A DNA stretch of 64,000 nt, from assembly GCA_045543955.1 (NCBI GenBank), contig JAZPYB010000028.1, forward strand, positions 46,172 through 110,171, read 5' to 3'. Both the position numbers and the translations under genes were made by a program. How positions within the stretch are numbered: position 1 is the first letter of the stretch; each line of letters opens with the position of its first letter. Shown here piece by piece: positions 1 through 64,000 of this stretch. This stretch comes from Eubacteriales bacterium (GTDB lineage: Bacteria > Bacillota > Clostridia > Oscillospirales > CAG-272). The notes under the pieces are model-generated. The model made no database searches. It saw only the letters and a list, made by a program, of their open reading frames with translations, and had not been told where the DNA came from.

Positions 1-6
1 CCAACT

Positions 7-549
7 GTGATATACCTGAAGCCACAAATTCACTTTATGGCTAAAAAAGAGGTGTTTAAAACTCCATTTTTAGGCCCGTTTGCAAAGGGAATGGGTGCGT
101 ATGCAGTTGACAGAGGCGCAGGAGATATTGGCGCTATTAAAACATCATTAAAGACCTTGAAGGACGGAAAATGTATTTGTGTTTTCCCACAAGGCACAAG
201 ATGCCCTTATCTTGACCCTACCGAGGTAAGTGCAAAGGAAGGCATAGGAATGCTCGCTGTACGTTCAGGCGTGGGTATTTTGCCTGTTTGTATAAGAACT
301 AAACGAAACAAGGTTTCATTGTTTAGAAAAACGGAATTCGTTGTTGGTGAATATTTGTCACCAGAAAAGCTAGAATTCCCAGAGCTTAGTGGAATGGAAA
401 AATTCAAGGCAATATCTGATTTGGTTTACGAAAAAATTTGCGAAATGAACAACCAAATTAAAAGAAAGCCACTCAGCGAGAAAAAGATTAAAAAATTAAA
501 AGCTAAATTAGCAAAAAAAGAAAACAAGCAAAGGAAAAAGAGCAAATGA
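7..549 (+). CDS. plsC: 1-acyl-sn-glycerol-3-phosphate acyltransferase (probably 5'-truncated by window edge)
   Basis: FMAKKE, VDRG and FPQGTR acyltransferase motifs; the HX4D motif is absent, so the N-terminus probably lies upstream; typical plsC-ispH context. Confidence 0.85.
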   Translation: MIYLKPQIHFMAKKEVFKTPFLGPFAKGMGAYAVDRGAGDIGAIKTSLKTLKDGKCICVFPQGTRCPYLDPTEVSAKEGIGMLAVRSGVGILPVCIRTKRNKVSLFRKTEFVVGEYLSPEKLEFPELSGMEKFKAISDLVYEKICEMNNQIKRKPLSEKKIKKLKAKLAKKENKQRKKSK

Positions 550-2570
550 TTACAATAGCAAAAAACGCAGGCTTCTGCTTTGGTGTTCGTCGTGCAACCG
601 ACACCGTGGAAAAATTAATTAAGGAAAAAAAGAAAAACGACATTATCTGCACACTAGGAAAGCTGATTCACAATGAGGAGTACAACAACTTCCTTGCAAA
701 AAAAGGAGTTATTGAGCTTACAAATGATAATATAAATGAGATTTTTGAAAAGGCAAAGAATGGAACAAACGTAACAATCGTTATAAGAACTCATGGTGTT
801 GAAAAGCAAACTCAGGAGGCTATTGAGAAATTTGCAAAGAACGCACCAAGCCTAAAGGTTGTTGATTCAACATGCCCATACGTAAAAAAGATTCACGATA
901 TCGCTGACCAAAATTCAGGCAAGGGCGAAACCTTTGTTGTTATAGGACAAAAGGAGCACCCAGAGGTAAAATCAATAATTAGCTATGCTAACAACAAATG
1001 CCAAGTATTTGCAGACGAAAAGGAGCTTGAGGAGTATCTAAAGGCTAATAAGGACACACTAACACAGGTAAATATGGCAGCTCAAACCACCCTAAAGCTA
1101 TCACTTTGGGAAAAATGTCAAGAAATTCTCAAAAAATACTGTACAAACGTGAAAATTTTTGATACAATATGTAGTGTTACCGAGAAAAGACAAACTGAAG
1201 CTAAGGAGCTTGCAAAAAAATCGGATGCAATGCTCGTTATAGGCGGTAAGGATAGCTCAAATACATCAAAGCTAGCACAGGTTTGCTCCCAGTATTGTGA
1301 AAAGACATTCTGGATTCAAACAAGCAAGGATATTGATCTTGAAAAAATAGGTAATGCAAAATACATAGGAATAACTGCTGGGGCTTCAACACCAGACAGT
1401 TTAATTAGGGAGGTTGAAATGGCAATGAACGAGGTAAGAGAGGACAACTTTGCAGATCTTTTCGCATGGGAATGTGAAAATGGTGCAAGAGTGAAAATAT
1501 ATACAGGAGCAACAGTTAAGGGTACAGTAATGTCAATTTCAGAGAATGAAATTAGACTCGATCTTGGCACAAAGGTAACAGGCGTTATCACACGCGACCA
1601 AATCACCGATTCAAATGACGAAAAGCTACAAGATCTTTTCAAAATCGGAGACGAGGTTGAGGCATCTGTTATTAGCGTAAGCGACAGAGATGGTATTGCA
1701 ATCCTTTCAAAGAAGAAGATTGACGGTGTTAAAAACTGGTCCAAGATTGTTGAATATCAAGCAAGTGGCGAAACTGTTAATGCAAAAATTACAGAGGCTA
1801 CAAAGGGTGGCTTAGTTGCTCTTATTGACGATGTTAGAGTATTCATTCCTGCATCTATGACAGGAGTTACTAAGGATGACGATATGTCTAAGCTTGTTGG
1901 CTCAACACAAGAGGTTAAGGTTGTTGAGATTAAGGAAGACAAGAAAAAGGCAATTGCTTCTATCAAGGCTATTTTAAAAGAAAAGAGAAAAGCAGAAAAG
2001 GAGGCTTTCTGGGCTTCTATCGAAGAGGGTATGGAATTTGAGGGCACTGTTAAGTCCATCGCTTCATATGGTGCTTTTGTTGACCTCGGTCTTGTTGATG
2101 GTCTTGTACATATTACAGAGCTTTCTTGGAAGAGAATTAAGAATCCAAGCGAGGTTGTAAGCGTTGGCGACAAGATTAAGGTATTTGTAAAATCAGTAGA
2201 TAAGGAAAATGGCAAAATCTCTCTTGGCCATAAGACAGATGACCAAAATCCTTGGAATATCTTTAAGTCAAAATATCAAGAGGGCGACGTTTGTGAGGTT
2301 AAGATTGTAGGCGTTACTACATTTGGCGCATTCGCTCAAGTTGTTCCAGGCGTTGATGGTCTTATTCACATCAGCCAAATCGCTGACAAAAAGATAGATT
2401 CTGTTGCAAATGTACTCAAGGTTGGCGAAACACTTGAGGTTAAAATCGTTGGTATAGACGAGGAAAATCACAAGGTTTCTCTTTCTGCAAGAGCATTGCT
2501 CCCAGAGACTACAGAAGAGGTAGCTGCGGAAGAAACAGAGGTGCCAGCTGAGGAAGCAGTAGCTGAATAA
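546..2570 (+). CDS. ispH: bifunctional IspH (LytB) / ribosomal protein S1 fusion
   Basis: AGFCFGV, DSTCP and DTIC cluster cysteines, SSN and GITAGASTP; four C-terminal S1 repeats (GAFVDLG..DGLVHITELSW). Confidence 0.95.
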   Translation: MITIAKNAGFCFGVRRATDTVEKLIKEKKKNDIICTLGKLIHNEEYNNFLAKKGVIELTNDNINEIFEKAKNGTNVTIVIRTHGVEKQTQEAIEKFAKNAPSLKVVDSTCPYVKKIHDIADQNSGKGETFVVIGQKEHPEVKSIISYANNKCQVFADEKELEEYLKANKDTLTQVNMAAQTTLKLSLWEKCQEILKKYCTNVKIFDTICSVTEKRQTEAKELAKKSDAMLVIGGKDSSNTSKLAQVCSQYCEKTFWIQTSKDIDLEKIGNAKYIGITAGASTPDSLIREVEMAMNEVREDNFADLFAWECENGARVKIYTGATVKGTVMSISENEIRLDLGTKVTGVITRDQITDSNDEKLQDLFKIGDEVEASVISVSDRDGIAILSKKKIDGVKNWSKIVEYQASGETVNAKITEATKGGLVALIDDVRVFIPASMTGVTKDDDMSKLVGSTQEVKVVEIKEDKKKAIASIKAILKEKRKAEKEAFWASIEEGMEFEGTVKSIASYGAFVDLGLVDGLVHITELSWKRIKNPSEVVSVGDKIKVFVKSVDKENGKISLGHKTDDQNPWNIFKSKYQEGDVCEVKIVGVTTFGAFAQVVPGVDGLIHISQIADKKIDSVANVLKVGETLEVKIVGIDEENHKVSLSARALLPETTEEVAAEETEVPAEEAVAE

Positions 2571-2580
2571 TTGAAAAACA

Positions 2581-2613
2581 AAAACCCACAAACTTTTAGC
2601 TTGTGGGTTTTTT
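2581..2613. terminator. intrinsic terminator (likely bidirectional)
   Basis: aaaacccacaa...ttgtgggttttt hairpin between convergent genes. Confidence 0.8.
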
Positions 2614-2643
2614 AAAAAATATTAGGGTAAATGTGTTGCTAAA

Positions 2644-2754
2644 TTAATGGCAGCAACAACAAAGAATAATAGCTGCTAAAACTATTATCCAAACAATGTC
2701 ATTATCAAAAAGATTGCAAAGACAGTTATTCATAGTATTACCACAACGCTCCAT
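2644..2754 (-). CDS. 36-aa Cys-rich small membrane peptide (MERCGNTMNNCLCNLFDNDIVWIIVLAAIILCCCCH), possibly sporulation-related
   Basis: Translated by hand; AAAGGA RBS at 2764-2769; one hydrophobic segment; below the ORF-track cut-off. Confidence 0.7.
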   Translation of the reverse strand: MERCGNTMNNCLCNLFDNDIVWIIVLAAIILCCCCH

Positions 2755-2873
2755 ATGAAGACATCCTTTACTTAAATTGAGTGGCTTTTGTGCCCCTCTG
2801 TTATAATACTATGTCGAAAAAGCACAAATGTTACCGAAAAAAAGAAAACGGCATTAACCGTTTTCATAAATAT

Positions 2874-3506
2874 TTATTTTAGTCTTAATTCATCTGCCTC
2901 TAAAAATTCTTGAGCGCCTTGAGTTGAACCGACAGGAATAGTGGTCTTTGCACCGCATTTTTTGCATTTTATCTCAACTGAGGAGTCAAGAATTTGTGAG
3001 GTATATTCGCCAAAGCCATCAGGACAATTACAGTAAATTTTGCCCTCCTCATATAAATCACTAATAACATAATTGACTACATCAAAGAGCATAGGGTCTG
3101 TAAAATCAGATTCCGGTTTTGATTTTAGCTGTTCGATGGAAGCATCTCCGAGTAGCTTGATGATTTCATCATTTGAGCGCTTAACGGCATTTGCTACCTC
3201 TTGTTCATTTCCGATAAAGCAAATGTCAATGCCACAAATTGAACAAGGGATTACAAAAATATCGCTACCAAAAAACACATTTTTAGAAATAACATATGAA
3301 TGTGGAGTGGGGCAGACAAGACAAGGTACGACCAAACGGATTTTGTCGTCATATGTCTTTTCAAGGGTCAAGTGGCTTTCGCCACAGGTACATTTTAATT
3401 TAAATAAATTACCGCTGAGGGAAAAAGCGCCAACCATACTTGTAGGCACACCACCACATGCGGGACATCTATAAGCAAGAGTTGTTTTCTTTTGGTCTAG
3501 TATCAT
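2874..3506 (-). CDS. hypothetical multi-zinc-ribbon protein
   Basis: CPAC, CTC, CLVC, CSIC, CNC and CKKC motifs; GAGG RBS supports ATG at 3506. Confidence 0.8.
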   Translation of the reverse strand: MILDQKKTTLAYRCPACGGVPTSMVGAFSLSGNLFKLKCTCGESHLTLEKTYDDKIRLVVPCLVCPTPHSYVISKNVFFGSDIFVIPCSICGIDICFIGNEQEVANAVKRSNDEIIKLLGDASIEQLKSKPESDFTDPMLFDVVNYVISDLYEEGKIYCNCPDGFGEYTSQILDSSVEIKCKKCGAKTTIPVGSTQGAQEFLEADELRLK

Positions 3507-3597
3507 AAACACCTCGTGTGCCTTAGGCACAATTTAAAATTTACAAAACAATTATACAATATAATTCGACAAAAGTCAACGGGAAAGGAGTGATAAA

Positions 3598-5976
3598 ATG
3601 AAATGCGTATATGATAAGGAAACCGACGCCATATACATTAACGCGCGTTTGCTTTGCGAATATGCATATCGCGGTGGAGATATAGAAGCAAGACTCCTCC
3701 GTGGCAATAAAAACGGTAGTGCCTTAGTTTCTCATAAATTGCATACAAAAAAGCCTAATATAGCTGACGCATATACATTTACCACTATTCTCGAAGGACT
3801 AAAAATCGTAACCTATACCTATCCCGAGATAGTAAGAGAATGGGAAGACGGATATATGATAGAAAGCGTTGTTCCCGTTCCATATAGGCTTGATAGCCTA
3901 GAAAATGGCGAGCTTGAAATTTCTCTTAAAACCGCGCTAATTTCTGCCTACATAGTATGTGAAACCTTTAAGCAGTTCTCGGTCAAGACCAATGTTACCT
4001 TCTATCGCGAGGGTGGAGACGAGGCAAGAGAATTTTCAAAAAATGCAACAAGAGAAGAATTAATCTTGGAATTTGAAAAAGCAATAAATATAGCGCTCCC
4101 GTTTTTTAAAATAATAAAGGAAAGAGCTACAAAAACAGTAAATGAGCTACACAGTCTTCACTTCCCATTCAAAGAAGGCGCAAGAGAGGGTCAAAGGGAG
4201 CTTATTGTAGAGTCCTTTAGGGCAATTCAAACGGGAAAAAGATTAGTGGCAGAAGCACCAACTGGCACAGGCAAAACGATGGCGACACTCTACCCGGCAC
4301 TAAAATCGCTAGGAGAGGGTAAGGGAGATAAAATTTTTTATTTCACTGGTAAAACAACAACGGCGTTGTCGGCGCTTAATGCCATAGATATAATGCGTGA
4401 CCAAATTCCGAATTTGCGCTCAATCCACATTTCCTCAAAGGATAAATGCTGTGTTAGCTTTCCACCTAACGCAAGGCGCAAATGTGAGCCGAGGCATTGC
4501 CACGTAACACGCGCATATTTTGATAAGATAAATGAAGCTCTTTTAGAGCTTTTGACAAATTATAAAACGTACACAAAGGATATAATTGACCAAATAAGTG
4601 CCAAATATTCAGTTTGCTCATATGAGCTATCTCTTGAGCTTTCCGAATGGTGTGAGCTTATAGTGTGCGATTATAACTACTTATTTGATTTAAACGCATA
4701 TTTCAGAAGATATTTTGAGTGTGGCAGTGATGGCTCGTTTATATTTTTAATTGACGAGGCACACAACCTACCGGACAGAGCCAGAGAAATGTATTCAGCA
4801 ACTCTTACTCGCTCAGATTTTGTAAAGATTTCCGAGCACTATTCGGGGGATAAAAATTTAGGCGAGCCAATTGCAGAAATTCTCAACCAATTTGATATGT
4901 TTTATGAGCTTGCAATGGCAGAAAAGCAAGAGATTGATGGAGAGGTATGTGGATTTTACATAAATTCACAAATTGAAGACACCTTCTGCGACTCGTTTAA
5001 TAAGTTCCAAGCAGGCGCAAAAAAGATATTTAATAAAGATATAGACGATGACGAATTGCATAGTCTTTTTATGAAGATAAAGAAATTCATATCGGTTTTT
5101 GAAATTTTCGACAAGCGCTTTAATCTATTTATAGAGGCACACGGAGAGGATGCTTCAGTAAGGCTTATGTGTCTTGACCCCTCATATATGCTCGATGAGT
5201 GTATGAAAAAGGGTACATCTACTATTTTGTTCTCAGCAACCTTAACTCCACTTGAATATTTTAGCGATATTCTAGGCTGCACAAAGGCGCAGAGCATAAC
5301 CCTAAAATCTCCATTTGATAAGGAAAAATTATGTCTTGTGGGTGTAAATAATGTAAGCACAAGATATGAGGACAGAAAAAAGAGCGCCGGCACAATAGCA
5401 AACATTATTCGCGCTGCAGTTGAGGGAAAGCAGGGAAACTATATTGTCTATTTTCCATCATATGCATACCTTACCGAGGTTGGCGAGATATTTGAGAAGA
5501 AGTACCCCAAAATAAAGGTAACTTATCAAAAAAAGAGTATGTCTGAAAAAGCTAAAAAGGATTTTCTTGACTCCTTTGATGCTAAAAAAGATGGTACAAT
5601 GGTTGGCTTTTGTGTTCTTGGAGGCAGCTTTTCTGAGGGAATTGACCTAAGAGGCGAAAGACTTATAGGCGCAATAATTGTAGGAGTAGGACTCCCCACA
5701 ATTTCAAGCGAATTAAACATCATAAAGGAATATTATGACAAAACTAGAGAAACAGGCTATGCTTACGCATATACTTATCCTGGAATGATTAAGGTCTTAC
5801 AGGCGGCAGGTAGAGTAATAAGGAGTGAGGACGAAAAGGGCGTTGTCTTTTTGGTAGATGACCGTTTTGCAACTCCTGAGTATCATCAGCTCTTGCCTGA
5901 ACACTGGAAGCACATAAAATACATAAATAACGCAAAGGATTTGTTGAAGGAAGTTTGCGAATTTTGGAAAAAATAA
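3598..5976 (+). CDS. DinG/Rad3/XPD-family ATP-dependent DNA helicase with Fe-S cysteines
   Basis: APTGTGKT Walker A, DEAHN, SATL, SFSEGIDL and QAAGRVIRS motifs. Confidence 0.92.
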   Translation: MKCVYDKETDAIYINARLLCEYAYRGGDIEARLLRGNKNGSALVSHKLHTKKPNIADAYTFTTILEGLKIVTYTYPEIVREWEDGYMIESVVPVPYRLDSLENGELEISLKTALISAYIVCETFKQFSVKTNVTFYREGGDEAREFSKNATREELILEFEKAINIALPFFKIIKERATKTVNELHSLHFPFKEGAREGQRELIVESFRAIQTGKRLVAEAPTGTGKTMATLYPALKSLGEGKGDKIFYFTGKTTTALSALNAIDIMRDQIPNLRSIHISSKDKCCVSFPPNARRKCEPRHCHVTRAYFDKINEALLELLTNYKTYTKDIIDQISAKYSVCSYELSLELSEWCELIVCDYNYLFDLNAYFRRYFECGSDGSFIFLIDEAHNLPDRAREMYSATLTRSDFVKISEHYSGDKNLGEPIAEILNQFDMFYELAMAEKQEIDGEVCGFYINSQIEDTFCDSFNKFQAGAKKIFNKDIDDDELHSLFMKIKKFISVFEIFDKRFNLFIEAHGEDASVRLMCLDPSYMLDECMKKGTSTILFSATLTPLEYFSDILGCTKAQSITLKSPFDKEKLCLVGVNNVSTRYEDRKKSAGTIANIIRAAVEGKQGNYIVYFPSYAYLTEVGEIFEKKYPKIKVTYQKKSMSEKAKKDFLDSFDAKKDGTMVGFCVLGGSFSEGIDLRGERLIGAIIVGVGLPTISSELNIIKEYYDKTRETGYAYAYTYPGMIKVLQAAGRVIRSEDEKGVVFLVDDRFATPEYHQLLPEHWKHIKYINNAKDLLKEVCEFWKK

Positions 5977-5985
5977 CAAAAACTA

Positions 5986-6014
5986 TTGTAAAACTGTGTT
6001 TATAGTGCTATAAT
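5986..6014 (+). promoter_or_regulatory. sigma-A promoter of asnS
   Basis: TTGTAA-N17-TATAAT with TGn extension. Confidence 0.65.
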
Positions 6015-6055
6015 ATTAAATATTTTATAACTAACAAACTAAAAGAGGGAATAAA

Positions 6056-7450
6056 ATGATAAGAACAACTGTAAAAGAAATATTTCTAAACCCCGAGAAA
6101 TTTGCAAATAAAGAAATTACCGTTGCAGGTTGGGCAAGAACTATTCGCTCAAGCAATGTATTTGGATTTATTGAGCTTAATGACGGTAGTTATTTTACAA
6201 ATCTACAAGTAGTTTTCGAGGCTGAGTTTCTTGATAATTATAGCGAGATTGCTAAGCAAAACGTGGGTGCTTCTCTTATCGTAAATGGTACACTTGTACT
6301 AACCCCTGAGGCAAAGCAGCCATTTGAAATCAAAGCAAAGAAAATAGAGGTAGAGGGTGCGTCAACCCCTGACTACCCACTTCAAAAGAAAAGACACACT
6401 CTTGAATATCTCCGTACAATAGCGCACCTTCGTCCACGCTCAAACCTATTTAGTGCAGTGTTCAGAGTTCGTTCAGTTGCAGCCTTTGCAATTCACAAGT
6501 TCTTTAATGAAAGAAACTTCGTGTATGTTCATACACCAATCATAACAGGTAGTGACTGTGAGGGCGCAGGCGAAATGTTCCGCCTAACGACACTTGACCT
6601 AGACAACCTACCAAGAACAGAGGACGGCAAAATCGACTTTTCAAAGGACTTCTTTGGTAAGAGCGTTAACTTAACTGTTTCAGGTCAATTGAGTGCGGAA
6701 ACATACGCAATGGCATTTGCAAATGTTTATACCTTTGGTCCAACCTTCCGTGCAGAGCGCTCAAATACAGCTCGTCACGCAGCAGAGTTCTGGATGATGG
6801 AGCCGGAAATTGCATTTGCTGACCTAAAGGATGATATGCGTCTCGCTGAGGATATGATTAAGTATGTTGTTAAGTACGTAATGCAAGAGTGCCCAGCTGA
6901 GATTGAGTTCTTCAATAAATTTGTCGACAATACTCTCGTTGACCGTCTGAACAACTTGGTAAGCAATGACTTTGGTCACGTTACCTATACAGAGGCAATC
7001 GAAATTCTTGAAAAGAGTGGAGAGAAATTTGAATACCCTGTTAAATGGGGTATCGACCTTCAAACCGAGCACGAAAGATACATTACCGAGAAGGTATTTG
7101 GCAAGCCAGTATTCGTTACCGACTACCCAGCAGACATTAAGGCATTCTATATGCGCTTAAACGACGACGGCAAGACCGTTGCCGCTATGGATATGCTAGT
7201 GCCTGGTGTTGGCGAGCTTATCGGTGGCTCACAAAGAGAGGAGCGCCTAGATTACCTACTAAAAGCTATGGAAAAATTCAATCTAAACGAGGAAGACTAT
7301 TGGTGGTATCTCGAGCTTCGTAAGTACGGTGGAACTAAGCACGCTGGCTTTGGTCTTGGCTTTGAAAGACTTATTATGTATATTACTGGTGTTGCAAACA
7401 TTAGAGACGTTGAGAGCTACCCAAGAACAACAGGTAGTGCAGAATTCTAA
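6056..7450 (+). CDS. asnS: asparagine--tRNA ligase
   Basis: OB-fold N-terminus, [33 protein letters not shown]. Confidence 0.97.
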
Positions 7451-7571
7451 TTGGCTCTAAAGTTTCAAGTCAAAATTGATTTTGATGTAACAGTGCCTTT
7501 TATAAATCAAGTAAATTGTAGGGACAGATTATTTCGACTGTCCACCAACCCCTTTATCGAAAGGAATAAAT

Positions 7572-8855
7572 ATGAAATATAGTGAACTCACAAAAGAAGA
7601 GCTCCAAGCACTAAAAAAAGAGCTTGAGGCTAAATATAAGGAATTCCAAGCAAAGGATTTAAAGCTAAATATGGCAAGAGGAAAGCCTTGCGTTGAGCAA
7701 CTAAATCTTTCAATGGGAATGATGGATGTTTTAAATGGAGACAGTGACCTAACCTGTGATGACGGAACAGACTGCCGTAACTATGGCGTTCTTGACGGAA
7801 TCAAGGAGGCACAGGAGCTTCTTGCTGATATGATGGAGGTTCCATCAGACCAAATCATTATTTATGGCAACTCCAGTCTAAACGTAATGTACGATACAAT
7901 CGCACGTTCAATGACACACGGTGTTATGGGCTCGACCCCTTGGTCAAAGCTTGATAAGGTTAAATTCCTTTGCCCTGTTCCTGGATATGATAGACACTTT
8001 AGAATTACTGAATATTTCGGCATTGAAATGATTAACGTTCCAATGACCGAGGACGGACCTGATATGGATATGGTTGAGGAGCTTGTTGCAAGCGATGAGT
8101 CAATCAAGGGTATATGGTGCGTTCCAAAGTATTCAAACCCACAGGGCTATTCATATTCTGACCTTACAGTTCGTCGCTTTGCAAGATTAAAGCCAGCAGC
8201 CAAGGACTTCAGAATTTACTGGGATAACGCATACACCATCCATCATTTATATGATGACAAGCAGGACAATCTTGTTGAGATTTTGGCAGAATGTAAAAGA
8301 GCAGGCAATCCTGACCTCGTTTATAAGTTTGCTTCGACCTCAAAGATAAGCTTCCCAGGCTCTGGTATTGCAGCATTAGCATCATCTCATAACAACCTAG
8401 ACGACATCAAGGCTCAATTAACCGTTCAAACAATCGGTCACGATAAGGTTAATCAGCTCCGTCACGTTAGATTCTTTGGCGATATTCACGGTATGGTAGA
8501 GCATATGAGACTCCACGCCGACATTCTTCGTCCAAAGTTTGAGGCTGTTATCGAAATTCTCAAAAGAGAGCTTGGTGGACTTGAAATCGGCTCTTGGACT
8601 GAACCAAAGGGTGGTTACTTTATCTCCTTTGATTCATTAGAGGGATGCGCTAAGGACATTGTTGCAAAATGTAAAAAGGCAGGCGTTGAGATGACCGGTG
8701 CTGGTGCAACATACCCATATGGTAAGGACCCACACGACTCAAACATCAGAATTGCGCCATCCTACCCACCACTATCTGACCTAATCACAGCAACAGAGCT
8801 ATTTGCCCTCTGCGTTAAGCTTTCAAGTGTAAATAAGCTTCTTTCACAAATGTAA
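7572..8855 (+). CDS. PLP-dependent class I/II aminotransferase (aspartate aminotransferase-like)
   Basis: LNMARGKP, PKYSNPQG, WDNAY, STSK (PLP lysine), NIRIAP. Confidence 0.9.
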   Translation: MKYSELTKEELQALKKELEAKYKEFQAKDLKLNMARGKPCVEQLNLSMGMMDVLNGDSDLTCDDGTDCRNYGVLDGIKEAQELLADMMEVPSDQIIIYGNSSLNVMYDTIARSMTHGVMGSTPWSKLDKVKFLCPVPGYDRHFRITEYFGIEMINVPMTEDGPDMDMVEELVASDESIKGIWCVPKYSNPQGYSYSDLTVRRFARLKPAAKDFRIYWDNAYTIHHLYDDKQDNLVEILAECKRAGNPDLVYKFASTSKISFPGSGIAALASSHNNLDDIKAQLTVQTIGHDKVNQLRHVRFFGDIHGMVEHMRLHADILRPKFEAVIEILKRELGGLEIGSWTEPKGGYFISFDSLEGCAKDIVAKCKKAGVEMTGAGATYPYGKDPHDSNIRIAPSYPPLSDLITATELFALCVKLSSVNKLLSQM

Positions 8856-8856
8856 T

Positions 8857-8888
8857 AAAAAGGCCATCGTATAAGCGATGGCTTTTTG
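8857..8888 (+). terminator. intrinsic terminator
   Basis: ggccatcg-tataag-cgatggct followed by T tract. Confidence 0.8.
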
Positions 8889-9070
8889 TTTTATACTAGA
8901 GCAGTTTTCACCAATAAAACCGTAAATTGCACCAACGGGCACGGTCATATTCAAATGGTCAACAGCGTACATTCCACGAAAGCTCTTTGATAATTTCTTT
9001 TGTCAAAAAAGTGTTTCTGTTTTGTAAAAGTAAAAAAACAGACCTTAAAAAGGTCTGTTTAATTAAAATT

Positions 9071-10594
9071 TTATTCTGCTTTTTCTTTCTTTTTTCGTTT
9101 CTTAAATATAAACGAACGGAATAAAACTAAATTCATAACCAAGAAGAAAACTATTAAAATTCCCCAAGTAAGGAACGGATTAACTGCAATTACTCTAGGT
9201 GCGGCTAGCAGCATAATTGGTAAGCCAAAGACAATAGCGGGGAAGTTTTGGTAAACTAAGTTGTCGGATGCTGGTGTTTTAAAGTGTGGGTCCCATTCAC
9301 GAAGGAGAATAATGCCAGTACTTGCCGTTCCGGTTAGCATACCATATGTGGCTAGGAATTGCTCATCCTTGTATTCAGGGAATAGCTTCTTGGAAATAAA
9401 TCTTAGGTAGAAATATGTTGAAACTGCGCCAACAAGACCTAAAATCAGCAAAATGTGCCAGTATTTTCCAAGAGTGTCAGGCTTGATTGCTGCCATACCT
9501 GAAATTATCATAATATCAAAGAAAAATCCAGCTAGGCGCTTCATTAAAAATGTGTTTATATACTCGTGCTTGATAATCTTTTTATTTTTCATAAATCGAA
9601 GTGCAAAGCAAACACCGGTTGCAACCAAAACACCAATTAAGAAGTTAAAGCCATAGATTGTTGAGCTTAGGCTAGGTATTAGCTTGGCAAGAACAAAAAG
9701 AATGCCGTATGCCGCAAAATATGAGCCGAGAATGAATGCAAGCTGCATTGTGATTTTGTCAACACCTGAGGATTCCATAGGTAATTCCTCGGAGGTTTGA
9801 ATTTTGTCTATTGTAACAGTTTCGCCAAAATCGGCGTCCTTCATTTTCTTTTGTGCACGATGGCGAAGAATATTTAGGAAAATAACGCCACCAATAGCGG
9901 CAGAAATAAAGCCAAGAGAAGCAATAGATAGACCAAAGTCTGTACCGTTTACAAGTGCCTCAGCACCCTCTAAATAGTTTTCGCCATTAGGATTATAATT
10001 GTTTATTGTTTGGTATTGCTGACCAAAGTTAAAGGCTTGACCTGTGCCTTGACCAAAGCCAAAGGCAAGAATAACACCAGAATAATTTGTAAGACCACTA
10101 ATAAATAGTGAGCCTATCATAGTAATTGATATACCTATAATGGCTTGAAGTAGGTAGGTCGAAACTGTGGAAACACCGGCATTGAATACCTCAGTGTTGC
10201 GCTTTTTAGAAAGCTTTTCCTTTACGGGCTTAAATGCAGTTGCAATAAAGCCAAGCGCAAGAGAGTGGTAGGTTATAATTTCAAGTAATTGTAAGCCGGT
10301 AAGCGCAACATCGTGGCTGTCAATCAGTCCCTTGTCAACAAGCTCAAGAGTTTCCTTTGACGGTGAACCGAAGAACTTGAGGTCAAAAAGATATTCGCCC
10401 TCGCCGTTTATAGCTGTGTAAATGCAAGAAACAATAAGTATAATTCCACCTGCTAAAACAGAGGTTGGAATTAATGATTTTTTAAGTAATGGAATACGTC
10501 TTTTGAGCATGTTTGCAACTAATAGTGATATAAGCAAAACAGCAACAATACTGACAATACCCCACGCATCAAAGCCCGAGAGTGTCATTTTCAA
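9071..10594 (-). CDS. sodium/glutamate symporter-like (GltS/ESS family) membrane transporter
   Basis: Many TM helices; IPTSVLAG, FGFGQGTGQA and YGMLTGTASTG motifs. Confidence 0.75.
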   Translation of the reverse strand: MKMTLSGFDAWGIVSIVAVLLISLLVANMLKRRIPLLKKSLIPTSVLAGGIILIVSCIYTAINGEGEYLFDLKFFGSPSKETLELVDKGLIDSHDVALTGLQLLEIITYHSLALGFIATAFKPVKEKLSKKRNTEVFNAGVSTVSTYLLQAIIGISITMIGSLFISGLTNYSGVILAFGFGQGTGQAFNFGQQYQTINNYNPNGENYLEGAEALVNGTDFGLSIASLGFISAAIGGVIFLNILRHRAQKKMKDADFGETVTIDKIQTSEELPMESSGVDKITMQLAFILGSYFAAYGILFVLAKLIPSLSSTIYGFNFLIGVLVATGVCFALRFMKNKKIIKHEYINTFLMKRLAGFFFDIMIISGMAAIKPDTLGKYWHILLILGLVGAVSTYFYLRFISKKLFPEYKDEQFLATYGMLTGTASTGIILLREWDPHFKTPASDNLVYQNFPAIVFGLPIMLLAAPRVIAVNPFLTWGILIVFFLVMNLVLFRSFIFKKRKKKEKAE

Positions 10595-11783
10595 TATCTC
10601 CTTTCGCTACGCTTATGCTATGATAATATGTGTTTATATATTTAACCGCGTTAAAGCGTACGCTTCCTTTGATTTGGAAAACCCTTTTGTCGTAATATAA
10701 ATTTAGCTTGTTGCGACCAAGTACCCCAGAGGCAGTAACCATAGAGAAAGGGACAATTTCGCGCCTGTCCTTTAATTCTATTTCAAATCTGTCAGCAAAA
10801 GCACGGAATTTTACATTTTCGCCAAGTAAAATCTTTTTCTTGCAGGGAATAACCTCGCTATAGCTTACAACATCCTCAAACAGAGGAGTGTCATAATATG
10901 GGCTTAAATCAAAAGCACGTATGAATTTAGATTGAGCATCATACCATTCGGTAATGAAATCATAAGGAAACTCGCGATTAACCCCGACGAGCTGCTTAGA
11001 TGGAGTGTACCTAACTGTCAAGCCACAGCTTTTGCAGTGCATTTTATCGCCATTGCTTTCCCATTCGCTGAGCCCACATTCCGGACAGTAGTAAATGACT
11101 CTTTCAAGATATTCAGCACTATTTTTTGAATAATATTTTAGGTCAACCACGCCCTCATTTACAAAGAGCTTATCGCAAATGAGCTTATATAATTCACTAT
11201 CGGTCATATCCTTATATTGGTCGTATTCAATAATCTCGGCAACACCAGACGACATCCTTCCACGTCTTATTTTATCACTCCAACGAGGATGAACGCCAAA
11301 GCCACCACGAATGTGATAAATAGCGATAGGCAATTTTAAGGATTTTGCAAAGGGTGCAATTGTGTCCTTTATATATTCGGTTTTACCACTATATGTGCGG
11401 TTGCCCTCAGGGAATATGGCAATAGAGCCCCCCTCCTTAGCAACACGCTTGCAATCTAAAACAGCCTTGACATCAGTTGCCCCTTTTTTAATTGGAATAG
11501 GCTTAACCAAAAAGCTAATAAGCCAAGAAACAAAGCCGTTTGAAAATAAATCATCATTTGTTACATAATAAAGGTGCTTTTTAAAGGACATACTAACAAA
11601 GAACTGGTCAAATGGAGTTTGATGGTTTGAAATAACCAAGAACTGTCTTTTGTCCTTGAATTTTTTAACCTTTATGTGATATTTGATTTTACAAAGGAGA
11701 CTAATAAATGGATATAGGGTTTTTCTTACAACAGTGTGTCTAAATTTAATCCATTTCTGCTTCTTTTTCTTCTTATTTCCCAT
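10569..11783 (-). CDS. lysophospholipid acyltransferase family protein with C-terminal zinc ribbon
   Basis: NHQTPFD (HX4D), FPEGNR, CPEC...CKSC. Confidence 0.88.
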   Translation of the reverse strand: MGNKKKKKQKWIKFRHTVVRKTLYPFISLLCKIKYHIKVKKFKDKRQFLVISNHQTPFDQFFVSMSFKKHLYYVTNDDLFSNGFVSWLISFLVKPIPIKKGATDVKAVLDCKRVAKEGGSIAIFPEGNRTYSGKTEYIKDTIAPFAKSLKLPIAIYHIRGGFGVHPRWSDKIRRGRMSSGVAEIIEYDQYKDMTDSELYKLICDKLFVNEGVVDLKYYSKNSAEYLERVIYYCPECGLSEWESNGDKMHCKSCGLTVRYTPSKQLVGVNREFPYDFITEWYDAQSKFIRAFDLSPYYDTPLFEDVVSYSEVIPCKKKILLGENVKFRAFADRFEIELKDRREIVPFSMVTASGVLGRNKLNLYYDKRVFQIKGSVRFNAVKYINTYYHSISVAKGDIENDTLGL

Positions 11784-11956
11784 AAAAAATCTTCTTTCTT
11801 AAAGAAAAAATTACATATCTATTTTACCATAAATTGGTTGACTATTCAATAAAAACAGGAAAAATACTTGACAAACTAATATAAAATTAACTGTAAATCC
11901 ATAAAAAATTAACAAAAAACGGCTAAAAGATAGACACAGTTAGCCGTTTTTTTGAT

Positions 11957-14056
11957 TTAGTCAACAATTGTAATTTCACAAGGTGCGCTTATTTTTATGC
12001 CATCCCGCTTTGATATATCAACTACTATGAATCCATATGGAGTTGGTATCTCCACGTGCGCAAAGTCAAGAGATAAAAGTGTAGGAGAAAGACGTATTTT
12101 TTTAAATCCAGCCTCTAAAATCTCAAGGTTGCAAATTGCCATAGGCAAAGAGTAAAGTGGCGTGCCGCCCCAAGCGTGTGAGTAGTCAAACTTGTAGCTT
12201 GGCTCTGGTGGGTAAAAGCCCTCAACAAGTCCTTTAGGACAAGCTTTAATTGAGTCTTTCCATAGCTCAAGCAGGGGTAGAGTATATTTATAAGAAACCG
12301 AATTTCTTAAAATCGCCTCAAGCCAAAAGTGTATAAAGTAAGGCTGCACCTCGCCTAATGATGAGTCATTATATATTTTGTCTAATAGCTTAGCACATTC
12401 GTTTTTTTCCAAAATTCCAAAGTAACAAGCTAAAATGTTTGCGTGTCTTCGGTAATACCTCTTCTTTACATTTTCTGGTAGGTACTGATATATATGTTCG
12501 CTTGGCGTATTAGTATTTAGCCCTTCAAAGAAAAGCCCCTTTTCTTTATCATAAAGATGAGATAAAATAGCATTTTTAAGCTCGTTAGCCTCGATTTTAC
12601 AGGCTTTTGAAAGCTCGGTCTTGCCAAGCACGTCATAGATTTTTTCGCCCGAATTTAAAGCGCCATATAAAAACATATTAAGGCAGCTTTGCCCTAGTGC
12701 CTTAGGTGGATGGTGGGTTGAAATTCCGTCAGGGAATAGCCAGTCGACAAACATATAGTCAGGTGGTGTTTCAACCAAGCCATTTTCTCCCATATAGCGT
12801 TTAAATCTATTAAATAGCAAGGAAAGTGCTTTTTCGCATTTGATAAGTAAATTTTTGTTACCACTTAGCATATAGCATTCATAAAGCATATTTACCCAAA
12901 TTAAACTATAAGTGGTGTGAAATAGCCTTCCATCATTTGCTTCCATTGTTTTTGCTATTCTTTCAATGTCAAACTCGCAAAGGCGCAAATCCCCATATGA
13001 AAACATCGTCATTAGCATTTCAATATAGTAGTCGCCAACACACGCAAGAGGCTCGCAGTGCTTAGGACTGTCAAGATGATGGGACTGGCGACAATATTTT
13101 AATGTGTGCGCACAAACCTCCAAAAGCTCATTCAATTCGTTGTCGCTTACGCGTGTTTTAGCTTGTATATCAATAGGGAAGAATGATGCATCAAAGCATA
13201 TTTCAACCTCACTATCACTATTTGAGTCATTAATTATTTCAATATTAAATCCACCTACACTTGAAAGCTCAAGGGAATAGTATGTGTCGTTTTCGTAAAA
13301 AATACATTCATAGGAAGCACAAGCTGTATCAAGCTCAAAGGTATTTAATTTTACAGTTAATTTGCCATTTGTCAAGGCTTTTATTTTTATGTAGCCAGCA
13401 TAAACACGGTCGTATTCTACACGTTTGGCTATCCTTTCACCGAAGCCTATTTTAAATGAGTGATTTTTGAAGGCATCAAGAGTACAGGGTGGAATAGGCG
13501 CAACCTCTGCTTGCCAAATATCATTTTTGATTTCCGCCTTTATTTTAGGCTCTTTTTTTATACTGCCGTTAAAAAAGCCATGTGCACTATATGAGCTTAA
13601 AAGCTCAATTTCCCAGCTGTCGTCGCTTGAAAAATCAACTGCTTTCCCATCTGAAAAATAAGCCACGCCAGAAAGTAAAAAACCACCACTTCCACGCGAA
13701 TACTCACATATGTGATAAGGGGAAAGACGCACCATAGCCATAAAATCAAGATAAGAGGTGCCAGGGTGAATCTCAACCTTAAAGGAATAATAGTCATTCC
13801 TTGGTGTATCATTATCTAGAAAATCTCCACCTGAGTATGCAGGGCCACGCGCAATATCTTGTCCGTTAAGGGTTAAAAGAAAGGCAGTGTCAGCGCTAAA
13901 GGTAAGAGTAACACTAGTTGGTACATCACTAAAGCTATATTTTCTTGTCAGACGGCAAACCGTATATTTCCCTTGTCTAAAAGAGCCTAGAGGATTATAA
14001 AAGGTCTTTTGGTTTTCGGGATATTTTTCGCTTGGTAGCCAAATCCATTTTGACAT
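11957..14056 (-). CDS. GH78-like alpha-L-rhamnosidase
   Basis: DSPKHCE..CVGD, FVDW, L.EG and SHAWGG motifs; AAGGAGG RBS favours ATG at 14056. Confidence 0.75.
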   Translation of the reverse strand: MSKWIWLPSEKYPENQKTFYNPLGSFRQGKYTVCRLTRKYSFSDVPTSVTLTFSADTAFLLTLNGQDIARGPAYSGGDFLDNDTPRNDYYSFKVEIHPGTSYLDFMAMVRLSPYHICEYSRGSGGFLLSGVAYFSDGKAVDFSSDDSWEIELLSSYSAHGFFNGSIKKEPKIKAEIKNDIWQAEVAPIPPCTLDAFKNHSFKIGFGERIAKRVEYDRVYAGYIKIKALTNGKLTVKLNTFELDTACASYECIFYENDTYYSLELSSVGGFNIEIINDSNSDSEVEICFDASFFPIDIQAKTRVSDNELNELLEVCAHTLKYCRQSHHLDSPKHCEPLACVGDYYIEMLMTMFSYGDLRLCEFDIERIAKTMEANDGRLFHTTYSLIWVNMLYECYMLSGNKNLLIKCEKALSLLFNRFKRYMGENGLVETPPDYMFVDWLFPDGISTHHPPKALGQSCLNMFLYGALNSGEKIYDVLGKTELSKACKIEANELKNAILSHLYDKEKGLFFEGLNTNTPSEHIYQYLPENVKKRYYRRHANILACYFGILEKNECAKLLDKIYNDSSLGEVQPYFIHFWLEAILRNSVSYKYTLPLLELWKDSIKACPKGLVEGFYPPEPSYKFDYSHAWGGTPLYSLPMAICNLEILEAGFKKIRLSPTLLSLDFAHVEIPTPYGFIVVDISKRDGIKISAPCEITIVD

Positions 14057-14119
14057 ATAGACACCTCCTTTTTTACAATTATACCACATATAAAAATTTT
14101 CTTCAACAAGCTTTATAAT

Positions 14120-14965
14120 TTATTCGCCATCTCCTAAAACAAAGCCTTCTCCAAGCACAAGTCTAGCATCTGAAATAATTATAAAAGCACTGGGGTCAAT
14201 CTCTTTTACCTTTTTTGCAAGTCTTGGCGCTTCCTTTGGAGAAACTACGCAAAGTAGCATAAGTCGCTGGGTGCGTGAATATCCACCCTGTGTATAAATT
14301 TCAGTAACACCGCGCTCAAACTCACAAAGAATTAGTTCTTTAATTTCTTCATTTTTCTTTGAGGTAATATAAATTGATTTTGATGCTTTGCCAACATCAA
14401 TAACCCTATCACTAACCATTGATGAGATAAACATACAAAGGGCGGAATAAAAGGAAATTATAAAGTCGCCAAAGCAAATGCCGGCAATCGAAATTATTAT
14501 CAAATCAATTATTAAAATATTAGTAGCGACTGAGATGTGTGGTAGCCTCTTTCTTATCATAAGACCCAAAAAGTCAGAGCCACCACTAGAGCCGCCTACC
14601 CGTATAACTAAGCCAACCCCAAATCCAACTAAAACGCCGCCGGAAATTGTTGCGACAATAATATCAAGCTCTGGTGTGGGGATATAGCTTGTGAGCTCCA
14701 AAAATAAGGAAAGAAAAAGCATACCAAATGCTGTTTTAATAACCGAGCCACGCCCCAAAACCTTAAAGCCAACAATAAAAAGCAAAAGATTTAAAACAAG
14801 GTTGGTTACTGATAGAGGAATATTAAAAAAATAGAGAAGCACCGTGCCGATTGTACCAATTCCACCGGCAGAGAGCTTAATAGGCACTAAAAATATGTTA
14901 AGCCCAACAGCTAAAATTAAAGCACCAACTAAAATCAATGAATAATCCTTAATTCTCTTTTTCAT
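14120..14965 (-). CDS. YitT family membrane protein
   Basis: L.AGG..., GGSSGGSD, RGVT..GGYS and IDPSAF motifs. Confidence 0.9.
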   Translation of the reverse strand: MKKRIKDYSLILVGALILAVGLNIFLVPIKLSAGGIGTIGTVLLYFFNIPLSVTNLVLNLLLFIVGFKVLGRGSVIKTAFGMLFLSLFLELTSYIPTPELDIIVATISGGVLVGFGVGLVIRVGGSSGGSDFLGLMIRKRLPHISVATNILIIDLIIISIAGICFGDFIISFYSALCMFISSMVSDRVIDVGKASKSIYITSKKNEEIKELILCEFERGVTEIYTQGGYSRTQRLMLLCVVSPKEAPRLAKKVKEIDPSAFIIISDARLVLGEGFVLGDGE

Positions 14966-15103
14966 ATCACGTCTCCTTTCCCATGTTCAACATTTATTAT
15001 ATCACAAAAAAATATAAAAACAATAAATATTATTGAAGATAAGGTATGGACTTGGCAAGGTCAATGTGTTAAAATATAATAAAGAAGAAAGGAAGGCAAT
15101 AAT

Positions 15104-16852
15104 ATGGATTTTAAAATATTAGGCAAAGATTTTGTAATTAACGGAGAAAAAACAAAAATCATCTCAGGTGCAGTTCATTATTTCAGAAATATGAAGGGCA
15201 CATGGCGCGACATTTTTAAGAAAATGAAGGCTATGGGACTAAACTGTGTTGAAACCTATTGTGCTTGGAATATGCACGAGAAGAAAATAGGCGAGTTTGA
15301 TTTTTCAGGCAATTTGGATATAAGAGAATTTGTAAAAATCGCAGATGAGGAAGGACTGATGGTTATTGTCCGCCCAGGTCCATATATTTGCGCTGAATGG
15401 GAGTTCGGTGGGCTTCCTTGGTGGCTACAAACAATGGATGATATGGAGATAAGATGCTCAAACCCAATATATATGAAGCACTTTGAAGCTTATCTTTCAG
15501 CTATGTTTGACCAAATACGTGACCTTCTCTTTACAAACGGTGGTCCTATTATTATGCTCCAGTGTGAAAATGAATATGGCTACTACGGAGACGATAAGGA
15601 ATACCTAAAAAGCCTATACGAGATATATAGAAAGCACGGAATTGATGTTCCACTCTTCACTTCAGATGGTACAAGCGAGGCAAACTTGCTTGATGGAACA
15701 ATTAAGGATTGCTTGCCAACCTTAAACTTCGGTTCTCGCGTTGAAGATAACTTTAGAGCTCACGATAAGCTTTTCCCAGACTCTCCTAAAATGTGTATGG
15801 AGATGTGGAATGGTTGGTTTGATGCATGGGGCGACGGCTTCCATCACACCACAAGCGCAGAAAACTACGCATCTGTGGTTGATGATATGCTAAACAAGGG
15901 TAGCTTGAATATGTATATGTTTATCGGTGGCACCAACTTCGGCTTTACAAGTGGCGCAAACCACTACGAGAAGTTTACTCCCGATGTTACAAGCTATGAC
16001 TATGACGCTATGCTCACTGAATGCGGAGATATAACTCCTAAATACCTTATGGTGCGCGATGTTATTAAAAAGCACATAAACAAGGAATTGCCTGAGGTGC
16101 CAAAGAACAGAGAAAAAAGAGCATATGGCAAATGCACCTTGAGTGAGAGGGCTGGCTTCTTTGATAATCTTGATAAGCTTTCAAGCCCTATTTTCTCAAA
16201 TGTTCCAAAGTGTATGGAGTATTATGGACAGGGCTACGGCTATATCGCTTATACAACCAAATTAAATCGTGATTACATAAACACAACTATTACCTTTGCC
16301 GAGCTTGGAGACCGTGCGCAAATTTATGTAAACGATACCTTAAATGGTATTGTATATGTAAATGATGACGAGCTAAAAGCAACAATAAATGCTAAGGCGG
16401 GCGACACATTGACTATTCTTGTTGAGAATATGGGCAGAGCTAACTTTGGTCCTAAAATGATGCGCAAAAAGGGAATACCGGGCAGACTTTTGCTAGGTAA
16501 TAATATAATTCATTTTAATTGGAATGTGTACCCGTTGCCAATGGACAATCTAGAAAAGATTGAGTGGGGTAAGGAGTTTAATGAGCCTTCATGCTTCTTA
16601 AAGGGCACATTCAATGTCGATAAGGTAGCCGATACCTTTATTTATCTTGACAATTTCAAAAAGGGCTTTGTTGTAATCAACGGATTTAACCTTGGTAGAT
16701 ATTGGGAGATAGGTCCACAGGTTAGCCTTTATGTTCCGGCATCAATTTTACACGAGGGCAAAAACGAAATTATAGTTTTTGAGTCCGACGGATTAAAGGG
16801 AGATGCAACAGTAGAATTTAAAGACTATCCAACACTAAGCAAAAGCGAATAA
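15104..16852 (+). CDS. GH35 beta-galactosidase
   Basis: SGAVHYFR, RPGPYICAEWEFGG, QCENEYG, EMWNGWF, GGTNFG, TSYDYDA. Confidence 0.95.
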   Translation: MDFKILGKDFVINGEKTKIISGAVHYFRNMKGTWRDIFKKMKAMGLNCVETYCAWNMHEKKIGEFDFSGNLDIREFVKIADEEGLMVIVRPGPYICAEWEFGGLPWWLQTMDDMEIRCSNPIYMKHFEAYLSAMFDQIRDLLFTNGGPIIMLQCENEYGYYGDDKEYLKSLYEIYRKHGIDVPLFTSDGTSEANLLDGTIKDCLPTLNFGSRVEDNFRAHDKLFPDSPKMCMEMWNGWFDAWGDGFHHTTSAENYASVVDDMLNKGSLNMYMFIGGTNFGFTSGANHYEKFTPDVTSYDYDAMLTECGDITPKYLMVRDVIKKHINKELPEVPKNREKRAYGKCTLSERAGFFDNLDKLSSPIFSNVPKCMEYYGQGYGYIAYTTKLNRDYINTTITFAELGDRAQIYVNDTLNGIVYVNDDELKATINAKAGDTLTILVENMGRANFGPKMMRKKGIPGRLLLGNNIIHFNWNVYPLPMDNLEKIEWGKEFNEPSCFLKGTFNVDKVADTFIYLDNFKKGFVVINGFNLGRYWEIGPQVSLYVPASILHEGKNEIIVFESDGLKGDATVEFKDYPTLSKSE

Positions 16853-16881
16853 AAAGCAAAGAGCAGACAAGTGTCTGCTCT

Positions 16882-17172
16882 TTATTCTTTAATACAAATT
16901 TTGCAAGGTGTATATTCACGCTCTAAAATAAAATCAATGTCCCTTGTTTCGACCTTGTTTTCCTCTTTGATTCTGTCCGCCATATAACAGCTTGATAAAT
17001 GATATGAATACGATGAAATATTCACAATATATAAGGTGTCGCCTAAAATTTCGCTCTCGGTATCCACCTTTTCCTTCTCGTCAATTTCGTAATAGCTTTT
17101 GGCACAGGAGATAAAAAGGCAAGAGAGAAGTATAGTAAGTATAAATAAACTAAAAGCTTTCATAAAAACCAT
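16882..17172 (-). CDS. small lipoprotein with C-terminal Ada-like metal-binding motif
   Basis: Signal peptide with lipobox FISC; YH..SC...YTPCKIC. Confidence 0.65.
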   Translation of the reverse strand: MVFMKAFSLFILTILLSCLFISCAKSYYEIDEKEKVDTESEILGDTLYIVNISSYSYHLSSCYMADRIKEENKVETRDIDFILEREYTPCKICIKE

Positions 17173-17504
17173 CCATTAGTTATTTGCAAACGCGCTTGGG
17201 CAAAGACCGTTATTTATAAAATCATCATTGCAAATTACACAACAAATCCTTGCCTAAAACAAAATTGATTATAATATAACATAAAAACAATTAAATTTCA
17301 ACTGCATTTTTGACTGAATATAATAAAAGTGTTTTCGGAGAAGCATTGAAACAGAGGAAGGGACCGTCTGCGAACTGTGCTATTGGAACGTTGAGAAACG
17401 TGTGGGAGGAGCTTGCTGCTTTGCCACCAGTATTCAAACAGGGAGGTGGGATTTGAGTTGCCCACTAAAGTGTTGGAAGAAAGAGCGTTTAGCCTTTCCT
17501 TTTT

Positions 17505-17801
17505 ACCTCCGGGTTATCGCTTCACGCCACTCCTGTCGCATAGAAAAGTCAGTGCGAACATATCCCGCCTTGTAGTGACCGAATTTTGTTCGCTTTCGCA
17601 ATGCTCGGCGCAAAATTCGACTACTGCGGAACTCACACCCTACCTGCATCTGCCACTGGCAGCGGTAGGGCACGAGCCCCAACGAGCCACGCTCGTCGGA
17701 CTATAACAAAAAATCGCGAGAGTCAAACCCCGAGCACTCATACTAAAAGCAAAAGAAAAAACACACCTCCGACGGGTGTGTTTTTCTTTTGTTTGGGTGT
17801 G
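17505..17801. repeat. ~297-bp tRNA-fMet-derived palindromic repeat, copy 1
   Basis: About 94% identical by hand alignment to 19101-19398; tRNA fragments at both ends, internal hairpins and a terminator-like stem. Confidence 0.92.
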
Positions 17802-17823
17802 GAGGCGGGATGTAAGTTGAACC
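17793..17823. mobile_element. attL-like junction of an older element remnant
   Basis: ttgggtgtg-gaggcgggat-gtaag-ttgaacc equals the tRNA-fMet 3' end (27956-27981) with one mismatch and a 5-bp insertion. Confidence 0.7.
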
Positions 17824-17824
17824 A

Positions 17825-18265
17825 TTATATCTGTTTGTCAGAATATATTTTCTGTAATATTAAGTTTGCATTTTGTTTGTACTCCAATATATCGATAAAT
17901 CCAACTAGTTTTTCCTCTGCATATTTAATAACTATCTTTAGATTATTTCGCTTTATTTCTTTTTCTGTTAAACTATCTTTTTTATCATTTATAATGAATT
18001 CTTTTAAATCTTTTATATTTATTTTAATTATTGACTTCTCGTTTATTCCACTATATTTAAAAAAATTGTTCACTTTAAAAATATAAATGGTTTCTTGATA
18101 AATTGACAAATAAAATCTGTTTTTTTCTTCTACAATTGAAGATGCTAAACTCCCAAAAAATCCACTCCATTTGCAATTTTTTATAAACGATACAACTAAA
18201 TTGAGATTCTCAGCCATTTTGTTTTCCACTAAGTCGTTTCTTAATTTTTCGTCAATTATATTCAT
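17825..18265 (-). CDS. hypothetical protein (AT-rich cargo)
   Basis: 146-aa ORF with AAGGA RBS; no recognisable motif. Confidence 0.65.
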   Translation of the reverse strand: MNIIDEKLRNDLVENKMAENLNLVVSFIKNCKWSGFFGSLASSIVEEKNRFYLSIYQETIYIFKVNNFFKYSGINEKSIIKINIKDLKEFIINDKKDSLTEKEIKRNNLKIVIKYAEEKLVGFIDILEYKQNANLILQKIYSDKQI

Positions 18266-18424
18266 TTATGTTACCAAATCCTTTTTAATATAAAATTTGT
18301 TAGATTATTGTTTTGTTATGAATTTGAAGTTTTATATTATTATATCAACTAATTGTAAAGAAGTCAACAATAATGTATAAATATGAAACCAAAAAACACA
18401 TAATCCAAGTGTTAAAAATAAACA

Positions 18425-18453
18425 TTGACAATATCCCCAAATAGCTATATAAT
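18425..18453 (+). promoter_or_regulatory. sigma-A promoter of TPR gene
   Basis: TTGACA-N17-TATAAT. Confidence 0.7.
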
Positions 18454-18481
18454 ATACTTAATACTTAAAAGGAGATTAAAT

Positions 18482-19030
18482 ATGAATGAAAAAGTAGTTT
18501 CATCTAATTTAGGCGGAGAAGGATATTATTTTGAAAATTTTTCAGAATTTGCTTTGTATGTCAAAGTAAACAAACCTAAAACAGAAGTCGTTTTTTTATC
18601 TGGTGATAATTATAAAGATATGCTTTTATACGGAATTGAACTTTTTGAACAAAAAAAATTTGAAAAAGCAATCGAGATTTTAAAGGAATGTTTAAAGCTA
18701 AATCCAGTAGGGTTGAGCGCTCGTTTTGAATTATCTGAGTGTTATATTTGTATTAATCAATTTGATTTGGCGAAAAGAACGCTCTTGGATATGAAAGAAT
18801 ATTTAGAATTAAATACTCATAAAGCACGATTTTATCGCAGATTAGGATACATTGCAACGGAAGAAAAAGATTATAAAATAGCTTATTGTTGTTATAAGTA
18901 TAGTTTAAATTACGAAAACCATTATACAGTTCTTCAAGAATTAAAGTACATAAAATCAATCAGCAATTCAAATTTTTTATTTGTACCTATAAAAAGCACT
19001 TTGAAAAACAAATCAATACCGTTATTATGA
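18482..19030 (+). CDS. tetratricopeptide repeat protein
   Basis: TPR pattern (G..LF..KKFEKA...LK.CLKLNP; Y.RLG.IA....DY..A..CY..SL); AAGGAG RBS before ATG 18482. Confidence 0.8.
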   Translation: MNEKVVSSNLGGEGYYFENFSEFALYVKVNKPKTEVVFLSGDNYKDMLLYGIELFEQKKFEKAIEILKECLKLNPVGLSARFELSECYICINQFDLAKRTLLDMKEYLELNTHKARFYRRLGYIATEEKDYKIAYCCYKYSLNYENHYTVLQELKYIKSISNSNFLFVPIKSTLKNKSIPLL

Positions 19031-19100
19031 AAAACATTATAGAAATTTATTGGTGTTGTTTGAACATGCAAGGATAATCGTTTCCGACTGTCTGTTAGAG

Positions 19101-19398
19101 ACCTCACGGGTTATCGCTTCGCATCACTCCTGTCGCATAGAAAAGTCAGCGCGAACATATCCCACCTTGTAGTGACCGAATTTTGTTCGCTTTCACAATG
19201 CTCGGCACAAAATTCGACTACTGCGGAGCTCGCACCCTACCTGCATCTGCCGCTGGCAGCGGCAGGGCACGAGCCCCAACGAGCTACACTCGTCGAACTA
19301 TAACAAAAAATCGCGAGAGTTAAACCCCGAGCACCCATACTAAAAGCAAAAGAAAAAACACACCTCCGAAGGGTGTGTTTTTCTTTTGTTTGGGTGCG
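19101..19398. repeat. ~298-bp tRNA-fMet-derived palindromic repeat, copy 2
   Basis: Direct repeat of 17505-17801. Confidence 0.92.
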
Positions 19399-19440
19399 TG
19401 TGTGGTATCTAATTTGAACCACATATGTTTCTTGTTGCTT

Positions 19441-20103
19441 TTAAGTTAACAGATATTTTATCAATTCTTCTATACCGAAAATTATTAGTCCTGAGACAAT
19501 GGCACTCAATATACCGAGAAAGAAACTTTCTTTTTGAAAGTTAAAAGTTTTTGTTGAATTATCATTTCCAACATTACTCATTGAAGCTTCACCATTTTCA
19601 ACTTTTTGTACGTTTCCACCAAAAATGTTATCTCCATTATGAATGGTAGACGGTACATCCTTTTTTTCTTGTTCCTCTGCTTCTGTATATAATTCTTCAA
19701 GTTTCAAACGAATATAGTTGATTAAAGGAAGAACTGAGGTTCTTAATAACTTTTGAATAGAAGCATTAAAATTTTTTTCTGCCCAATAAATTGAATAAGC
19801 ATATGTACCTAATTCTTTATTACTTTCAACCATAAAAGCAAGATGTTTATATAGAATTGCTTTATCCTTGATTTCATCTGCGTCGCTATTTATAGGTCAA
19901 CGATAATTTCCTTCATACAAATCAGGAGCTTCAAGTGCAGCTTGCTTTATTGGTGAAATAATTGAATTTACAAGAGCATTGGTATCTATAAATGTTTTGT
20001 ATGCCAATAGTGTGTTTTCTCTCGTGTCATATTTAGTGTTCATAACGGCACTTGCCAAATCGGTGTGTTTCATTATCACTTTTTTTATTTCAGTTGTTTT
20101 CAT
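19441..20103 (-). pseudogene. 220-codon gene with C-terminal TM helix, interrupted by one in-frame TGA (19897-19899)
   Basis: ORFs 19897-20127 and 19441-19833 share a frame and read ...EGNYR*PINSDADEIKDKAILYKHLAFMVES...; ATGA overlap with the upstream gene. Confidence 0.75.
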
Positions 20104-20555
20104 ATAATATCTCCACAGAAAGGACAATATATTACGATTGACCCAAAGCTTGTTTTAAAGGTTTCGTTACACTTTTTACAAAAATGTTTTGTTTCTACAT
20201 TGGGATGCAAACCATACATTTTAGGTTTTAAATTAGTCCCCTTACTTTTATATTTAATTAGACCTTTTGATTTTTTAGCAACATTTTTCAATTCTTTGTC
20301 TAAATAATCATTGGCGAGATAACTTCTCATATCTGAAATGTATTCGATACACTCTGTTGTATAAAAATTTTGAATACTTGATTGCATATTACAAATAGGA
20401 CAAAATAGGCTGTCATTTTCCTTTTCGCCCTGAAATAAGTTTTTATCTAATCTAAAAACAGCTTTGCATATAGGGCACTCGTATTCAATATAGCCTTCAT
20501 TATCACTTGGTAGTTCGAATGAAAAATCTAATTTTTTTGACATTATTTCCTCCAT
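20100..20555 (-). CDS. double zinc-ribbon protein
   Basis: CPIC, CPIC, CKKC and CPFC motifs. Confidence 0.8.
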   Translation of the reverse strand: MEEIMSKKLDFSFELPSDNEGYIEYECPICKAVFRLDKNLFQGEKENDSLFCPICNMQSSIQNFYTTECIEYISDMRSYLANDYLDKELKNVAKKSKGLIKYKSKGTNLKPKMYGLHPNVETKHFCKKCNETFKTSFGSIVIYCPFCGDII

Positions 20556-20616
20556 ATGATGAATTTATTGAATTATAAAATTAGTAGTAGAAGCAGTAGC
20601 AAGGAATAAACACTTA

Positions 20617-22587
20617 TTACAATTTATTTGTTATTTCTTGTTCATACCATTGATTTGGAGCAAGTGAAGAATTATAAGCTTTTTCAAAAATTTTATATAG
20701 CTGAGTATAATTCAGCTTATTTTGAATTATAGTTTTAATTTCTGTTGTTTGGCAAGGAATAATTTTCATCCCATTGACACAGTTTGTTCCATCAGTAGAA
20801 TAATAAGGCATAAATTTTCTTCCTCTAAAATCTGCAATAACGTTGATATGAAGATAAGTAGTAGCGAAAACACAATAAGCTTCTTCATCGTGAGAAAGCA
20901 AATAATCGCCTAAGTGTCTTGAAACAGGCTCCATTTCCATTCTTCTTTGATTGGTGCTATTAGCAAGTGTAGCTTCAATCAAAAGAGTGTGGGCAGGATA
21001 ATTCTCGGTTGCTTCATACTTATATGTAATATCTTCGTGTCCGCCTGCTGCGTGAGTAATTGGCAAAAGGTCAGAGTCTAACGATAAATTCATATATTCC
21101 AACACCTTACCTTGTCTGCCTGATATTTTATACCAAGCAATAGCCAATACATATTCAAAAATAGTAGGCACATCAGCATTGCTTGTTACCATAGAACGAA
21201 TATCGTTGTCGGCACGATTTTCAAACATTGTCATAAGAGCAACGATGTTTTCATCGGTAAACTTTTCATCAATCATTTTGTTGAGTCGGTCATATCTTTC
21301 CTTATCAACAAATTCTTGAACATCATAAATAGAACGAGCTTTTATGCCATATAGCTCTTCAACCTTATCAATTATTTCATTTTGAGAAATATCGAAGCTT
21401 GGGTTTATATCAGCAAGAGAGCAATCCTTTTCAAGACTATCGCTTTTGCAGAAAGCTAAGTCAAAAAGCTTGTCCTTTGCAATAGAGAAAAAGCAATTTG
21501 GGATGATTCCAAGAGTTACTTTTTCATCTTGAAAAATAACTGTATCAGTAATTTTGAAATATCTTCTGTTTAGGTCTAAGTAATCATCTAACAGGCTCTT
21601 AGCTTTGAACAAATGAAGTAATCTAAAAAATTCTTCCTTAAATGCTTTGTCATTTGTTAATCTAAAGAGCTTAACATCGTTTACAGTAGAAGCACCACCT
21701 TTTTCGATTTTTGAGGTAGAAGGTGTGTTAAATAAATATTGCTTCCAATATGTTTGAGCCTTACCTGATATGCCTTTTACGGAATGTAAAAGGGAAACAG
21801 CTAAATCATTAGTTTGTTTCTTTTTAAAAGCTATCAATGCTTTATACAAAGGAAAATACGGAGCATCATAAGTTCTGCTTTTTCTGTTCATTCCTATTTC
21901 TTGAATGAGGCTTTCATCCACCTTGCGAGCAGATAATAACATATTTCTTGCTTCTTTGTAGTTGTTCATAGAAAGAAGAATGTTTACAATAACATCATCA
22001 ATGTTTTTCTTGCCACATCGAATATCTTTAATGTCTTGTACCATTTGCTTGGTTTTGTCGGCACTTGTTGTTAATGGCAATAAATATGTAAATTCTTCTT
22101 TGCTAAGCTCGCCTAATTCTTGAAGCAAATAAGCAAGAACGATATAAGGACGTGCAACATTATTTTCGTCAAATTCATTATAAAGCTTCGTCATTTGCTT
22201 GAAATAAACAAAACTATCAGCAGGAATTTGAAGCAAATTATTTGCCGAAAAATCAGCTGATGTTGCGATTTTCAAAAGGGCTTCACCGGCTTCGGTTAAT
22301 CTTCTTTCATCCGTGATTAAACCTAAATCAACTAAACCTGATGTTTTCTCGCGAGCATCTTTAGCTTTTCTTGGAGCATCCCTATCTTCAATAAATTCCT
22401 TTTCTTTCAAGAAATTATAATATGCTTTTTGTATATCTTCGTTAGCACTCCATAATTCGTTTTGATATTGTGGTAATTCCCAAAATTCCTTTAACAATTG
22501 CAACTGTAATTCAATTTTTCTGTTAAATTCAGTTGTACGGAAGCTCGTTGTTCCTAACGCCCAACAAAATCTTTTATAAGCAGGCAT
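20617..22587 (-). CDS. AlwI-family type IIS restriction endonuclease
   Basis: N-terminal W.LGTTSFR, AKDAREKTSGLVDLGL; C-terminal D...LIEATL..NQRRMEMEPVSRH; downstream of the MTase. Confidence 0.85.
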   Translation of the reverse strand: MPAYKRFCWALGTTSFRTTEFNRKIELQLQLLKEFWELPQYQNELWSANEDIQKAYYNFLKEKEFIEDRDAPRKAKDAREKTSGLVDLGLITDERRLTEAGEALLKIATSADFSANNLLQIPADSFVYFKQMTKLYNEFDENNVARPYIVLAYLLQELGELSKEEFTYLLPLTTSADKTKQMVQDIKDIRCGKKNIDDVIVNILLSMNNYKEARNMLLSARKVDESLIQEIGMNRKSRTYDAPYFPLYKALIAFKKKQTNDLAVSLLHSVKGISGKAQTYWKQYLFNTPSTSKIEKGGASTVNDVKLFRLTNDKAFKEEFFRLLHLFKAKSLLDDYLDLNRRYFKITDTVIFQDEKVTLGIIPNCFFSIAKDKLFDLAFCKSDSLEKDCSLADINPSFDISQNEIIDKVEELYGIKARSIYDVQEFVDKERYDRLNKMIDEKFTDENIVALMTMFENRADNDIRSMVTSNADVPTIFEYVLAIAWYKISGRQGKVLEYMNLSLDSDLLPITHAAGGHEDITYKYEATENYPAHTLLIEATLANSTNQRRMEMEPVSRHLGDYLLSHDEEAYCVFATTYLHINVIADFRGRKFMPYYSTDGTNCVNGMKIIPCQTTEIKTIIQNKLNYTQLYKIFEKAYNSSLAPNQWYEQEITNKL

Positions 22588-22597
22588 AATAATCTCC

Positions 22598-24739
22598 TTA
22601 ATAGTTTACTATAAGTACCTCATCCGTTTTTGAGGTTTTGTCTTTTACTTGATAATTTGAGTTTGAATAGCTGTAATCAAGATATATCACACGATATTTA
22701 TCACGATTTCTATTTACCCAATCAATTAGAATACTGTTTTCTTTACCTTTTGAACGCAAAACATTTGAAAGAGCAAATCTAATTTCTTTTTCGTTTAGCT
22801 TATCAAGATAAGCCAAAAGCTCTTTTTCTAAGGTTTCATTCCAACCGTCTTGTTCATTGTATGTAGCACAAGTTATCAAATAAGGTGGGTCAGCATATAC
22901 AAATGTTTTTTCATCCCATTCCTCGTTTGGTAATTCACGGAAATCGTAACATTCAAATTTGTAGTCGCCACTCTTTAACCTATCAATGAAAGAAGAAAGC
23001 TTTTCACGCATTTTTTTATTGAAATCACGCTTGCCAGCAGGCAAATTAAATTCGCCTTTTCTGTTGAATCTAATTTGATTGTTGAAAGCATAGACAATCA
23101 ATACATAAAGAGTAATGTAATAATTGTAATCTAATACTTTACAATTGTTGAAATCGTTTCTAAGTTTCAAAAATTTTTCGCTATTGTATGAAGATAAGCC
23201 GTCAGCACTATTGCAACCATATCTTTCATAACCATATTTTTCGGTATTAGAAAGACCATATTTTTCGATGATGTTGTCGATAAGCTCCATTGTTACTTGC
23301 TTATCAAGGTTTTTGAATGTTCCAAAAACGAATTTCAAAAGTGAATTATTATCGTTGAAAATAACACGATTGCAAGGAACATTTATTCCTACGTTTCCAC
23401 CACCACTAAACAAATCAATGAAACAATTTATATCTTGTGGGAAGTGTGGCAAAATTTGAGAAAGCAATTTGAACTTTCCACCTGTATAGTTAAGAGGGGA
23501 TTGTATAAGTTCCTTTTGCTTGCTGTCATAGCACTCACAAACAAAAAGTCTTTCTTCATTATCTTCAATGCTTGATTTTCCTGCACTAAAAGCACGATGC
23601 TTTTCAGAGAACACCTTAACACGACCTTTTTGAGATAAGATTCTCATAATATCATCATCGCTGATTTTAGCATTTGAACGGTCGTTTCCTTTTTCAGCCA
23701 TATTGTTGTAAGAAAGAACAATATATTTTGCTTTGATTTTGGAAATTAAATCTTCAAAAGCCTTGGTGGCAGACGTTGTACAATAATCACTTTTTAGTGC
23801 TGTTCTATCCATTTTAAGAGCAACGCCCTTAACCTCAGGTTTTTCCCAACGAGCAACATTTTCAAGCAAATGATATGCATCGCAATACTGTCTTGAATTG
23901 TATGGGGGGTCGATATACACTAAATCAGCTTCTATTCTTTTTACAAGCTCATTAGCATCTTCATTGTAGCATTGGTTATTTTCGTTATTATCGTTGCTTG
24001 CTAATGGAACACTTAATTCTAAGCTTTTATCAAACTGTGCGTTTTTGATATATGCGTCATAGTGTCCACAAGTATTAGCAATCTTGTCCATAGCATAAAG
24101 AAGCGATGTTATCAAAATAGCTCGTTCTCTTGCGTTGATATTTCCATTAGAATAATTTTCTTCTATATCTTCACGGATAAAGCCTATTTTTCTGCAATCA
24201 GCTAAAGAAAAGAAAGTGTTTGCAAAGTTAATAGACATATAGTTATCTTCTTGTGGAGCAATTGCATTATAATAGCAAATTAAACTCTTTATTTTTTCTT
24301 CATCGTACTTTTCAGCACCAAACCACGCAACATGGCAGATATGGTTAAAGTACAATAAATCATTTGTTATGAGCTTTTTATCAATAAAAGCAGAAGCAAC
24401 AGAGCCGGTGCCTGCAAATATATCGGCAACAGTTGTTATCTCGCTACATTCGTTTTCCACAGTTTCTTTTATGAAAGAAAGAAGTTTGTATTTATTTCCT
24501 AAATATCTACGATTGTTAATAGCAGTTGTTTTATAAGCAGGAACAGGCTCTGGCTCTTTTGCTTGAAACATAGAAGCAATTGTTTCTTTCAAGGAAGAAA
24601 GGGTTTCTTCATCCCAAATATATCTGCCTGTTTCTGTGGTTGGAACTTCTATTAAATTGTTTTTTAGTAAATAATAAAATGTTGAACGACTAAGGTTCAA
24701 TTCTTTTAAAATCTCCGAAGATGTAAAGGTTCTATCCAT
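22598..24739 (-). CDS. fused double-domain Dam/D12-class N6-adenine methyltransferase with N-terminal HTH
   Basis: Two FxGxG motifs (DIFAGTG, DLFSGGG) and two DPPY motifs; N-terminal EILKELNLSRSTFY HTH; AAGGAG RBS before ATG 24739. Confidence 0.92.
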   Translation of the reverse strand: MDRTFTSSEILKELNLSRSTFYYLLKNNLIEVPTTETGRYIWDEETLSSLKETIASMFQAKEPEPVPAYKTTAINNRRYLGNKYKLLSFIKETVENECSEITTVADIFAGTGSVASAFIDKKLITNDLLYFNHICHVAWFGAEKYDEEKIKSLICYYNAIAPQEDNYMSINFANTFFSLADCRKIGFIREDIEENYSNGNINARERAILITSLLYAMDKIANTCGHYDAYIKNAQFDKSLELSVPLASNDNNENNQCYNEDANELVKRIEADLVYIDPPYNSRQYCDAYHLLENVARWEKPEVKGVALKMDRTALKSDYCTTSATKAFEDLISKIKAKYIVLSYNNMAEKGNDRSNAKISDDDIMRILSQKGRVKVFSEKHRAFSAGKSSIEDNEERLFVCECYDSKQKELIQSPLNYTGGKFKLLSQILPHFPQDINCFIDLFSGGGNVGINVPCNRVIFNDNNSLLKFVFGTFKNLDKQVTMELIDNIIEKYGLSNTEKYGYERYGCNSADGLSSYNSEKFLKLRNDFNNCKVLDYNYYITLYVLIVYAFNNQIRFNRKGEFNLPAGKRDFNKKMREKLSSFIDRLKSGDYKFECYDFRELPNEEWDEKTFVYADPPYLITCATYNEQDGWNETLEKELLAYLDKLNEKEIRFALSNVLRSKGKENSILIDWVNRNRDKYRVIYLDYSYSNSNYQVKDKTSKTDEVLIVNY

Positions 24740-24780
24740 AGTTATCTCCTTATGCAACTAAAAATAGCTTTATATTAGAC

Positions 24781-24809
24781 ATTATAACATCATATAGGCA
24801 CATTTTCAA
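24781..24809 (-). promoter_or_regulatory. sigma-A promoter of the M-R operon
   Basis: TTGAAA-N17-TATAAT with TGn on the minus strand. Confidence 0.65.
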
Positions 24810-24894
24810 TCATTTTACGCAAATTTTATATATATTTTTGGATGCACTTTTAAATTAGCATCCTTTTTTATATTTATGAGTAATATTATTGTTT

Positions 24895-24958
24895 TTGGGC
24901 GTGTGCTTGGCTGATACGAGAGCCCTCGCTACGCTCGGGCTGCCAAGCACACGCCCAA
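24895..24958. repeat. long inverted repeat (ttgggcgtgtgcttggc...gccaagcacacgcccaa)
   Basis: 17-bp perfect arms; the left arm recurs near 25180 and 25270. Confidence 0.8.
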
Positions 24959-25296
24959 GACTTGACCTGACAGACAAAGGAAAAAGAAAACAGGCTGAAA
25001 AACTACATAAAACGAATTGAAAACAAAGCCGAAGAAAAGGGCGTTGGCGCTGAGCCGCTTGCCAATCGCCCTTTTTTCTTTCGGCATTTTTTGTTTTTCA
25101 GCACTGTTTTTAGTAGCAAAATTTTCAAATGTGGGAATTTTACCACTAATTACCCCATTTTTTGATTTTAGGCGTGGGATGTGTGCTTGTCTTGAACGAG
25201 AACACAGACAAAACGGTCGTTTGTGGAGCTTTGATACAAAATGATACACTTTGATATTTTCTTGTCGTTGGGCGTGTGCTTGTCTTGATACGAGTA

Positions 25297-25611
25297 TCAA
25301 CCAAAGCATTTTTGAAAATAAAGAATAAGCTCTTTATTTTTGCGTTGCACATACTTTTCCGAGTAGCACAAATAATAGCCAGCATCCTTTTGCGTTAGTC
25401 CCTCAACATAAAGAAACTTATATATTTTCTTTAAGGTTGGATGTGCATTTTCAATGTACTTGTCGTATTTTTCAACAAGAGAAAATAACTTTTCTTGATA
25501 TTCTTTATTCTTCCTATATTCTTCAAGTGTGCTTTCAGGCAAGTTGTGAAGAAATTTTACGGTATATCTTAACTCCTTGCGTATTTCATCCACAGTTTTC
25601 AAAAACATCAC
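25297..25611 (-). CDS. small sigma70 region-4-like / ArpU-RinA-like HTH regulator
   Basis: LYVEGLTQKDAGYYLCYSEKYVQR HTH pattern; GAAAGGGG RBS. Confidence 0.7.
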   Translation of the reverse strand: MMFLKTVDEIRKELRYTVKFLHNLPESTLEEYRKNKEYQEKLFSLVEKYDKYIENAHPTLKKIYKFLYVEGLTQKDAGYYLCYSEKYVQRKNKELILYFQKCFG

Positions 25612-25798
25612 CCCTTTCGTATATTACTTTACAATTTTATTTTTAAAAAGTCAACAAAGTGCTGTCCCAAAAAATCGACACATTGCAAAAACTTTGCAAC
25701 TTTTTTCAAAAGGTGGGGTTTTGACCCTTTTCTTACCTTTACAAATTTTCCACTATCGTGTTAAAATTTAATCAACGACGAATGAAAGGAGGGTGTTT

Positions 25799-25930
25799 TT
25801 GAAAAATGAAATTAAAATTAGTGCAATCGGCGTAGAAAATTTAACAGAGCTTTTGAAAAACGAAAAACAGTTATATTTAAAGCTGTTAGAAACAATTACA
25901 GAGCAAGTAAAAAGCAAGAATAATCATTAA
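25799..25930 (+). CDS. 43-aa hypothetical protein upstream of the recombinase (candidate directionality factor)
   Basis: GAAAGGAGG RBS then TTG; MKNEIKISAIGVENLTELLKNEKQLYLKLLETITEQVKSKNNH. Confidence 0.6.
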   Translation: MKNEIKISAIGVENLTELLKNEKQLYLKLLETITEQVKSKNNH

Positions 25931-26154
25931 GAGGTAAAAATTATGTTTAACACTAAACTAATCGTAATTTGTCTTTCGCCCGGTGGGGTTTAAACGAAAT
26001 TGCCATTTCTGTCAAGGGAAAATATATTGATATAACATAGAATAGTTGTTTTTGTGAGCAATATATTTTTTGATCCCATTGACAGCCCTGTCAATTCCGT
26101 TTTGGGTTTTCCTGTCGAAAGACAAATAAAAATTTAATTAAAGGAGAATTCAAA

Positions 26155-27636
26155 ATGGAAAAGAAAAAGCAATCAAAGGAATTGAAAACAGCAGTTATAT
26201 ATGCTCGTTATTCAAGCGACAATCAAACAGAGCAATCAATTGAAGGGCAACTTCGAGTGTGTCAAGAGTATGCAAAAAGCAATAACATCATAATTCTTGA
26301 TACATACATTGACAGAGCAATGACAGGTAGAAATGATAATCGCCCTGCGTTCCAAAAAATGCTCAAGGACAGCTCAAACGGAAATTGGGACTATGTATTA
26401 GTTTACAAGTTTGACCGATTTTCAAGAAACAAATACGAAACAGCAATTCACAAGAAAACCTTAAAGGATAATGGAGTTAAGCTAATGTCAGCGACTGAAT
26501 ATTTGCCTGATACACCTGAAGCTATCATTATTGAGTCAATGTTTGAAGGATATGCAGAATACTATTCAGTTGAACTTGCTGTTAAAACAAAAAGAGGAAT
26601 GAGAGAATTAAGAATCAAGGGTAACTTTCAAGGTGGCTACGTTCCATTTGGTTACAAGGTTGAAAATAAAAAGCTTGTAATCGACCCTGAAAAAGCAGAA
26701 GCTGTAAAATACATATTTGAAGAATACCTAATGGGTACCGAAATTAAAGACATTATTGCTAACTTAACAGCAAAGGGTATTTACAACAGAGGCAAACCAC
26801 TTGCAAGAACAACCGTATATAATATGCTTAAATTTGAAAAATACACAGGCATTTATCAATACGAGGATGAAATTTACGATAATATGTACCCACAAATAAT
26901 TTCAACAGAGTTATTTGAAAAGGTAAATAGCAAAGCAAAGAAAAACCATTATGGCAGAAAAAGTGAAAAAACCGAATATTTACTACGTGGAAAATTAAAG
27001 TGTGGTTACTGTGGCAGACCAATTAGTGCAGAAACAGGCACAACAAGGTCAGGCAAGGTTAATCACTATTACAAGTGCCTTGGTAGAAGAGAGCATATTT
27101 GCAATAAGCAAACAGTACCACAGGAATTTATAGAAAACTTAGTGGTTGATAGTATAATGGAAGCATTATGTAATAGAAATGTTCTATCACTAATGGTTAA
27201 TAAAATTTTAGAAATGCAAGAATTAAAGAAAGACGACAATTACGACTTAAAATGCTTGTTACAAGAGAAAAAGCAAACAGAAACAGCACTTAATAATCTT
27301 GTAAATGCTCTTGAGAGGGGAGTTTGTTCAAGCACTACAAACAAGAGATTGCACGAGCTTGAAGAAAAGCTTGAAAGCATTGAAAGAGAGATAATCATAG
27401 CAGAGAGTAAGAAAAGCTTTGAAATATCCGAAGAGCAAATTAGAGAATATTTCAAGGATTCAATTAAGCTTGAAGCAAAAGCACTTATAAACAAGTTAAT
27501 TGATAGAATTGAATTGTTTGACGATGAGGTTAAGATTATTTACAACAATCCAATAAACAATGGTCCTGATGAAAATCAGGGCTTTTGTTTTTATACAAGC
27601 AAAATTGAAAAAATGAAAATAAAAATGCTAATCTAA
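26155..27636 (+). CDS. large serine recombinase (integrase)
   Basis: YARYSS catalytic serine, DRFSR, recombinase domain (PFGY), zinc ribbon CGYC...YYKC...C and coiled coil. Confidence 0.95.
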   Translation: MEKKKQSKELKTAVIYARYSSDNQTEQSIEGQLRVCQEYAKSNNIIILDTYIDRAMTGRNDNRPAFQKMLKDSSNGNWDYVLVYKFDRFSRNKYETAIHKKTLKDNGVKLMSATEYLPDTPEAIIIESMFEGYAEYYSVELAVKTKRGMRELRIKGNFQGGYVPFGYKVENKKLVIDPEKAEAVKYIFEEYLMGTEIKDIIANLTAKGIYNRGKPLARTTVYNMLKFEKYTGIYQYEDEIYDNMYPQIISTELFEKVNSKAKKNHYGRKSEKTEYLLRGKLKCGYCGRPISAETGTTRSGKVNHYYKCLGRREHICNKQTVPQEFIENLVVDSIMEALCNRNVLSLMVNKILEMQELKKDDNYDLKCLLQEKKQTETALNNLVNALERGVCSSTTNKRLHELEEKLESIEREIIIAESKKSFEISEEQIREYFKDSIKLEAKALINKLIDRIELFDDEVKIIYNNPINNGPDENQGFCFYTSKIEKMKIKMLI

Positions 27637-27909
27637 CATAAACGAGTAGCATTTATTCCACGGAACAATTGACAAGAGCCTCCTCGGAATGTGTAGTAAG
27701 GCAAAGAGCCAACTGCATAGCCGAGGACGGCTTTTTGTTTGCCTCGGCGAAAGCCTAACACATTCCTACTCTTGTCAATCGTCTTTCGCGGCATAAAAGC
27801 AACTCTATCGCATAAAATCAATGCATTTATGAGCAACCGCAAAAAGAAAAAACAGGGCAAAAAGCCCTGTTCAAAGCGTTTATAAATCATAATCAAAATA
27901 ACAGAAAAA

Positions 27910-27953
27910 AGAAAAAGAACCCAATCCAAACCAAACGGTTCAAATTAGGTTCT
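27910..27953 (-). terminator. terminator of the tRNA operon, supplied by the element end
   Basis: On the minus strand, agaacctaatttgaacc...ggtttggattgggttct followed by T tract. Confidence 0.6.
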
Positions 27954-27956
27954 ACT

Positions 27957-28034
<78 letters not shown>

Positions 28035-28037
28035 ATA

Positions 28038-28126
28038 TGGTGCCGATAGCCGGACTCGAACCGGCACGGGAATTTCTTCCCAACGGATTTTAAGTCCGTG
28101 GCGTCTACCGATTCCGCCACATCGGC
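28038..28126 (-). tRNA. tRNA-Leu (TAA)
   Basis: Cloverleaf with long variable arm, ACGGA-CTTAAAA-TCCGT, encoded CCA. Confidence 0.95.
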
Positions 28127-28140
28127 TTATTAGCCTAATA

Positions 28141-28169
28141 AGTATAGCACACGAATTTTGACTTGTCAA
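28141..28169 (-). promoter_or_regulatory. sigma-A promoter of tRNA-Leu/fMet
   Basis: TTGACA-N17-TATACT. Confidence 0.8.
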
Positions 28170-28260
28170 GTACTTTTTTATAAAAATTTTTTACAAACGG
28201 AACCATACTATATTATATACAAAGGTACGCGCCAATATTCCAAAAATTTTTAAAAAGGTC

Positions 28261-28289
28261 TTGCAATTCTAAAAAACATATGCTATAAT
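28261..28289 (+). promoter_or_regulatory. sigma-A promoter of tRNA-Trp
   Basis: TTGCAA-N17-TATAAT with TGn. Confidence 0.75.
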
Positions 28290-28316
28290 CTTATAGTCTA
28301 ATAGTACAAGACAAAT

Positions 28317-28392
28317 AGGGGTGTAGTTCAGTTGGTAGAACACCAGTCTCCAAAACTGGGTGTCCAGGGTTCGAGTCCTTGCGCCCCTGCCA
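28317..28392 (+). tRNA. tRNA-Trp (CCA)
   Basis: 76-nt cloverleaf, CCAGT-CTCCAAA-ACTGG, encoded CCA. Confidence 0.95.
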
Positions 28393-28576
28393 AAACAAAA
28401 GGTCGCCATTTGGCGGCCTTTTTGTTTTGAAAGTGGAATTTAGCGCAAGGCTCGAAGGGGAAGCGGTGTTGAATGACAGTCCGGGGGACTGTCAGATCCG
28501 CGGAAAGGCTTTGCCCGCAGGCAAAGGAGTCCTTGCGCCCCTGCCAAAACAAAGGGGCGCCATTTGGCGGCCTTTT
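28373..28576. repeat. duplication of the tRNA-Trp 3' end plus terminator around a palindromic insert
   Basis: gagtccttgcgcccctgccaaaacaaa at 28373 and 28527; inverted T-arm copy at ~28444-28457; tgacagtcc-ggg-ggactgtca palindrome. Confidence 0.85.
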
Positions 28577-28624
28577 CATTATACAATAAAAAAGCCAAGC
28601 TAATCGCTTGGCTTTTAAATTATT

Positions 28625-29197
28625 TTAATCATCACTTTTGTTGATTCTGTACTTGTCCTCGTATTTATTTTTCTTGTCCTTGGACAAAAAGAGAGTAATG
28701 AGTGTATACAGTGAAATTCCAATCAAAATGCAACCAAAGACAACGGCAGCAAACGCATCCCATCCTGGAATATATTTAAGGCAAAAGGCTAGTGCGGTAA
28801 CTAAAACGCCAACAACAAGGGTTATAACAAATTCTGTAGTTGAGTTGTATCTGAAGAATTTAGATAAAAAAGCTTCCACAATAATGGCAATTCCAATGGC
28901 GATCATTATGTAAAGAACATAGTCAATCAAAATGTACGCAAGAGATTTGACAATAAACATAATTCCAAAGGAAAGCGTGCAAATGCCAAACACTGCATCG
29001 GAATTGAAAAGAGATCTTTGCTTTATAAGTGCGTTTAAAATATAAAGAGCACCGGCTAAACATAAAGCAGCTCCAATTAACCAGCTAAGACCACTGCCAA
29101 GTGATTTAGAGCAACAAAATAGAATGCCAATTACAAGAGTGATTCCAGAAATGACAACCGTACGAGTTTGATCCTTCTTGAATTTTTTTGGTAACAT
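28625..29197 (-). CDS. DUF308/HdeD-like membrane protein
   Basis: About six TM helices in a repeated pattern; GAGG RBS before ATG 29197. Confidence 0.7.
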   Translation of the reverse strand: MLPKKFKKDQTRTVVISGITLVIGILFCCSKSLGSGLSWLIGAALCLAGALYILNALIKQRSLFNSDAVFGICTLSFGIMFIVKSLAYILIDYVLYIMIAIGIAIIVEAFLSKFFRYNSTTEFVITLVVGVLVTALAFCLKYIPGWDAFAAVVFGCILIGISLYTLITLFLSKDKKNKYEDKYRINKSDD

Positions 29198-29300
29198 ACT
29201 CCACCTCAAAACAAATTTTTAATAATTATAACATAAATACATAAAATTTTCAATATTTGTATAGAAAAAAGGCGCTTCATAATGCGCCTTTTTAATATTT

Positions 29301-30203
29301 TTATAGCGAATCGACGTAATCACAAGCTGCCAAAGCTGCTACTGCACCGTCAGCACAAGCAGTTGCAACCTGACGAATACGCTTTGAACGGCAGTCGCCA
29401 GCTGCGAAAATGCCCTTTTTATCAGTCAAACAGTTTTCAGCCGAATCTACATAGCCCCAGCTGTTTAAAGAGATTAAATCAGCCACGATTTCGTTTTGAG
29501 GAATAAGTCCGATAGCCACAAACATTCCGTCAATGAGCAAGGTTTTTCTTTCTTCGCCCTTCTTAACAACAATTCCGTCAAGTGTGCCCTCGCCCATAAG
29601 TGATTCAACAATCGTGCCAAGAATTACCTCGACGTTTGATTTTGTAGCCAATAAATCTTGAAGCTTCTTTTCGCCTGTTAAATAATCAAGGTTTTGAACA
29701 ACATAAACCTTTTTACAAAGGTCTGAAAGCATAAGCGCCTCTTGAAGCGCAGAATTACCACCACCGATAACAGCAACGGTTTTGCCAGTATAAAAGGCTC
29801 CGTCGCAAACTGCACAGAAGGAAATGCCCTCACCAATGAACTCTTCCTCGCGTTCAAGACCAAGCCTGCGGTGCTTTGCACCGGTTGCAATAATTACACT
29901 CTTGCCCTCAAAATCGCCCGAGTCAGTTTTTATAGTTTTTATGTCGCCATCGACAACCTCTAAAACCTCGGCACATTCAACGTCAGCGCCTTGCTCCATA
30001 ACCTGTTCAATCATTTTTTCAGCAAATTCATTTCCGGAAAGAGCCAAAAAGCCAGGAATATTTTCAACCTTTGGGGAATAAGTAATTTGTCCACCGAAGG
30101 TAGCCTTTTCGATAACTAAAACAGTTTTGTTAGCACGTCTGGCATATAGTGCCGCTGTTAAGCCGGCAGGACCGCCGCCGATAATTACAACGTCATATAT
30201 CAT
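29301..30203 (-). CDS. trxB: thioredoxin-disulfide reductase
   Basis: GGGPAG, CAVC active site, GGGNSA, AAGD. Confidence 0.92.
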   Translation of the reverse strand: MIYDVVIIGGGPAGLTAALYARRANKTVLVIEKATFGGQITYSPKVENIPGFLALSGNEFAEKMIEQVMEQGADVECAEVLEVVDGDIKTIKTDSGDFEGKSVIIATGAKHRRLGLEREEEFIGEGISFCAVCDGAFYTGKTVAVIGGGNSALQEALMLSDLCKKVYVVQNLDYLTGEKKLQDLLATKSNVEVILGTIVESLMGEGTLDGIVVKKGEERKTLLIDGMFVAIGLIPQNEIVADLISLNSWGYVDSAENCLTDKKGIFAAGDCRSKRIRQVATACADGAVAALAACDYVDSL

Positions 30204-30274
30204 AATATAATCCTTTCTTTATTAGGGTAAAATAGGGTGTTTGCCAGTGCCAACACCCTATTATTTTTTAATTA

Positions 30275-32641
30275 TTATGCGCCGATATATTTCTTAATAT
30301 CAGAAACACCAGCGTATTTTGAAACATTTCCACCCTTTATAACAACGAGTGTTGGTGCGGTCTTAATGCCGATTTCTTCAACTAGCTCCTTGTTTTCGTT
30401 AGCGAGAAGCTTGTTGTAAGCAACGCCAGCCTTGTCAAGGAGTGAGCAAGCTATTTTGCAGTTAGGGCAAGTAGCAGTTGTGAAGAGGTAAACGCCATCA
30501 TTGGCGCTTGATTTGCATTCACAAGCCTCAGCCTTAGTAGCAACCTTCTCAGCCTTGTTTAATTTTGAGTTTTCAATATTGTAAACAAGTCTATCCTTGT
30601 ATTCTTGTGCCTTACCATCGTTCCAGTTTTGAACAGGACGGTAGTAACCAGTAATACGGCTGTAAACCTCTGTTCTTGACTTACATTCTGGGCAATTGTA
30701 GTGTTCGCCTGCGATGTAGCCGTGATTCTTACATACAGAGTATGTTGGGGACATTGTGTAGTAAGGTAGGCGATAGTTTTCTGCAATCTTACGAACAAGG
30801 TTAGCAGCAGCCTTCCAGTTAGGAAGCTTTTCACCTAGGAATGCGTGGAATACAGTACCAGAGGTGTAAAGTGTTTGAAGCTCATCTTGAATATCAAGAG
30901 CTGTAAAGATGTCCTCTGTGTAGCCAACAGGCAAGTGTGAGGAGTTGGTGTAGTAAGGAGTATCGTCATCTGTCTTTGCAGCTGTAATGATGTCAGGGAA
31001 GTGCTTCTTGTCGTGCTTAGCAAGACGGAATGATGTTGACTCAGCAGGAGTAGCCTCAAGGTTGTAAAGGTCGCCGTACTTCTCTTGGTAGTCGGAGAGC
31101 TTTTCTCTCATATGGTTGAGAACCTCTTTTGTAAACTCTTGAGCCTTTTCTTGTGTCAAGTTTTCCTTAATCCATTTAGCGTTGAGACAAGCCTCATTCA
31201 TACCAACAAGACCAATAGTGGAGAAGTGGTTAGCAAATGTGCCGAGGTATCTCTTTGTGTATGGGTAAAGACCATTTTCAAGAAGTCTTGTAATAACTGT
31301 ACGCTTAACCTTTAGAGAACGAGCAGAAATGTCCATAAGTCTGTCAAGACGAGCATAGAAGTCTTCAGCATCAGTTGCAAGGTAAGCAATTCTTGGCATG
31401 TTAATAGTAACAACACCAACTGAACCTGTGGACTCACCACTACCGAAGAAGCCACCGGATTTCTTACGGAGCTCACGGAGGTCGAGACGGAGACGACAGC
31501 ACATTGAACGAACATCGCTTGGCTCCATATCGCTGTTGATGTAGTTAGAGAAGTAAGGTGTACCATACTTAGCTGTCATTTCAAAGAGAAGCTTGTTGTT
31601 CTCGGTTTCGGACCAGTCAAAATCTCTTGTGATTGAGTAGGTTGGGATTGGGTATTGGAAGCCACGGCCGTTAGCATCACCCTCGATCATAATCTCGATG
31701 AATGCCTTGTTAACCATGTCCATTTCCTTCTTACAATCCTTGTACTTGAAGTCAACCTCCTTGCCACCGATGATACAGTTGAGCTCGGCTAGGTCAGCTG
31801 GAACTGTCCAGTCAAGAGTAATGTTAGAGAATGGAGCTTGAGTACCCCAACGAGAAGGTGTGTTAACACCGTAAACGAAGGATTGAATGCATTGCTTAAC
31901 TTCTTTGTATGAAAGGTTATCAATCTTTACGAAAGGAGCAAGATATGTGTCAAATGAGGAGAATGCTTGAGCGCCTGCCCACTCATTTTGCATAATACCA
32001 AGGAAGTTAACCATTTGGTTGCAAAGAGTAGAAAGGTGTGAGGCTGGAGCTGATGTGATTTTACCAGTAACACCGCCAAGACCCTCTTGAATGAGTTGCT
32101 TTAGTGACCAACCAGCACAGTAGCCTGTGAGCATTGAAAGGTCGTGAATATGAATATCTGCATTGCGGTGAGCATTTCCGATTTCATCATCGTAAATCTC
32201 AGATAGCCAATAGTTAGCAGTAACCGCGCCGGAGTTTGAAAGGATAAGACCACCAACTGAGTAAGTAACAGTTGAGTTTTCCTTAACTCTCCAGTCGTTA
32301 ATGTTTAGATAGTTGTCAATGATTGCCTTGTAGTCAACCATTGTTGCATTGATGTTACGAATCTTTTCTCTTTGGCGACGATAGATGATGTATGCCTTTG
32401 CAACATCGTCGTATCCTGCCTTGATAAGAACAGACTCAACAGAGTCCTGAATGTTCTCAACTGAGATTTTTCCATTTTCTATCTTTGGTTCGAACTCGGC
32501 AGTAACCTTTAAAGCCAAGAAATCGATAACGTCTTGATTGAATTGCTTTTGACACGCGTCAAATGCTTGTGTAATTGCTTCGCTGATTTTCTTAATATTA
32601 AAATCAACTATTTTGCCATCACGTTTAACTACATTGTACAT
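30275..32641 (-). CDS. nrdD: class III ribonucleoside-triphosphate reductase with ATP cone and C-terminal glutaredoxin-like domain
   Basis: VVKRDG ATP cone, RSMCCRL, SRITGYY glycyl-radical loop, C-terminal TCPNC. Confidence 0.95.
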   Translation of the reverse strand: MYNVVKRDGKIVDFNIKKISEAITQAFDACQKQFNQDVIDFLALKVTAEFEPKIENGKISVENIQDSVESVLIKAGYDDVAKAYIIYRRQREKIRNINATMVDYKAIIDNYLNINDWRVKENSTVTYSVGGLILSNSGAVTANYWLSEIYDDEIGNAHRNADIHIHDLSMLTGYCAGWSLKQLIQEGLGGVTGKITSAPASHLSTLCNQMVNFLGIMQNEWAGAQAFSSFDTYLAPFVKIDNLSYKEVKQCIQSFVYGVNTPSRWGTQAPFSNITLDWTVPADLAELNCIIGGKEVDFKYKDCKKEMDMVNKAFIEIMIEGDANGRGFQYPIPTYSITRDFDWSETENNKLLFEMTAKYGTPYFSNYINSDMEPSDVRSMCCRLRLDLRELRKKSGGFFGSGESTGSVGVVTINMPRIAYLATDAEDFYARLDRLMDISARSLKVKRTVITRLLENGLYPYTKRYLGTFANHFSTIGLVGMNEACLNAKWIKENLTQEKAQEFTKEVLNHMREKLSDYQEKYGDLYNLEATPAESTSFRLAKHDKKHFPDIITAAKTDDDTPYYTNSSHLPVGYTEDIFTALDIQDELQTLYTSGTVFHAFLGEKLPNWKAAANLVRKIAENYRLPYYTMSPTYSVCKNHGYIAGEHYNCPECKSRTEVYSRITGYYRPVQNWNDGKAQEYKDRLVYNIENSKLNKAEKVATKAEACECKSSANDGVYLFTTATCPNCKIACSLLDKAGVAYNKLLANENKELVEEIGIKTAPTLVVIKGGNVSKYAGVSDIKKYIGA

Positions 32642-32837
32642 AATTTTTCTCCTTCTTTTTCTCTTATTTTTATTTTTTCGCTAAAACTATATATTGATTT
32701 TGCCCAACTTTTGGTTACCCTATTTATTGGCGCAAAAAAACACCAAGATTTTTCAAATGTCCCTAAAGCCTTGCACCATAGGCATTTAAGCCCATAAAAG
32801 ACAAAATGTGACATAATTTTTTCCGGTGTCGAAAACA

Positions 32838-32891
32838 ATTATATCACATATCTTGTGTTATGTCAATAGGTTTTTAAACAATATCTTGTGT
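32838..32891 (-). promoter_or_regulatory. nrdD promoter overlapped by tandem NrdR boxes
   Basis: TTGACA-N17-TATAAT (32866-32838); boxes atcacatatcttgtgt (32843-32858) and aaacaatatcttgtgt (32876-32891). Confidence 0.85.
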
Positions 32892-32897
32892 TTTTTA

Positions 32898-33590
32898 CTA
32901 AATTCCGCGAATTTCGGTATTTGGCACAAATTCCTTTGCCAAAAGAGCCATTTTTTTCATATTTTCGGGTAAAACTGCACAAAGACCATTTGAAATTAAA
33001 TCACCTGAGTCAACAAAGCTCTGCAAAAAGTACCTAGGTGCACCTTTTATAGTTTTAGCTATCTCCACTATATCTTGTGTTTCGTGTATTTTATCAACAA
33101 CAGTTGTTCTGAACTCGAAATCAACCTTGCCAGATAGCAAAAACTCAACAGTTTTTTTAAAAGGGGCAAGGTCTAAATTTTCAATTCCGGTGGTTAGCGG
33201 GTACTTATCATATGTGTTTTTGAAATCGACTGCTACATAGTCAATTAATCCTTTTTCTACAAGGAAAATCAGTTTGTCCGGGAAAAAACCATTAGTGTCA
33301 AGCTTGACGGAATAACCGAGCGATTTGACATCCTTTATAAAATCTTCAATATGAGGCTGCAAAAGAGGCTCGCCCCCCGTGATGCAAACACCCTCTAAGA
33401 TGCCTACGCGTTTCTCAAGATATGAGAGAATTTCTTCCTTTATATATATATTTGAGTTGTCTATATGTGTAACTAAGCTGGCATTGTGACAAAACGGGCA
33501 ACGCAAATTACATCCAGAGGTAAATAATGTGCATGCAACCTTGCCAGGGTAGTCGAGTAAGGTTAGCTTTTGAAATCCTGAAAAGTTCAT
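32898..33590 (-). CDS. nrdG: anaerobic RNR activating enzyme (radical SAM)
   Basis: CNLRCPFC, TGGEP, LDTNG, EFRTT; adjacent to nrdD. Confidence 0.93.
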   Translation of the reverse strand: MNFSGFQKLTLLDYPGKVACTLFTSGCNLRCPFCHNASLVTHIDNSNIYIKEEILSYLEKRVGILEGVCITGGEPLLQPHIEDFIKDVKSLGYSVKLDTNGFFPDKLIFLVEKGLIDYVAVDFKNTYDKYPLTTGIENLDLAPFKKTVEFLLSGKVDFEFRTTVVDKIHETQDIVEIAKTIKGAPRYFLQSFVDSGDLISNGLCAVLPENMKKMALLAKEFVPNTEIRGI

Positions 33591-33676
33591 AGAATCCTCC
33601 TAAATGGTGTAATATAATTATATCATTTTTAAATAGAAAAAGCAAGGAGCTGTTAAAAACAACTCCTTGAAATTTA

Positions 33677-35641
33677 TTATTTCTCAATTACAAATACCGG
33701 CTTTTCAGAAGAACAGAATGTAACGAAGCCATCTTTATTCTTCAAATCACTGCGCTTACCCTTGTAGTATTCAAACTCAAGCTCAGCAAGAGCAAATTCT
33801 CCCTCGCCAACATTGAGCTTAAATCTTTTAACCTTTGTTGAGTTGGAGGTTGGGCACCAAACAGCATATCTAGCCTTGCCCTCTGCGGTTTCATACTTGA
33901 ACACCTTAACCTTTGGATTGCCTGAATCAATCTCGGCAACAAAGCGAGTATCCTTTAAGATTTCCTTCAATGTATAGATATAATAGAAGGAATCCTTCTT
34001 GTTACCTTGAATTACGTTTGTTGGGTCAATCTCGATAGGATGACGAACTAAGCCTGATGAGCCGTATTTACCAACAGCTGTTTCCTCAGGACCACAGTCA
34101 CGAGACATATACATAGCCGCACGCTCAACGCCGATAGAGGAGAGAAGCAAGTACTCACGAACAAGCCACATACCTTGAACTTGGCGTCCTGTATATTCGC
34201 CGTATGCGTGAGCAGATGTTGAGGTTTCGTAGGATTGGTTTGTGTCCCAACCGAATTCAGTTAGCCAAATCTCCATATCTGGATAGTATCTATCACGCCA
34301 GTCCATAATAGTGCTGAATGCGCCGATAATATCGCCTTCCTCAGGAGAAATACCAACGTAAACCATTTGGCTCTTGTCGCCTCTGTCATCAATGTTTACG
34401 TCAACATTTTTTGTTTTACCTGTCTTTAGGTTAGTACGCTTGCCACAGTATCTGTGAGCATTTATAACATCGAATGGCAATTTTTTGTCCTTACGGTTAT
34501 ATTCGCACCAGAACTGCATTGCCTTTAGTCTGCCAAGATGAAGTCCTGCACCACCAGACATAGACATAATGAAGTTAGGGTCGGCCTGCTTAACACCTAC
34601 ATTTTTATACATACCCTCGTGTCCGTCGTAGCACATACTTAAAAATGCCGCCATTTCAAATGGTGTGAAGTATGGCTCACGACCGAGCCAAGTTCCGTCA
34701 GGCTCGTTGAGTGGCTCAACTGCTGTCATATAACCAAGACCTATTTTCTTTTCTTGACCGGGACCAACCTTGATCAGCTCTGGATCAATATCCTTGTTGT
34801 GTCCGTAGCGAGCAACAAATTGGAAAAGCATAGCTGCATATGACATATAGTTTTTAGGGTCGCATGAATCACATGTGTTGTCCTTAGGAGTTCTTTTGTG
34901 GTGAGTAGAAATAGTCGTAGCAACATCAATTCCATGGCTATGCATTCTTGCATAGTACTCGTCGAAATACCAAGGACCCGCAAAGCTAGGATTCATAGAA
35001 ATAGTAGTGTTTTCAAGGTCGGGAGTACAGCTCCATAGCCAAGGATGGTATTCGCGAATGTATGTACAAGCACGAGCAATATCGTCACCATCGTTGACAA
35101 AGCCGTTCATACCAACAAACTTTGATAGGTCGCTCCATTTGTGTTCTTTTCTTGGTGGAGGTGTTAGGTCTATGTCCTCAACCTTATAACCATAAATCAA
35201 AATCTCGCTTGGAGCTTGATTGTTATTAAATGAGAAGTTTATATAACGAGTCTTGAAGCTTGTTTCAAAGCCGGTCCATTTTCTAACCTCAGGGGCGAGC
35301 TCTTCATCGTATTCCCAGCTAAATGGAGTGCCCATTTTAACTCTAACCTTACGAACACCATAGTCATGTTTGTCCTGCTCAGGCTTGTATTCGTCGTAGT
35401 CATTATAAATGTACATATTGGTAATTTGATAAATACCGTCAAGCTCTACTGTAAACTTGAGGTCTGTTTGACCAATCCACCAGTGGTCGTGTCTTGGATG
35501 AACCTGTGGAATTGCACCCTCTACACCATATAGTGGGTCACCATCGTTATCAAATTCGCAGAAAAAGTTCTCGACCTTTTCAATACCCATATCGTTAATA
35601 ATCATTTCTGGTGTAACTTTGATTTTCTGTGTTTTGTTCAT
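33677..35641 (-). CDS. clan GH-A-like glycoside hydrolase, no signal peptide
   Basis: NEP acid/base (PLNEPD) and WLTEFGW nucleophile motifs; AAGGAG RBS before ATG 35641. Confidence 0.7.
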   Translation of the reverse strand: MNKTQKIKVTPEMIINDMGIEKVENFFCEFDNDGDPLYGVEGAIPQVHPRHDHWWIGQTDLKFTVELDGIYQITNMYIYNDYDEYKPEQDKHDYGVRKVRVKMGTPFSWEYDEELAPEVRKWTGFETSFKTRYINFSFNNNQAPSEILIYGYKVEDIDLTPPPRKEHKWSDLSKFVGMNGFVNDGDDIARACTYIREYHPWLWSCTPDLENTTISMNPSFAGPWYFDEYYARMHSHGIDVATTISTHHKRTPKDNTCDSCDPKNYMSYAAMLFQFVARYGHNKDIDPELIKVGPGQEKKIGLGYMTAVEPLNEPDGTWLGREPYFTPFEMAAFLSMCYDGHEGMYKNVGVKQADPNFIMSMSGGAGLHLGRLKAMQFWCEYNRKDKKLPFDVINAHRYCGKRTNLKTGKTKNVDVNIDDRGDKSQMVYVGISPEEGDIIGAFSTIMDWRDRYYPDMEIWLTEFGWDTNQSYETSTSAHAYGEYTGRQVQGMWLVREYLLLSSIGVERAAMYMSRDCGPEETAVGKYGSSGLVRHPIEIDPTNVIQGNKKDSFYYIYTLKEILKDTRFVAEIDSGNPKVKVFKYETAEGKARYAVWCPTSNSTKVKRFKLNVGEGEFALAELEFEYYKGKRSDLKNKDGFVTFCSSEKPVFVIEK

Positions 35642-35815
35642 TTTCTTTCTCCTTGTGGCATACGCGAACAAAATCGCAAAATTGATTTTGTGCAACTTAC
35701 ATAATAAAACGGTAAAAATTGCACTATCAATAGTATAATATAAATGAAATAAAAAGTCAATCAAATATCGGAAATTATTAATAAAAATAAGCATTAAAAT
35801 GAATTTAGACAAATA

Positions 35816-35844
35816 TTGACAATTGAAGGTGGAAAATGTATAAT
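35816..35844 (+). promoter_or_regulatory. sigma-A promoter of the GT2 gene
   Basis: TTGACA-N17-TATAAT. Confidence 0.7.
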
Positions 35845-35881
35845 ATATAGAGAATTGAAGAATTAGAAAAGGAAAGAAAGA

Positions 35882-37117
35882 ATGAAATTAAGTATAATAA
35901 TTTGTCTATATAACACGGATAAGATATATTTTGAAGATTGCTTGAAATCAATAAGAAACAGCACTCTAAAAAAGGAAGAATATGAGATAGTTGTAATTGA
36001 TGATGGTTCTAATGAAAATTATGATGAAATTATAAAAAAGTATGACCCTGTGTACGTAAAAACAGAAAACAGAGGCCAAATGGCAGCAAGATTTTTAGGC
36101 GTTTTGATAGCAAATGGAGAATATATCGCTTTTTGTGATGCGGACGATATGGTTACATTTAATTACCACTCCCCAATGCTTAAAAAAGCGCAAAATTCGG
36201 GCGCTGATATTGTAATAAACGACTGGGCATTCAAAACCGAGCGTACAAGATTTGTTTGTGGCGATGATTTGACAATTAAAGGCGACCTTCAATATGAAAA
36301 TGATGATGTGCTAAGCTTCTTCACCTCTGGCGAGGGCAAAATGCACTCTTATTATGTTCTTTGGAACAAGCTATATAAAAAATCGCTCCTTCTAGAAGCA
36401 AAAAAAGAGCTTGAAAAGACAGAGGCGTTTGACAAAAAATACACCTTTTCTGAGGACACACTTTACAACTTTTTCATAATGAAAAATGCAAAAAAACTTG
36501 TAAATACACACACAGGGTACTATTTTTATCGTATTCATGCTAATCAAAGCGTAGTAACGGCAGGAAGGGAAGGGCTAAAAAAAGAAATTGATGCAATGAC
36601 CCTAACCATAGACACAATGCTTGCTAATTTGCCGTCAAATTCATATGCACAAAAAATGCAAAACGAAATCAAAAGCTGGTCAGAGCTTATGGCAAGAAAG
36701 CATTTTTCTTATGCAAAAGCAAACAAGCTAATTGATATGTATGAATATATAAAGGAAAAGTATCATATTGATAAGCTATCTGTTTCTCGCGCAAAGGATT
36801 CATATGCATATTTGATAACTGAGCTTTTGGGCGACAACTTTGACACAATAGAAAGAGAGCTGTATAAATTCTATCGAACAGACGATGTCAAGCTGATTTA
36901 TAACAAAAAAGACCCGTATGTTAATTTTTCAATCAAGTATTTAATCGACAACGAGGGTAAGAAAATCAACGCGTCTTCTAACAAATTAATTATGATTCCA
37001 AAAAGAGAAATCAAGCTTTCTCACAAAATAATTTATAATAAATGTATTTATAAACTAGGCTTGAAGTTGTTTAAAAAAGGCTCAAAAATGCGTGCTTTTT
37101 TGAAAAAGAGTATCTAA
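35882..37117 (+). CDS. glycosyltransferase family 2
   Basis: SIII..YN, IDDGS, FCDADD, WNKLY, SED. Confidence 0.9.
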   Translation: MKLSIIICLYNTDKIYFEDCLKSIRNSTLKKEEYEIVVIDDGSNENYDEIIKKYDPVYVKTENRGQMAARFLGVLIANGEYIAFCDADDMVTFNYHSPMLKKAQNSGADIVINDWAFKTERTRFVCGDDLTIKGDLQYENDDVLSFFTSGEGKMHSYYVLWNKLYKKSLLLEAKKELEKTEAFDKKYTFSEDTLYNFFIMKNAKKLVNTHTGYYFYRIHANQSVVTAGREGLKKEIDAMTLTIDTMLANLPSNSYAQKMQNEIKSWSELMARKHFSYAKANKLIDMYEYIKEKYHIDKLSVSRAKDSYAYLITELLGDNFDTIERELYKFYRTDDVKLIYNKKDPYVNFSIKYLIDNEGKKINASSNKLIMIPKREIKLSHKIIYNKCIYKLGLKLFKKGSKMRAFLKKSI

Positions 37118-37261
37118 TTTAGGAAAAAAGCCCTCTCACTGCTTGGGAGGGCATTTTGTTAATTTTTAATGAACACAAATCGAAAAACATTAAAAATCCA
37201 CCACAGGGTCGCTCTTTTTGGAAAGAAAAACAACTAAAAATAGCTATTGACAAGCCTTCTA

Positions 37262-37290
37262 TTGACAAAAAGTGTCACGTGTGTTATAAT
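37262..37290 (+). promoter_or_regulatory. sigma-A promoter of the redoxin lipoprotein
   Basis: TTGACA-N17-TATAAT with TGn; preceded by a ctattgacaa direct repeat (37244, 37259). Confidence 0.75.
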
Positions 37291-37334
37291 ATCAAAGACT
37301 TAAAGGTTAATTTTATAATAATAAGGAGTTAATT

Positions 37335-40300
37335 ATGCAAAGAACAAGAAAATTGCTTTTGCTGGCGTTGGTTTTCATTGTGCTTATCTCTTGCATCGTT
37401 TTGAATGCTTGTGCTAAGGACCATATTGATACTGACACAGATTCAAGCAGCGATTCTGCTTCTGACACAGGTGCTACAGATACTAGCACAAACAGTTCGA
37501 CCGACAAGGATTCAAATGACGATATAGTTCAAGAGGGCGAGACAAACTACACAATTACCGTAAAGACCAAGGGCAATATGCCTCTTGAGGGAATTAAGGT
37601 TTATGTTCTTGACTCGAATGGAAACTTCTCACTTGACAGAATGGGTACAACAGATAATAAAGGAACGATTTCTTTCGTTATCCCGACAGATGAGTATACT
37701 ATTTCACTTGAGGGCGTTCCTTCTGGCTACAAGGTTGAAAAGGAATATCCAATGGACGAAGAGGGAGCAGACATTGTTCTCGAGTCCGAGCTTAGAACCG
37801 GCGACCCATCAAGCGCAAAATACCAGCTTGGTGACATCATTCACGATTATTCAATCACAGTAGATGGCGTTACATATAAGTTTTCCGATATTTTAAAGGA
37901 AAAGGATGCAATTGTTCTTAACTTCTGGTTTACAACCTGCTCTTACTGTATTGAGGAGTTCCCTGATATGGATGCTTCTTATGCAAAATATAGCGACAGA
38001 GTGGCACTTTTTGCATTAAACGGTAAGCTCGGTGGAGATTCTCCTGCTGATGTTAAGAGCTTCAAAAATAAATTCTACTTCAGCTATGCAGATTACAGCG
38101 CTATTGCTAATGCGCTAAAGGCTTCTTCTGATGAAACAGTAGTTACTCTTGGTAACGCACTTGCAAGCAAATCCTTTGATTTAGCAAAAATTAACACAGC
38201 GATAGATGGTATGCTTTCAGCTGTTAAGGGTGCATCAGATGCTTCCGCTGCTGCAAAATCACTTTCAAGCACGATTGAATCTGCTATTGGCGAGCTAGAG
38301 GATTCTAAAATGAGAGTTGCTCTTGCAAACTTTGCAACTGCACTTAAGGACGCAACAGGCACAAGCCTTGAGGCTGCTTTTGAAACTGCAAAGAGCGAGA
38401 TTGCCGGTGCATATTCACTCAGCCTTCCTATGGCTAAGGATGAAAATGATATTGAGGGCAAATTCGGTATTACAGGTAACCCTGTAACAATAGTTATCGA
38501 CCGCTATGGTATGATTTCATTTATGCATACAGGAGCAGTTCCTAACGAAAAATATTTCGATATGTTGTTTGAATACTATATTGTTAGCGATGAGGCTTAT
38601 GTTCAAAGAACATTTAGTGGTATAACAGAATTAACTCCTACTGATAAACCAACTGAAGAAATGCCAAGCCAAGAGGCTCTTGCAGGCGTTCTTAATAATG
38701 GCACAATAAATGTTACATATGAGCCGGAAATTGAATCTGGCGATGCTGAATATTCTTGGCCATTTGTAATAACTAAAAAAGGCGAATTCAACTGCATTAA
38801 GCCTTCTAACTACGACAAGGATACATCATTCGCTACCCTTCACGCAAAGGTTGCCTTAAAGGCTGGCGAAGCATTTATGTTTGACTATTTTTCATCTACC
38901 GAGCAAGGCTATGACATCCTTTATGTGTTAGTAGATGGAAAGGATATTTACACAATCTCAGGCGAGAGCGATGATTGGAGTGGATGCTGTCCATGGGTTG
39001 CTACTAAGGATGGCACATATGATATCGCATTTGTTTATAATAAAAACTATGCAGATAAGAAGGGTGATGACGCAGTTTACCTCAAAAACTTCCGCGTTGT
39101 AAATTCAGCAAGCGTTAATGTTGAAACATATATTCCACGTGATGCAGTATCTGATTTGACAGATGACCTTTCTGATTACGAAAATTACGTAACAGCAGTT
39201 CTTGGTGACGATGGCTACTACCACGTTGGTACAAAGACAGGCCCACTTCTTTTGGCAAGTCTTATCAATTACACAAACTTCTCAGACAAAATTTCACTTA
39301 CACTTTCAATCTCAGACTCAAAAGAGCTTATGGTTGACGGCGTAAACTGTTATGATGATTTAATTCAATATTGTAACTACGCATCTAACTCACAAATTTA
39401 TTCATACTGTCCTGTTACACCAACCCTTCAAAAGTACCTTGCTGCCTTTGTAAAGAAGGAAACAGGTATAGGCGAGGACAATCCTAATCAATGGCTAACA
39501 CTTTGCTATTACTATGATGCTTATGGAACAAACGGCAAACAACTTGAAAATCCAATTAAAGGTCTTGCTACATTTAGTGCTTATGATGTAAAAGAGGATG
39601 CACCAAATGTTGTAGAATACAATAGAGTTATTATGCCAAGAGGCTTGCTCTACAAGTTTGTTCCTACAAAAACTGGTGTTTATAGATTTACAACAAAGAG
39701 CGAATACGAGGTTAACGGCTGGGTATTCGTTGGCGACCACGATACATGGGTTAAAAACGGCGACAGAATAGAGTATACAAACTCCGACCTTGGCGAACGC
39801 TTCTGTACAGAGCTTCTCGTTGACCCTGACGGAGACGGCAAGAACTTTGAAAGAGACTTCACAAACGCATCAATGGTTGCTTATATGGAGGCAGGCAAGG
39901 AATATTTTATTAACTTTGCTTACTATGACCAGTATCAATATGGTAAGTTCACATTTGACGTTAAATTCTTAGGCGACGCATTTAACTACTTCATTGTTGC
40001 ATCTCCAGGTCCATTCACATATGAAGAGGGCGTTGGTGGTGTACAAGGCGATACAATCGCCGGTGGTATCAATGTTGAACTCGGCGAAGATGGATATTAC
40101 TACCACAAGCGTGAGGACGGCACACTTGGTTCACGTCTATACGCAGATTTCCATCAATACACAAACATCTTCACAACTCGTTCAATTGAAAACTTAATAA
40201 ATGCTGGCGCATTTAATTTCGCAATTACAGAGGTTGACCAAGAGGCTATTGCATATCTAAGCGCTTATGGCGAGGATGGACTTAAAACTCTTTGGGGCGA

Positions 40301-40688
40301 CACCTTTGAAGAAAACTGGGAGTATTACCAAATGGACGATATCATGGAAGGTAAATACCACGGTTACATTGTTGACGGCAAATTAAAGGCTTATGGCTAT
40401 GAATATGTTATAGTTGACGAGGAAACTCTTGAAACTGAAGCTGTTCTTCAAACCCCACCAAAGGGTGCGGTACAAGCCTCCGACTATACTGAGGCAATTA
40501 AAAAATACCTACCTCTTATGCTTGACGAGGAGACAAACCCAGAAAGACAAGGCTGTGTTGCAGTAGATGAAGAATTAGCAAAAATTCTACAATTCCTCAT
40601 GGACAAATTTACATTTGAGGGCGTTGAGCATTCTTGGACAAAGCTTTGCTACTATTACGAATATCTCGGTTCTGAAGTTACCGAATAA
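37335..40688 (+). CDS. large lipoprotein with TlpA-like redoxin domain and uncharacterised repeated domains
   Basis: Lipobox LNAC, D/T/S linker, LNFWFTTCSYC..EFP, P.TIVIDRYG. Confidence 0.85.
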   Translation: MQRTRKLLLLALVFIVLISCIVLNACAKDHIDTDTDSSSDSASDTGATDTSTNSSTDKDSNDDIVQEGETNYTITVKTKGNMPLEGIKVYVLDSNGNFSLDRMGTTDNKGTISFVIPTDEYTISLEGVPSGYKVEKEYPMDEEGADIVLESELRTGDPSSAKYQLGDIIHDYSITVDGVTYKFSDILKEKDAIVLNFWFTTCSYCIEEFPDMDASYAKYSDRVALFALNGKLGGDSPADVKSFKNKFYFSYADYSAIANALKASSDETVVTLGNALASKSFDLAKINTAIDGMLSAVKGASDASAAAKSLSSTIESAIGELEDSKMRVALANFATALKDATGTSLEAAFETAKSEIAGAYSLSLPMAKDENDIEGKFGITGNPVTIVIDRYGMISFMHTGAVPNEKYFDMLFEYYIVSDEAYVQRTFSGITELTPTDKPTEEMPSQEALAGVLNNGTINVTYEPEIESGDAEYSWPFVITKKGEFNCIKPSNYDKDTSFATLHAKVALKAGEAFMFDYFSSTEQGYDILYVLVDGKDIYTISGESDDWSGCCPWVATKDGTYDIAFVYNKNYADKKGDDAVYLKNFRVVNSASVNVETYIPRDAVSDLTDDLSDYENYVTAVLGDDGYYHVGTKTGPLLLASLINYTNFSDKISLTLSISDSKELMVDGVNCYDDLIQYCNYASNSQIYSYCPVTPTLQKYLAAFVKKETGIGEDNPNQWLTLCYYYDAYGTNGKQLENPIKGLATFSAYDVKEDAPNVVEYNRVIMPRGLLYKFVPTKTGVYRFTTKSEYEVNGWVFVGDHDTWVKNGDRIEYTNSDLGERFCTELLVDPDGDGKNFERDFTNASMVAYMEAGKEYFINFAYYDQYQYGKFTFDVKFLGDAFNYFIVASPGPFTYEEGVGGVQGDTIAGGINVELGEDGYYYHKREDGTLGSRLYADFHQYTNIFTTRSIENLINAGAFNFAITEVDQEAIAYLSAYGEDGLKTLWGDTFEENWEYYQMDDIMEGKYHGYIVDGKLKAYGYEYVIVDEETLETEAVLQTPPKGAVQASDYTEAIKKYLPLMLDEETNPERQGCVAVDEELAKILQFLMDKFTFEGVEHSWTKLCYYYEYLGSEVTE

Positions 40689-40692
40689 TTTG

Positions 40693-40725
40693 AATTAGGC
40701 GGTTACCCATACCGCCTAATTTCTT
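40693..40725 (+). terminator. intrinsic terminator
   Basis: aattaggcggt...accgcctaatt followed by T-rich tract. Confidence 0.7.
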
Positions 40726-40740
40726 TAATATGGAGAAAAT

Positions 40741-42357
40741 ATGAATAAGAAAATATTACTAATTTTGTGTGCGATATTTCTCCTTTGTTTCTTGCTATGC
40801 GCTTGCGGAGGAGATGGCAATACTGATACTGAAACAAGCACTGAAACAAATACGGAAACAGAGACAAATAAAGACACGTCCTCCAACGAAATCGACTATA
40901 CAGTCAAGGTTGTGGACTATAAGGGAGAGCCAATCTCTACTGGGCTTTTTGTTCAGTTTTACAAGGACGGAAAAGCTTTTGATTCAATGAAAAAGGCAGA
41001 CGCAAATGGTACAGTTGTGTTTAAAATGGAAAAGGCTGATTATACCTTTGAGGTTATTTATACGGATTCAGAAACCTTGACCTATGACAAGGAAGGCTGT
41101 ACCTTGACAGCGCAAAATCCATCAAAGGAGATTGTGCTATACAATATGCCAAGCGAGGATACTATCAAAATATTCCCTTATGATAGTAAAAAAGGCGACA
41201 CCTATGAATATGAGGCTGTTGTTATTAGCGAGGGCGCAACTAAGGCTACAATTGATGGTATGACCTACTATGTTTTCCGTGCTACACGCGGGGGAGTGTA
41301 CAAATTTAGCTATATTTGCGACGTTGCAATCAACATCGGTTTTTATGGAATGAGCGCGAATGTGTTAAGAGAAAACACCGCTGAAATTGAAAATCGTGCA
41401 TTCCAGCTTGAAATTAAGGACTCTAGTGCCTCAACTCCTGGTGGAGAAATAGTTATTGGTATTAAATCCTTGGCAACAGATAATTGTATCCTTACAGTTG
41501 AGAGAATCAGCGATGCTTCAAAGCCAATTCAGAGGCTTGAGTATCCCGCAAGTGAGGTTCCAAGCTCTAAAGTAAACTATAATTATTTAAATGGCGATAT
41601 TGTTGATTTAGATATAAAAAACCCTAATCTTGAGGTGGTATACAATGAGGATGATGGGTATTACCATCTTGGAACACTAGATGGCGATATCGTTCTTGTG
41701 AGAATCTCAACTCCAAGCAAATATATAGCTTCCTTTAAGGAAATGTGCGATGTTACTAAGCTCTTTAAGATATTTACTGACGAAAATGGTACTCCTTTAA
41801 GAGAAGAAACTTATAATGAAATGATTACAAAATATGCAGAAAAGTGCGACAACGCCGGAGTTGTTCCTTTGACTAAGGAGCTTGCATATGCTATTCAAAA
41901 TATTCTAGAACAGCAAGGCTGGTATGGAAACAACAACATCTTTAAGGAAAAAGAAACTGTTGACGACCAAGGAAATATTATTGAGGGCGAAAAAATAAGC
42001 ATTCCTGAAAAAAATGCATGGCTCTTTCCTTGCTGTATCTTGAAGGAAAACGATAAAGGTGCGCTTGACAAGAAAATCGTTGTAGAGGACACACTTGACC
42101 CTAAGCCAGCTATTGTTATAATGGACGGAGAAGAAACACTATATTTTAAGGCGAAAAATCAAGTCAAGGCTACATTCTTTATAGAAGATGCTAAAGATGT
42201 TAAGGTTTTGGTAAATGGCGCTGAACATATAGCCAATGAAAATGGTGTTATTGAGATAATATTTGAAGCGCTTGACGGAGCCATCGAATTTGAAATCGTT
42301 AACATAAGCAAGACATCTCAAGAGATTGAATTTACATATGTAACATATGTAGGTTAA
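40741..42357 (+). CDS. lipoprotein sharing a DGYYH...W..C domain with the upstream redoxin
   Basis: Lipobox LCAC, T/E linker, Ig-like N-terminal domain. Confidence 0.8.
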   Translation: MNKKILLILCAIFLLCFLLCACGGDGNTDTETSTETNTETETNKDTSSNEIDYTVKVVDYKGEPISTGLFVQFYKDGKAFDSMKKADANGTVVFKMEKADYTFEVIYTDSETLTYDKEGCTLTAQNPSKEIVLYNMPSEDTIKIFPYDSKKGDTYEYEAVVISEGATKATIDGMTYYVFRATRGGVYKFSYICDVAINIGFYGMSANVLRENTAEIENRAFQLEIKDSSASTPGGEIVIGIKSLATDNCILTVERISDASKPIQRLEYPASEVPSSKVNYNYLNGDIVDLDIKNPNLEVVYNEDDGYYHLGTLDGDIVLVRISTPSKYIASFKEMCDVTKLFKIFTDENGTPLREETYNEMITKYAEKCDNAGVVPLTKELAYAIQNILEQQGWYGNNNIFKEKETVDDQGNIIEGEKISIPEKNAWLFPCCILKENDKGALDKKIVVEDTLDPKPAIVIMDGEETLYFKAKNQVKATFFIEDAKDVKVLVNGAEHIANENGVIEIIFEALDGAIEFEIVNISKTSQEIEFTYVTYVG

Positions 42358-42421
42358 ATGTATTGCAAAAAATTCTAACAAATGCTATAATATTTTGTGA
42401 AATAAAATTGAGGAGGATAAA

Positions 42422-44566
42422 ATGAGTAAAAAGCTTTTATCTATTTTACTTGTTATGATACTCGGCATTGTGCTAGTATTTGCTTCATGTGGTGGAAATG
42501 GTGACACTAATACAGACACCGACACAAAAACAGACACAGAAACAAATACCGAGACTAATACCGATACAGAAACAACTACAGAAACAGAAACTGAAACTGA
42601 AACTGAGGCAAAAGAATTCATTTACACAGTTTATGTAGAAAATCAATTAGGGCAGCCTGTCGAGGGAGTGAATCTTCAAATTTGTAATGATTCATTCTGC
42701 CTTACATCTAAAATCACAGACGCAGAGGGCGTTGCAAAGTTTACCATCGACTTTGAGGATAAATTCAAGGTTCAAATCAACTCCGTTCCTAAGGAGGGCG
42801 GCTATATTATGCCAGAGGTAAACAAAATACCTTTTGAAGATGGCAAATCAACAATGGTAGTAATTATTGAACAAAATGAAACATATGTTGTAACTGCGGC
42901 TGACCTTCACGGCAAGAATCTTTCTGGTATTTTGGTTGAACTACTTGATGAATCAAAGAATGTAGTTGGTAGCATTGTTACCAAGGAAAACGGCGTTGCT
43001 GAATTTGTGGTTGCTCCCGGTACATACTATGCAAGAGCAAGTCACAGCGAGGGTAATGGTGCGTATAAGCTGATTACAATTGATGAAGAGGGCTTGGTTA
43101 ACTTTAAAGACACAAAGACCAAACAAATTCAATTTACAGTTGTTGATACACCAATTGACTATACTGTAAATGTTGAAGGCGCAAAATCAGACGTTAAGGT
43201 AATGCTTTATAATAAAGAATTAGACCTAGTGGACGAAAAGACAACATCAAACGGAGTTGCTAAATTCCAAGCTCCAAACGGCGACTATTTTGCAGTTCTT
43301 GATTCTGCATTGGGCACATATGCTAATTATGTAGAGTTTTCAAAGGATGGAAAAACAACAGGAGAAATGACCGTATCAGCTGATAAAGCAGGTAGCAAGG
43401 ACACACCAATCTTTTTGGTTGGGGATATTAATGTAACACTTGCAAAGGGTGAGTCTGTTTGGTATTTTATTCCTAATTCAAACGGAAAGGTTATCGAGAT
43501 CGAATCAGCAACTGCAAGCATCATATATAATGGTCTGCCAAAAAATCCTATTGATGGCAAAATAAAGGTGGATTTAAAGAGTGGAGCCGCTGTTAAGCTT
43601 TCAACCACAGCTGAAGCTGGCGAGACAATCACCGGTAAGGTTTATCTCCCTGGCTCACAAAAGACACCATATGAAATAAATGAAAGCGCAATCGGCGAAG
43701 GCTATAAGCTCACGGCTGATGTCGTTGAAAACGGTGCTGTTTATTACTCATTTGTTGCTAGTAAGGATGGCACAGTAAGAGTATCAAACACAACAGAAAA
43801 CGCATATATAACTATCAATGGCAACCCAAATAAAAAGTCTGTAAAAGCGGGCGATACAGTTGTTATCTGTTTAGCAACTCAAAAGGGTGCAGAAGGCAAC
43901 ATTGAAAGACCAGCAGCAAGCATTGAAGCAACGCTTACATTTGCTAAAACAAATGCAAATTATAATGTAACAGTTATTTTAGATAATGAGCCACTCAAAA
44001 ATGCTGAATTACAACTTTACAAGCTTGAAAACGAAAGCTATGTTGTATGTGGTGAAGGCACAGTGGTGTGTGATGCAAACGGAAAATACACATTTACAGG
44101 TCTTGAGGAAAGAGCAGATTACTACATAAAGGTAACATGTCCAGATGGTTATGAGACTGAAAAGGAATATATTCCATTTGGCGATGAAACAGACATCACT
44201 ATTTATGTTAATCACGAAAGAGATGGCAGCTTGGAGTATCCATTCCTTGTAAACGGCGACGAAAATACTTCTAGTACAACAGAAATAACAGTAGAAACAG
44301 GCAAAAAGGTATATTACACAATTTTCTATATTGCTGGTGCTACTATTTCAATAGATAACAAGGATGCGAAGGTTGAAATTATCGTTAATTCGAAAACAGA
44401 GGCTATCTTAACAGGCGAAACTCTTTCATATCAACTAGTTAGCTCAAGTGGCTCGGAATCAAGCAATGGTACAACAACAAGAGTTCTTATTCTTGTTTCA
44501 ATGGCTGACGAAACAGCGAGTGGAACAGTTAACTTGACAATTACAGCACCTGAAATAAAGGAATAA
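42422..44566 (+). CDS. lipoprotein with repeated Ig/prealbumin-like beta domains
   Basis: Lipobox FASC, (TD/TE)n linker, repeated T...GVA.F and GS...P units; own TTGCAA-N17-TATAAT at 42363-42391. Confidence 0.8.
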   Translation: MSKKLLSILLVMILGIVLVFASCGGNGDTNTDTDTKTDTETNTETNTDTETTTETETETETEAKEFIYTVYVENQLGQPVEGVNLQICNDSFCLTSKITDAEGVAKFTIDFEDKFKVQINSVPKEGGYIMPEVNKIPFEDGKSTMVVIIEQNETYVVTAADLHGKNLSGILVELLDESKNVVGSIVTKENGVAEFVVAPGTYYARASHSEGNGAYKLITIDEEGLVNFKDTKTKQIQFTVVDTPIDYTVNVEGAKSDVKVMLYNKELDLVDEKTTSNGVAKFQAPNGDYFAVLDSALGTYANYVEFSKDGKTTGEMTVSADKAGSKDTPIFLVGDINVTLAKGESVWYFIPNSNGKVIEIESATASIIYNGLPKNPIDGKIKVDLKSGAAVKLSTTAEAGETITGKVYLPGSQKTPYEINESAIGEGYKLTADVVENGAVYYSFVASKDGTVRVSNTTENAYITINGNPNKKSVKAGDTVVICLATQKGAEGNIERPAASIEATLTFAKTNANYNVTVILDNEPLKNAELQLYKLENESYVVCGEGTVVCDANGKYTFTGLEERADYYIKVTCPDGYETEKEYIPFGDETDITIYVNHERDGSLEYPFLVNGDENTSSTTEITVETGKKVYYTIFYIAGATISIDNKDAKVEIIVNSKTEAILTGETLSYQLVSSSGSESSNGTTTRVLILVSMADETASGTVNLTITAPEIKE

Positions 44567-44600
44567 TAAAAAAGGATGCCAAATTGGCATCCTTTTTATT
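44567..44600. terminator. bidirectional terminator
   Basis: aaaaaggatgcca-aat-tggcatccttttt between convergent genes. Confidence 0.85.
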
Positions 44601-46489
44601 TAGCTATTATGTGCTTTTTGAACCTCTGTTTCCAAGATGTCGGCAGTTATTGAGCCAAGCTTTGTGTATGTAATAACACCATCAGCATCAATTATTACAG
44701 TCATAGGATAAAGTCCGTAATTACTACCACCGAGCGCTTTATAGTATTCGTCAATTGTTTTTCCGGGAACATCTTGAGCAAATACCATTTTTGAGTCAGG
44801 ATAATTTGTTTGAACAAATGTAAATGCATCCTTGAAGCTCGGGTCGGTAGAGTGAATTTCAACTACTGTAACTGAACTTGAGTATTTTGAAGCAATATCA
44901 TCAAAATGTGGCATTTCAGCAACACAAGATGTGCATGTTGTGTACCAGAAGTTTATAACTGTAACCTTGCCGGTCTTTGTAGGGTCAATTTTTGTGTTTG
45001 AAAAACCGTTTTCATCAAATACATTTAATTCAATACTAGGGCAGGAGTCGCCAACCTTGTTGCCAACTGGTGGCTTTGGCTTGGTGTCTGTGTCTGTGTT
45101 GGATTCTGTGCTTGTATCGGTATCAACAATAGGAGGATTTTCGTCGTCTTCCCATAGCTCGTCATTTCTTATAACATTATAATAAACAAGAGCGCCTACT
45201 AAAACTACTGCCATAACCGAGCCGATAACAGTTTTTATAATATTGTTTCTTTTCTTTGTTTTTGCGTTGATTTCTTGTTGCTTTTCCTCGATGATTGCGA
45301 TTTCTTCGTCGGTTGCATCGTCGGGAATGTCAATTTCGTTAGGAGCAAGTAAAATCTTTGGTCCCTTGAATGAAATTGCTTTTGTAGGACAAACGTCAAT
45401 ACATTCGCCACAGCTGATACATTCACGGTCGCCAACGTGTCTAATATCCATTTCGCATTTCGCAATACAACGTCCACAGTTTGTGCACTTTGGTTTTTCA
45501 AGCTTGATTCCGAAGAATGAAATCTTGTTGAAAAGGCTATAAATTGCGCCCATAGGACAAATGAAACGGCAAAACGCTCTATATACAAATACAGAAATAA
45601 CAACAAAGCAAATGAATAAAGTGAATTTCCAAGTGAAGCCAGCGCCTAATATAGGTAATAGTGAATCAGGCTCGGCAGGTAACATACCAAACGCCGCCTC
45701 TAAAATGCCGGCTGGACATATGTACTGGCAGAAAATTGTGCCGATGCTGAGCGCTGCAAATATAATTGCAAGAGCCAGTATGACGTATTTTAAGTAAGAA
45801 AGAGCGCGAGTAACAGGGCTCTTTTTTAATTTAGGAGTCTTAATCTTGTGTAAAAGGTCTTGAACAAGACCGAACGGACAGAGCCAACCACATATAAAAC
45901 GTCCAAATATGAGTCCATATAGGAATATAATTCCAAAAATATAGAAGAAATAGTTTTTATCCTTTAGGCTGTTTTGAAGAGTGCCAAGAGGACAAGCGCC
46001 AATAGCACCAGGGCAGGAGTAACAGTTTATGCCAGGGGAGCAAATAAACTTTTCTTTTCCGCTGAACATGTTGCCTTGAATGTAGCCCTTGATGTTTGCG
46101 TTGAAGAGGAGAGCAGCATATAGCTGAATAAGTCTTCTCTTAGATGGAATAAGCTTTTTGAGAGCACCCAAAATGCGTTGCTTTCTTGTTTTGGGTTTTT
46201 CTACCTCGCTGATATCAACAACAACAGTGTCGTGAGCAATTGATACGTTTTTAACGTAGTCGGCAGCCTCCTCATCCTCGATGCGAGGTGCAGGCTCTGG
46301 AATTTTAAATTCAGTAGTGAAGCTATCGCTATAATCTCTAAACCTCAAGGAGTCATCGTCAATGTAATCCTTGATGTTAATGTTTATTAGGTCCTCGTCA
46401 TTATAGTGGGGCTTAACCTCGTTTAAATAAACGCCTTTATTTTCAGTAGGGATTAGCTTTAGCTTGACTTCGTTTCTTTTTCTAGCCAT
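44600..46489 (-). CDS. membrane 4Fe-4S protein (NapH/FixG-like) fused to a C-terminal TlpA-like redoxin
   Basis: CxxxCP motifs (CGWLCP, CQYICP, CRFICP), two ferredoxin motifs, a TM helix, then NFWYTTCTSC; GGAGGG RBS before ATG 46489. Confidence 0.88.
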   Translation of the reverse strand: MARKRNEVKLKLIPTENKGVYLNEVKPHYNDEDLININIKDYIDDDSLRFRDYSDSFTTEFKIPEPAPRIEDEEAADYVKNVSIAHDTVVVDISEVEKPKTRKQRILGALKKLIPSKRRLIQLYAALLFNANIKGYIQGNMFSGKEKFICSPGINCYSCPGAIGACPLGTLQNSLKDKNYFFYIFGIIFLYGLIFGRFICGWLCPFGLVQDLLHKIKTPKLKKSPVTRALSYLKYVILALAIIFAALSIGTIFCQYICPAGILEAAFGMLPAEPDSLLPILGAGFTWKFTLFICFVVISVFVYRAFCRFICPMGAIYSLFNKISFFGIKLEKPKCTNCGRCIAKCEMDIRHVGDRECISCGECIDVCPTKAISFKGPKILLAPNEIDIPDDATDEEIAIIEEKQQEINAKTKKRNNIIKTVIGSVMAVVLVGALVYYNVIRNDELWEDDENPPIVDTDTSTESNTDTDTKPKPPVGNKVGDSCPSIELNVFDENGFSNTKIDPTKTGKVTVINFWYTTCTSCVAEMPHFDDIASKYSSSVTVVEIHSTDPSFKDAFTFVQTNYPDSKMVFAQDVPGKTIDEYYKALGGSNYGLYPMTVIIDADGVITYTKLGSITADILETEVQKAHNS

Positions 46490-46500
46490 TGTACCCCTCC

Positions 46501-47325
46501 TTAAAATAGTCCGATGCAGCCGGAGCAAACCTTATCGCCTGCTAGACTAGCAACTTCTTTTAAATCATCAAAAAAGAATGATGTGATTATAAGACCTATA
46601 GCAACCACTAAAATAACGCAACGAGTGATTATAAGTATCTTTTTCTTGTGCTTTTCAAAGAAACAAGTTTTTTCTTCTTTTGCCTCAATTTTAGACACTG
46701 GATTGCCCATTTTCTTATTGTTTTCTATAATTAGCTTTATCGCTTCTAGCTCTCTTGAGTATGTGAAGTTGGCAAAAATAATATAAACTGCAATTACGAA
46801 AATCGGAATTATAGCATATGAAAGAGCAGTAGCGCATTGTGGCAAAAATTCAACAAGGTTTTCAGGGGATGTTGTCCTTAATTCACTGCCAACGAAGATG
46901 TAAAAGATTGCGGTTACAGCATTAATAACTGCATTGAAAATTGTTATAACCAAAAAAGCAACTCTAAAGCGCCTTTGGCTCTTAACAATGTCAACTAGCT
47001 GCTTAGGAGCCTCTTTAAAATTAATGCGCTTTGAAAGATTTTTTATAATATGCTTGTCCTCGATATTTGAGCGAAGCTTTTTGTCCTCTGCTGGCAAGAA
47101 AATATGCAAGCAAGCGCCACCAATAATAGCCAAAACGCACAATACGGTTGGGATTATTAAGGCAACAAAGTGAGACTTTATTGCTTCTGGTGTAAATGGA
47201 GAAGTTTCAGCGCTCTTGTAAATGTCTAGGCATGAAAGCGCAAAGCACACACCTAAAGCAACAATGAGCATTGAAAGGGCTACACCATAAATAATATGAA
47301 TGATTTTAATTCTTTTCTCAGTCAT
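46501..47325 (-). CDS. membrane protein with C-terminal CxxCIG motif (CD1871A-like)
   Basis: About five TM helices, ends KVCSGCIGLF; directly upstream of the 4Fe-4S gene; TTGACA-N17-TAGAAT at 47394-47366. Confidence 0.75.
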   Translation of the reverse strand: MTEKRIKIIHIIYGVALSMLIVALGVCFALSCLDIYKSAETSPFTPEAIKSHFVALIIPTVLCVLAIIGGACLHIFLPAEDKKLRSNIEDKHIIKNLSKRINFKEAPKQLVDIVKSQRRFRVAFLVITIFNAVINAVTAIFYIFVGSELRTTSPENLVEFLPQCATALSYAIIPIFVIAVYIIFANFTYSRELEAIKLIIENNKKMGNPVSKIEAKEEKTCFFEKHKKKILIITRCVILVVAIGLIITSFFFDDLKEVASLAGDKVCSGCIGLF

Positions 47326-47887
47326 CGCTTTCCCCTTGTCCTAATAATATAATACATTACACGTAATTCTATCATAAATTTTGCATATTGTCAAGTCAAA
47401 AACGACTATTTAGAATTTATTGGTAACAAAGCGCGTTAAAAGATTGCGCTTTTAGAAAGAAAAAAATCTATCGCGGGGTGAATATATGTTTCAATCTCCA
47501 AATTTTAAAAACAAACACTCCATCAAAGATTTTAATCAAAAACACACACAGGGTCGACATTTTTTGAAACTGAATTTTGCGATTGTATCTTTCAAGGAAA
47601 ATTTAAAAAATTGTAAACTTTTTTTAAAATAAAATGATAAAATAAGCCACTTTTCCAAAATAAAAATTATCTATAAATCTTGAAAGTGCCTGATACTATT
47701 AGCGTTTTACCACTTTTTTGCTTTATAAGGCTAAAGGAAAATGCCTTGTTTTTTTACTATCATCATATATTATTACTTTATACTACGATTTTTTCTACTT
47801 GAATTTTCTTTTTTAGTATGGTAAAATACTACCGTATGTTATGATTATATAATATAACCCGCAAAATAAAAGAAAGGCGAAAAATCA

Positions 47888-50800
47888 ATGAACAGAAAAG
47901 TACTGACAAGAACAACGACAATTATGATTGCTATTATATTGCTCGCTGCAACCCTCTTTTCACTTGCAATTCCTGTTTTTGGTCAAGATGATTCAACCTT
48001 TAATTCATCTTACATCAAGGATGTGTCAAATGAAATAAATATTGATGCAGAACAATATTTTGACAATTCAGTTGTTCAAAAACTTCCATCAAGTGTTAAG
48101 GAAAATGACGAGATCTCTGTCATTTTATCACTTGGTACAACACCCTTGCTTGATGCATATAAGCAAAAGGAAAGAGAAATCTCCTTCGCAGACTATGTTT
48201 TAAGCGAAGAGGCAAAGGGCATCGTGGCTGATATTGAATTCGAAAAATCGGCAATTATTGATGCACTTAATGAAAATGAAATCGATTTCGAGCTAGGAGC
48301 AGATTATACAGTCCTCCTTAGCGGATTTGAAATCGTAATCAAAGCAAAGGATTTTGAGCTTACCTGTCAAAGCACAAAGAGCTTCGCAAAGGCTATAGTT
48401 AGTGAGGTTTATAACGTTAGCGAAACAAAGCTTGTAGAAAACAGCGTTAATGTTTACGAAACCGGTATTTTTGACAGCTCTAGCTATAAATATGATGGAA
48501 CAGGAATGGTTGTTGCGGTTTTGGACACAGGTCTTGACTACACGCACCCAGCGTTTTCCGTTGACAGATTTACAGCAGATAGAAAAAAGCTAGGTCTTAC
48601 AAGAAATATGGTAGCTGAAAGACTTGCTATGACAAAGGCAGCTGCTATTTTGAATGGCTTGTCCGTTGACGACGTGTATTTAAATGATAAGGTTCCATTC
48701 TCGTTTGACTATGCTGACAGAGATGCTGACGTTTATTCGTTACATAACAATCACGGTACACACGTTTCGGGTGTTATCGTAGGTAAGGATGATACAATCA
48801 CAGGTGTTGCGCCAAACGCACAGCTCGTGTCTATGAAGATATTCTCAGATATTCAAGACTCTGCAAAGGCTTCGTGGATACTTGACGCACTTGAGGACTG
48901 CGTTGTTCTAAATGTTGATGTTATCAATATGTCACTTGGTACTGCTTGTGGCTTTAGCCGTGAGTCGGACAAGGAGGCAATGACAGGCGTTTATGACAAG
49001 ATTCGCGCACAAGGCATTAGCTTGGTTGTTGCTGCTTCAAATAGCTTCTCATCCTCCTATGGCTCTGAAAAGAATGGTAACTTAGGTCTTACAACCAACC
49101 CAGATACTGCAACCGTTGGCTCTCCTTCCACATATGAGGGTGCTATGTCTGTTGCATCTATCAATGGTGTAAAAACTCCTTACATTCTTTATAATGGTAG
49201 AATCGTTTACTTTGTTGAATCAACAAATAGCGCAGCTAAGGAAAGAAACTTCGTTGAGGACCTTCTCGGCTCTGGCGACGATGAGCAAGAATTTGAATAT
49301 GTTTTAGTTCCTGGCGCGGGCCGTAATGCGGACTACACAGGTATGGACGTAAAGGGCAAGATTGTTCTTGTAGAGCGTGGTTCAAACACCTTCGAGGAGA
49401 AGGCGAATGTTGCTGCAAGAAAGGGCGCAGTAGGTATCATAGTATTTAACAACGTTTCAGGTGATATTAGAATGAACGTTGGTACATCAAATCTTGCAAT
49501 ATGCTCAATTTCACAAGAGGACGGAAAGGTGCTAGCAGAGGCAGGCTCCGGTACAATTACAGTTAGCCGTTCACAATCCTCAGGTCCATTCATGTCAGAT
49601 TTCTCGTCATGGGGACCATCTCCATCACTTGGCATTAAGCCTGAAATTACCGCTCACGGTGGAAACATTCTTTCTTCTATTACAGGCGGCGGATATGACC
49701 GTTTGTCAGGTACATCAATGGCATGTCCAAACCTTGCGGGTGTTACAATACTTCTTCGTCAGTACGTTACAGAAAATTACGATAAAATCATCGGCGACAA
49801 TGAAACAAACGAGTACAAGCGCGAGGTGCAAATCAACGCTGCTGTAAACCGTTTGATGATGTCAACCGCTGATATAATCTACAATAAAAACGGTCTTCCA
49901 TATGCTGTTAGAAAGCAAGGCGCGGGCTTGGCTAACCTAACAAGCGCTACATTGACACGTGCTTACTTGCTTACATATGATAGACTCACAGGCAAAGCAA
50001 TGGATAAAACCAAGATTGAGCTTGGCGACGATCCGGAAAAAACAGGTGTATATACACTCAATTTCTCAGTAGTAAACTTTGGCAATACATATTATTCATA
50101 TGATGTAATCGCTTCTGTTTTAACCGAAGGGGTTAGTGATGTTAAGACTCACCAAGGACAAACAACTGTAACCGAGGAGGGCTATCTCCTTGAGGGCGCA
50201 AGCATTAAGGTTACTGCTAATGGTGGCACATTAATTAATAACAACATTACAGTTCCAGCAGGCGAAAAGGTTGACTTGACAGTTACAATCACATTGACAG
50301 AGGAAAACAAAAAGTATATTGACGACAACTTTGCAAATGGTATGTATGTTGAGGGCTTCGTTTCCTTGAAGCCAACTTGGGGCACAGATATTAGCCTAAA
50401 TGTACCTTATCTCGCATTCTATGGCGACTGGACAAAGGCTCCACTCTTCGACCTTGATTACTTCGAAACAAACGCAGATGAGCTTGACGATAATATTCCT
50501 ACACTTGATAAAACCTTGCCAGATGCATATGCAACACGTCCAATAGGTGGTATCGAGGAAGACTATGTAAGCTATCTCGGCTCATACTACTTCCTACAAA
50601 ATCCAAACAACAAGATAATTTCTGCAAGCAGAGATTACATTGCTATTTCAAATACAGTAGGAACAATTCACTCAATTAGATTTATATGGACAGGTATGCT
50701 TCGTAACGCAAGCAAGGTAGTTGTTACAATTACCGACGACGCAACAGGCGAGGTTGTATTTGAAACCGTTGAAAAGGATGTTCGTAAGTCCTATGGCGAT

Positions 50801-53800
50801 GGTGGCTCATACCTTTACCCTGCAAACGTTGACGTAGAGTTTGACGCACAAGAGCACAACCTAAAGAACAATACAAAATATACAGTAAAGGTTGTTGGTT
50901 ATCTCGACTATGATAATGATGGCTTGGAAACAAACCTAAACAACACCTTTGAATTCCCGTTCACAACAGACTTTGAGGCTCCTGCTATCACAGGCTGTGA
51001 ATTCTATACAGAATACGATAAGGACCTTGAAAGAAACAGACTTTACGCAAGAATGGCTATCTTCGATAACCATTATGCAATGGCTGCGCAAATCGGTTAT
51101 GTAGACTCTGATTATCAGTTCCAATCGTTCAGCTCATATATGACTCCTATATATTCAACATATAACGGAATTACATATTTAGAGGTTGAATTGACCGACC
51201 ATATCTTTGATATCAGAGATAACGCAGTAAACTCAAACTCAATCGTTGTTGCGTGCTATGACTATGCGTTGAATGATGCAACATACGAAATTGGTCTTCC
51301 TGATGAGATTGAGGACTTCTATTTCAGCGAGGCAGAGATTACATTGAGCCCTAACGAGCTTTATAATCTTGCTCCTGTCCTCTATCCAGAAACAGAGTGG
51401 GGCGAGCTTCTCAGCTACCATTCATCAAACGAAAAGGTTGCTATAGTTGTTAACAATAAGGTTATCGGCTTAGAGCCAGGTGTAACAAGAATTTCAGCAA
51501 CAGATCCAAACACATACGAAACAAGATCGTTTAAGGTTACAGTTCTTAACCAAGACGATGAGGGCTACAAGTACTTTGACAAGCCAGTCGCAGACGAATT
51601 TAAGCTTGTTGGCTATGAAACCTTAAAGGCGTTCTACTTGGTTGACAGTAGTGAACGTGAAATCGGTGTTACAGGCGATGTAACAATATTCCCAAGCAAC
51701 AACTACAGCCTAGTGCTTTATCCATCGGAATCAGTTAAGCTAAAATATAAGCTTGATGCATTCTTCCCAGATGCAACCTCCGTTGTATTTGAAACGAGTG
51801 ATGATACAATCGTTACAATTTCTGAGGATGGTACAATAGTGGCACAGGATGAAGGCTTCTCATCCGTTAGCGTTAAGGTGCTCCTAAACGGCGAAAGCAC
51901 ATATTATTCACAAACAGTTAGCATTGAGGTTAAGGACCCATTCATCACAACCGCGCCAACACTTAAAAACTACTATGGTAATGGTGGCGTTGTAGAAATT
52001 CCTGCTTCCTTATTGCTTACAGAAATCGGTCAGTTTGCATTCTCCAACTTTGATTACATTCCAAAAGAGGAGTGGGAGCTTGATCCTGAAGACCCAAGCA
52101 CATCAAAGATGTGGTATCTCGGCGAGCATACAATCACAAAGGTAATAATCCCTGAGGGTGTAAAAAAGATTAATCCTTACGCATTTGCAAACCTAACTGC
52201 ACTTGAGGAGGTTGTTCTTCCTTCTACAATGGAGGCAATTGAGTATGGCGCATTCCTCGGCTGTGTAAACCTAAAGAAGGTTGAAGGTCTTGAATACGTA
52301 CAGCTCATAAACAAGGAAGCATTTGCTTTCTGTAACCTAGAGGGTACAATTTCTCTTGATAACGCTTGCGCAATAGGTGATTACGCATTTGCTGAAAACG
52401 GCGAAAGAGAAGACTCAAATGAAGACGGCATTGTTGATATGTACGATAAGATAGTTTCCTACAACCTAGAGGGCGCTATCTTGCCAGAAAAGCTACAATC
52501 AATTGGTGCTTATGCATTCTATCACAACGAAAAATTAACAGATGTTACAGTTAATGCCGAGAAGGTTAAATATGGACCTTATGTATTCTCAAATTGTACA
52601 TCACTTAAAACAATTAATATGAACGCAAATGTTATTCCTGAGGGTGCGTTCTTCGGTTGCTCCAGCCTTGAAACCGTTACTATCGGCAAGGATGTATCAA
52701 CAATTGGCGAGTTTGCCTTTGCAAGAACAAATATTTCAGAATTTACATTTGTAGATGAAAACAAATCATTCATTCTTTCCGAAAATGGCGACTATGTTCT
52801 TTCTGCTGACGGAACAACACTATTGTTTGTTTCTCCAACTGTTAGTGGAGAGTTCACTCTTGACAATGAGAGCATAACCAAAATCGGCAAGGGCGCATTT
52901 GCTTACAACACAAAAATCACAAGCATTAATATTCCAAGCATAACAGTAGTTGATGACAATGCATTTGCATATTGTACAAAGCTAGAAACAGTTACACTTG
53001 GCACATTGAAAGAAATTGGAGATTATGCATTCTTTAGAACTGCAATAACTCAACTTCCTTCATTTAATATTATAGAAGAAATCGGTGCATACGCATTTGC
53101 TTACACAAAAATCACCAGTGTTGAAATCCCTAACTCGGTTGTAGTTGGAGAGGGCGCATTCTGCGAGTGCACAGAGATTGAAACAGTTGTAATAGGCGAT
53201 GGTGTTGTTCTTGGAACAGGCGCGTTTATGCTTTCAAGAGACTACAACTTCGCAGACGAATTAAAGAGAGACCCAAGCTACACTGACCAAAAGGTTTATT
53301 ACTATGAATATACCTCCAAGCTAACAAGCTTGACAATCGGTAAGAATGTAGTAATTGGTGATAGCGCATTTATGGGCGCAGCTAAGCTAGAGTCCGTAAC
53401 TCTAGGAAAGGGTGCAAGCCTTGGCGCACAAGCATTCTACAATGCTCCATGCCTAAAGACAATTGACCTTTCACATGTTGTTTCAATAGGCGACAGAGCC
53501 TTTAGTGGAGATATTCTTTATACATATTCAGACCAAGGCGCGCAAATAGTTGCTCTTGACGAAAATGGATATTATATTTACCACTACTATTCAGCAGCTC
53601 TTGAAAATATCGACCTTTCAAGCCTCACATTTATCGGTAAGGAAGCATTTACAAACTGTAATAGCCTCACAACCGTTAAGCTAGGCAAAAAGCTTGCTGA
53701 AATTTCAGAAAACGCATTTATGAACTGTAAAAAGCTTTCAAGCATCAATCTTGAAAATGTTAAGGTTGTTGGATTGCAAGCATTTGCAGAAACACCACTT

Positions 53801-55348
53801 ACATATGTTGACCTTTCATCCTGTGAAAGAGTTGACAATTACGCATTCGTAAACTGTAAGGAGCTAAAAGAGGTTAAGCTTAACACAAACGGCACAGTTA
53901 TTAACGAAGGTGCGTTTGCTTATGCGTCTTCATTAAATAACGTAATCAACCTTTATAGAGTAGAAGAAATCAGCGCATACGCATTTGCTTATACAGCAAT
54001 AAACAGAGCAAATCTTGTATCTTGCGTTTCAATTGGCGACTGGGCATTTATGAAGGAGGAGCTTACAGACTTTGAGGTTATCCTTGGTACAAGCATTAAA
54101 ACTCTTGGAGATAACCCATTTGCAATGTGTAAGATTGCTCCATTCAGCAAGACAGTATCAACTGAATTCAATGGAGTAAAATATGAGGAAGTAATTTACA
54201 CCTTTGACATTAACGAAAATGTAACAGTAATTGATGGCTCGCTTTATACAAGAGTTCCATCAGGACTTGAATTAACTACATTTGCTGGCACAGAGCATAC
54301 AAATGTAAAGGTTGCAGATGACACAGTTAGAATTTCTGCTATGGCATTTGCAGGTAGCGATGTTGTAAGAGTTACATTACCTGAGCTTCTAAAATCAATA
54401 GGCCATAAGGCATTTTATGATTGCGATAAGCTCATTACAGTAATCTTTACAAGCTACGAAGCACCAGTTCTTGAGGAGGAATTTGACAGCGCTTATTACG
54501 ATAGCTTTGAAAACCTTCCTGCAACTGGCGAATATGAATTTACAGATTATGAGGGCAATGTTCTTGTATTTGAGGGACTCGAAATAGTTCCTTACTATAT
54601 GTGGAATGTTTCAGACGGAAAGTACTCTAATGCTTATTACGGTGCAAACTTCGTAAATCAAATAGGACACGGCAACCCAAATCTTGTAATGGTAAGACCT
54701 ACAAACGGCTTATACTACGACACATTTATCTATTCACAATATTTCACAACAATGGTTGATGGTATTGTTGCTAAGAGACAAGATACTCTTATCGCAATAG
54801 AGGCAATTAATAAGCTTCCAGCTGAAATCACATTGGCTGACGAGGCTGCAGTTATTTTGGCAAGAGAGCTATATGATAAGGCAGCATCTATCGACAATCA
54901 AAAGGCACTTATTGAAAACTACTCAGTGCTTGTTTCTGCCGAGAATACAATTCTCGCACTCAAGAGCTTAGAGTCAGAGGGCGATGGAACTCCTGAAACA
55001 CCGGAACAAACTCCAGATAAAGCTCCAAATGACATTGAAGAGGATAACAACACAGGCTATATTGTTACAATAGTTGTTATTTCAGTGGTTGGCTTAGGAT
55101 TACTTGTTATTTTGGTTCTTGCACTAGTTTTAATTGTTGCATCAACAGTAACACATACCCCTGTTTCTGTGGTCGTTTCTACATGGCTAGTAAACACAAT
55201 GCAAAAAAGACTCTTAAAGCGTCTTGCAAAGCAATCAAAAAAGATTGAAAAGGCGCAGCTAAAGGCAGTAAAGAAAGCAGAAAAGCAAGTAAAAAAGGGT
55301 AAAAAATCAAAGAAAAAATCATCTAAAGATGATATTGTGATAGAATGA
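47888..55348 (+). CDS. cell-envelope S8 (subtilase) protease with PA, Fn3/Ig-like and BspA-type LRR domains, C-terminal TM anchor
   Basis: Triad VLDTG / HGTHVSG / SGTSMA; many IG..AF..C..L repeats; signal peptide; TM helix plus Lys-rich tail. Confidence 0.92.
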   Translation: MNRKVLTRTTTIMIAIILLAATLFSLAIPVFGQDDSTFNSSYIKDVSNEINIDAEQYFDNSVVQKLPSSVKENDEISVILSLGTTPLLDAYKQKEREISFADYVLSEEAKGIVADIEFEKSAIIDALNENEIDFELGADYTVLLSGFEIVIKAKDFELTCQSTKSFAKAIVSEVYNVSETKLVENSVNVYETGIFDSSSYKYDGTGMVVAVLDTGLDYTHPAFSVDRFTADRKKLGLTRNMVAERLAMTKAAAILNGLSVDDVYLNDKVPFSFDYADRDADVYSLHNNHGTHVSGVIVGKDDTITGVAPNAQLVSMKIFSDIQDSAKASWILDALEDCVVLNVDVINMSLGTACGFSRESDKEAMTGVYDKIRAQGISLVVAASNSFSSSYGSEKNGNLGLTTNPDTATVGSPSTYEGAMSVASINGVKTPYILYNGRIVYFVESTNSAAKERNFVEDLLGSGDDEQEFEYVLVPGAGRNADYTGMDVKGKIVLVERGSNTFEEKANVAARKGAVGIIVFNNVSGDIRMNVGTSNLAICSISQEDGKVLAEAGSGTITVSRSQSSGPFMSDFSSWGPSPSLGIKPEITAHGGNILSSITGGGYDRLSGTSMACPNLAGVTILLRQYVTENYDKIIGDNETNEYKREVQINAAVNRLMMSTADIIYNKNGLPYAVRKQGAGLANLTSATLTRAYLLTYDRLTGKAMDKTKIELGDDPEKTGVYTLNFSVVNFGNTYYSYDVIASVLTEGVSDVKTHQGQTTVTEEGYLLEGASIKVTANGGTLINNNITVPAGEKVDLTVTITLTEENKKYIDDNFANGMYVEGFVSLKPTWGTDISLNVPYLAFYGDWTKAPLFDLDYFETNADELDDNIPTLDKTLPDAYATRPIGGIEEDYVSYLGSYYFLQNPNNKIISASRDYIAISNTVGTIHSIRFIWTGMLRNASKVVVTITDDATGEVVFETVEKDVRKSYGDGGSYLYPANVDVEFDAQEHNLKNNTKYTVKVVGYLDYDNDGLETNLNNTFEFPFTTDFEAPAITGCEFYTEYDKDLERNRLYARMAIFDNHYAMAAQIGYVDSDYQFQSFSSYMTPIYSTYNGITYLEVELTDHIFDIRDNAVNSNSIVVACYDYALNDATYEIGLPDEIEDFYFSEAEITLSPNELYNLAPVLYPETEWGELLSYHSSNEKVAIVVNNKVIGLEPGVTRISATDPNTYETRSFKVTVLNQDDEGYKYFDKPVADEFKLVGYETLKAFYLVDSSEREIGVTGDVTIFPSNNYSLVLYPSESVKLKYKLDAFFPDATSVVFETSDDTIVTISEDGTIVAQDEGFSSVSVKVLLNGESTYYSQTVSIEVKDPFITTAPTLKNYYGNGGVVEIPASLLLTEIGQFAFSNFDYIPKEEWELDPEDPSTSKMWYLGEHTITKVIIPEGVKKINPYAFANLTALEEVVLPSTMEAIEYGAFLGCVNLKKVEGLEYVQLINKEAFAFCNLEGTISLDNACAIGDYAFAENGEREDSNEDGIVDMYDKIVSYNLEGAILPEKLQSIGAYAFYHNEKLTDVTVNAEKVKYGPYVFSNCTSLKTINMNANVIPEGAFFGCSSLETVTIGKDVSTIGEFAFARTNISEFTFVDENKSFILSENGDYVLSADGTTLLFVSPTVSGEFTLDNESITKIGKGAFAYNTKITSINIPSITVVDDNAFAYCTKLETVTLGTLKEIGDYAFFRTAITQLPSFNIIEEIGAYAFAYTKITSVEIPNSVVVGEGAFCECTEIETVVIGDGVVLGTGAFMLSRDYNFADELKRDPSYTDQKVYYYEYTSKLTSLTIGKNVVIGDSAFMGAAKLESVTLGKGASLGAQAFYNAPCLKTIDLSHVVSIGDRAFSGDILYTYSDQGAQIVALDENGYYIYHYYSAALENIDLSSLTFIGKEAFTNCNSLTTVKLGKKLAEISENAFMNCKKLSSINLENVKVVGLQAFAETPLTYVDLSSCERVDNYAFVNCKELKEVKLNTNGTVINEGAFAYASSLNNVINLYRVEEISAYAFAYTAINRANLVSCVSIGDWAFMKEELTDFEVILGTSIKTLGDNPFAMCKIAPFSKTVSTEFNGVKYEEVIYTFDINENVTVIDGSLYTRVPSGLELTTFAGTEHTNVKVADDTVRISAMAFAGSDVVRVTLPELLKSIGHKAFYDCDKLITVIFTSYEAPVLEEEFDSAYYDSFENLPATGEYEFTDYEGNVLVFEGLEIVPYYMWNVSDGKYSNAYYGANFVNQIGHGNPNLVMVRPTNGLYYDTFIYSQYFTTMVDGIVAKRQDTLIAIEAINKLPAEITLADEAAVILARELYDKAASIDNQKALIENYSVLVSAENTILALKSLESEGDGTPETPEQTPDKAPNDIEEDNNTGYIVTIVVISVVGLGLLVILVLALVLIVASTVTHTPVSVVVSTWLVNTMQKRLLKRLAKQSKKIEKAQLKAVKKAEKQVKKGKKSKKKSSKDDIVIE

Positions 55349-55447
55349 GCCTAAGCTCTTTGACAAAAATAGTTAATTAAAAACCGATTATACGTATTGT
55401 GCCACTCGGCATAATACGTGTAGCGGTAAGAAAAAGGAACAAATATA

Positions 55448-56947
55448 ATGAATAAGAAAATTAAATTATTGTTTATTGCGTTTGCAATATTCCTTATGTG
55501 CTTATTTGTTGCCTCATGCTCTAATAAAAGCGTGTATGATGAATACGATGATGATGGATATAAAGTAACGATTAGATATGATGCAAACGGCGGCTATTTT
55601 GGTAACGCTGGACAGCTTTATGTAAACGATACATATAATCTAGGTAAATATAGGGTAAACGAAAATGGAATGAAGGAGCTTCGCCTAATTGACTTGAACG
55701 ATGCAAGCAGAGGTAAAGCAAACAGATATCCACTAGACCCAGCATCAAATGTAGGATATTTCCACGCTGGCTGGTATACTGAAAAGACAGCTATGAAGGA
55801 TGCAAACGGCAACCTAATAAAGGACGATTTAGGTAACGTAGTATATAGCTACTCAGGAAAAATTAAGTTTCCACAGACAATAGAAATAGACCCAAAGAAA
55901 GAGTATTCAGCAGATGAGCCTGCTGTTACTGTATATGCCGCATGGGTAAGATGCCCACAAATTGAGGTATATGAAAAGGTTAACGGTAAGGACGTACTCG
56001 TAGGAACATACGAGGTATCAAAGCCACTAACAAAAGGTGGAGATTCAATTATTCTCCCATCAATTGACAGTGAAACTGGATATATGAAATTTAACACACT
56101 GGCAAGCGTTGGCGACTGGCAGGAAAGAACCTATGAGGATCATATCGCAATGACCGATAACGGACCTGTCACAATAAAGGTTACAAAGTTTTTTGACGGA
56201 TTTTATCTTGATTCCGCTCGCCAAAACAAGTTAAGCGGCACATCATATAAGCTTCCATTTGTTTATGATGAAGAAACCGCTACCATTAAAAATACAAAGC
56301 TAAAGCTTTATACAGGCTATGAAGAAAGAGTTGGCGAATGGTATAAGATTTATACAGCAAGTCAGCTTGAGGATACTGCAAATGAAACTGCAAGCTATGA
56401 AATTTTGGCAGACCTTGTGTTTACCGAGAGAGTTTCATGGCCAAACGCGTTTAGAACAGGCACCTTCGAAGGCAAAATTTTTGGTAATGGTCATACAATA
56501 AGCAACATTAGTATAGACAGTACAAATGGTCAATATTTCGGTATGTTCAAGGAAATTACAACCGATGCAGTAATTGAGAACATCACATTTGATAATGTAG
56601 TAGCAACACTTGATAAGTCGTATAGATATCCGGGTGGTAGATATGCGTTGTTTGCTGCAGTAATTTCAGGCGACGAAAATGGAGAAAGAAAGCCATTTGA
56701 AAACGTTAATATTATAAATTCAAAATTGGTTGTTTGCGCATCAGCTTACACAATAGAAACTAGTGATTATGAGGTTGGTTTACTTTGTGCAGACGGATAT
56801 AGTGAAAGCCTAGGAATTGACATAAGTGGTATTTCATATGAAACCTATGAGGAGGAATATGATATTTACACACTAAAAATTTCCAAGGGCGCAGACGGAA
56901 ACCAAATCAATCTTCTCTTTGAGATAAAGCCAGAGGAAGAGGAATAA
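55448..56947 (+). CDS. lipoprotein with InlB-B-like repeat and GLUG-like beta-helix segment
   Basis: Lipobox VASC, YDANGG...GWY, F.GKIFGNGHTISN...GMF. Confidence 0.75.
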   Translation: MNKKIKLLFIAFAIFLMCLFVASCSNKSVYDEYDDDGYKVTIRYDANGGYFGNAGQLYVNDTYNLGKYRVNENGMKELRLIDLNDASRGKANRYPLDPASNVGYFHAGWYTEKTAMKDANGNLIKDDLGNVVYSYSGKIKFPQTIEIDPKKEYSADEPAVTVYAAWVRCPQIEVYEKVNGKDVLVGTYEVSKPLTKGGDSIILPSIDSETGYMKFNTLASVGDWQERTYEDHIAMTDNGPVTIKVTKFFDGFYLDSARQNKLSGTSYKLPFVYDEETATIKNTKLKLYTGYEERVGEWYKIYTASQLEDTANETASYEILADLVFTERVSWPNAFRTGTFEGKIFGNGHTISNISIDSTNGQYFGMFKEITTDAVIENITFDNVVATLDKSYRYPGGRYALFAAVISGDENGERKPFENVNIINSKLVVCASAYTIETSDYEVGLLCADGYSESLGIDISGISYETYEEEYDIYTLKISKGADGNQINLLFEIKPEEEE

Positions 56948-56990
56948 TTAGCTTATTAAAATTTTACATATACAAAAAGGAGAAAACACA

Positions 56991-59627
56991 ATGAAAAAGA
57001 GAATACTCGCACTTGTGCTTTGCATTTTAATGTGCTTGGGCACGGTTGCACTTTTCTCAAGCTGTGGCAAAAGTAATGGTGGAAAGCCAGACGCTTTCGT
57101 TATTATGTCCGAGGACTTCGATGGTGTATTTAACCCGTTCTTCTCAACAACAGCAGCAGATGGTACAATAGTATCAATGACACAAATCGGCATGCTCTCA
57201 TCAGAGTATGTAAATGGTGTGGTTCAAGAAGCGTATGGCGAGGACCACGCAACAGTAACAAAGGACTTTGAAATTTCAGAGTACGACAAAAAGAATGACG
57301 AAACAGTTTATACCTTCGTTTTAAAGAATGGTATCAAGTATTCAGATGGACAACCACTTACAATGGAGGACGTTCTTTTCAACCTCTATGTATATCTTGA
57401 CCCATCCTACACAGGCTCAGCAACAATCTATTCAACAAAGATTAAGGGCCTTTCAGAGTACAGAACCCAATCAAATGCTTCAGGCAGCACAAGCCAAGAC
57501 GAAATTATTACTGAGCAAGCTGCGAAGAGAGCACAAGCGCGTATTAACGAGCTTATAAATATTTTTGTTTCAAATGGCAAAAACCAAAGCGGCTACGAGC
57601 TATCATATGACGATATGGTAGCAGCAATTGAAAAGAAGAAGCCTTCAAAGGGCTACAAGGAAGCAGTTGCAGGTGGCGGAACAAATGAAACACTACTTGC
57701 TGACTATGAATATGCATTAAAGCTATTCAAGGAAGAGCTTAATGACGACTATGTAGCTGCACAAAGCGCATATACAGAAACAGAGCCATATAAGTCCCAC
57801 CCATTCTTCAAGGATGAGGTTGCTCGCTTTATGTACCACGAAGGATATGTAACAATCGAGTGGGGCAAAAAGGTAGTTAACGGTAAGGAAACAGATGACA
57901 AGAGCGTTATCGTTTCTGTAACTCCTAACTACAATACATCAACAGTTACAACAAAGGAAACAGCTATTAATTATGTATATGATGCAAAGGTAGAAACAGA
58001 GCTTCATATTATCCTTTCTGCTTGGGCAACAGCTGCTGAGCTTATGACAGAATATACAGCTGAGGCTAAGGGCGTAATTCTAAACGAGGGCAAGAAGGGC
58101 GATTCACTAGTTTATGACCACGTTTCTGGTATCGTTTCACTTGGTCACAACACAAATGAAACATCTATAACAGTAAACGGAAATGAGTACAAAATTGCTC
58201 AAGAGCATAACGAGGATGGAACTCCAAAGAATGCTGATGAGTATGATGTTCTTCAAATCACTATTGAGGGACAAGACCCTAAGGCAAAATGGAACTTCGC
58301 TTTCTCAGTAGCTCCTCAACACTACTATGGCGATAGCACACAATATCCAGTAGATATTGAAAACAACAAGTTTGGTGTAGATTATGCTTCATATGATTTT
58401 ATGAAGAATGTAATTCAAAAGCCAAACAAAACAGCAGTACCAGTTGGTGCTGGTGCATATAAGGCAACAAATGTAAAAAATGAAGACAATCCGGTAGGTA
58501 CTGGCTTCCTTTCAAATAACGTTGTTTACTTCAAGGCAAACACTCTATTTGAAACAGTAGGAGAAAAGATTCAAAACGCAAAGATTGAAAAGGTTCGTTA
58601 TCAAGCGCTCCCAGCAGCTGACGCGATTGCAAACCTCGAAAGCGGAAGCGTTCACTATATCTCTCCACAATTAACAGACGAAAACTATGACAAATTAACA
58701 TCATTGCAAAACAAGGGTGGCTTTAAATTTATGCAAGAAAAGCAGCTCGGCTATGGTTATATCGGTATCAACGCAGATAAAATTCAAAGCCTAGAGCTTC
58801 GTCAAGCTATTATGTGCGCAATGAATACAGCAACATCACTTAGCTACTACCGTCCAGGAACAGCTGAGCAAATCTTCTGGCCTATGTCAACAGTAAGCTG
58901 GGCATATCCAAGAACAGAAAATGAAGAAGGCGAGCTTGTCCTTGATAATAAGAACAATAAAAACTATCCATATATTGGTAACTGGTCATCAGATCTAAAT
59001 GGTGATGGAATGGCAGATGGCGAGGCAGCAGCAAGAAAGAATATCGAAGCACTTGTTCAAAAAGCAAAGAAGAACGGCTATACAGACAAGGATTTGAAGA
59101 TTGAATTTACAATTGCCGGAGCTTCAACTGACCACCCAACCTTCCAAACATTTATTGATGCCGCAGCACTTCTTAATAGCATGGGCTGGGATATCACAGT
59201 AGTTCCTGATGCAACAGCGCTTACAAAGCTTTCAAGCGGTGGTCTTACAGTTTGGGCAGCTGCTTGGGGCTCAACACTTGACCCTGATATGTATCAGGTA
59301 TATCACAAGAATTCAACAGCATCCAGTACAAGAGCTTGGGGCTACAACTTCCTAAGAACAGAGGGCGGTGAGCAAGAGGCTATTCTTGATGACCTCAGTG
59401 AAAAGATTGACGAGGCAAGAGAGATTCTTGACGAAAACGAGCGTGCAGCTATCTATAAGGAGGCTATGAGCTTGCTACTTGACCTTGCAGTTGAGCTTCC
59501 TGTATATCAAAGAAGCGTAGTTTATGCATATAACTCAGACGTGATTGACCCAGAGTCATTCCCTGCAGTTTCTAATCCTTATTCATCACCACTTGATAGA
59601 ATTTGGGAGCTTGAATTTAAAGACTAA
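56991..59627 (+). CDS. oppA: oligopeptide ABC transporter substrate-binding lipoprotein (family 5, enlarged)
   Basis: Lipobox FSSC, YTF.LK.G.K.SDG.PLT.EDV.F, PVGAGAYK, LRQA. Confidence 0.9.
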   Translation: MKKRILALVLCILMCLGTVALFSSCGKSNGGKPDAFVIMSEDFDGVFNPFFSTTAADGTIVSMTQIGMLSSEYVNGVVQEAYGEDHATVTKDFEISEYDKKNDETVYTFVLKNGIKYSDGQPLTMEDVLFNLYVYLDPSYTGSATIYSTKIKGLSEYRTQSNASGSTSQDEIITEQAAKRAQARINELINIFVSNGKNQSGYELSYDDMVAAIEKKKPSKGYKEAVAGGGTNETLLADYEYALKLFKEELNDDYVAAQSAYTETEPYKSHPFFKDEVARFMYHEGYVTIEWGKKVVNGKETDDKSVIVSVTPNYNTSTVTTKETAINYVYDAKVETELHIILSAWATAAELMTEYTAEAKGVILNEGKKGDSLVYDHVSGIVSLGHNTNETSITVNGNEYKIAQEHNEDGTPKNADEYDVLQITIEGQDPKAKWNFAFSVAPQHYYGDSTQYPVDIENNKFGVDYASYDFMKNVIQKPNKTAVPVGAGAYKATNVKNEDNPVGTGFLSNNVVYFKANTLFETVGEKIQNAKIEKVRYQALPAADAIANLESGSVHYISPQLTDENYDKLTSLQNKGGFKFMQEKQLGYGYIGINADKIQSLELRQAIMCAMNTATSLSYYRPGTAEQIFWPMSTVSWAYPRTENEEGELVLDNKNNKNYPYIGNWSSDLNGDGMADGEAAARKNIEALVQKAKKNGYTDKDLKIEFTIAGASTDHPTFQTFIDAAALLNSMGWDITVVPDATALTKLSSGGLTVWAAAWGSTLDPDMYQVYHKNSTASSTRAWGYNFLRTEGGEQEAILDDLSEKIDEAREILDENERAAIYKEAMSLLLDLAVELPVYQRSVVYAYNSDVIDPESFPAVSNPYSSPLDRIWELEFKD

Positions 59628-59641
59628 TTTGGAGTGATACA

Positions 59642-60703
59642 ATGTTAAAATATATACTAAAAAGAGTAGGATTATCTCTTCTTATATTAATAGCTGTATC
59701 TATTATCATTTACTTTCTAGTTCGTTTAATGCCGGTTGACTTCGTTGCTGCAAACGCGGGTATGAACTCAGAGCCTGAGACTCTTGATAAAATCCGCGAG
59801 CAGCTCGGCATTGGAGACAATAGCTTTGGCGGAATTGTAAAGGGATATTTTGATTGGCTAGGAAATTTGTTTGAATTTGAGAATGGCTTTATCACTCTCG
59901 GTCGTTCATTCAAGCTAAATAACCAACCAGTATCTCAAGTAATTCTCCAAGGCTTGCCAGTTTCATTCATTGTTGCATTGATTGCAACAGTATTTGAGTT
60001 TTTAATTGCAATTCCTCTAGGAATTACAGCGGCAACTCATCAATATTCATTCAGAGATTACTTCATTACTGTACTTGTAATGATAGGTATCTCCCTCCCA
60101 TCCTTCTTCTTTGCCAACATCTTTAAGGCGGCATTTGGAGACGGAGGAATAATAGATGGCATTTTGACCAACATATTCCAAGAGGGCTCGTCCGCTTATG
60201 AGTTCTTTAGTAGCTTCCTTGTTTTCCCAGTTTCGGGTACAACGGACGCATCACAAAGCGCGACGGGAATTATGGGTATTTTAGGCAATCTAAGATATTA
60301 CATATTGCCAATTTTCACCATCACTATTTTGAGCCTTGGTGGAAGAATGAGAATGACAAGAACCAATATGCTTGAGGTTCTAAACTCTGACTATATTCGT
60401 ACAGCCAGAGCAAAGGGACTAAAGGAAAGTAAGGTAATATATAAGCACGCCTTTAGAAATACATTAATCCCACTTGTAACAACATTAGCAGGACTTATAC
60501 CGGCACTATTCTCAGGTGCGATAATTACTGAAAAAATCTTCGGTCTTGATGGTATCGGTACAACTGCTCTTAACCTAACCAACAACGGAGATATTCCGTT
60601 TATTATGGGCTACAATATGTTCCTAGCAACTCTTAGTGTTATAGGAATTTTGATGTCAGATATTATGTACGCAATTGTTGACCCACGAGTAAAGCTGAAG
60701 TAA
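59642..60703 (+). CDS. oppB: oligopeptide ABC transporter permease
   Basis: MLKYILKR, DYIRTARAKGL, KHAFRN, DPRV. Confidence 0.93.
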   Translation: MLKYILKRVGLSLLILIAVSIIIYFLVRLMPVDFVAANAGMNSEPETLDKIREQLGIGDNSFGGIVKGYFDWLGNLFEFENGFITLGRSFKLNNQPVSQVILQGLPVSFIVALIATVFEFLIAIPLGITAATHQYSFRDYFITVLVMIGISLPSFFFANIFKAAFGDGGIIDGILTNIFQEGSSAYEFFSSFLVFPVSGTTDASQSATGIMGILGNLRYYILPIFTITILSLGGRMRMTRTNMLEVLNSDYIRTARAKGLKESKVIYKHAFRNTLIPLVTTLAGLIPALFSGAIITEKIFGLDGIGTTALNLTNNGDIPFIMGYNMFLATLSVIGILMSDIMYAIVDPRVKLK

Positions 60704-60717
60704 AGGAGTGCAGATAG

Positions 60718-61896
60718 ATGAAAAAGAGAACAAAAAATATCGCATATTTAACTTTACAACAGTCAGCTGATGCTCAAGAAAAAGTAAATACAGAGCTAAA
60801 GGAAGTTGAAAAGGAAGTAGAGGAGCAAGATGAGGCTCTTGAAGAGGAAGAAGTGCCTCTTGACAAAAACCTAAAGCTTATGTCCCCTACAAGAATGGTT
60901 GTGCGCCGTTTCTTCCGTTCAAAGCTTAGTGTTGTAGGTCTTGTAATGATAATAGGATTATTCCTATTCTCATTTATTGGTCCATTCATTTACCACGCAA
61001 TAGTTCCAGGTCTTGACGGCAACGGCTGGCAACAGGACGAGAAGGACGAGAGTGGTAGATGGGAGCAAACAACAAGTGAATATACTTATACCGTAAACGG
61101 AAAAGAATATACAGTTTATCAAACACTTGAAAAATACGAAAAGGATAATGTTTTGGCAAAGCCATCAAAGCTTCACCCACTTGGAACTGATAAGTCAGGC
61201 TATGACGTGCTTTCAAGACTTATGTATGGTGGACGAGTTTCACTTATAGTAAGCTTCTTGGCAGTATTTATTATTACAGTCCTCGGTGTTGTCGCTGGTG
61301 GACTTGCTGGATACTTTGGCGGAGTAATTGATAATATCATAATGAGAATTTGTGATATTTTGATGTGTCTACCAGGTATTCCAATCCTTTTGATTGTAGG
61401 TGTACTACTTAACGGTTGGATAAGCAAGGGCTATTTCTTCATTAGTGGTGAGTCAAGAATTTACTTCCTAATGATATTTATCTCCTGCATTTCTTGGCCA
61501 GGCACTGCACGTCTTGTTAGAGGTCAAATCCTTTCACTTCGTGAGCAAGAGTATATGGTAGCTGCTGAGGCTATGGGCTATTCAACCGGTCGTAAGATAT
61601 TTAAACACCTAATTCCAAACGTAATGCCACAGTTAATCGTACAAATGACACTTGGTCTTGGCTCAATGATTATTTATGAGTCAACACTTTCATACCTCGG
61701 CTTCGGTGTAAAAGCGCCAAATACTGCTTGGGGTACGATACTTAACCTGTTCGAGGAGCAAAATGGCTTCGAAATCGCTATGGCTAACCCACTAATTTGG
61801 GTACCAGCAGGTCTTTGTATCGTTATTGCGGTTCTAGGCTTCAACTTTGTCGGCGACGGCTTGCGCGATGCGCTTGACCCAAAATCTAGGAGGTAA
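60718..61896 (+). CDS. oppC: oligopeptide ABC transporter permease
   Basis: HPLGTD..G.DV.SRL.YGGR, EY..AA.A.G, GDGLRDALDP. Confidence 0.93.
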   Translation: MKKRTKNIAYLTLQQSADAQEKVNTELKEVEKEVEEQDEALEEEEVPLDKNLKLMSPTRMVVRRFFRSKLSVVGLVMIIGLFLFSFIGPFIYHAIVPGLDGNGWQQDEKDESGRWEQTTSEYTYTVNGKEYTVYQTLEKYEKDNVLAKPSKLHPLGTDKSGYDVLSRLMYGGRVSLIVSFLAVFIITVLGVVAGGLAGYFGGVIDNIIMRICDILMCLPGIPILLIVGVLLNGWISKGYFFISGESRIYFLMIFISCISWPGTARLVRGQILSLREQEYMVAAEAMGYSTGRKIFKHLIPNVMPQLIVQMTLGLGSMIIYESTLSYLGFGVKAPNTAWGTILNLFEEQNGFEIAMANPLIWVPAGLCIVIAVLGFNFVGDGLRDALDPKSRR

Positions 61897-61901
61897 GAGA
61901 A

Positions 61902-63137
61902 ATGGCAGAAAAGAAAACAAAGGCTTACCTAACCGGCAAGGAAATTAGAAAAATTGCAAAAGAAAATGCCAAAACTATGCGTGTTTTGGAAAATTATAAA
62001 AACCGTAGAGCTGAAGAATCTGAATTCTTGAGCGAAATGAAGGACCAAAATAACATCTTGGAAATAGAGGACTTAAATACATATTTCTTTACTGACCAAG
62101 GCGTTGTTAAGGCTGTAAACGGTGTTTCATTTAATATTCCAAAGAACACAACAGTTGGTGTAGTTGGCGAATCAGGTTGCGGTAAGAGTGTAACCAGTAT
62201 GTCAATTATGCGTCTTTTACAAGGACCAACAGGTCAAATCTATTCAGGAAGCATCAGATTTGCTGCTAAGGATTATGTAAGAGGCAAAAATGGCAAGCCT
62301 ACAAAGTTCCCGGTTACTGATGAAAACGGAAACATTGTGGCAACCGAAACAAAAACAGAGGAAAAGGTTTACGACATTGCAAAAATGCCAATCCGTGAGA
62401 TACACCGTGTTCGCGGTAAGCAGATAGCAATGATTTTCCAAGAGCCTATGACCTCACTTAACCCTATTTTCACAATAGGACAACAGCTTGATGAGGTTAC
62501 ATTTATTCACGTTCCGGATGCGACAAAGGAGGAGGCTAAGGCTAAATCCCTTGAAATGCTAAATTTAGTTGGTATAGCTATGCCTGAGCGCGTTTATAAA
62601 TCATACCCACATGAGCTTTCTGGTGGTATGCGTCAGCGTGTTATGATTTCAATGGCACTCGCTTGTAATCCTCGTCTTATTATTGCGGACGAGCCAACAA
62701 CAGCTCTTGACGTTACTATTCAAGCTCAAATTCTTGAGTTGCTTAATGACCTTAAAACAAAAATCGATGGTTCTATCCTTCTTATCACTCACGACCTTGG
62801 TATCATCGCTGAAATGGCAGACTACGTGGTTGTAATGTATGCGGGTAGAGTTATTGAAAAGGGTACAGTAAAGGAGATTTTCCATAATCCTTTGCACCCA
62901 TATACAAAGGGACTTCAAAAGTCAAAGCCTACGCTTGAATCAAATAGTGATGAGCTATTTAACATTCCGGGTAATGTTCCTAACCCAATTAATATGCCAA
63001 ACCATTGCTATTTCAAGGAAAGATGCAGTGAGTGCAAGAAGGCATGCTCAGGTCTTTACCCAGAAATGAGACAGGTAAGTGAAACACACTTTGTTGCGTG
63101 TCATTTATACGAAGATATGAAGAAGGAGAACGACTAA
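61902..63137 (+). CDS. oppD: oligopeptide ABC transporter ATPase
   Basis: GESGCGKS, LSGGMRQR, DEPTTALD, C-terminal Cys motif. Confidence 0.93.
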   Translation: MAEKKTKAYLTGKEIRKIAKENAKTMRVLENYKNRRAEESEFLSEMKDQNNILEIEDLNTYFFTDQGVVKAVNGVSFNIPKNTTVGVVGESGCGKSVTSMSIMRLLQGPTGQIYSGSIRFAAKDYVRGKNGKPTKFPVTDENGNIVATETKTEEKVYDIAKMPIREIHRVRGKQIAMIFQEPMTSLNPIFTIGQQLDEVTFIHVPDATKEEAKAKSLEMLNLVGIAMPERVYKSYPHELSGGMRQRVMISMALACNPRLIIADEPTTALDVTIQAQILELLNDLKTKIDGSILLITHDLGIIAEMADYVVVMYAGRVIEKGTVKEIFHNPLHPYTKGLQKSKPTLESNSDELFNIPGNVPNPINMPNHCYFKERCSECKKACSGLYPEMRQVSETHFVACHLYEDMKKEND

Positions 63138-64000
63138 TGGCTGATGAAAAAATAACCGAAGTTGAAGAAACAGAAGTAGAAAAAGAAGCTGTTGAATCTC
63201 CTGAAGAAACAGTAGTATACGATGATGAAAAGGAGCAAGAAGCATTTCTTGCTAAGCGTAAGGCTCAAATAGAGGCTGACAAAACAAAGCCCTTCGACCC
63301 AGATGCACTTTTAGAGGTACGCCACCTCCGCAAAAGCTTCCCGATAAAGAAATCAATGACTGGAAAGGTTTTGCAGGAGCTTGTTGCAGTTGATGATGTT
63401 TCATTCACACTTAAAAAGGGAGAAACCCTTGGTATAGTTGGAGAATCCGGATGTGGCAAAACCACAATGGGTAGAACAATTTTGAAGCTTCATCCATCAA
63501 ACGGCGGACAAATTATATTTGATGGTAAGGATATTACAAATTATAAATCCTCTCAAATGCGTGAAATTCGTCGTCAAATGCAAATAATTTTCCAAGACCC
63601 ATATTCATCCTTGCCACCACGTTCAACCGTTGGCGGTATCCTTTCTGAGCCTGTCGGAGTTCACAAAATCGTTCCCAAATCTCAAATTAAGGAATACGTT
63701 CTTGAGCTTATGGATAAATGTGGTCTTCGCGATTACTATTATGAAAGATATCCACATGAGTTTTCTGGTGGACAACGTCAAAGAATTTGTATAGCAAGAG
63801 CGCTTTCAGTAAAACCTAAGCTTGTTGTTTGTGACGAGCCTGTTTCAGCTCTTGACGTATCAATTCAAGCACAAATTATCAACCTTCTAAAAAGCCTACA
63901 AGACTCAATGGGGCTTACATATCTCTTTATCTCACATGACCTTTCAGTTGTAAAGTTCATTTCTGATAAAATCGGAGTTATGTACCTTGGCTCAATGATG
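63137..64000 (+). CDS. oppF: oligopeptide ABC transporter ATPase (3'-truncated by window)
   Basis: ATG 63137 overlaps the oppD stop; hand translation shows GESGCGKT, FSGGQRQR, DEPVSALD. Confidence 0.9.
   Translation, partial: MADEKITEVEETEVEKEAVESPEETVVYDDEKEQEAFLAKRKAQIEADKTKPFDPDALLEVRHLRKSFPIKKSMTGKVLQELVAVDDVSFTLKKGETLGIVGESGCGKTTMGRTILKLHPSNGGQIIFDGKDITNYKSSQMREIRRQMQIIFQDPYSSLPPRSTVGGILSEPVGVHKIVPKSQIKEYVLELMDKCGLRDYYYERYPHEFSGGQRQRICIARALSVKPKLVVCDEPVSALDVSIQAQIINLLKSLQDSMGLTYLFISHDLSVVKFISDKIGVMYLGSMM

Follow-up and report, generated by a model that had tools for sequence, protein, structure and literature searches.

A conserved, structured repeat downstream of the initiator-tRNA gene in gut Clostridia and its association with serine-integrase islands

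The 64,000-nucleotide stretch of Eubacteriales bacterium DNA analyzed here (the window; contig JAZPYB010000028.1) carries two direct copies of a ~297-bp repeat, which we term S, on the 3′ side of its tRNA-fMet gene. The first-pass annotation read this repeat as a tRNA-derived duplication serving to create extra attB sites for serine-integrase elements, and the locus raises the question of whether S is a product of integration or a resident part of the host genome next to which islands have landed. We favor, with moderate confidence, an explanation in which the window holds two local copies of a conserved initiator-tRNA flank, large serine recombinase (LSR) islands insert between S and the tRNA, and a tandem duplication preceded the entry of two elements, E2 and E3. 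The repeat, its parts and the tRNA are located as follows:

17441..17466: older tRNA-fMet 3′-end pseudo-fragment, GGGAGGTGGGATTTGA fused to GTTGCCC (read from the sequence)
17505-17801: S copy A, ~297 bp
17505..17517: X of copy A, reverse complement of the tRNA-fMet anticodon-stem 3′ strand and variable region, forming the 5′ strand of closing helix P1
17518..17677: insert in the pseudo-anticodon loop of copy A, with hairpin P2, an extra hairpin and the core R (P3, P4), from the model R1 match and covariation
17678..17745: fold-back part of copy A, with the reverse complement of pseudo-tRNA 47-59, a 3-nt turn and sense pseudo-tRNA (P5, X′, degenerate T arm, acceptor)
17756..17797: bidirectional intrinsic terminator and T-rich tail of copy A, equivalent to the B-type left arm of an attachment site
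19101-19398 (19101..19394 when divided into parts): S copy B, with X carrying one extra A, insert with R core, fold-back part and terminator
27957..28034, minus strand: tRNA-fMet (CAU), intact (ARAGORN, Rfam and own-genome search)

The description of the two copies as differing by about 18 substitutions, nearly all transitions, and one indel was confirmed by global alignment, which yields 17 transitions and one transversion up to position 17801 and a single extra A in copy B. The direct repeat 17510-17809/19107-19406 is 92% identical without gaps, BLAST reports 94% identity over positions 1-295 and recovers no further full copy from the 1.84-Mb assembly, in which the own-genome search likewise found a single tRNA-fMet gene. 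Both copies are GC-rich (~50-54%) relative to the surrounding DNA (21-35%) and match model R1 (copy A, 17505-17713, 123.9 bits; copy B, 19101-19310, 100.8 bits). The flanks upstream of copies A and B differ from each other; the junction GGGATTTGAGTTGCCC of the pseudo-fragment preceding copy A recurs upstream of S in two other genomes (G012 and G001; loci L007 and L010).

In structure, S is a fold-back pseudo-tRNA-fMet combined with a ~110-150-nt structured core, R, and a bidirectional terminator, and R occupies the expected place of the pseudo-tRNA anticodon loop. On the plus strand the repeat starts with a reverse-complement copy of the 3′ part of the tRNA, 42-43 nt long in many relatives and 13-14 nt long here, followed by a structured insert (hairpin P2 and R) located exactly at anticodon-loop nucleotides 32-34. 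After the insert, the reverse-complement tRNA resumes for another 13 nt and, past a turn of 3 nt, gives way to sense tRNA from the D stem onward; the unit ends in the terminator, beyond which the real tRNA follows in reverse orientation. Helices P1 and P5 form between the two tRNA-derived arms, and helices P3 and P4 come from R. Both copies begin ACCTC(A)CGGGTTAT, matching window positions 27987-27999 as first annotated: X is identical to reverse-complemented tRNA positions 31-43 at 13/13 nucleotides in copy A, where it pairs with 17721-17730 in the minimum free energy fold, and X of copy B is identical at 14/14. The inverted degenerate tRNA copy is equally real, with 11/13 identities to reverse-complemented tRNA in the fold-back part of copy A and 33/42 between its right flank and sense tRNA positions 23-66. 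Among relatives, the left flank of S agrees with the resident tRNA at every position (42/42 or 43/43) at six loci (L045, L060, L138, L156, L178 and L196), the next 13 nt agree at 11-12 positions, and examples of the sense arm match at 42/52, 29/29 and 24/24. In each copy the terminator-like stem scores on either strand, the TTGGGTGYG core is found at 17793, 19390 and 27956, and a plus-strand T-tract is retained in every S terminator seen. The proposed tRNA derivation of the repeat stands for its arms but not for the central ~110-150 nt, R being a structured repeat whose family has members away from tRNA-fMet as well.

Sequence comparison indicates that S is the normal, conserved downstream neighbor of tRNA-fMet in a group of gut Clostridia, and that it is not made by or for an integrase. 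It directly abuts the 3′ end of an intact tRNA-fMet in at least 53 of 110 instances, a tally that, like the others on these instances, is based on regular expressions and includes near-identical metagenome strains; two further loci (L089 and L211) show the same arrangement by eye. Of 21 loci in relatives, 12 have a tRNA-Met gene adjoining the match. The repeat is conserved also where no island is present, and its occurrence in the same place across several families suggests vertical descent. The number of units varies from one to three, with tandem units in G100, L188 and L218. An early search pattern for S was discarded as too degenerate, about 90 of its 124 matched stretches being GC-rich chance matches (7 of 64 parts scanned). 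A phage origin of S was also considered and rejected, with no blastn match in the phage collection; six IMG/VR loci carry the motif, and the only one with a full S has it on the host side of the prophage.

S most likely persists as a folded nucleic-acid element, whether RNA or DNA and on either strand. Copy A folds with z = -6.2 on the plus strand and z = -4.4 on the minus strand, with 0/200 shuffles as stable on each. Compensatory changes occur at 20 of 38 helix pairs in an alignment of 12 sequences and at 25 of 38 among 58 distinct sequences, where 95.5% of cells are paired; slid alignments reach 31-49%, and none of 500 shuffles attains the observed values. Helix P1 is not universal, since 27 of 110 instances lack the X strand. 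One explanation for such a fold, which we consider unlikely, is that S encodes a host non-coding RNA, with transcription running on the plus strand toward the tRNA and stopping at the common terminator, and with a 5′ end antisense to the initiator tRNA that would act on tRNA-fMet or its precursor. The covariation, the strong plus-strand fold, the retained plus-strand T-tract, the high GC content of S in an AT-rich setting and a left arm that remains identical to each genome's own tRNA are all consistent with this explanation. Against it, no conserved promoter is seen upstream, where the flanks of the two copies differ, and R copies lie in both orientations relative to neighboring genes in one genome (G194). 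Moreover, G.U cells (37) are no commoner than A.C cells (39), both being equally rare among the ~2,050 cells of the S alignment, which hence yields neither a strand nor a clear RNA signature, and 8 of 10 paired-site substitutions in copy B give A.C on the plus strand. Copy B alone leans toward the minus strand, as does P5, and P2-P4 lean slightly the opposite way.

Nor does S match an Rfam family. Only tRNAs pass the gathering threshold when the window is searched with Rfam 15, the best sub-threshold match to the S copies at permissive E-values scores 26.5 bits against a threshold of 55.8, and the S and R loci of 12 other sources return tRNAs only, together with a Gut-1 RNA beside S in L045. 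ARAGORN predicts no tmRNA and no additional tRNA. A group I intron in the anticodon loop was considered on account of the insert position (34/35) and its terminal G, and rejected since no RF00028 match appears on either strand at E-values up to 10 and there is no 5′ exon. A literature search, conducted mostly at title and abstract level, found no description of S or R.

The core R has a distribution of its own. It matches in 47 of 151 family genomes, with 17 copies in G196, 16 in G194, 11 in G212 and 10 in G211, and its copies in the genome of the window are the two within S. Elsewhere it lies beside tRNA-Pro, beside tRNA-Ser and between core genes, including sites between gyrB and recF, downstream of dnaA and downstream of serS, and R is thus a multi-copy, dispersed, intergenic sequence of the REP/MITE-like kind. 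No terminal inverted repeats were seen in R, and a CC duplication is possible by eye, the ends of R being undefined; the match downstream of dnaA was not seen in congeners G101 and G259, where the spacers are too diverged to place these ends. Structured intergenic repeats, which Delihas reportedly treated in 2011, include REP/BIME, ERIC, BOX and Correia sequences. R resembles these in being GC-rich, strongly folding, multi-copy in some genomes and located between genes near terminators, in either orientation and in mosaics with other hairpin modules. It is larger than REP, with a ~110-150-nt branched fold, and it differs further in residing inside the loops of tRNA pseudo-copies, in its apparent want of terminal inverted repeats and in having no associated Y1 or IS110 gene in R-rich genomes: Y1_Tnp (PF01797; RAYT/IS200) was not found in G194, G211 or G212, and IS110 (PF01548) exceeded the cut-off in none of five. 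We advance only tentatively, and with low confidence, the idea that R is an undescribed, gene-less mobile structured element that inserts into hairpin loops, chiefly those of the anticodon and D arms in tRNA genes or tRNA copies, and multiplies to as many as 17 copies per genome. Such an element would build tRNA-fragment arrays beside live tRNA genes that later become landing pads for serine- and tyrosine-integrase islands, and the copy beside the sole initiator-tRNA gene would have been kept across several families because its fold acquired a host role.

Williams is said to have reported partial tRNA genes at the borders of integrated elements in 2002. Van der Gulik et al. (2023; PMC9897764) describe such fragments as well, and present direct repeats of the tRNA 3′ part as the usual footprint of islands in tRNA genes. 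Like them, S has an exact repeat of 42-43 nt of the 3′ part of the tRNA near the intact gene, but here the copy belongs to a fold-back pseudo-tRNA with a structured insert, encloses only ~250 bp and is conserved across families. The S unit, comprising the tRNA 3′ half, the terminator and S itself, might instead be a mini integrative element without autonomy, mobilized in trans by a tyrosine integrase with its crossover in the anticodon loop and forming tandems by repeated integration. The exact direct repeats flanking the unit in relatives, its varying number and the presence, in 7 of 110 instances, of other elements inserted at the anticodon loop of tRNA-fMet agree with this proposal, which is nonetheless quite improbable: no tyrosine integrase was detected in the unit or in the 18 ORFs examined from 12 to 32 kb, the conserved position across families suggests vertical descent, and tRNA homology resumes beyond R (11-12/13), identifying R as an insertion inside a longer pseudo-tRNA rather than as the end of an element.

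Between copy B and the tRNA lies E3, annotated with Pfam, PADLOC and PHROGs:

19395..19420: attL of E3, with predicted crossover TG 19395-19396 and P′ arm carrying ATTTGAACC at positions 16-24 (19412-19420)
19397..27960: island E3, 8,566 bp crossover to crossover
19441-19833 and 19897-20127, minus strand: PDC-M14B-like
20100-20555, minus strand: PDC-M14A
20617-22587, minus strand: AlwI-type restriction enzyme
22598-24757, minus strand: double D12 methyltransferase
between methyltransferase and recombinase in gene order: small ORFs
26155-27636, plus strand: LSR, with Resolvase (PF00239, 1.3e-29), Recombinase (PF07508, 2.3e-17) and Zn_ribbon_recom (PF13408, 5.4e-11) domains
27637..27936: S′, structured non-coding region from the recombinase stop codon to the P arm (z = -7.5, 0/100 shuffles as stable)
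27937..27981: attR of E3, with P arm 27937-27960 (GGTTCAAAT at 16-24), crossover TG 27961-27962, and the tRNA 3′ end serving as B′ arm

A perfect 12-nt inverted repeat links attL to 27937-27948, and the attP rebuilt from the left part of attR and the right part of attL has perfect 12-nt outer inverted repeats. In both attP arms the motif ATTTGAACC lies at half-site positions 16-24, and in the tRNA arm (27973-27981) at 11-19, a spacing that, on sequence grounds, is the 5-bp shift between attP and attB, part of the published account of LSR sites (PMC3783163) placing the distal motif 5 bp nearer the center in attB. The left, terminator-side attB half-site matches the motif at 4/9 positions (counted by hand). 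The sequence common to attL and attR is only TTGGGTGCG, and at the empty sites of L007, L008 and L006, where the S terminator runs straight into TTGGGTGCGGAGG, the arrangement fits conservative exchange. This LSR family would cross over at TG within the tRNA CCA end, as placed from half-site symmetry only, and its target would combine the last ~20 nt of the tRNA (strong half-site) with the T-rich tail of the S terminator (weak half-site). To judge from the sequence, E3 entered at the S-terminator/tRNA site. LSR homologues occur in 72 of 201 family genomes, and an island in G109 with a 61%-identical recombinase has the same P arm, homologous up to TTGG and abutting the tRNA-Gln 3′ end; S′ aligns to the equivalent region of that island with indels that are not multiples of three.

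In domain set, ~50-bp attP with inverted outer motifs, 9-bp motif at 16-24 of attP and 11-19 of attB, apparent lack of target duplication and location of the integrase gene near one end, E3 resembles known LSR systems such as Listeria A118/LI, phiC31 and Bxb1. Unlike these, it targets the extreme 3′ (CCA) end of tRNA genes and separates its integrase gene from the P arm by ~300 nt of conserved, structured non-coding sequence, its central dinucleotide being placed by symmetry; close relatives within its group, moreover, differ in the tRNA they enter (fMet here, Gln in G109), which they apparently recognize via a common T-arm sequence.

The block that follows copy A, E2, is more decayed:

17798..17823: putative attL of E2, with predicted crossover TG 17798-17799 and a P′-type arm carrying AGTTGAACC at half-site positions 16-24
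17825..19030: E2 remnant cargo (GC 21-28%), comprising orf146 (17825-18265, minus strand) and a TPR protein (~18483-19030, plus strand; promoter 18425-18453)

An attP-type arm and foreign genes follow each S copy, in support of the initial description of an attL-type arm with foreign genes. The flank of copy A is identical to the E3 P′ arm at 16/25 positions, including a 5-nt spacer and the motif, and 'ttgggtgtggaggcgggat' after copy A appears to suit a decayed element's P′ arm better than one part of a split tRNA 3′ half enclosing the two genes, as first proposed. The motif at attP spacing favors the arm; a G038 locus with the same two genes in the same order beside S has a homologous flank, though with attB-like spacing and a tRNA-like arm. 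The E2 genes match neither PADLOC nor PHROGs. The serine-integrase island of the first-pass annotation is borne out by E3, between copy B and the tRNA. The two-gene block E2 is without a recombinase; this absence and the attB-like spacing in G038 make another mode of entry possible, either a T-loop-targeting recombinase or another rearrangement.

Serine recombination does not duplicate its target, so a serine recombinase cannot itself have duplicated the tRNA half and the duplication needs another cause. The first step would have been tandem duplication of the S unit with the adjoining tRNA 3′ half, likely by unequal recombination across X, a direct repeat of 13-14 nt; other genomes contain such tandem units, and for the genome of the window we infer that such a stage preceded E2 and E3. 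The second site copy would have received a related element, E2, that later lost its recombinase end. Extra landing sites of the kind first proposed find support in other genomes, where L156 and L090 have an element P arm joined to the pseudo 3′ half of a duplicated tRNA half next to S (in L090 with elements on both sides of one S), and in the window we infer one. An integron combines an IntI-type tyrosine integrase and attI with cassettes that are separated by attC sites of 57-141 nt. That the tRNA-derived duplication serves to create attB sites, in an integron-like cassette array, is highly improbable: although elements occupy duplicated halves in these two loci and the attL-type arms found after S terminators fall into several classes (38 of 110 instances being called 'foreign'), S is conserved without any island, R is not tRNA-derived and lies beside other tRNAs and between core genes, serine recombination leaves its target unduplicated, and the scanned 12-32 kb hold no integron integrase, the separating unit being ~300 bp with no attC-like Rfam match. 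Tandem accretion at a single attachment site is known from SCCmec composite islands at rlmH and from CIME/ICE in streptococci. The locus resembles these in having several elements head to tail, some without a recombinase, with site copies between them; it differs in that the separator is a ~300-bp conserved structured module with a tRNA fragment instead of a short direct repeat, and in that the extra site seems to stem from duplication of the host flank.

S is apparently an undescribed, strongly covarying element beside the only initiator-tRNA gene found in the assembly, and it recurs in abundant gut Clostridia. Its tRNA-like pieces are not simple island scars, which calls for caution in annotating the locus. 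E3 provides a clean natural case of serine-integrase site logic, with tRNA-to-tRNA retargeting via a common T-arm sequence that may be useful for predicting the att sites of many uncharacterized recombinases in gut genomes, and the locus suggests that duplication of a host flank can create additional sites for defense islands.

A repeat search of the window recovered a 300-nt family with two copies (17510-17809 and 19107-19406; 92% ungapped identity), and a sequence search found only these two full copies in the 1.84-Mb assembly to which the window belongs, the remaining two matches being the terminator matching itself in reverse. The unit, here termed S, and its neighbours are:

17505-17801: copy A of S, followed by E2, a putative two-gene element remnant
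19101-19398: copy B of S, followed by E3, a serine-recombinase island
27957-28034 (-): tRNA-fMet, at the far end of E3

Global alignment of the two copies up to 17801 yields 18 substitutions (17 transitions and one transversion) plus a single additional A in copy B, in agreement with the divergence reported in the first-pass annotation, and the tRNA-fMet match that it placed at both copy starts (27987-27999, on the strand opposite to the gene) is borne out with identities of 13/13 and 14/14. The GC content of the repeat is ~50-54%, against 21-35% in the surroundings, and its predicted folding exceeds that of shuffled sequences (z = -6.2 and -4.4 on the two strands; 0/200 shuffles as stable on each strand).

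Partial matches to the repeat were found by BLAST in 18 of 101 related genomes, the window's own genome included. At 12 of the 21 loci scanned the match lies at a tRNA-Met gene convergent with it, in the same tRNA-Leu/tRNA-Met/tRNA-Trp setting as in the window. In three relatives (G012, G045 and G016) the S terminator continues directly into TTGGGTGCGGAGG, the tRNA 3' end, and these junctions are empty sites for E3. The proposal that the repeat is an attB-making unit is unlikely on this comparison, since S is the normal neighbour of tRNA-fMet in relatives, empty sites included. A motif scan of a species-genome collection (7 of 64 parts covered) returned at least 124 stretches, ~90 of them GC-rich chance matches; the 33 stretches kept have record titles naming Clostridia, Acutalibacteraceae, Faecousia, Oscillospiraceae, Eubacteriales or Bacillota MAGs, and 60 stretches were obtained from metagenome contigs.

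Flanks of 110 S instances, classed by regular expressions; the tally includes near-identical metagenome strains.
3' side, intact tRNA-fMet: 53/110 (by eye also L089 and L211)
3' side, foreign DNA directly after the terminator: 38/110
3' side, tRNA 3' half interrupted by another element at the anticodon loop: 7/110
3' side, pseudo 3' half followed by another S: 3/110
3' side, other tRNA-end fragment: 3/110
3' side, cut by locus end: 6/110
5' side, full 42-43-nt pseudo 3' half: 35/110
5' side, pseudo 3' half starting at the T loop: 7/110
5' side, 13-nt reverse-complement tRNA piece (X) only: 15/110
5' side, some other 3'-end fragment: 16/110
5' side, none: 27/110
5' side, cut by locus end: 10/110

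Comparison of each S with the tRNA gene from the same genome shows a left flank made of the tRNA's last 42-43 nt in reverse complement, identical at 42/42 or 43/43 positions in L045, L060, L138, L156, L178 and L196 and limited to 13-14 nt in the window. Homology stops at the anticodon loop and restarts beyond an insert, where the next 13 nt match at 11-12 of 13 positions, the only gap being three nucleotides of the loop (32-34). A 3-nt turn is followed by the same tRNA in the sense direction, beginning at the D-stem (42/52 in L178, positions 23-77; 29/29 in L122; 24/24 in L048, positions 55-78); in copy A this arm matches the sense tRNA at 33/42 positions, confirming the degenerate inverted copy of the tRNA 3' end previously described inside the repeat. 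A terminator scoring on both strands follows, and then the real tRNA. Reverse-complement and sense arms around an insert identify S as a fold-back pseudo-tRNA with an insert, in which helices P1 and P5 are formed by the two arms. At L045, from another Clostridia MAG, a Gut-1 RNA match (RF01706; 1727-1801, +; 58.8 bits, gathering score 50) borders the outer end of the pseudo 3' half that adjoins S, and L007 82-156 holds a weaker match; Gut-1 has no known function.

A covariance model of 12 sequences revealed compensatory changes at 20 of 38 pairs. In a larger set of 72 matches (58 distinct) both sides change in 25/38 pairs, and 95.5% of cells are paired vs 31-49% once partners are shifted by 1-3 columns, a control free of the kinship weakness of shuffling; 0/500 shuffles attain any observed measure, a result that overstates significance because the sequences are mutually related. 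The cells include 1,977 Watson-Crick, 37 G.U and 39 A.C combinations, and with the latter two equally rare the alignment gives no strand for S. Such a scarcity of wobble pairs is unusual in RNA. In roughly half of the instances (48/110 by a rough regular expression) a different middle part takes the same position, and S in the window has an additional hairpin resembling this second type. Searching S against Rfam 15 matched no family.

The structured core of S, R, was followed with covariance model R1, which matches 47 of 151 genomes of the family, with 17 matches in G196, 16 in G194, 11 in G212, 10 in G211 and 8 each in G186 and G057. In these R-rich genomes the matches cover helices P3 and P4 without the tRNA-fMet-specific arms. 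G211 and G186 harbour tandem R arrays 5' of tRNA-Pro and two tRNA-Ser genes, each unit closing with 17-21 nt copied from the 5' end of the tRNA concerned; the stretches flanking R in the Ser arrays adjoin each other in the tRNA, which places R in the D-loop of a pseudo-copy. In G194, R lies between gyrB and recF and directly downstream of dnaA and serS (no match downstream of dnaA in two congeners, whose spacers are too diverged to align), and its copies away from tRNAs take both orientations, adjoin terminator-like hairpins and have short closing helices of varying sequence. The suggested tRNA-fMet origin of the repeat thus applies to its arms, while the core also resides away from tRNAs. Rfam gave no match for the dispersed copies, Y1 transposase was not found in G194, G211 or G212, and an IS110 domain scored above cut-off in 0/5 R-rich genomes. 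Being multi-copy, dispersed and folded, R behaves like a structured intergenic repeat; the window's own genome has only the two copies inside S. Dispersed copies in G194 (L240-L242) and G196 (L245) lie within larger mosaics made up of further repeated hairpin modules, such as TTCGCGC-GGA-GCGCGAA and CCAGCTTTTTGAAAAAAGCTGG, and one G194 copy contains a ~100-nt insertion (L240 ~10430-10690 and 17370-17600). The tRNA cluster of the window holds a second small tRNA-end duplication, a 50-nt direct repeat (28373-28422 and 28527-28576; 96% identical) of the tRNA-Trp 3' end and its terminator around a 104-nt GC-rich insert (z = -3.2); R1 does not match this duplication.

The 8,566-bp island E3 encodes all three domains of a large serine recombinase (26155-27636), together with an AlwI-type restriction enzyme, a double D12 methyltransferase and PDC-M14-like genes, and the adjacent tRNA-fMet, the sole one found in the assembly, is intact. 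When the left portion of the junction at the tRNA is joined to the right portion of the one at copy B, a site of ~50 bp is rebuilt whose outer inverted repeats are perfect over 12 nt (GGTTCAAATTAG ... CTAATTTGAACC, 26 nt apart), with 36 nt between inner heptamers (GGTTCAA/TTGAACC). Symmetry would place its centre at the TG of GGG-TG-CG (19395-19396 and 27961-27962). From there ATTTGAACC occupies positions 16-24 in both element arms and 11-19 in the tRNA arm, the same positions and 5-bp shift as published for serine integrases, that of Listeria among them (PMC3783163). A 61%-identical recombinase in G109 has the same arrangement, and its flank aligns with that of the window up to TTGG before entering a tRNA-Gln 3' end, which fixes the E3 boundary and indicates that different tRNAs serve this recombinase family as targets at their CCA/T-arm end. 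Homologues of the recombinase were found in 72 of the family's 201 genomes, with a maximum of 7 in one genome, and the window's own genome has a further large serine recombinase gene that is 40% identical to that of E3 (G000:C17:40084-41460). Within E3, PDC-M14A (20100-20555; 5.9e-26) adjoins two ORFs matching the first (19897-20127) and middle (19441-19833) parts of PDC-M14B, making 19441-20555 a candidate defence pair whose B gene may be split. The ~300-nt non-coding region between the recombinase stop codon and the P arm (27637-27936; z = -7.5), conserved with non-triplet indels in the tRNA-Gln island (L229, G109:C139, 1165-1500), may be a structured RNA carried by the element or a regulatory region, and the 98-aa ORF at 27633-27929 (-) is probably spurious.

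From GGG-TG on, copy A is followed by TGGAGGCGGGAT-GTAAG-TTGAACCA, which carries the motif at positions 16-24 and has 16/25 nt in common with the E3 P' arm, 5-nt spacer included. We read this junction as the attL of E2, a second, related element of which only orf146 and a TPR gene remain; the right end of the two-gene block, GACCTCACGGGTTAT, is the X of copy B. The attL-type arms annotated after both copies are retained, each with the motif at 16-24, and the sequence after copy A, described as half of a split tRNA copy around the block, probably belongs to the E2 attL instead. A perfect sigma-70 consensus (18425-18453; TTGACA, 17-nt spacer, TATAAT) precedes the TPR gene, which probably starts at the ATG at 18483, after AAGGAG, and not at the listed TTG.

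The simplest history would comprise four steps: tandem duplication of S with the tRNA 3' half, for which unequal exchange across the 13-14-nt direct repeat X could be the route; insertion of E2 into the duplicated site; insertion of E3 into the real site; and loss of the right end of E2. S-unit tandems are present in G100, L188 and L218. Alternatively, the two-gene block may have arrived by an entry route other than E2 insertion at the duplicated site: in G038 the same two genes, again with no recombinase, adjoin a tRNA-like arm in which the motif has attB spacing. Elsewhere, an element P arm is joined to a pseudo 3' half in L156 and L090, the latter with one S between two such elements; judging from these junctions, pseudo 3' halves do get used as sites outside the window. 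The notion of extra landing sites is supported there, and in the window we infer the prior tandem duplication. In L165, an IMG/VR contig, a prophage with small terminase and scaffold genes directly follows the S terminator (2700-3200), its junction keeping 15 nt of the tRNA end, which indicates that phages as well as islands use the S/tRNA site. On our best reading, S is a folded element conserved as a flank of the tRNA, its terminator tail supplies by chance the weak half of a serine-integrase site, and extra copies of that site come from duplication of the host flank.

Follow-up and report, generated by a model that had tools for sequence, protein, structure and literature searches.

A conserved locus of gut Clostridia that combines genes for redoxins and an iron-sulfur membrane protein with those for a cell-envelope protease and a peptide importer

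Small-genome gut Clostridia carry a composite locus in which the genes of a redox unit are co-conserved with those of a cell-envelope protease and a peptide importer. We analyzed a 64,000-nucleotide stretch of DNA from an Eubacteriales bacterium (contig JAZPYB010000028.1; here, the window), in which the block consists of two units. Unit 1 encodes a dedicated OppABCDF importer together with a 2,486-aa S8 protease and a lipoprotein of 499 aa; unit 2 comprises a CxxC-tailed membrane protein, a NapH-redoxin fusion, and the lipoproteins LipA, LipB, and LipC (Table 1). Every gene named in a first-pass annotation of this DNA is present where it had been placed, and the genes are real: each has full-length relatives, at 25 to 90% identity, in dozens of genomes. 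Unit 1 is known biology; the composite locus as a whole is not known to have been described before. Our analysis suggests that its carriers may reduce disulfide bonds in food proteins: electrons probably pass from an iron-sulfur membrane protein to thioredoxin-like proteins at the cell surface.

Table 1. Genes and regulatory-like elements of the locus (positions in the window)
Feature	Position	Strand	Content or basis
Terminator-like hairpin closing the upstream GT2 gene	37130-37152		Consensus scan
Promoter-like site upstream of LipA	37262..37290	+	TTGACA, 17-nt spacer, TATAAT, TG; 12/12 consensus matches; consensus only
LipA, 1,117-aa lipoprotein	37335..40688	+	Lipobox LNAC, redoxin, jelly rolls
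LipB, 538-aa lipoprotein	40741..42357	+	Lipobox; no family above threshold
LipC, 714-aa lipoprotein	42422..44566	+	Lipobox; bMG3, CarboxypepD_reg, SdrD_B-type beta-sandwich domains
13-pair hairpin between convergent LipC and NapH-redoxin	44569..44597	.	T runs on both sides; consensus scan only
NapH-like membrane polyferredoxin fused to TlpA-like redoxin, 642 aa	44600..46528	-	Fer4_5, Redoxin/AhpC-TSA
CxxC-tailed polytopic membrane protein, 274 aa	46501..47325	-	5 predicted helices; tail CSGCIGLF
Promoter-like site for the CxxC-tail/NapH-redoxin pair	47366..47394	-	11/12 matches, with TG; consensus only
Cell-envelope S8 protease, 2,486 aa	47888..55348	+	Domain search
499-aa lipoprotein	55448..56947	+	Family searches; no Pfam or other family match
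OppA, family-5 substrate-binding lipoprotein, 878 aa	56991..59627	+	SBP_bac_5, 9e-20
OppB permease	59642-60703	+	BPD_transp_1, BPD_transp_1_N, OppC_N (OppB and OppC jointly)
OppC permease	60718-61896	+	As for OppB
OppD ATPase	61902-63137	+	Cys-rich oligo_HPY C terminus
OppF ATPase	63098..64000	+	Cys-rich oligo_HPY C terminus; gene cut by window end

The redox unit and the protease unit are linked across genomes

Do the two units stay together outside the window? Our linkage sample consisted of 31 other genomes with a fused, or closely related split, NapH-redoxin gene. The S8-lipoprotein-Opp unit lay within 20 kb of this gene in 26 of them, spanning four families in three orders. Unit 1 was on another contig in two genomes (G830 and G664), and the contigs of three (G006, G010, and G166) were too short to judge linkage. 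Whereas the first-pass annotation took the block to be a single unit, we find two units, which can lie on separate contigs. At least five gene orders were found among the 26 linked loci: the window type; LipA after OppF (G144, G281, and G320); a single-strand order in which LipA and LipB separate NapH-redoxin from S8 (G384); and the arrangements of G590 and of G809, the latter with an S8 protein only 30% identical to that of the window. The linked genomes may share one origin plus lateral transfer, so that they do not represent 26 independent events. None of 11 control loci with an unfused NapH-like gene (∼300 aa) had S8, the 878-aa OppA, LipA, or the 499-aa protein nearby.

Co-occurrence was also followed genome by genome. 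Within the genus, 20 of 36 genomes had both NapH-redoxin and S8, 15 had neither, and one (G018) had an S8 fragment only. The 499-aa protein (E < 1e-28) was found in 6 of 401 sampled genomes of the order, all among the seven with the fusion, and orthologs of the 878-aa OppA (E <= 1e-89) in a 399-genome sample of the class occurred in exactly the four genomes with fused or split close relatives. Incomplete assemblies excepted, sampled genomes with one unit also had the other. LipABC was on a different contig from the NapH-redoxin, S8, and Opp genes in G001, G002, and G005. It was also on a different contig from NapH-redoxin in G027, where adjacency cannot be judged because the NapH-redoxin contig ends ∼400 bases past the gene. 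In G033 (86% complete), LipABC was present and neither NapH-redoxin nor S8 was found. The first-pass annotation had made its interpretation depend on co-conservation of the redox genes with the protease and Opp genes; both the linkage through rearrangements and the genome-by-genome co-occurrence bear this out.

Unit 1 encodes a cell-envelope protease and an Opp importer

The protease runs from a signal peptide through an S8 domain with a PA insert, Fn3_5, and a BspA-type region with seven LRR_5 stretches to a C-terminal hydrophobic helix (residues 2400 to 2418) and a Lys-rich tail. Residues D213, H289, and S610 are invariant in all 26 aligned orthologs, and the closest solved relatives are C5a peptidase (7edd, 3e-66), SpyCEP, and a cell-envelope proteinase. 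The 499-aa lipoprotein gene kept its position between protease and OppA in the loci examined. Its product is all-beta, with GLFG/GLLAG-type repeats in the C-terminal half; the structure model (pLDDT 88.9) gave no PDB match at E <= 0.001, the best local match being to a putative IgA1 protease (3n6z, E 0.078). OppA is unusually large and matched Opp4A at 8e-28, under that model's cut-off. In the genome, OppF has 387 aa, extends ∼261 bases past the window end, and closes the locus; the genes beyond it lie on the opposite strand and look unrelated, as judged from their first residues only.

Unit 2 combines a NapH-redoxin fusion with a CxxC-tailed partner and lipoproteins

The NapH-redoxin protein gave three Fer4_5 matches (4e-23), has two 4Fe-4S motifs, and reached 86 bits against TIGR02163 napH, for which the cut-off is 213. 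Its predicted layout is a cytoplasmic N-terminal extension and four helices with four CX3CP-type motifs, followed by the two 4Fe-4S motifs, a hydrophobic helix (residues 430 to 448), a Thr/Asp-rich linker, and the redoxin domain with CTSC at residues 532 to 535. Across its motifs, 22 Cys/Pro positions are invariant in 27 of 27 sequences; in our alignments, none of the CX3CP motifs varies, nor do the CxxC and cis-Pro of the redoxins or the CxxC in the partner's tail. Met14 (at about base 46489), likewise invariant in all 27, is most likely the true start, and with the start moved there the overlap with the upstream gene vanishes. By hydropathy and loop charge, two of the CX3CP motifs are predicted to lie on the inner side of the membrane and the other two on its outer side. 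Because the first membrane helix fell under the hydropathy threshold used, the first Cys motif is placed on the outside by analogy with NapH topology. Both redoxins are predicted to face outward, that of LipA from its lipoprotein signal and the fused one from its place after a membrane helix and linker, in agreement with the surface location assumed in the earlier interpretation.

The CxxC-tailed protein is a long form related to the uncharacterized NCBIfam family CD1871A (NF040920), which 17 of 22 aligned orthologs match and the window's copy falls below. C267, C270, and G272 are invariant in all 22, and the positive-inside pattern predicts that the tail faces outward. In nearly every locus, the gene immediately upstream of the NapH-like one encodes a protein with such a tail. 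Of the 11 unfused NapH-like genes, 10 directly follow a small ORF that ends in C.EC[IV]G[IL]G (the two that were checked scored 65 and 43 bits against NF040920; cut-off, 32), and 3 are directly followed by a separate redoxin gene. The redox module is thus a recurrent triad. Complex prediction with the NapH core and the partner's last helix and tail gave a score of 0.38, compared with 0.00 for the best of three controls; the runs share at least 78% of contacts, with a partner pLDDT of at least 65. Among solved complexes, 58 of 80 attained the mark used, as did 2 of 110 mismatched pairs; at scores of 0.60 or below, only 7 of the 80 did so, along with both passing mismatches. The modeling lends weak support to a complex between the two proteins. 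A search for DsbD_TM (PF02683), the membrane domain of CcdA/DsbD, had no hit in the genome that contains the window (95.95% complete) or in the 50 genus genomes searched; a control search detected it in 10 of 14 reference genomes.

LipA consists, in order, of a prealbumin-like domain, a TlpA/ResA-like redoxin (CSYC, residues 202 to 205) that a helical insert of ∼130 aa splits in two, and several beta-sandwich domains of the jelly-roll (CBM-like) type. All 17 orthologs compared keep W198, T200, T201, C202, C205, and P383. Foldseek searches with its AlphaFold2 model (mean pLDDT, 80.7) matched the thiol-disulfide oxidoreductase 4nmu (TM on target, 0.82), many CBM or jelly-roll chains, and the C-terminal Trx+CBM chain of DipZ (2hyx, E 1e-5). 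LipB has a DDGYYH.GT motif in common with LipA, and its orthologs come after LipA in most loci. LipC is the least conserved member, with only 12 full-length orthologs found. The hairpin that follows LipC looks like a bidirectional terminator, and the promoter-like site of the pair lies in a 562-bp divergent intergenic region in which no Rfam family was found.

A possible route for feeding on extracellular proteins

How might the two units act together? The co-conservation and the predicted outward position of the redoxins support the earlier interpretation in part, and we tentatively propose, as a reading that is quite possible if still short of probable, a conserved locus for feeding on extracellular proteins that combines a surface thiol-reducing relay with a protease and Opp import. 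Unit 2 would be a relay that works without CcdA or DsbD. The NapH-like protein would take up low-potential electrons from the cytoplasm at its two 4Fe-4S clusters and pass them across the membrane via its CX3CP motifs; the invariant CxxC tail of the CD1871A-type partner would join in the transfer at the outer face, and the electrons would pass to the fused TlpA-like redoxin, which would in turn reduce the redoxin domain of LipA while the jelly-roll domains of LipA hold the target. The most likely targets would be disulfide bonds in extracellular proteins or disulfide-linked peptides. Once these were reduced, the anchored CEP-type subtilase, with the 499-aa lipoprotein as an accessory of unit 1, could cut the proteins at the cell surface, and the dedicated Opp transporter with its oversized OppA could take in linear peptides. 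Judged from redox potentials, redoxins coupled to a cytoplasmic polyferredoxin would be expected to reduce their targets and not to oxidize them.

Alternatively, the redox unit could serve the proteins of the locus itself and not act on food proteins, by keeping the cysteines of the protease, LipA, and LipB reduced or correctly paired or by activating the protease, an account that we regard as unlikely but worth serious consideration. Eleven cysteines of the protease are kept in 23 or more of 26 orthologs; the catalytic domain contains C338 and C354, and C613, three residues past the catalytic Ser in the GTSMAC motif, is conserved in 22 of 26. LipA has six conserved cysteines outside the redoxin motif (C551, C692, C724, C1074, and C1105 are kept in at least 22 of 25 orthologs), and LipB has a conserved CC pair. 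With so many cysteines kept, these surface proteins could be the real clients, which would account for the tight linkage too, and the known TlpA-like proteins ResA, CcmG, StoA, and TlpA all act in the maturation of specific envelope proteins. However, the ∼700 aa of CBM-like binding domains beside the LipA redoxin go beyond what a folding helper would need, many of the protease cysteines belong to the LRRs, repeats in which cysteines are often buried in the core, and LipABC can be placed away from the protease.

It is improbable, in our view, that the redox unit instead makes a sulfur- or thiol-containing nutrient (cystine-bridged peptides, glutathione-type or mixed disulfides) importable after proteolysis, so that it would serve cysteine or sulfur acquisition via the large OppA and not help proteolysis along. 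Some family-5 binding proteins bind glutathione or metal chelates, and what Opp-type transporters import is linear peptides; the OppA found here is atypical in size, has only distant solved relatives (AppA 1xoc at 5e-11), counts NikA and CntA among its weak NCBIfam matches, and co-occurs strictly with the redox unit. This account leaves unexplained why an LRR-bearing protease of this size is the most tightly linked partner, and the Rfam search of the divergent intergenic region found no cysteine or sulfur regulatory element.

Equally doubtful, in our view, is a general housekeeping role in which the NapH-redoxin pair would provide reductant to all surface proteins of a cell that lacks CcdA, its adjacency to unit 1 being an inherited order with no functional meaning. 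CcdA/DsbD was not found in the 50 genomes of the genus that were searched, the unfused CD1871A/NapH pair is widespread with varied neighbors, and a crude lipobox scan of the genome yielded 66 candidate lipoproteins (median, 1.26% Cys; ten with at least 29 Cys), so that the cell may need surface thiol chemistry in general. A further lipoprotein redoxin, encoded among unrelated neighbors at G000:C10:9697-10401, counts on the same side. Yet the 15 of 36 genus genomes without the pair also lack the protease, and one would not expect a housekeeping function to be given up together with a single protease; moreover, the linkage outlasts at least five rearrangements and S8 divergence to 30% identity, whereas the flanking GT2 gene and 711-aa ORF, syntenic within the genus, are unlinked outside it.

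Comparison with known systems

Like PrtP/PrtM/Opp, C5a peptidase, and SpyCEP, the locus encodes a surface-held S8 catalytic domain with a PA insert and Fn3_5. As in the lactococcal PrtP (lactocepin) system, a lipoprotein gene adjoins the protease gene and a family-5 Opp importer takes the products. Unlike PrtP, the protease described here has ∼800 aa of BspA-type LRR_5 repeats and is anchored by a C-terminal helix and Lys-rich tail, with no LPxTG in its last 106 residues; the neighboring lipoprotein, unlike the maturation lipoprotein PrtM, has no PrtM/PpiC match, and OppA, unlike its lactococcal counterpart, has 878 aa. Above all, the protease/Opp set is tied here to redoxins and an iron-sulfur membrane protein, neither of which, to our knowledge, belongs to the lactococcal proteolytic system.

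With the DsbD/CcdA pathways (TlpA, ResA, CcmG, and StoA), the locus shares TlpA-like redoxins with CxxC and cis-Pro that are predicted to face outward and, in our proposal, a membrane-tethered redoxin that hands electrons on to another. The redoxin-plus-jelly-roll arrangement of LipA resembles the C-terminal structure of DipZ of Mycobacterium tuberculosis, a fused form with a CcdA-like membrane domain, a thioredoxin, and a CBM-like domain. Unlike in these systems, no DsbD_TM was found in the locus, the genome, or the genus genomes searched; a NapH-like polyferredoxin, together with its CxxC-tailed partner, makes up the membrane part, so that iron-sulfur clusters would deliver the electrons in place of thiol-disulfide exchange with cytoplasmic thioredoxin.

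NapH, NosR, and PceC/RdhC have been grouped as NapH-like extracytosolic electron-transfer systems (Meheust et al. 2021, eLife, PMC8238504). As in the systems outlined there, a Fer4_5 membrane protein has cytoplasmic 4Fe-4S clusters and is proposed to transfer electrons to an extracytosolic redox domain. The outer domain in that outline is an ApbE-flavinylated FMN-binding domain, and in the sections of the study drawn on here thioredoxin-like proteins appear only with DsbD and P19 systems and not with NapH-like ones; here, in contrast, the outer domain is a TlpA-like redoxin, accompanied by a CD1871A-type partner.

Keratin degradation, in the parts of the literature drawn on here (PMC7017815, PMC6906142, and PMC6095591), combines disulfide reduction (sulfitolysis or disulfide reductases) with S8 keratinases and thus offers the same logic of reducing, cleaving, and importing a disulfide-rich protein with a subtilisin-type protease. 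Unlike in our locus, the reducing step in these accounts is left to sulfite or assorted reductases, and they describe no single conserved locus and mention no surface-anchored redoxin relay wired to a protease and importer.

The importer found here is an ABC transporter, the host likely has a Gram-positive-type envelope, and no SusC/SusD genes were seen in the locus, unlike in the polysaccharide utilization loci of Bacteroidota. The comparison with those loci is one of analogy and not of membership: what is shared is only the logic, in which lipoproteins with binding modules and an enzyme, all at the surface, are encoded alongside an importer dedicated to them.

Gene content and transcription units

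ORF listing together with Pfam and NCBIfam scans recovered every gene that the first-pass annotation had named for a candidate locus of surface reduction, proteolysis and peptide import. One unit of the locus comprises an S8 protease, a 499-aa lipoprotein and OppABCDF; the other comprises a CxxC-tailed membrane protein, a NapH-like polyferredoxin fused to a TlpA-like redoxin (NapH-redoxin) and the lipoproteins LipA, LipB and LipC.

Positions of features in the window, except where a contig of the window's own genome (G000) is named
Feature	Position	Strand	Remarks
Low-GC stretch	18000-27700		GC 0.30-0.35
AlwI-type restriction endonuclease	20617-22587	-	
D12-class adenine methyltransferase	22598-24757	-	
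Large serine recombinase	26155-27636	+	
Three tRNA genes	27960-28389		3' of the low-GC stretch
NrdD region	29301-33590		NrdD flanked by NrdG-type radical SAM activase and thioredoxin-reductase-like flavoprotein
NrdD, anaerobic ribonucleotide reductase	30275-32641	-	C-terminal glutaredoxin-like domain (residues 717-767)
711-aa ORF	33677-35812	-	No Pfam match
LipA, 1117-aa lipoprotein	37335-40688	+	Prealbumin-like domain and TlpA/ResA-like redoxin
LipB, lipoprotein	40741-42357	+	
LipC, lipoprotein	42422-44566	+	
NapH-redoxin, 642 aa	44600-46528	-	Three Fer4_5 matches, two 4Fe-4S motifs; convergent with LipC
CxxC-tailed protein, 274 aa	46501-47325	-	Five hydrophobic helices, C-terminus CSGCIGLF; upstream of NapH-redoxin
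S8 protease, 2486 aa	47888-55348	+	Divergent from redox pair across 562 bp
499-aa lipoprotein		+	Without family; 3' of S8 protease
OppA (878 aa), OppB, OppC		+	Follow the 499-aa lipoprotein
OppD	61902-63137	+	Follows OppC; N-terminal extension of ~70 aa
OppF	G000:C28:109269-110432	+	Follows OppD

The last gene, oppF, runs past the window end and stops 261 bases later in the genome, where the next genes lie on the opposite strand. In a consensus scan, which gives pattern matches only, a perfect sigma-70-like site lies 5' of LipA, a 13-pair hairpin separates LipC from the NapH-like gene, and a promoter-like site (11/12 match) precedes the CxxC-tail gene. The block from LipABC to OppF is thus suggested to form three transcription units. 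In an Rfam search of the whole window the three tRNAs were the only matches, and the 562-bp divergent region held neither a riboswitch nor a leader. We rejected the block as a compositional island: its GC content of 0.35-0.42 is no different from that of its surroundings. Farther upstream, the low-GC stretch resembles a mobile element that has integrated next to tRNA genes.

A surface protease linked to a peptide importer

The protease matches Peptidase_S8 (PF00082; 3e-42), with a PA domain inside the catalytic domain (residues 473-548; 7e-15) and an fn3_5 domain at 712-842 (4e-13). Its triad, D213/H289/S610, sits in DTG, HGT and GTSMA motifs and is invariant in 26/26 orthologs. When solved structures were searched, residues 201-850 aligned to 7edd and 5xya, and the nearest relatives were C5a peptidase, SpyCEP and a cell-envelope proteinase. 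The triad, PA insert and Fn3-like domain are thus common to the window's protease and the cell-envelope proteinases and C5a peptidases. PrtP and ScpA are anchored to the wall by a sortase LPxTG motif, whereas we saw no LPxTG in the last 106 residues of the window's protease, which ends in a hydrophobic helix (2400-2418) and a Lys-rich tail; its anchoring is of another kind.

The importer has a complete set of Opp-type domains: OppA is a binding lipoprotein of family 5, both permeases carry BPD_transp_1 and both ABC ATPases end in oligo_HPY, that of OppF lying beyond the window and its C-terminus being read from the genome. The 878-aa OppA scores 97 against NCBIfam Opp4A, far under the cut-off of 650. 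The predicted fold of the 499-aa lipoprotein is confident (pLDDT 88.9); a fold search found no PDB match at E <= 0.001 and a weak local likeness to the beta-helix regions of IgA1 proteases. This unit is of an ordinary kind, combining proteolysis at the surface with the uptake of peptides.

The C-termini of OppD (HCYFKERCSECKKAC...ACH) and OppF (GCRFHTRCPYAKEICK...ACH) are Cys-rich. The OppF homolog of G809, a genome of another order, has 752 aa; its ABC domain starts at about residue 411, after an N-terminal extension that seems hydrophobic at its start.

The NapH-like protein and its CxxC-tailed partner

The NapH-redoxin consists of a Fer4_5/4Fe-4S part, a hydrophobic helix (430-448), a Thr/Asp-rich linker and a Redoxin/AhpC-TSA domain with CTSC. 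It scores 86.0 bits against TIGR02163 (cut-off 213.05) and 82.4 against NF007013 NapH (cut-off 234); it has the NapH fold and motifs (three Fer4_5, two 4Fe-4S) and lies outside the equivalog. NapH itself works with NapG/NapA, of the periplasmic nitrate reductase, and in quinol oxidation; Nap proteins were not matched among the 21 window ORFs, from base 20617 onward, scanned against Pfam. Within the NapH part, C163-x-P-x2-N-C169-Y-S-C172-P-x5-C179-P, three CX3CP motifs (C213/C217, C267/C271 and C320/C324) and eight ferredoxin cysteines are invariant in 27/27 aligned sequences. The window's protein also carries an acidic N-terminal extension of ~115 aa (residues 1-116) before the membrane part; only some half of the fused orthologs have it, and the unfused forms lack it.

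NapH has a topology of four helices. Hydropathy and loop charge, read against that topology, give a predicted layout with C213/C217, C320/C324 and the ferredoxin domain on the inner side and with the first Cys motif, C267/C271, the redoxin and the partner's tail on the outer side. We infer this layout, since the first helix of the NapH part falls under the hydropathy threshold; for the redoxin domain, the outward prediction agrees with the first-pass annotation, which had proposed this check of its surface redoxins.

In an alignment of 22 sequences, C267, C270 and G272 of the 274-aa partner are invariant, with the consensus end ...KA.NICTECIGLG. When the window's copy and 21 orthologs were scanned with NF040920 ("CD1871A family CXXC motif-containing protein," cut-off 32 bits), 17 of the 22 long-form sequences matched at E <= 0.01 (best match 3e-12), and the window's own copy did not. 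By alignment the latter appears homologous to the CD1871A family, its tail CSGCIGLF being a probable diverged form. Among 11 loci of other families with unfused NapH-like genes of ~300 aa, which served as a control set, 10 have an ORF of ~50 aa directly upstream, with one helix and the C-terminus C.EC[IV]G[IL]G; the two checked against NF040920 scored 65 and 43 bits. A separate redoxin gene lies directly downstream in 3/11. Split or fused, the three parts thus recur, and the redox pair is the enlarged version, in fused form, of a module that is widespread.

Modelled as a complex, the NapH core and the last helix plus tail of the partner scored 0.38 (best of three controls, 0.00), in a range, 0.60 or under, where the mark passed by 58/80 solved complexes and 2/110 mismatched pairs was reached by only 7 of the 80 solved complexes and by both passing mismatches. 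Contact agreement between runs was 78% or higher, and partner pLDDT 65 or higher. The models lend weak support to such a pairing.

Redoxin domains of LipA and the fusion

Both redoxins carry the hallmarks of TlpA/ResA/CcmG-like extracytoplasmic thiol-disulfide oxidoreductases: a thioredoxin fold, a CxxC with xxE.P after it, and a cis-Pro loop. In LipA the motif is FWFTTCSYCIEEFP and the loop GNPVT, with a helical insert of ~130 aa between them; in the fusion they are FWYTTCTSCVAEMP and LYPMT. The Cys pair of LipA is invariant in 17/17 orthologs, and most orthologs of the fused redoxin have WGTWCxxC. Neither domain reaches the curated cut-off of a named subfamily (ResA, DsbE, StoA or TlpA); the best such match, ResA NF002854 (cut-off 170), gives 49.6 bits for LipA and 37.3 bits for the fusion. 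A peroxiredoxin reading of the AhpC-TSA matches was ruled out by the TlpA-type CxxC-xxE.P and cis-Pro loop of both domains.

The model of LipA (pLDDT 80.7) matches the Trx+CBM part at the C-terminus of DipZ (2hyx, E 1e-5), 4nmu, a Bacillus thiol-disulfide oxidoreductase (TM on target 0.82), and many jelly-roll/CBM chains at low whole-chain TM. On these fold matches, LipA is a predicted redoxin joined to binding-type beta-sandwiches, and we draw nothing further from them. An ESM Atlas search with residues 420-1117 gave a best score of 0.78, under any useful level. LipA and LipB were not upheld as clear paralogs, since BLASTP finds in common only a short DDGYYH.GT motif (E 0.002).

LipA, the NapH fusion and a 234-aa lipoprotein (C10:9697-10401) make up three predicted outward TlpA-like domains in the window's genome. 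Proteins of the TlpA/ResA/CcmG type obtain reductant from CcdA/DsbD, whereas PF02683 (CcdA/DsbD) was detected neither in this genome (95.95% complete) nor in the 50 genus genomes covered by a search that found it in 10/14 reference genomes. As a route for reductant we found no candidate other than the NapH-like/CD1871A pair, and the redox unit points to reducing power crossing the membrane without CcdA/DsbD.

The redox and protease/Opp genes are linked across genomes

We mapped the window's proteins by tblastn onto at most 20 kb either side of each NapH-redoxin gene. In the genus together with G043, the immediate neighbours of the redox pair are the S8 protease, the 499-aa lipoprotein and OppA-F in 19 of 21 loci; the contigs of G006 and G010 end too soon to judge. 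Linkage was seen in 5/6 cases from the wider order, in other genera of the same family (G144, G259) and in another family (G281, G320, G384), the G166 contig (1.7 kb) not being judgeable. Among other orders of the class, the complete set is present in G590 and, within 30 kb and at an identity of only 27-40%, in G809; in G830 and G664 the intact S8-Opp unit is on a different contig from the NapH-redoxin. Over 31 genomes, 26 were linked, 3 were not judgeable and 2 were separated, so that the gene-neighbourhood check named beforehand, together with co-occurrence, bore out the proposed association. The S8 protease, the 878-aa OppA, LipA and the 499-aa protein were nearby in 0/11 unfused NapH-like loci.

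Gene order varies. LipA/LipB precede the redox pair in window-type loci, lie 3' of OppF in G144, G281 and G320, and stand between the NapH-redoxin and S8 genes, on one strand throughout, in G384; G590 and G809 show further arrangements. LipABC are on a contig separate from NapH-redoxin/S8/Opp in G001, G002 and G005, and are still beside GT2 and the 711-aa ORF in G005 and G033. In G027, LipA and LipB are on another contig, and adjacency is not judgeable as the NapH-redoxin contig stops ~400 bases past the gene. Outside the genus, the upstream NrdD, NrdG, thioredoxin-reductase-like gene, 711-aa ORF and GT2 are no longer found with the block.

The 711-aa ORF is found beside GT2 and LipA genus-wide at 68-92% identity, as a tandem duplicate in G003, G015, G017, G025 and G036. 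At the expected S8 place in G830, divergent from the CxxC-tail gene, a 1503-aa protein is encoded (L095:1997-6508, +) whose sole Pfam match is a weak GLUG motif; the window's 499-aa lipoprotein has GLFG/GLLAG-type repeats. In G809, and in G809 alone, the gene directly downstream of the NapH-redoxin (L089:2116-2874, +) encodes a protein of 252 aa that combines a flavodoxin domain with two 4Fe-4S motifs; this protein is a candidate for the cytoplasmic donor of electrons to the relay discussed below.

Of 36 genus genomes searched with both queries, 20 had NapH-redoxin and S8, 15 had neither and one (G018) had an S8 fragment only; the S8 query alone found the protease in 9/13 further genus genomes. 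LipABC were present in G033 (86% complete), where NapH-redoxin and S8 were not found. In a 401-genome sample of the order, the fusion occurred in 7 genomes besides the window's, 6 of which also had the 499-aa protein (E < 1e-28), the seventh being 72% complete. In a 399-genome sample of the class, orthologs of the 878-aa OppA (E <= 1e-89) occurred in G590, G809, G830 and G664, the four genomes with fused or split close relatives of NapH-redoxin; nine others gave weaker matches, to the C-terminal half only. These counts are descriptive and carry no statistical test, because related genomes are not independent. A joint function of the two units is favored by linkage that outlasts rearrangement and by their co-occurrence.

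What the redox unit may act on

On the simplest reading, the redox unit would be a reductive relay in which electrons pass outward, from iron-sulfur clusters in the cytoplasm to thiols at the surface; a polyferredoxin inside and TlpA-type redoxins outside fit this direction. An oxidising, DsbA-like role was judged unlikely, since electron transfer from thiols to ferredoxin-type clusters would presumably run uphill.

The first-pass annotation had proposed that surface redoxins reduce disulfides of protein substrates before cleavage and import. We regard this as quite possible, if short of probable; the large binding-type domains on LipA point to substrate disulfides as the client, as does the parallel dispensability of relay and protease. 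The relay might instead maintain proteins of the system itself: 11 cysteines of the protease are strongly conserved, including one three residues past the catalytic Ser, and LipA and LipB have conserved cysteines as well. We consider such upkeep unlikely. Uptake of a thiol or sulfur nutrient as the relay's purpose is improbable, and to much the same degree we doubt general housekeeping with an inherited linkage, a reading to be set beside the rearrangements through which that linkage was kept.

A more specific version of substrate reduction seems to us rather unlikely to hold in all its parts. The CD1871A-type protein and NapH-like polyferredoxin would form an iron-sulfur-wired transmembrane disulfide reductase that replaces CcdA/DsbD in these Clostridia, a membrane-spanning counterpart of ferredoxin:thioredoxin reductase, here dedicated to foraging. 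Once charged by it, the surface redoxin would use its CBM-like domains to grip disulfide-rich host or dietary glycoproteins (such as mucins or secretory antibodies); reduction would unfold these, the LRR-bearing protease would cut them and Opp would import them.

Candidate lipoproteins of the window's genome are generally not Cys-poor (median, 1.26% Cys), according to a crude lipobox scan, a regular expression on raw ORFs that includes false positives. Ten of them have 29-74 Cys (3.5-7.3%, one at 2.1%; e.g., C27:12448-16326, C19:79178-81601 and C28:2629-4977), which is unusual for exported Gram-positive proteins. Given this Cys content, surface thiol chemistry may matter more broadly in this cell.

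Relation to known systems

To our knowledge, the access of anaerobic gut Firmicutes to disulfide-bonded host and dietary proteins is poorly understood. If surface reduction, proteolysis and uptake are coupled, the locus would offer a concrete, testable answer as to how such proteins are foraged, and the coupled gene set would be a protein counterpart of the well-studied glycan utilization loci. The likeness to a polysaccharide utilization locus is one of analogy only; Pfam scans of the locus found no SusC/SusD domains. A literature search that stopped short of subscription journals and supplements found nothing on CD1871A, on NapH-type proteins paired with TlpA-type redoxins, or relevant to a protein utilization locus of this kind.

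For the degradation of keratin, reduction followed by cleavage is an established logic (PMC7017815, PMC6906142, PMC6095591). NapH-like proteins occur with flavinylated domains (Meheust et al. 2021, PMC8238504), and the supplementary gene-cluster tables of that survey might list clusters such as ours. In the part of the survey that describes them, the partners of NapH-like proteins are flavin domains, whereas in the window's locus the partner is a thioredoxin-type redoxin.
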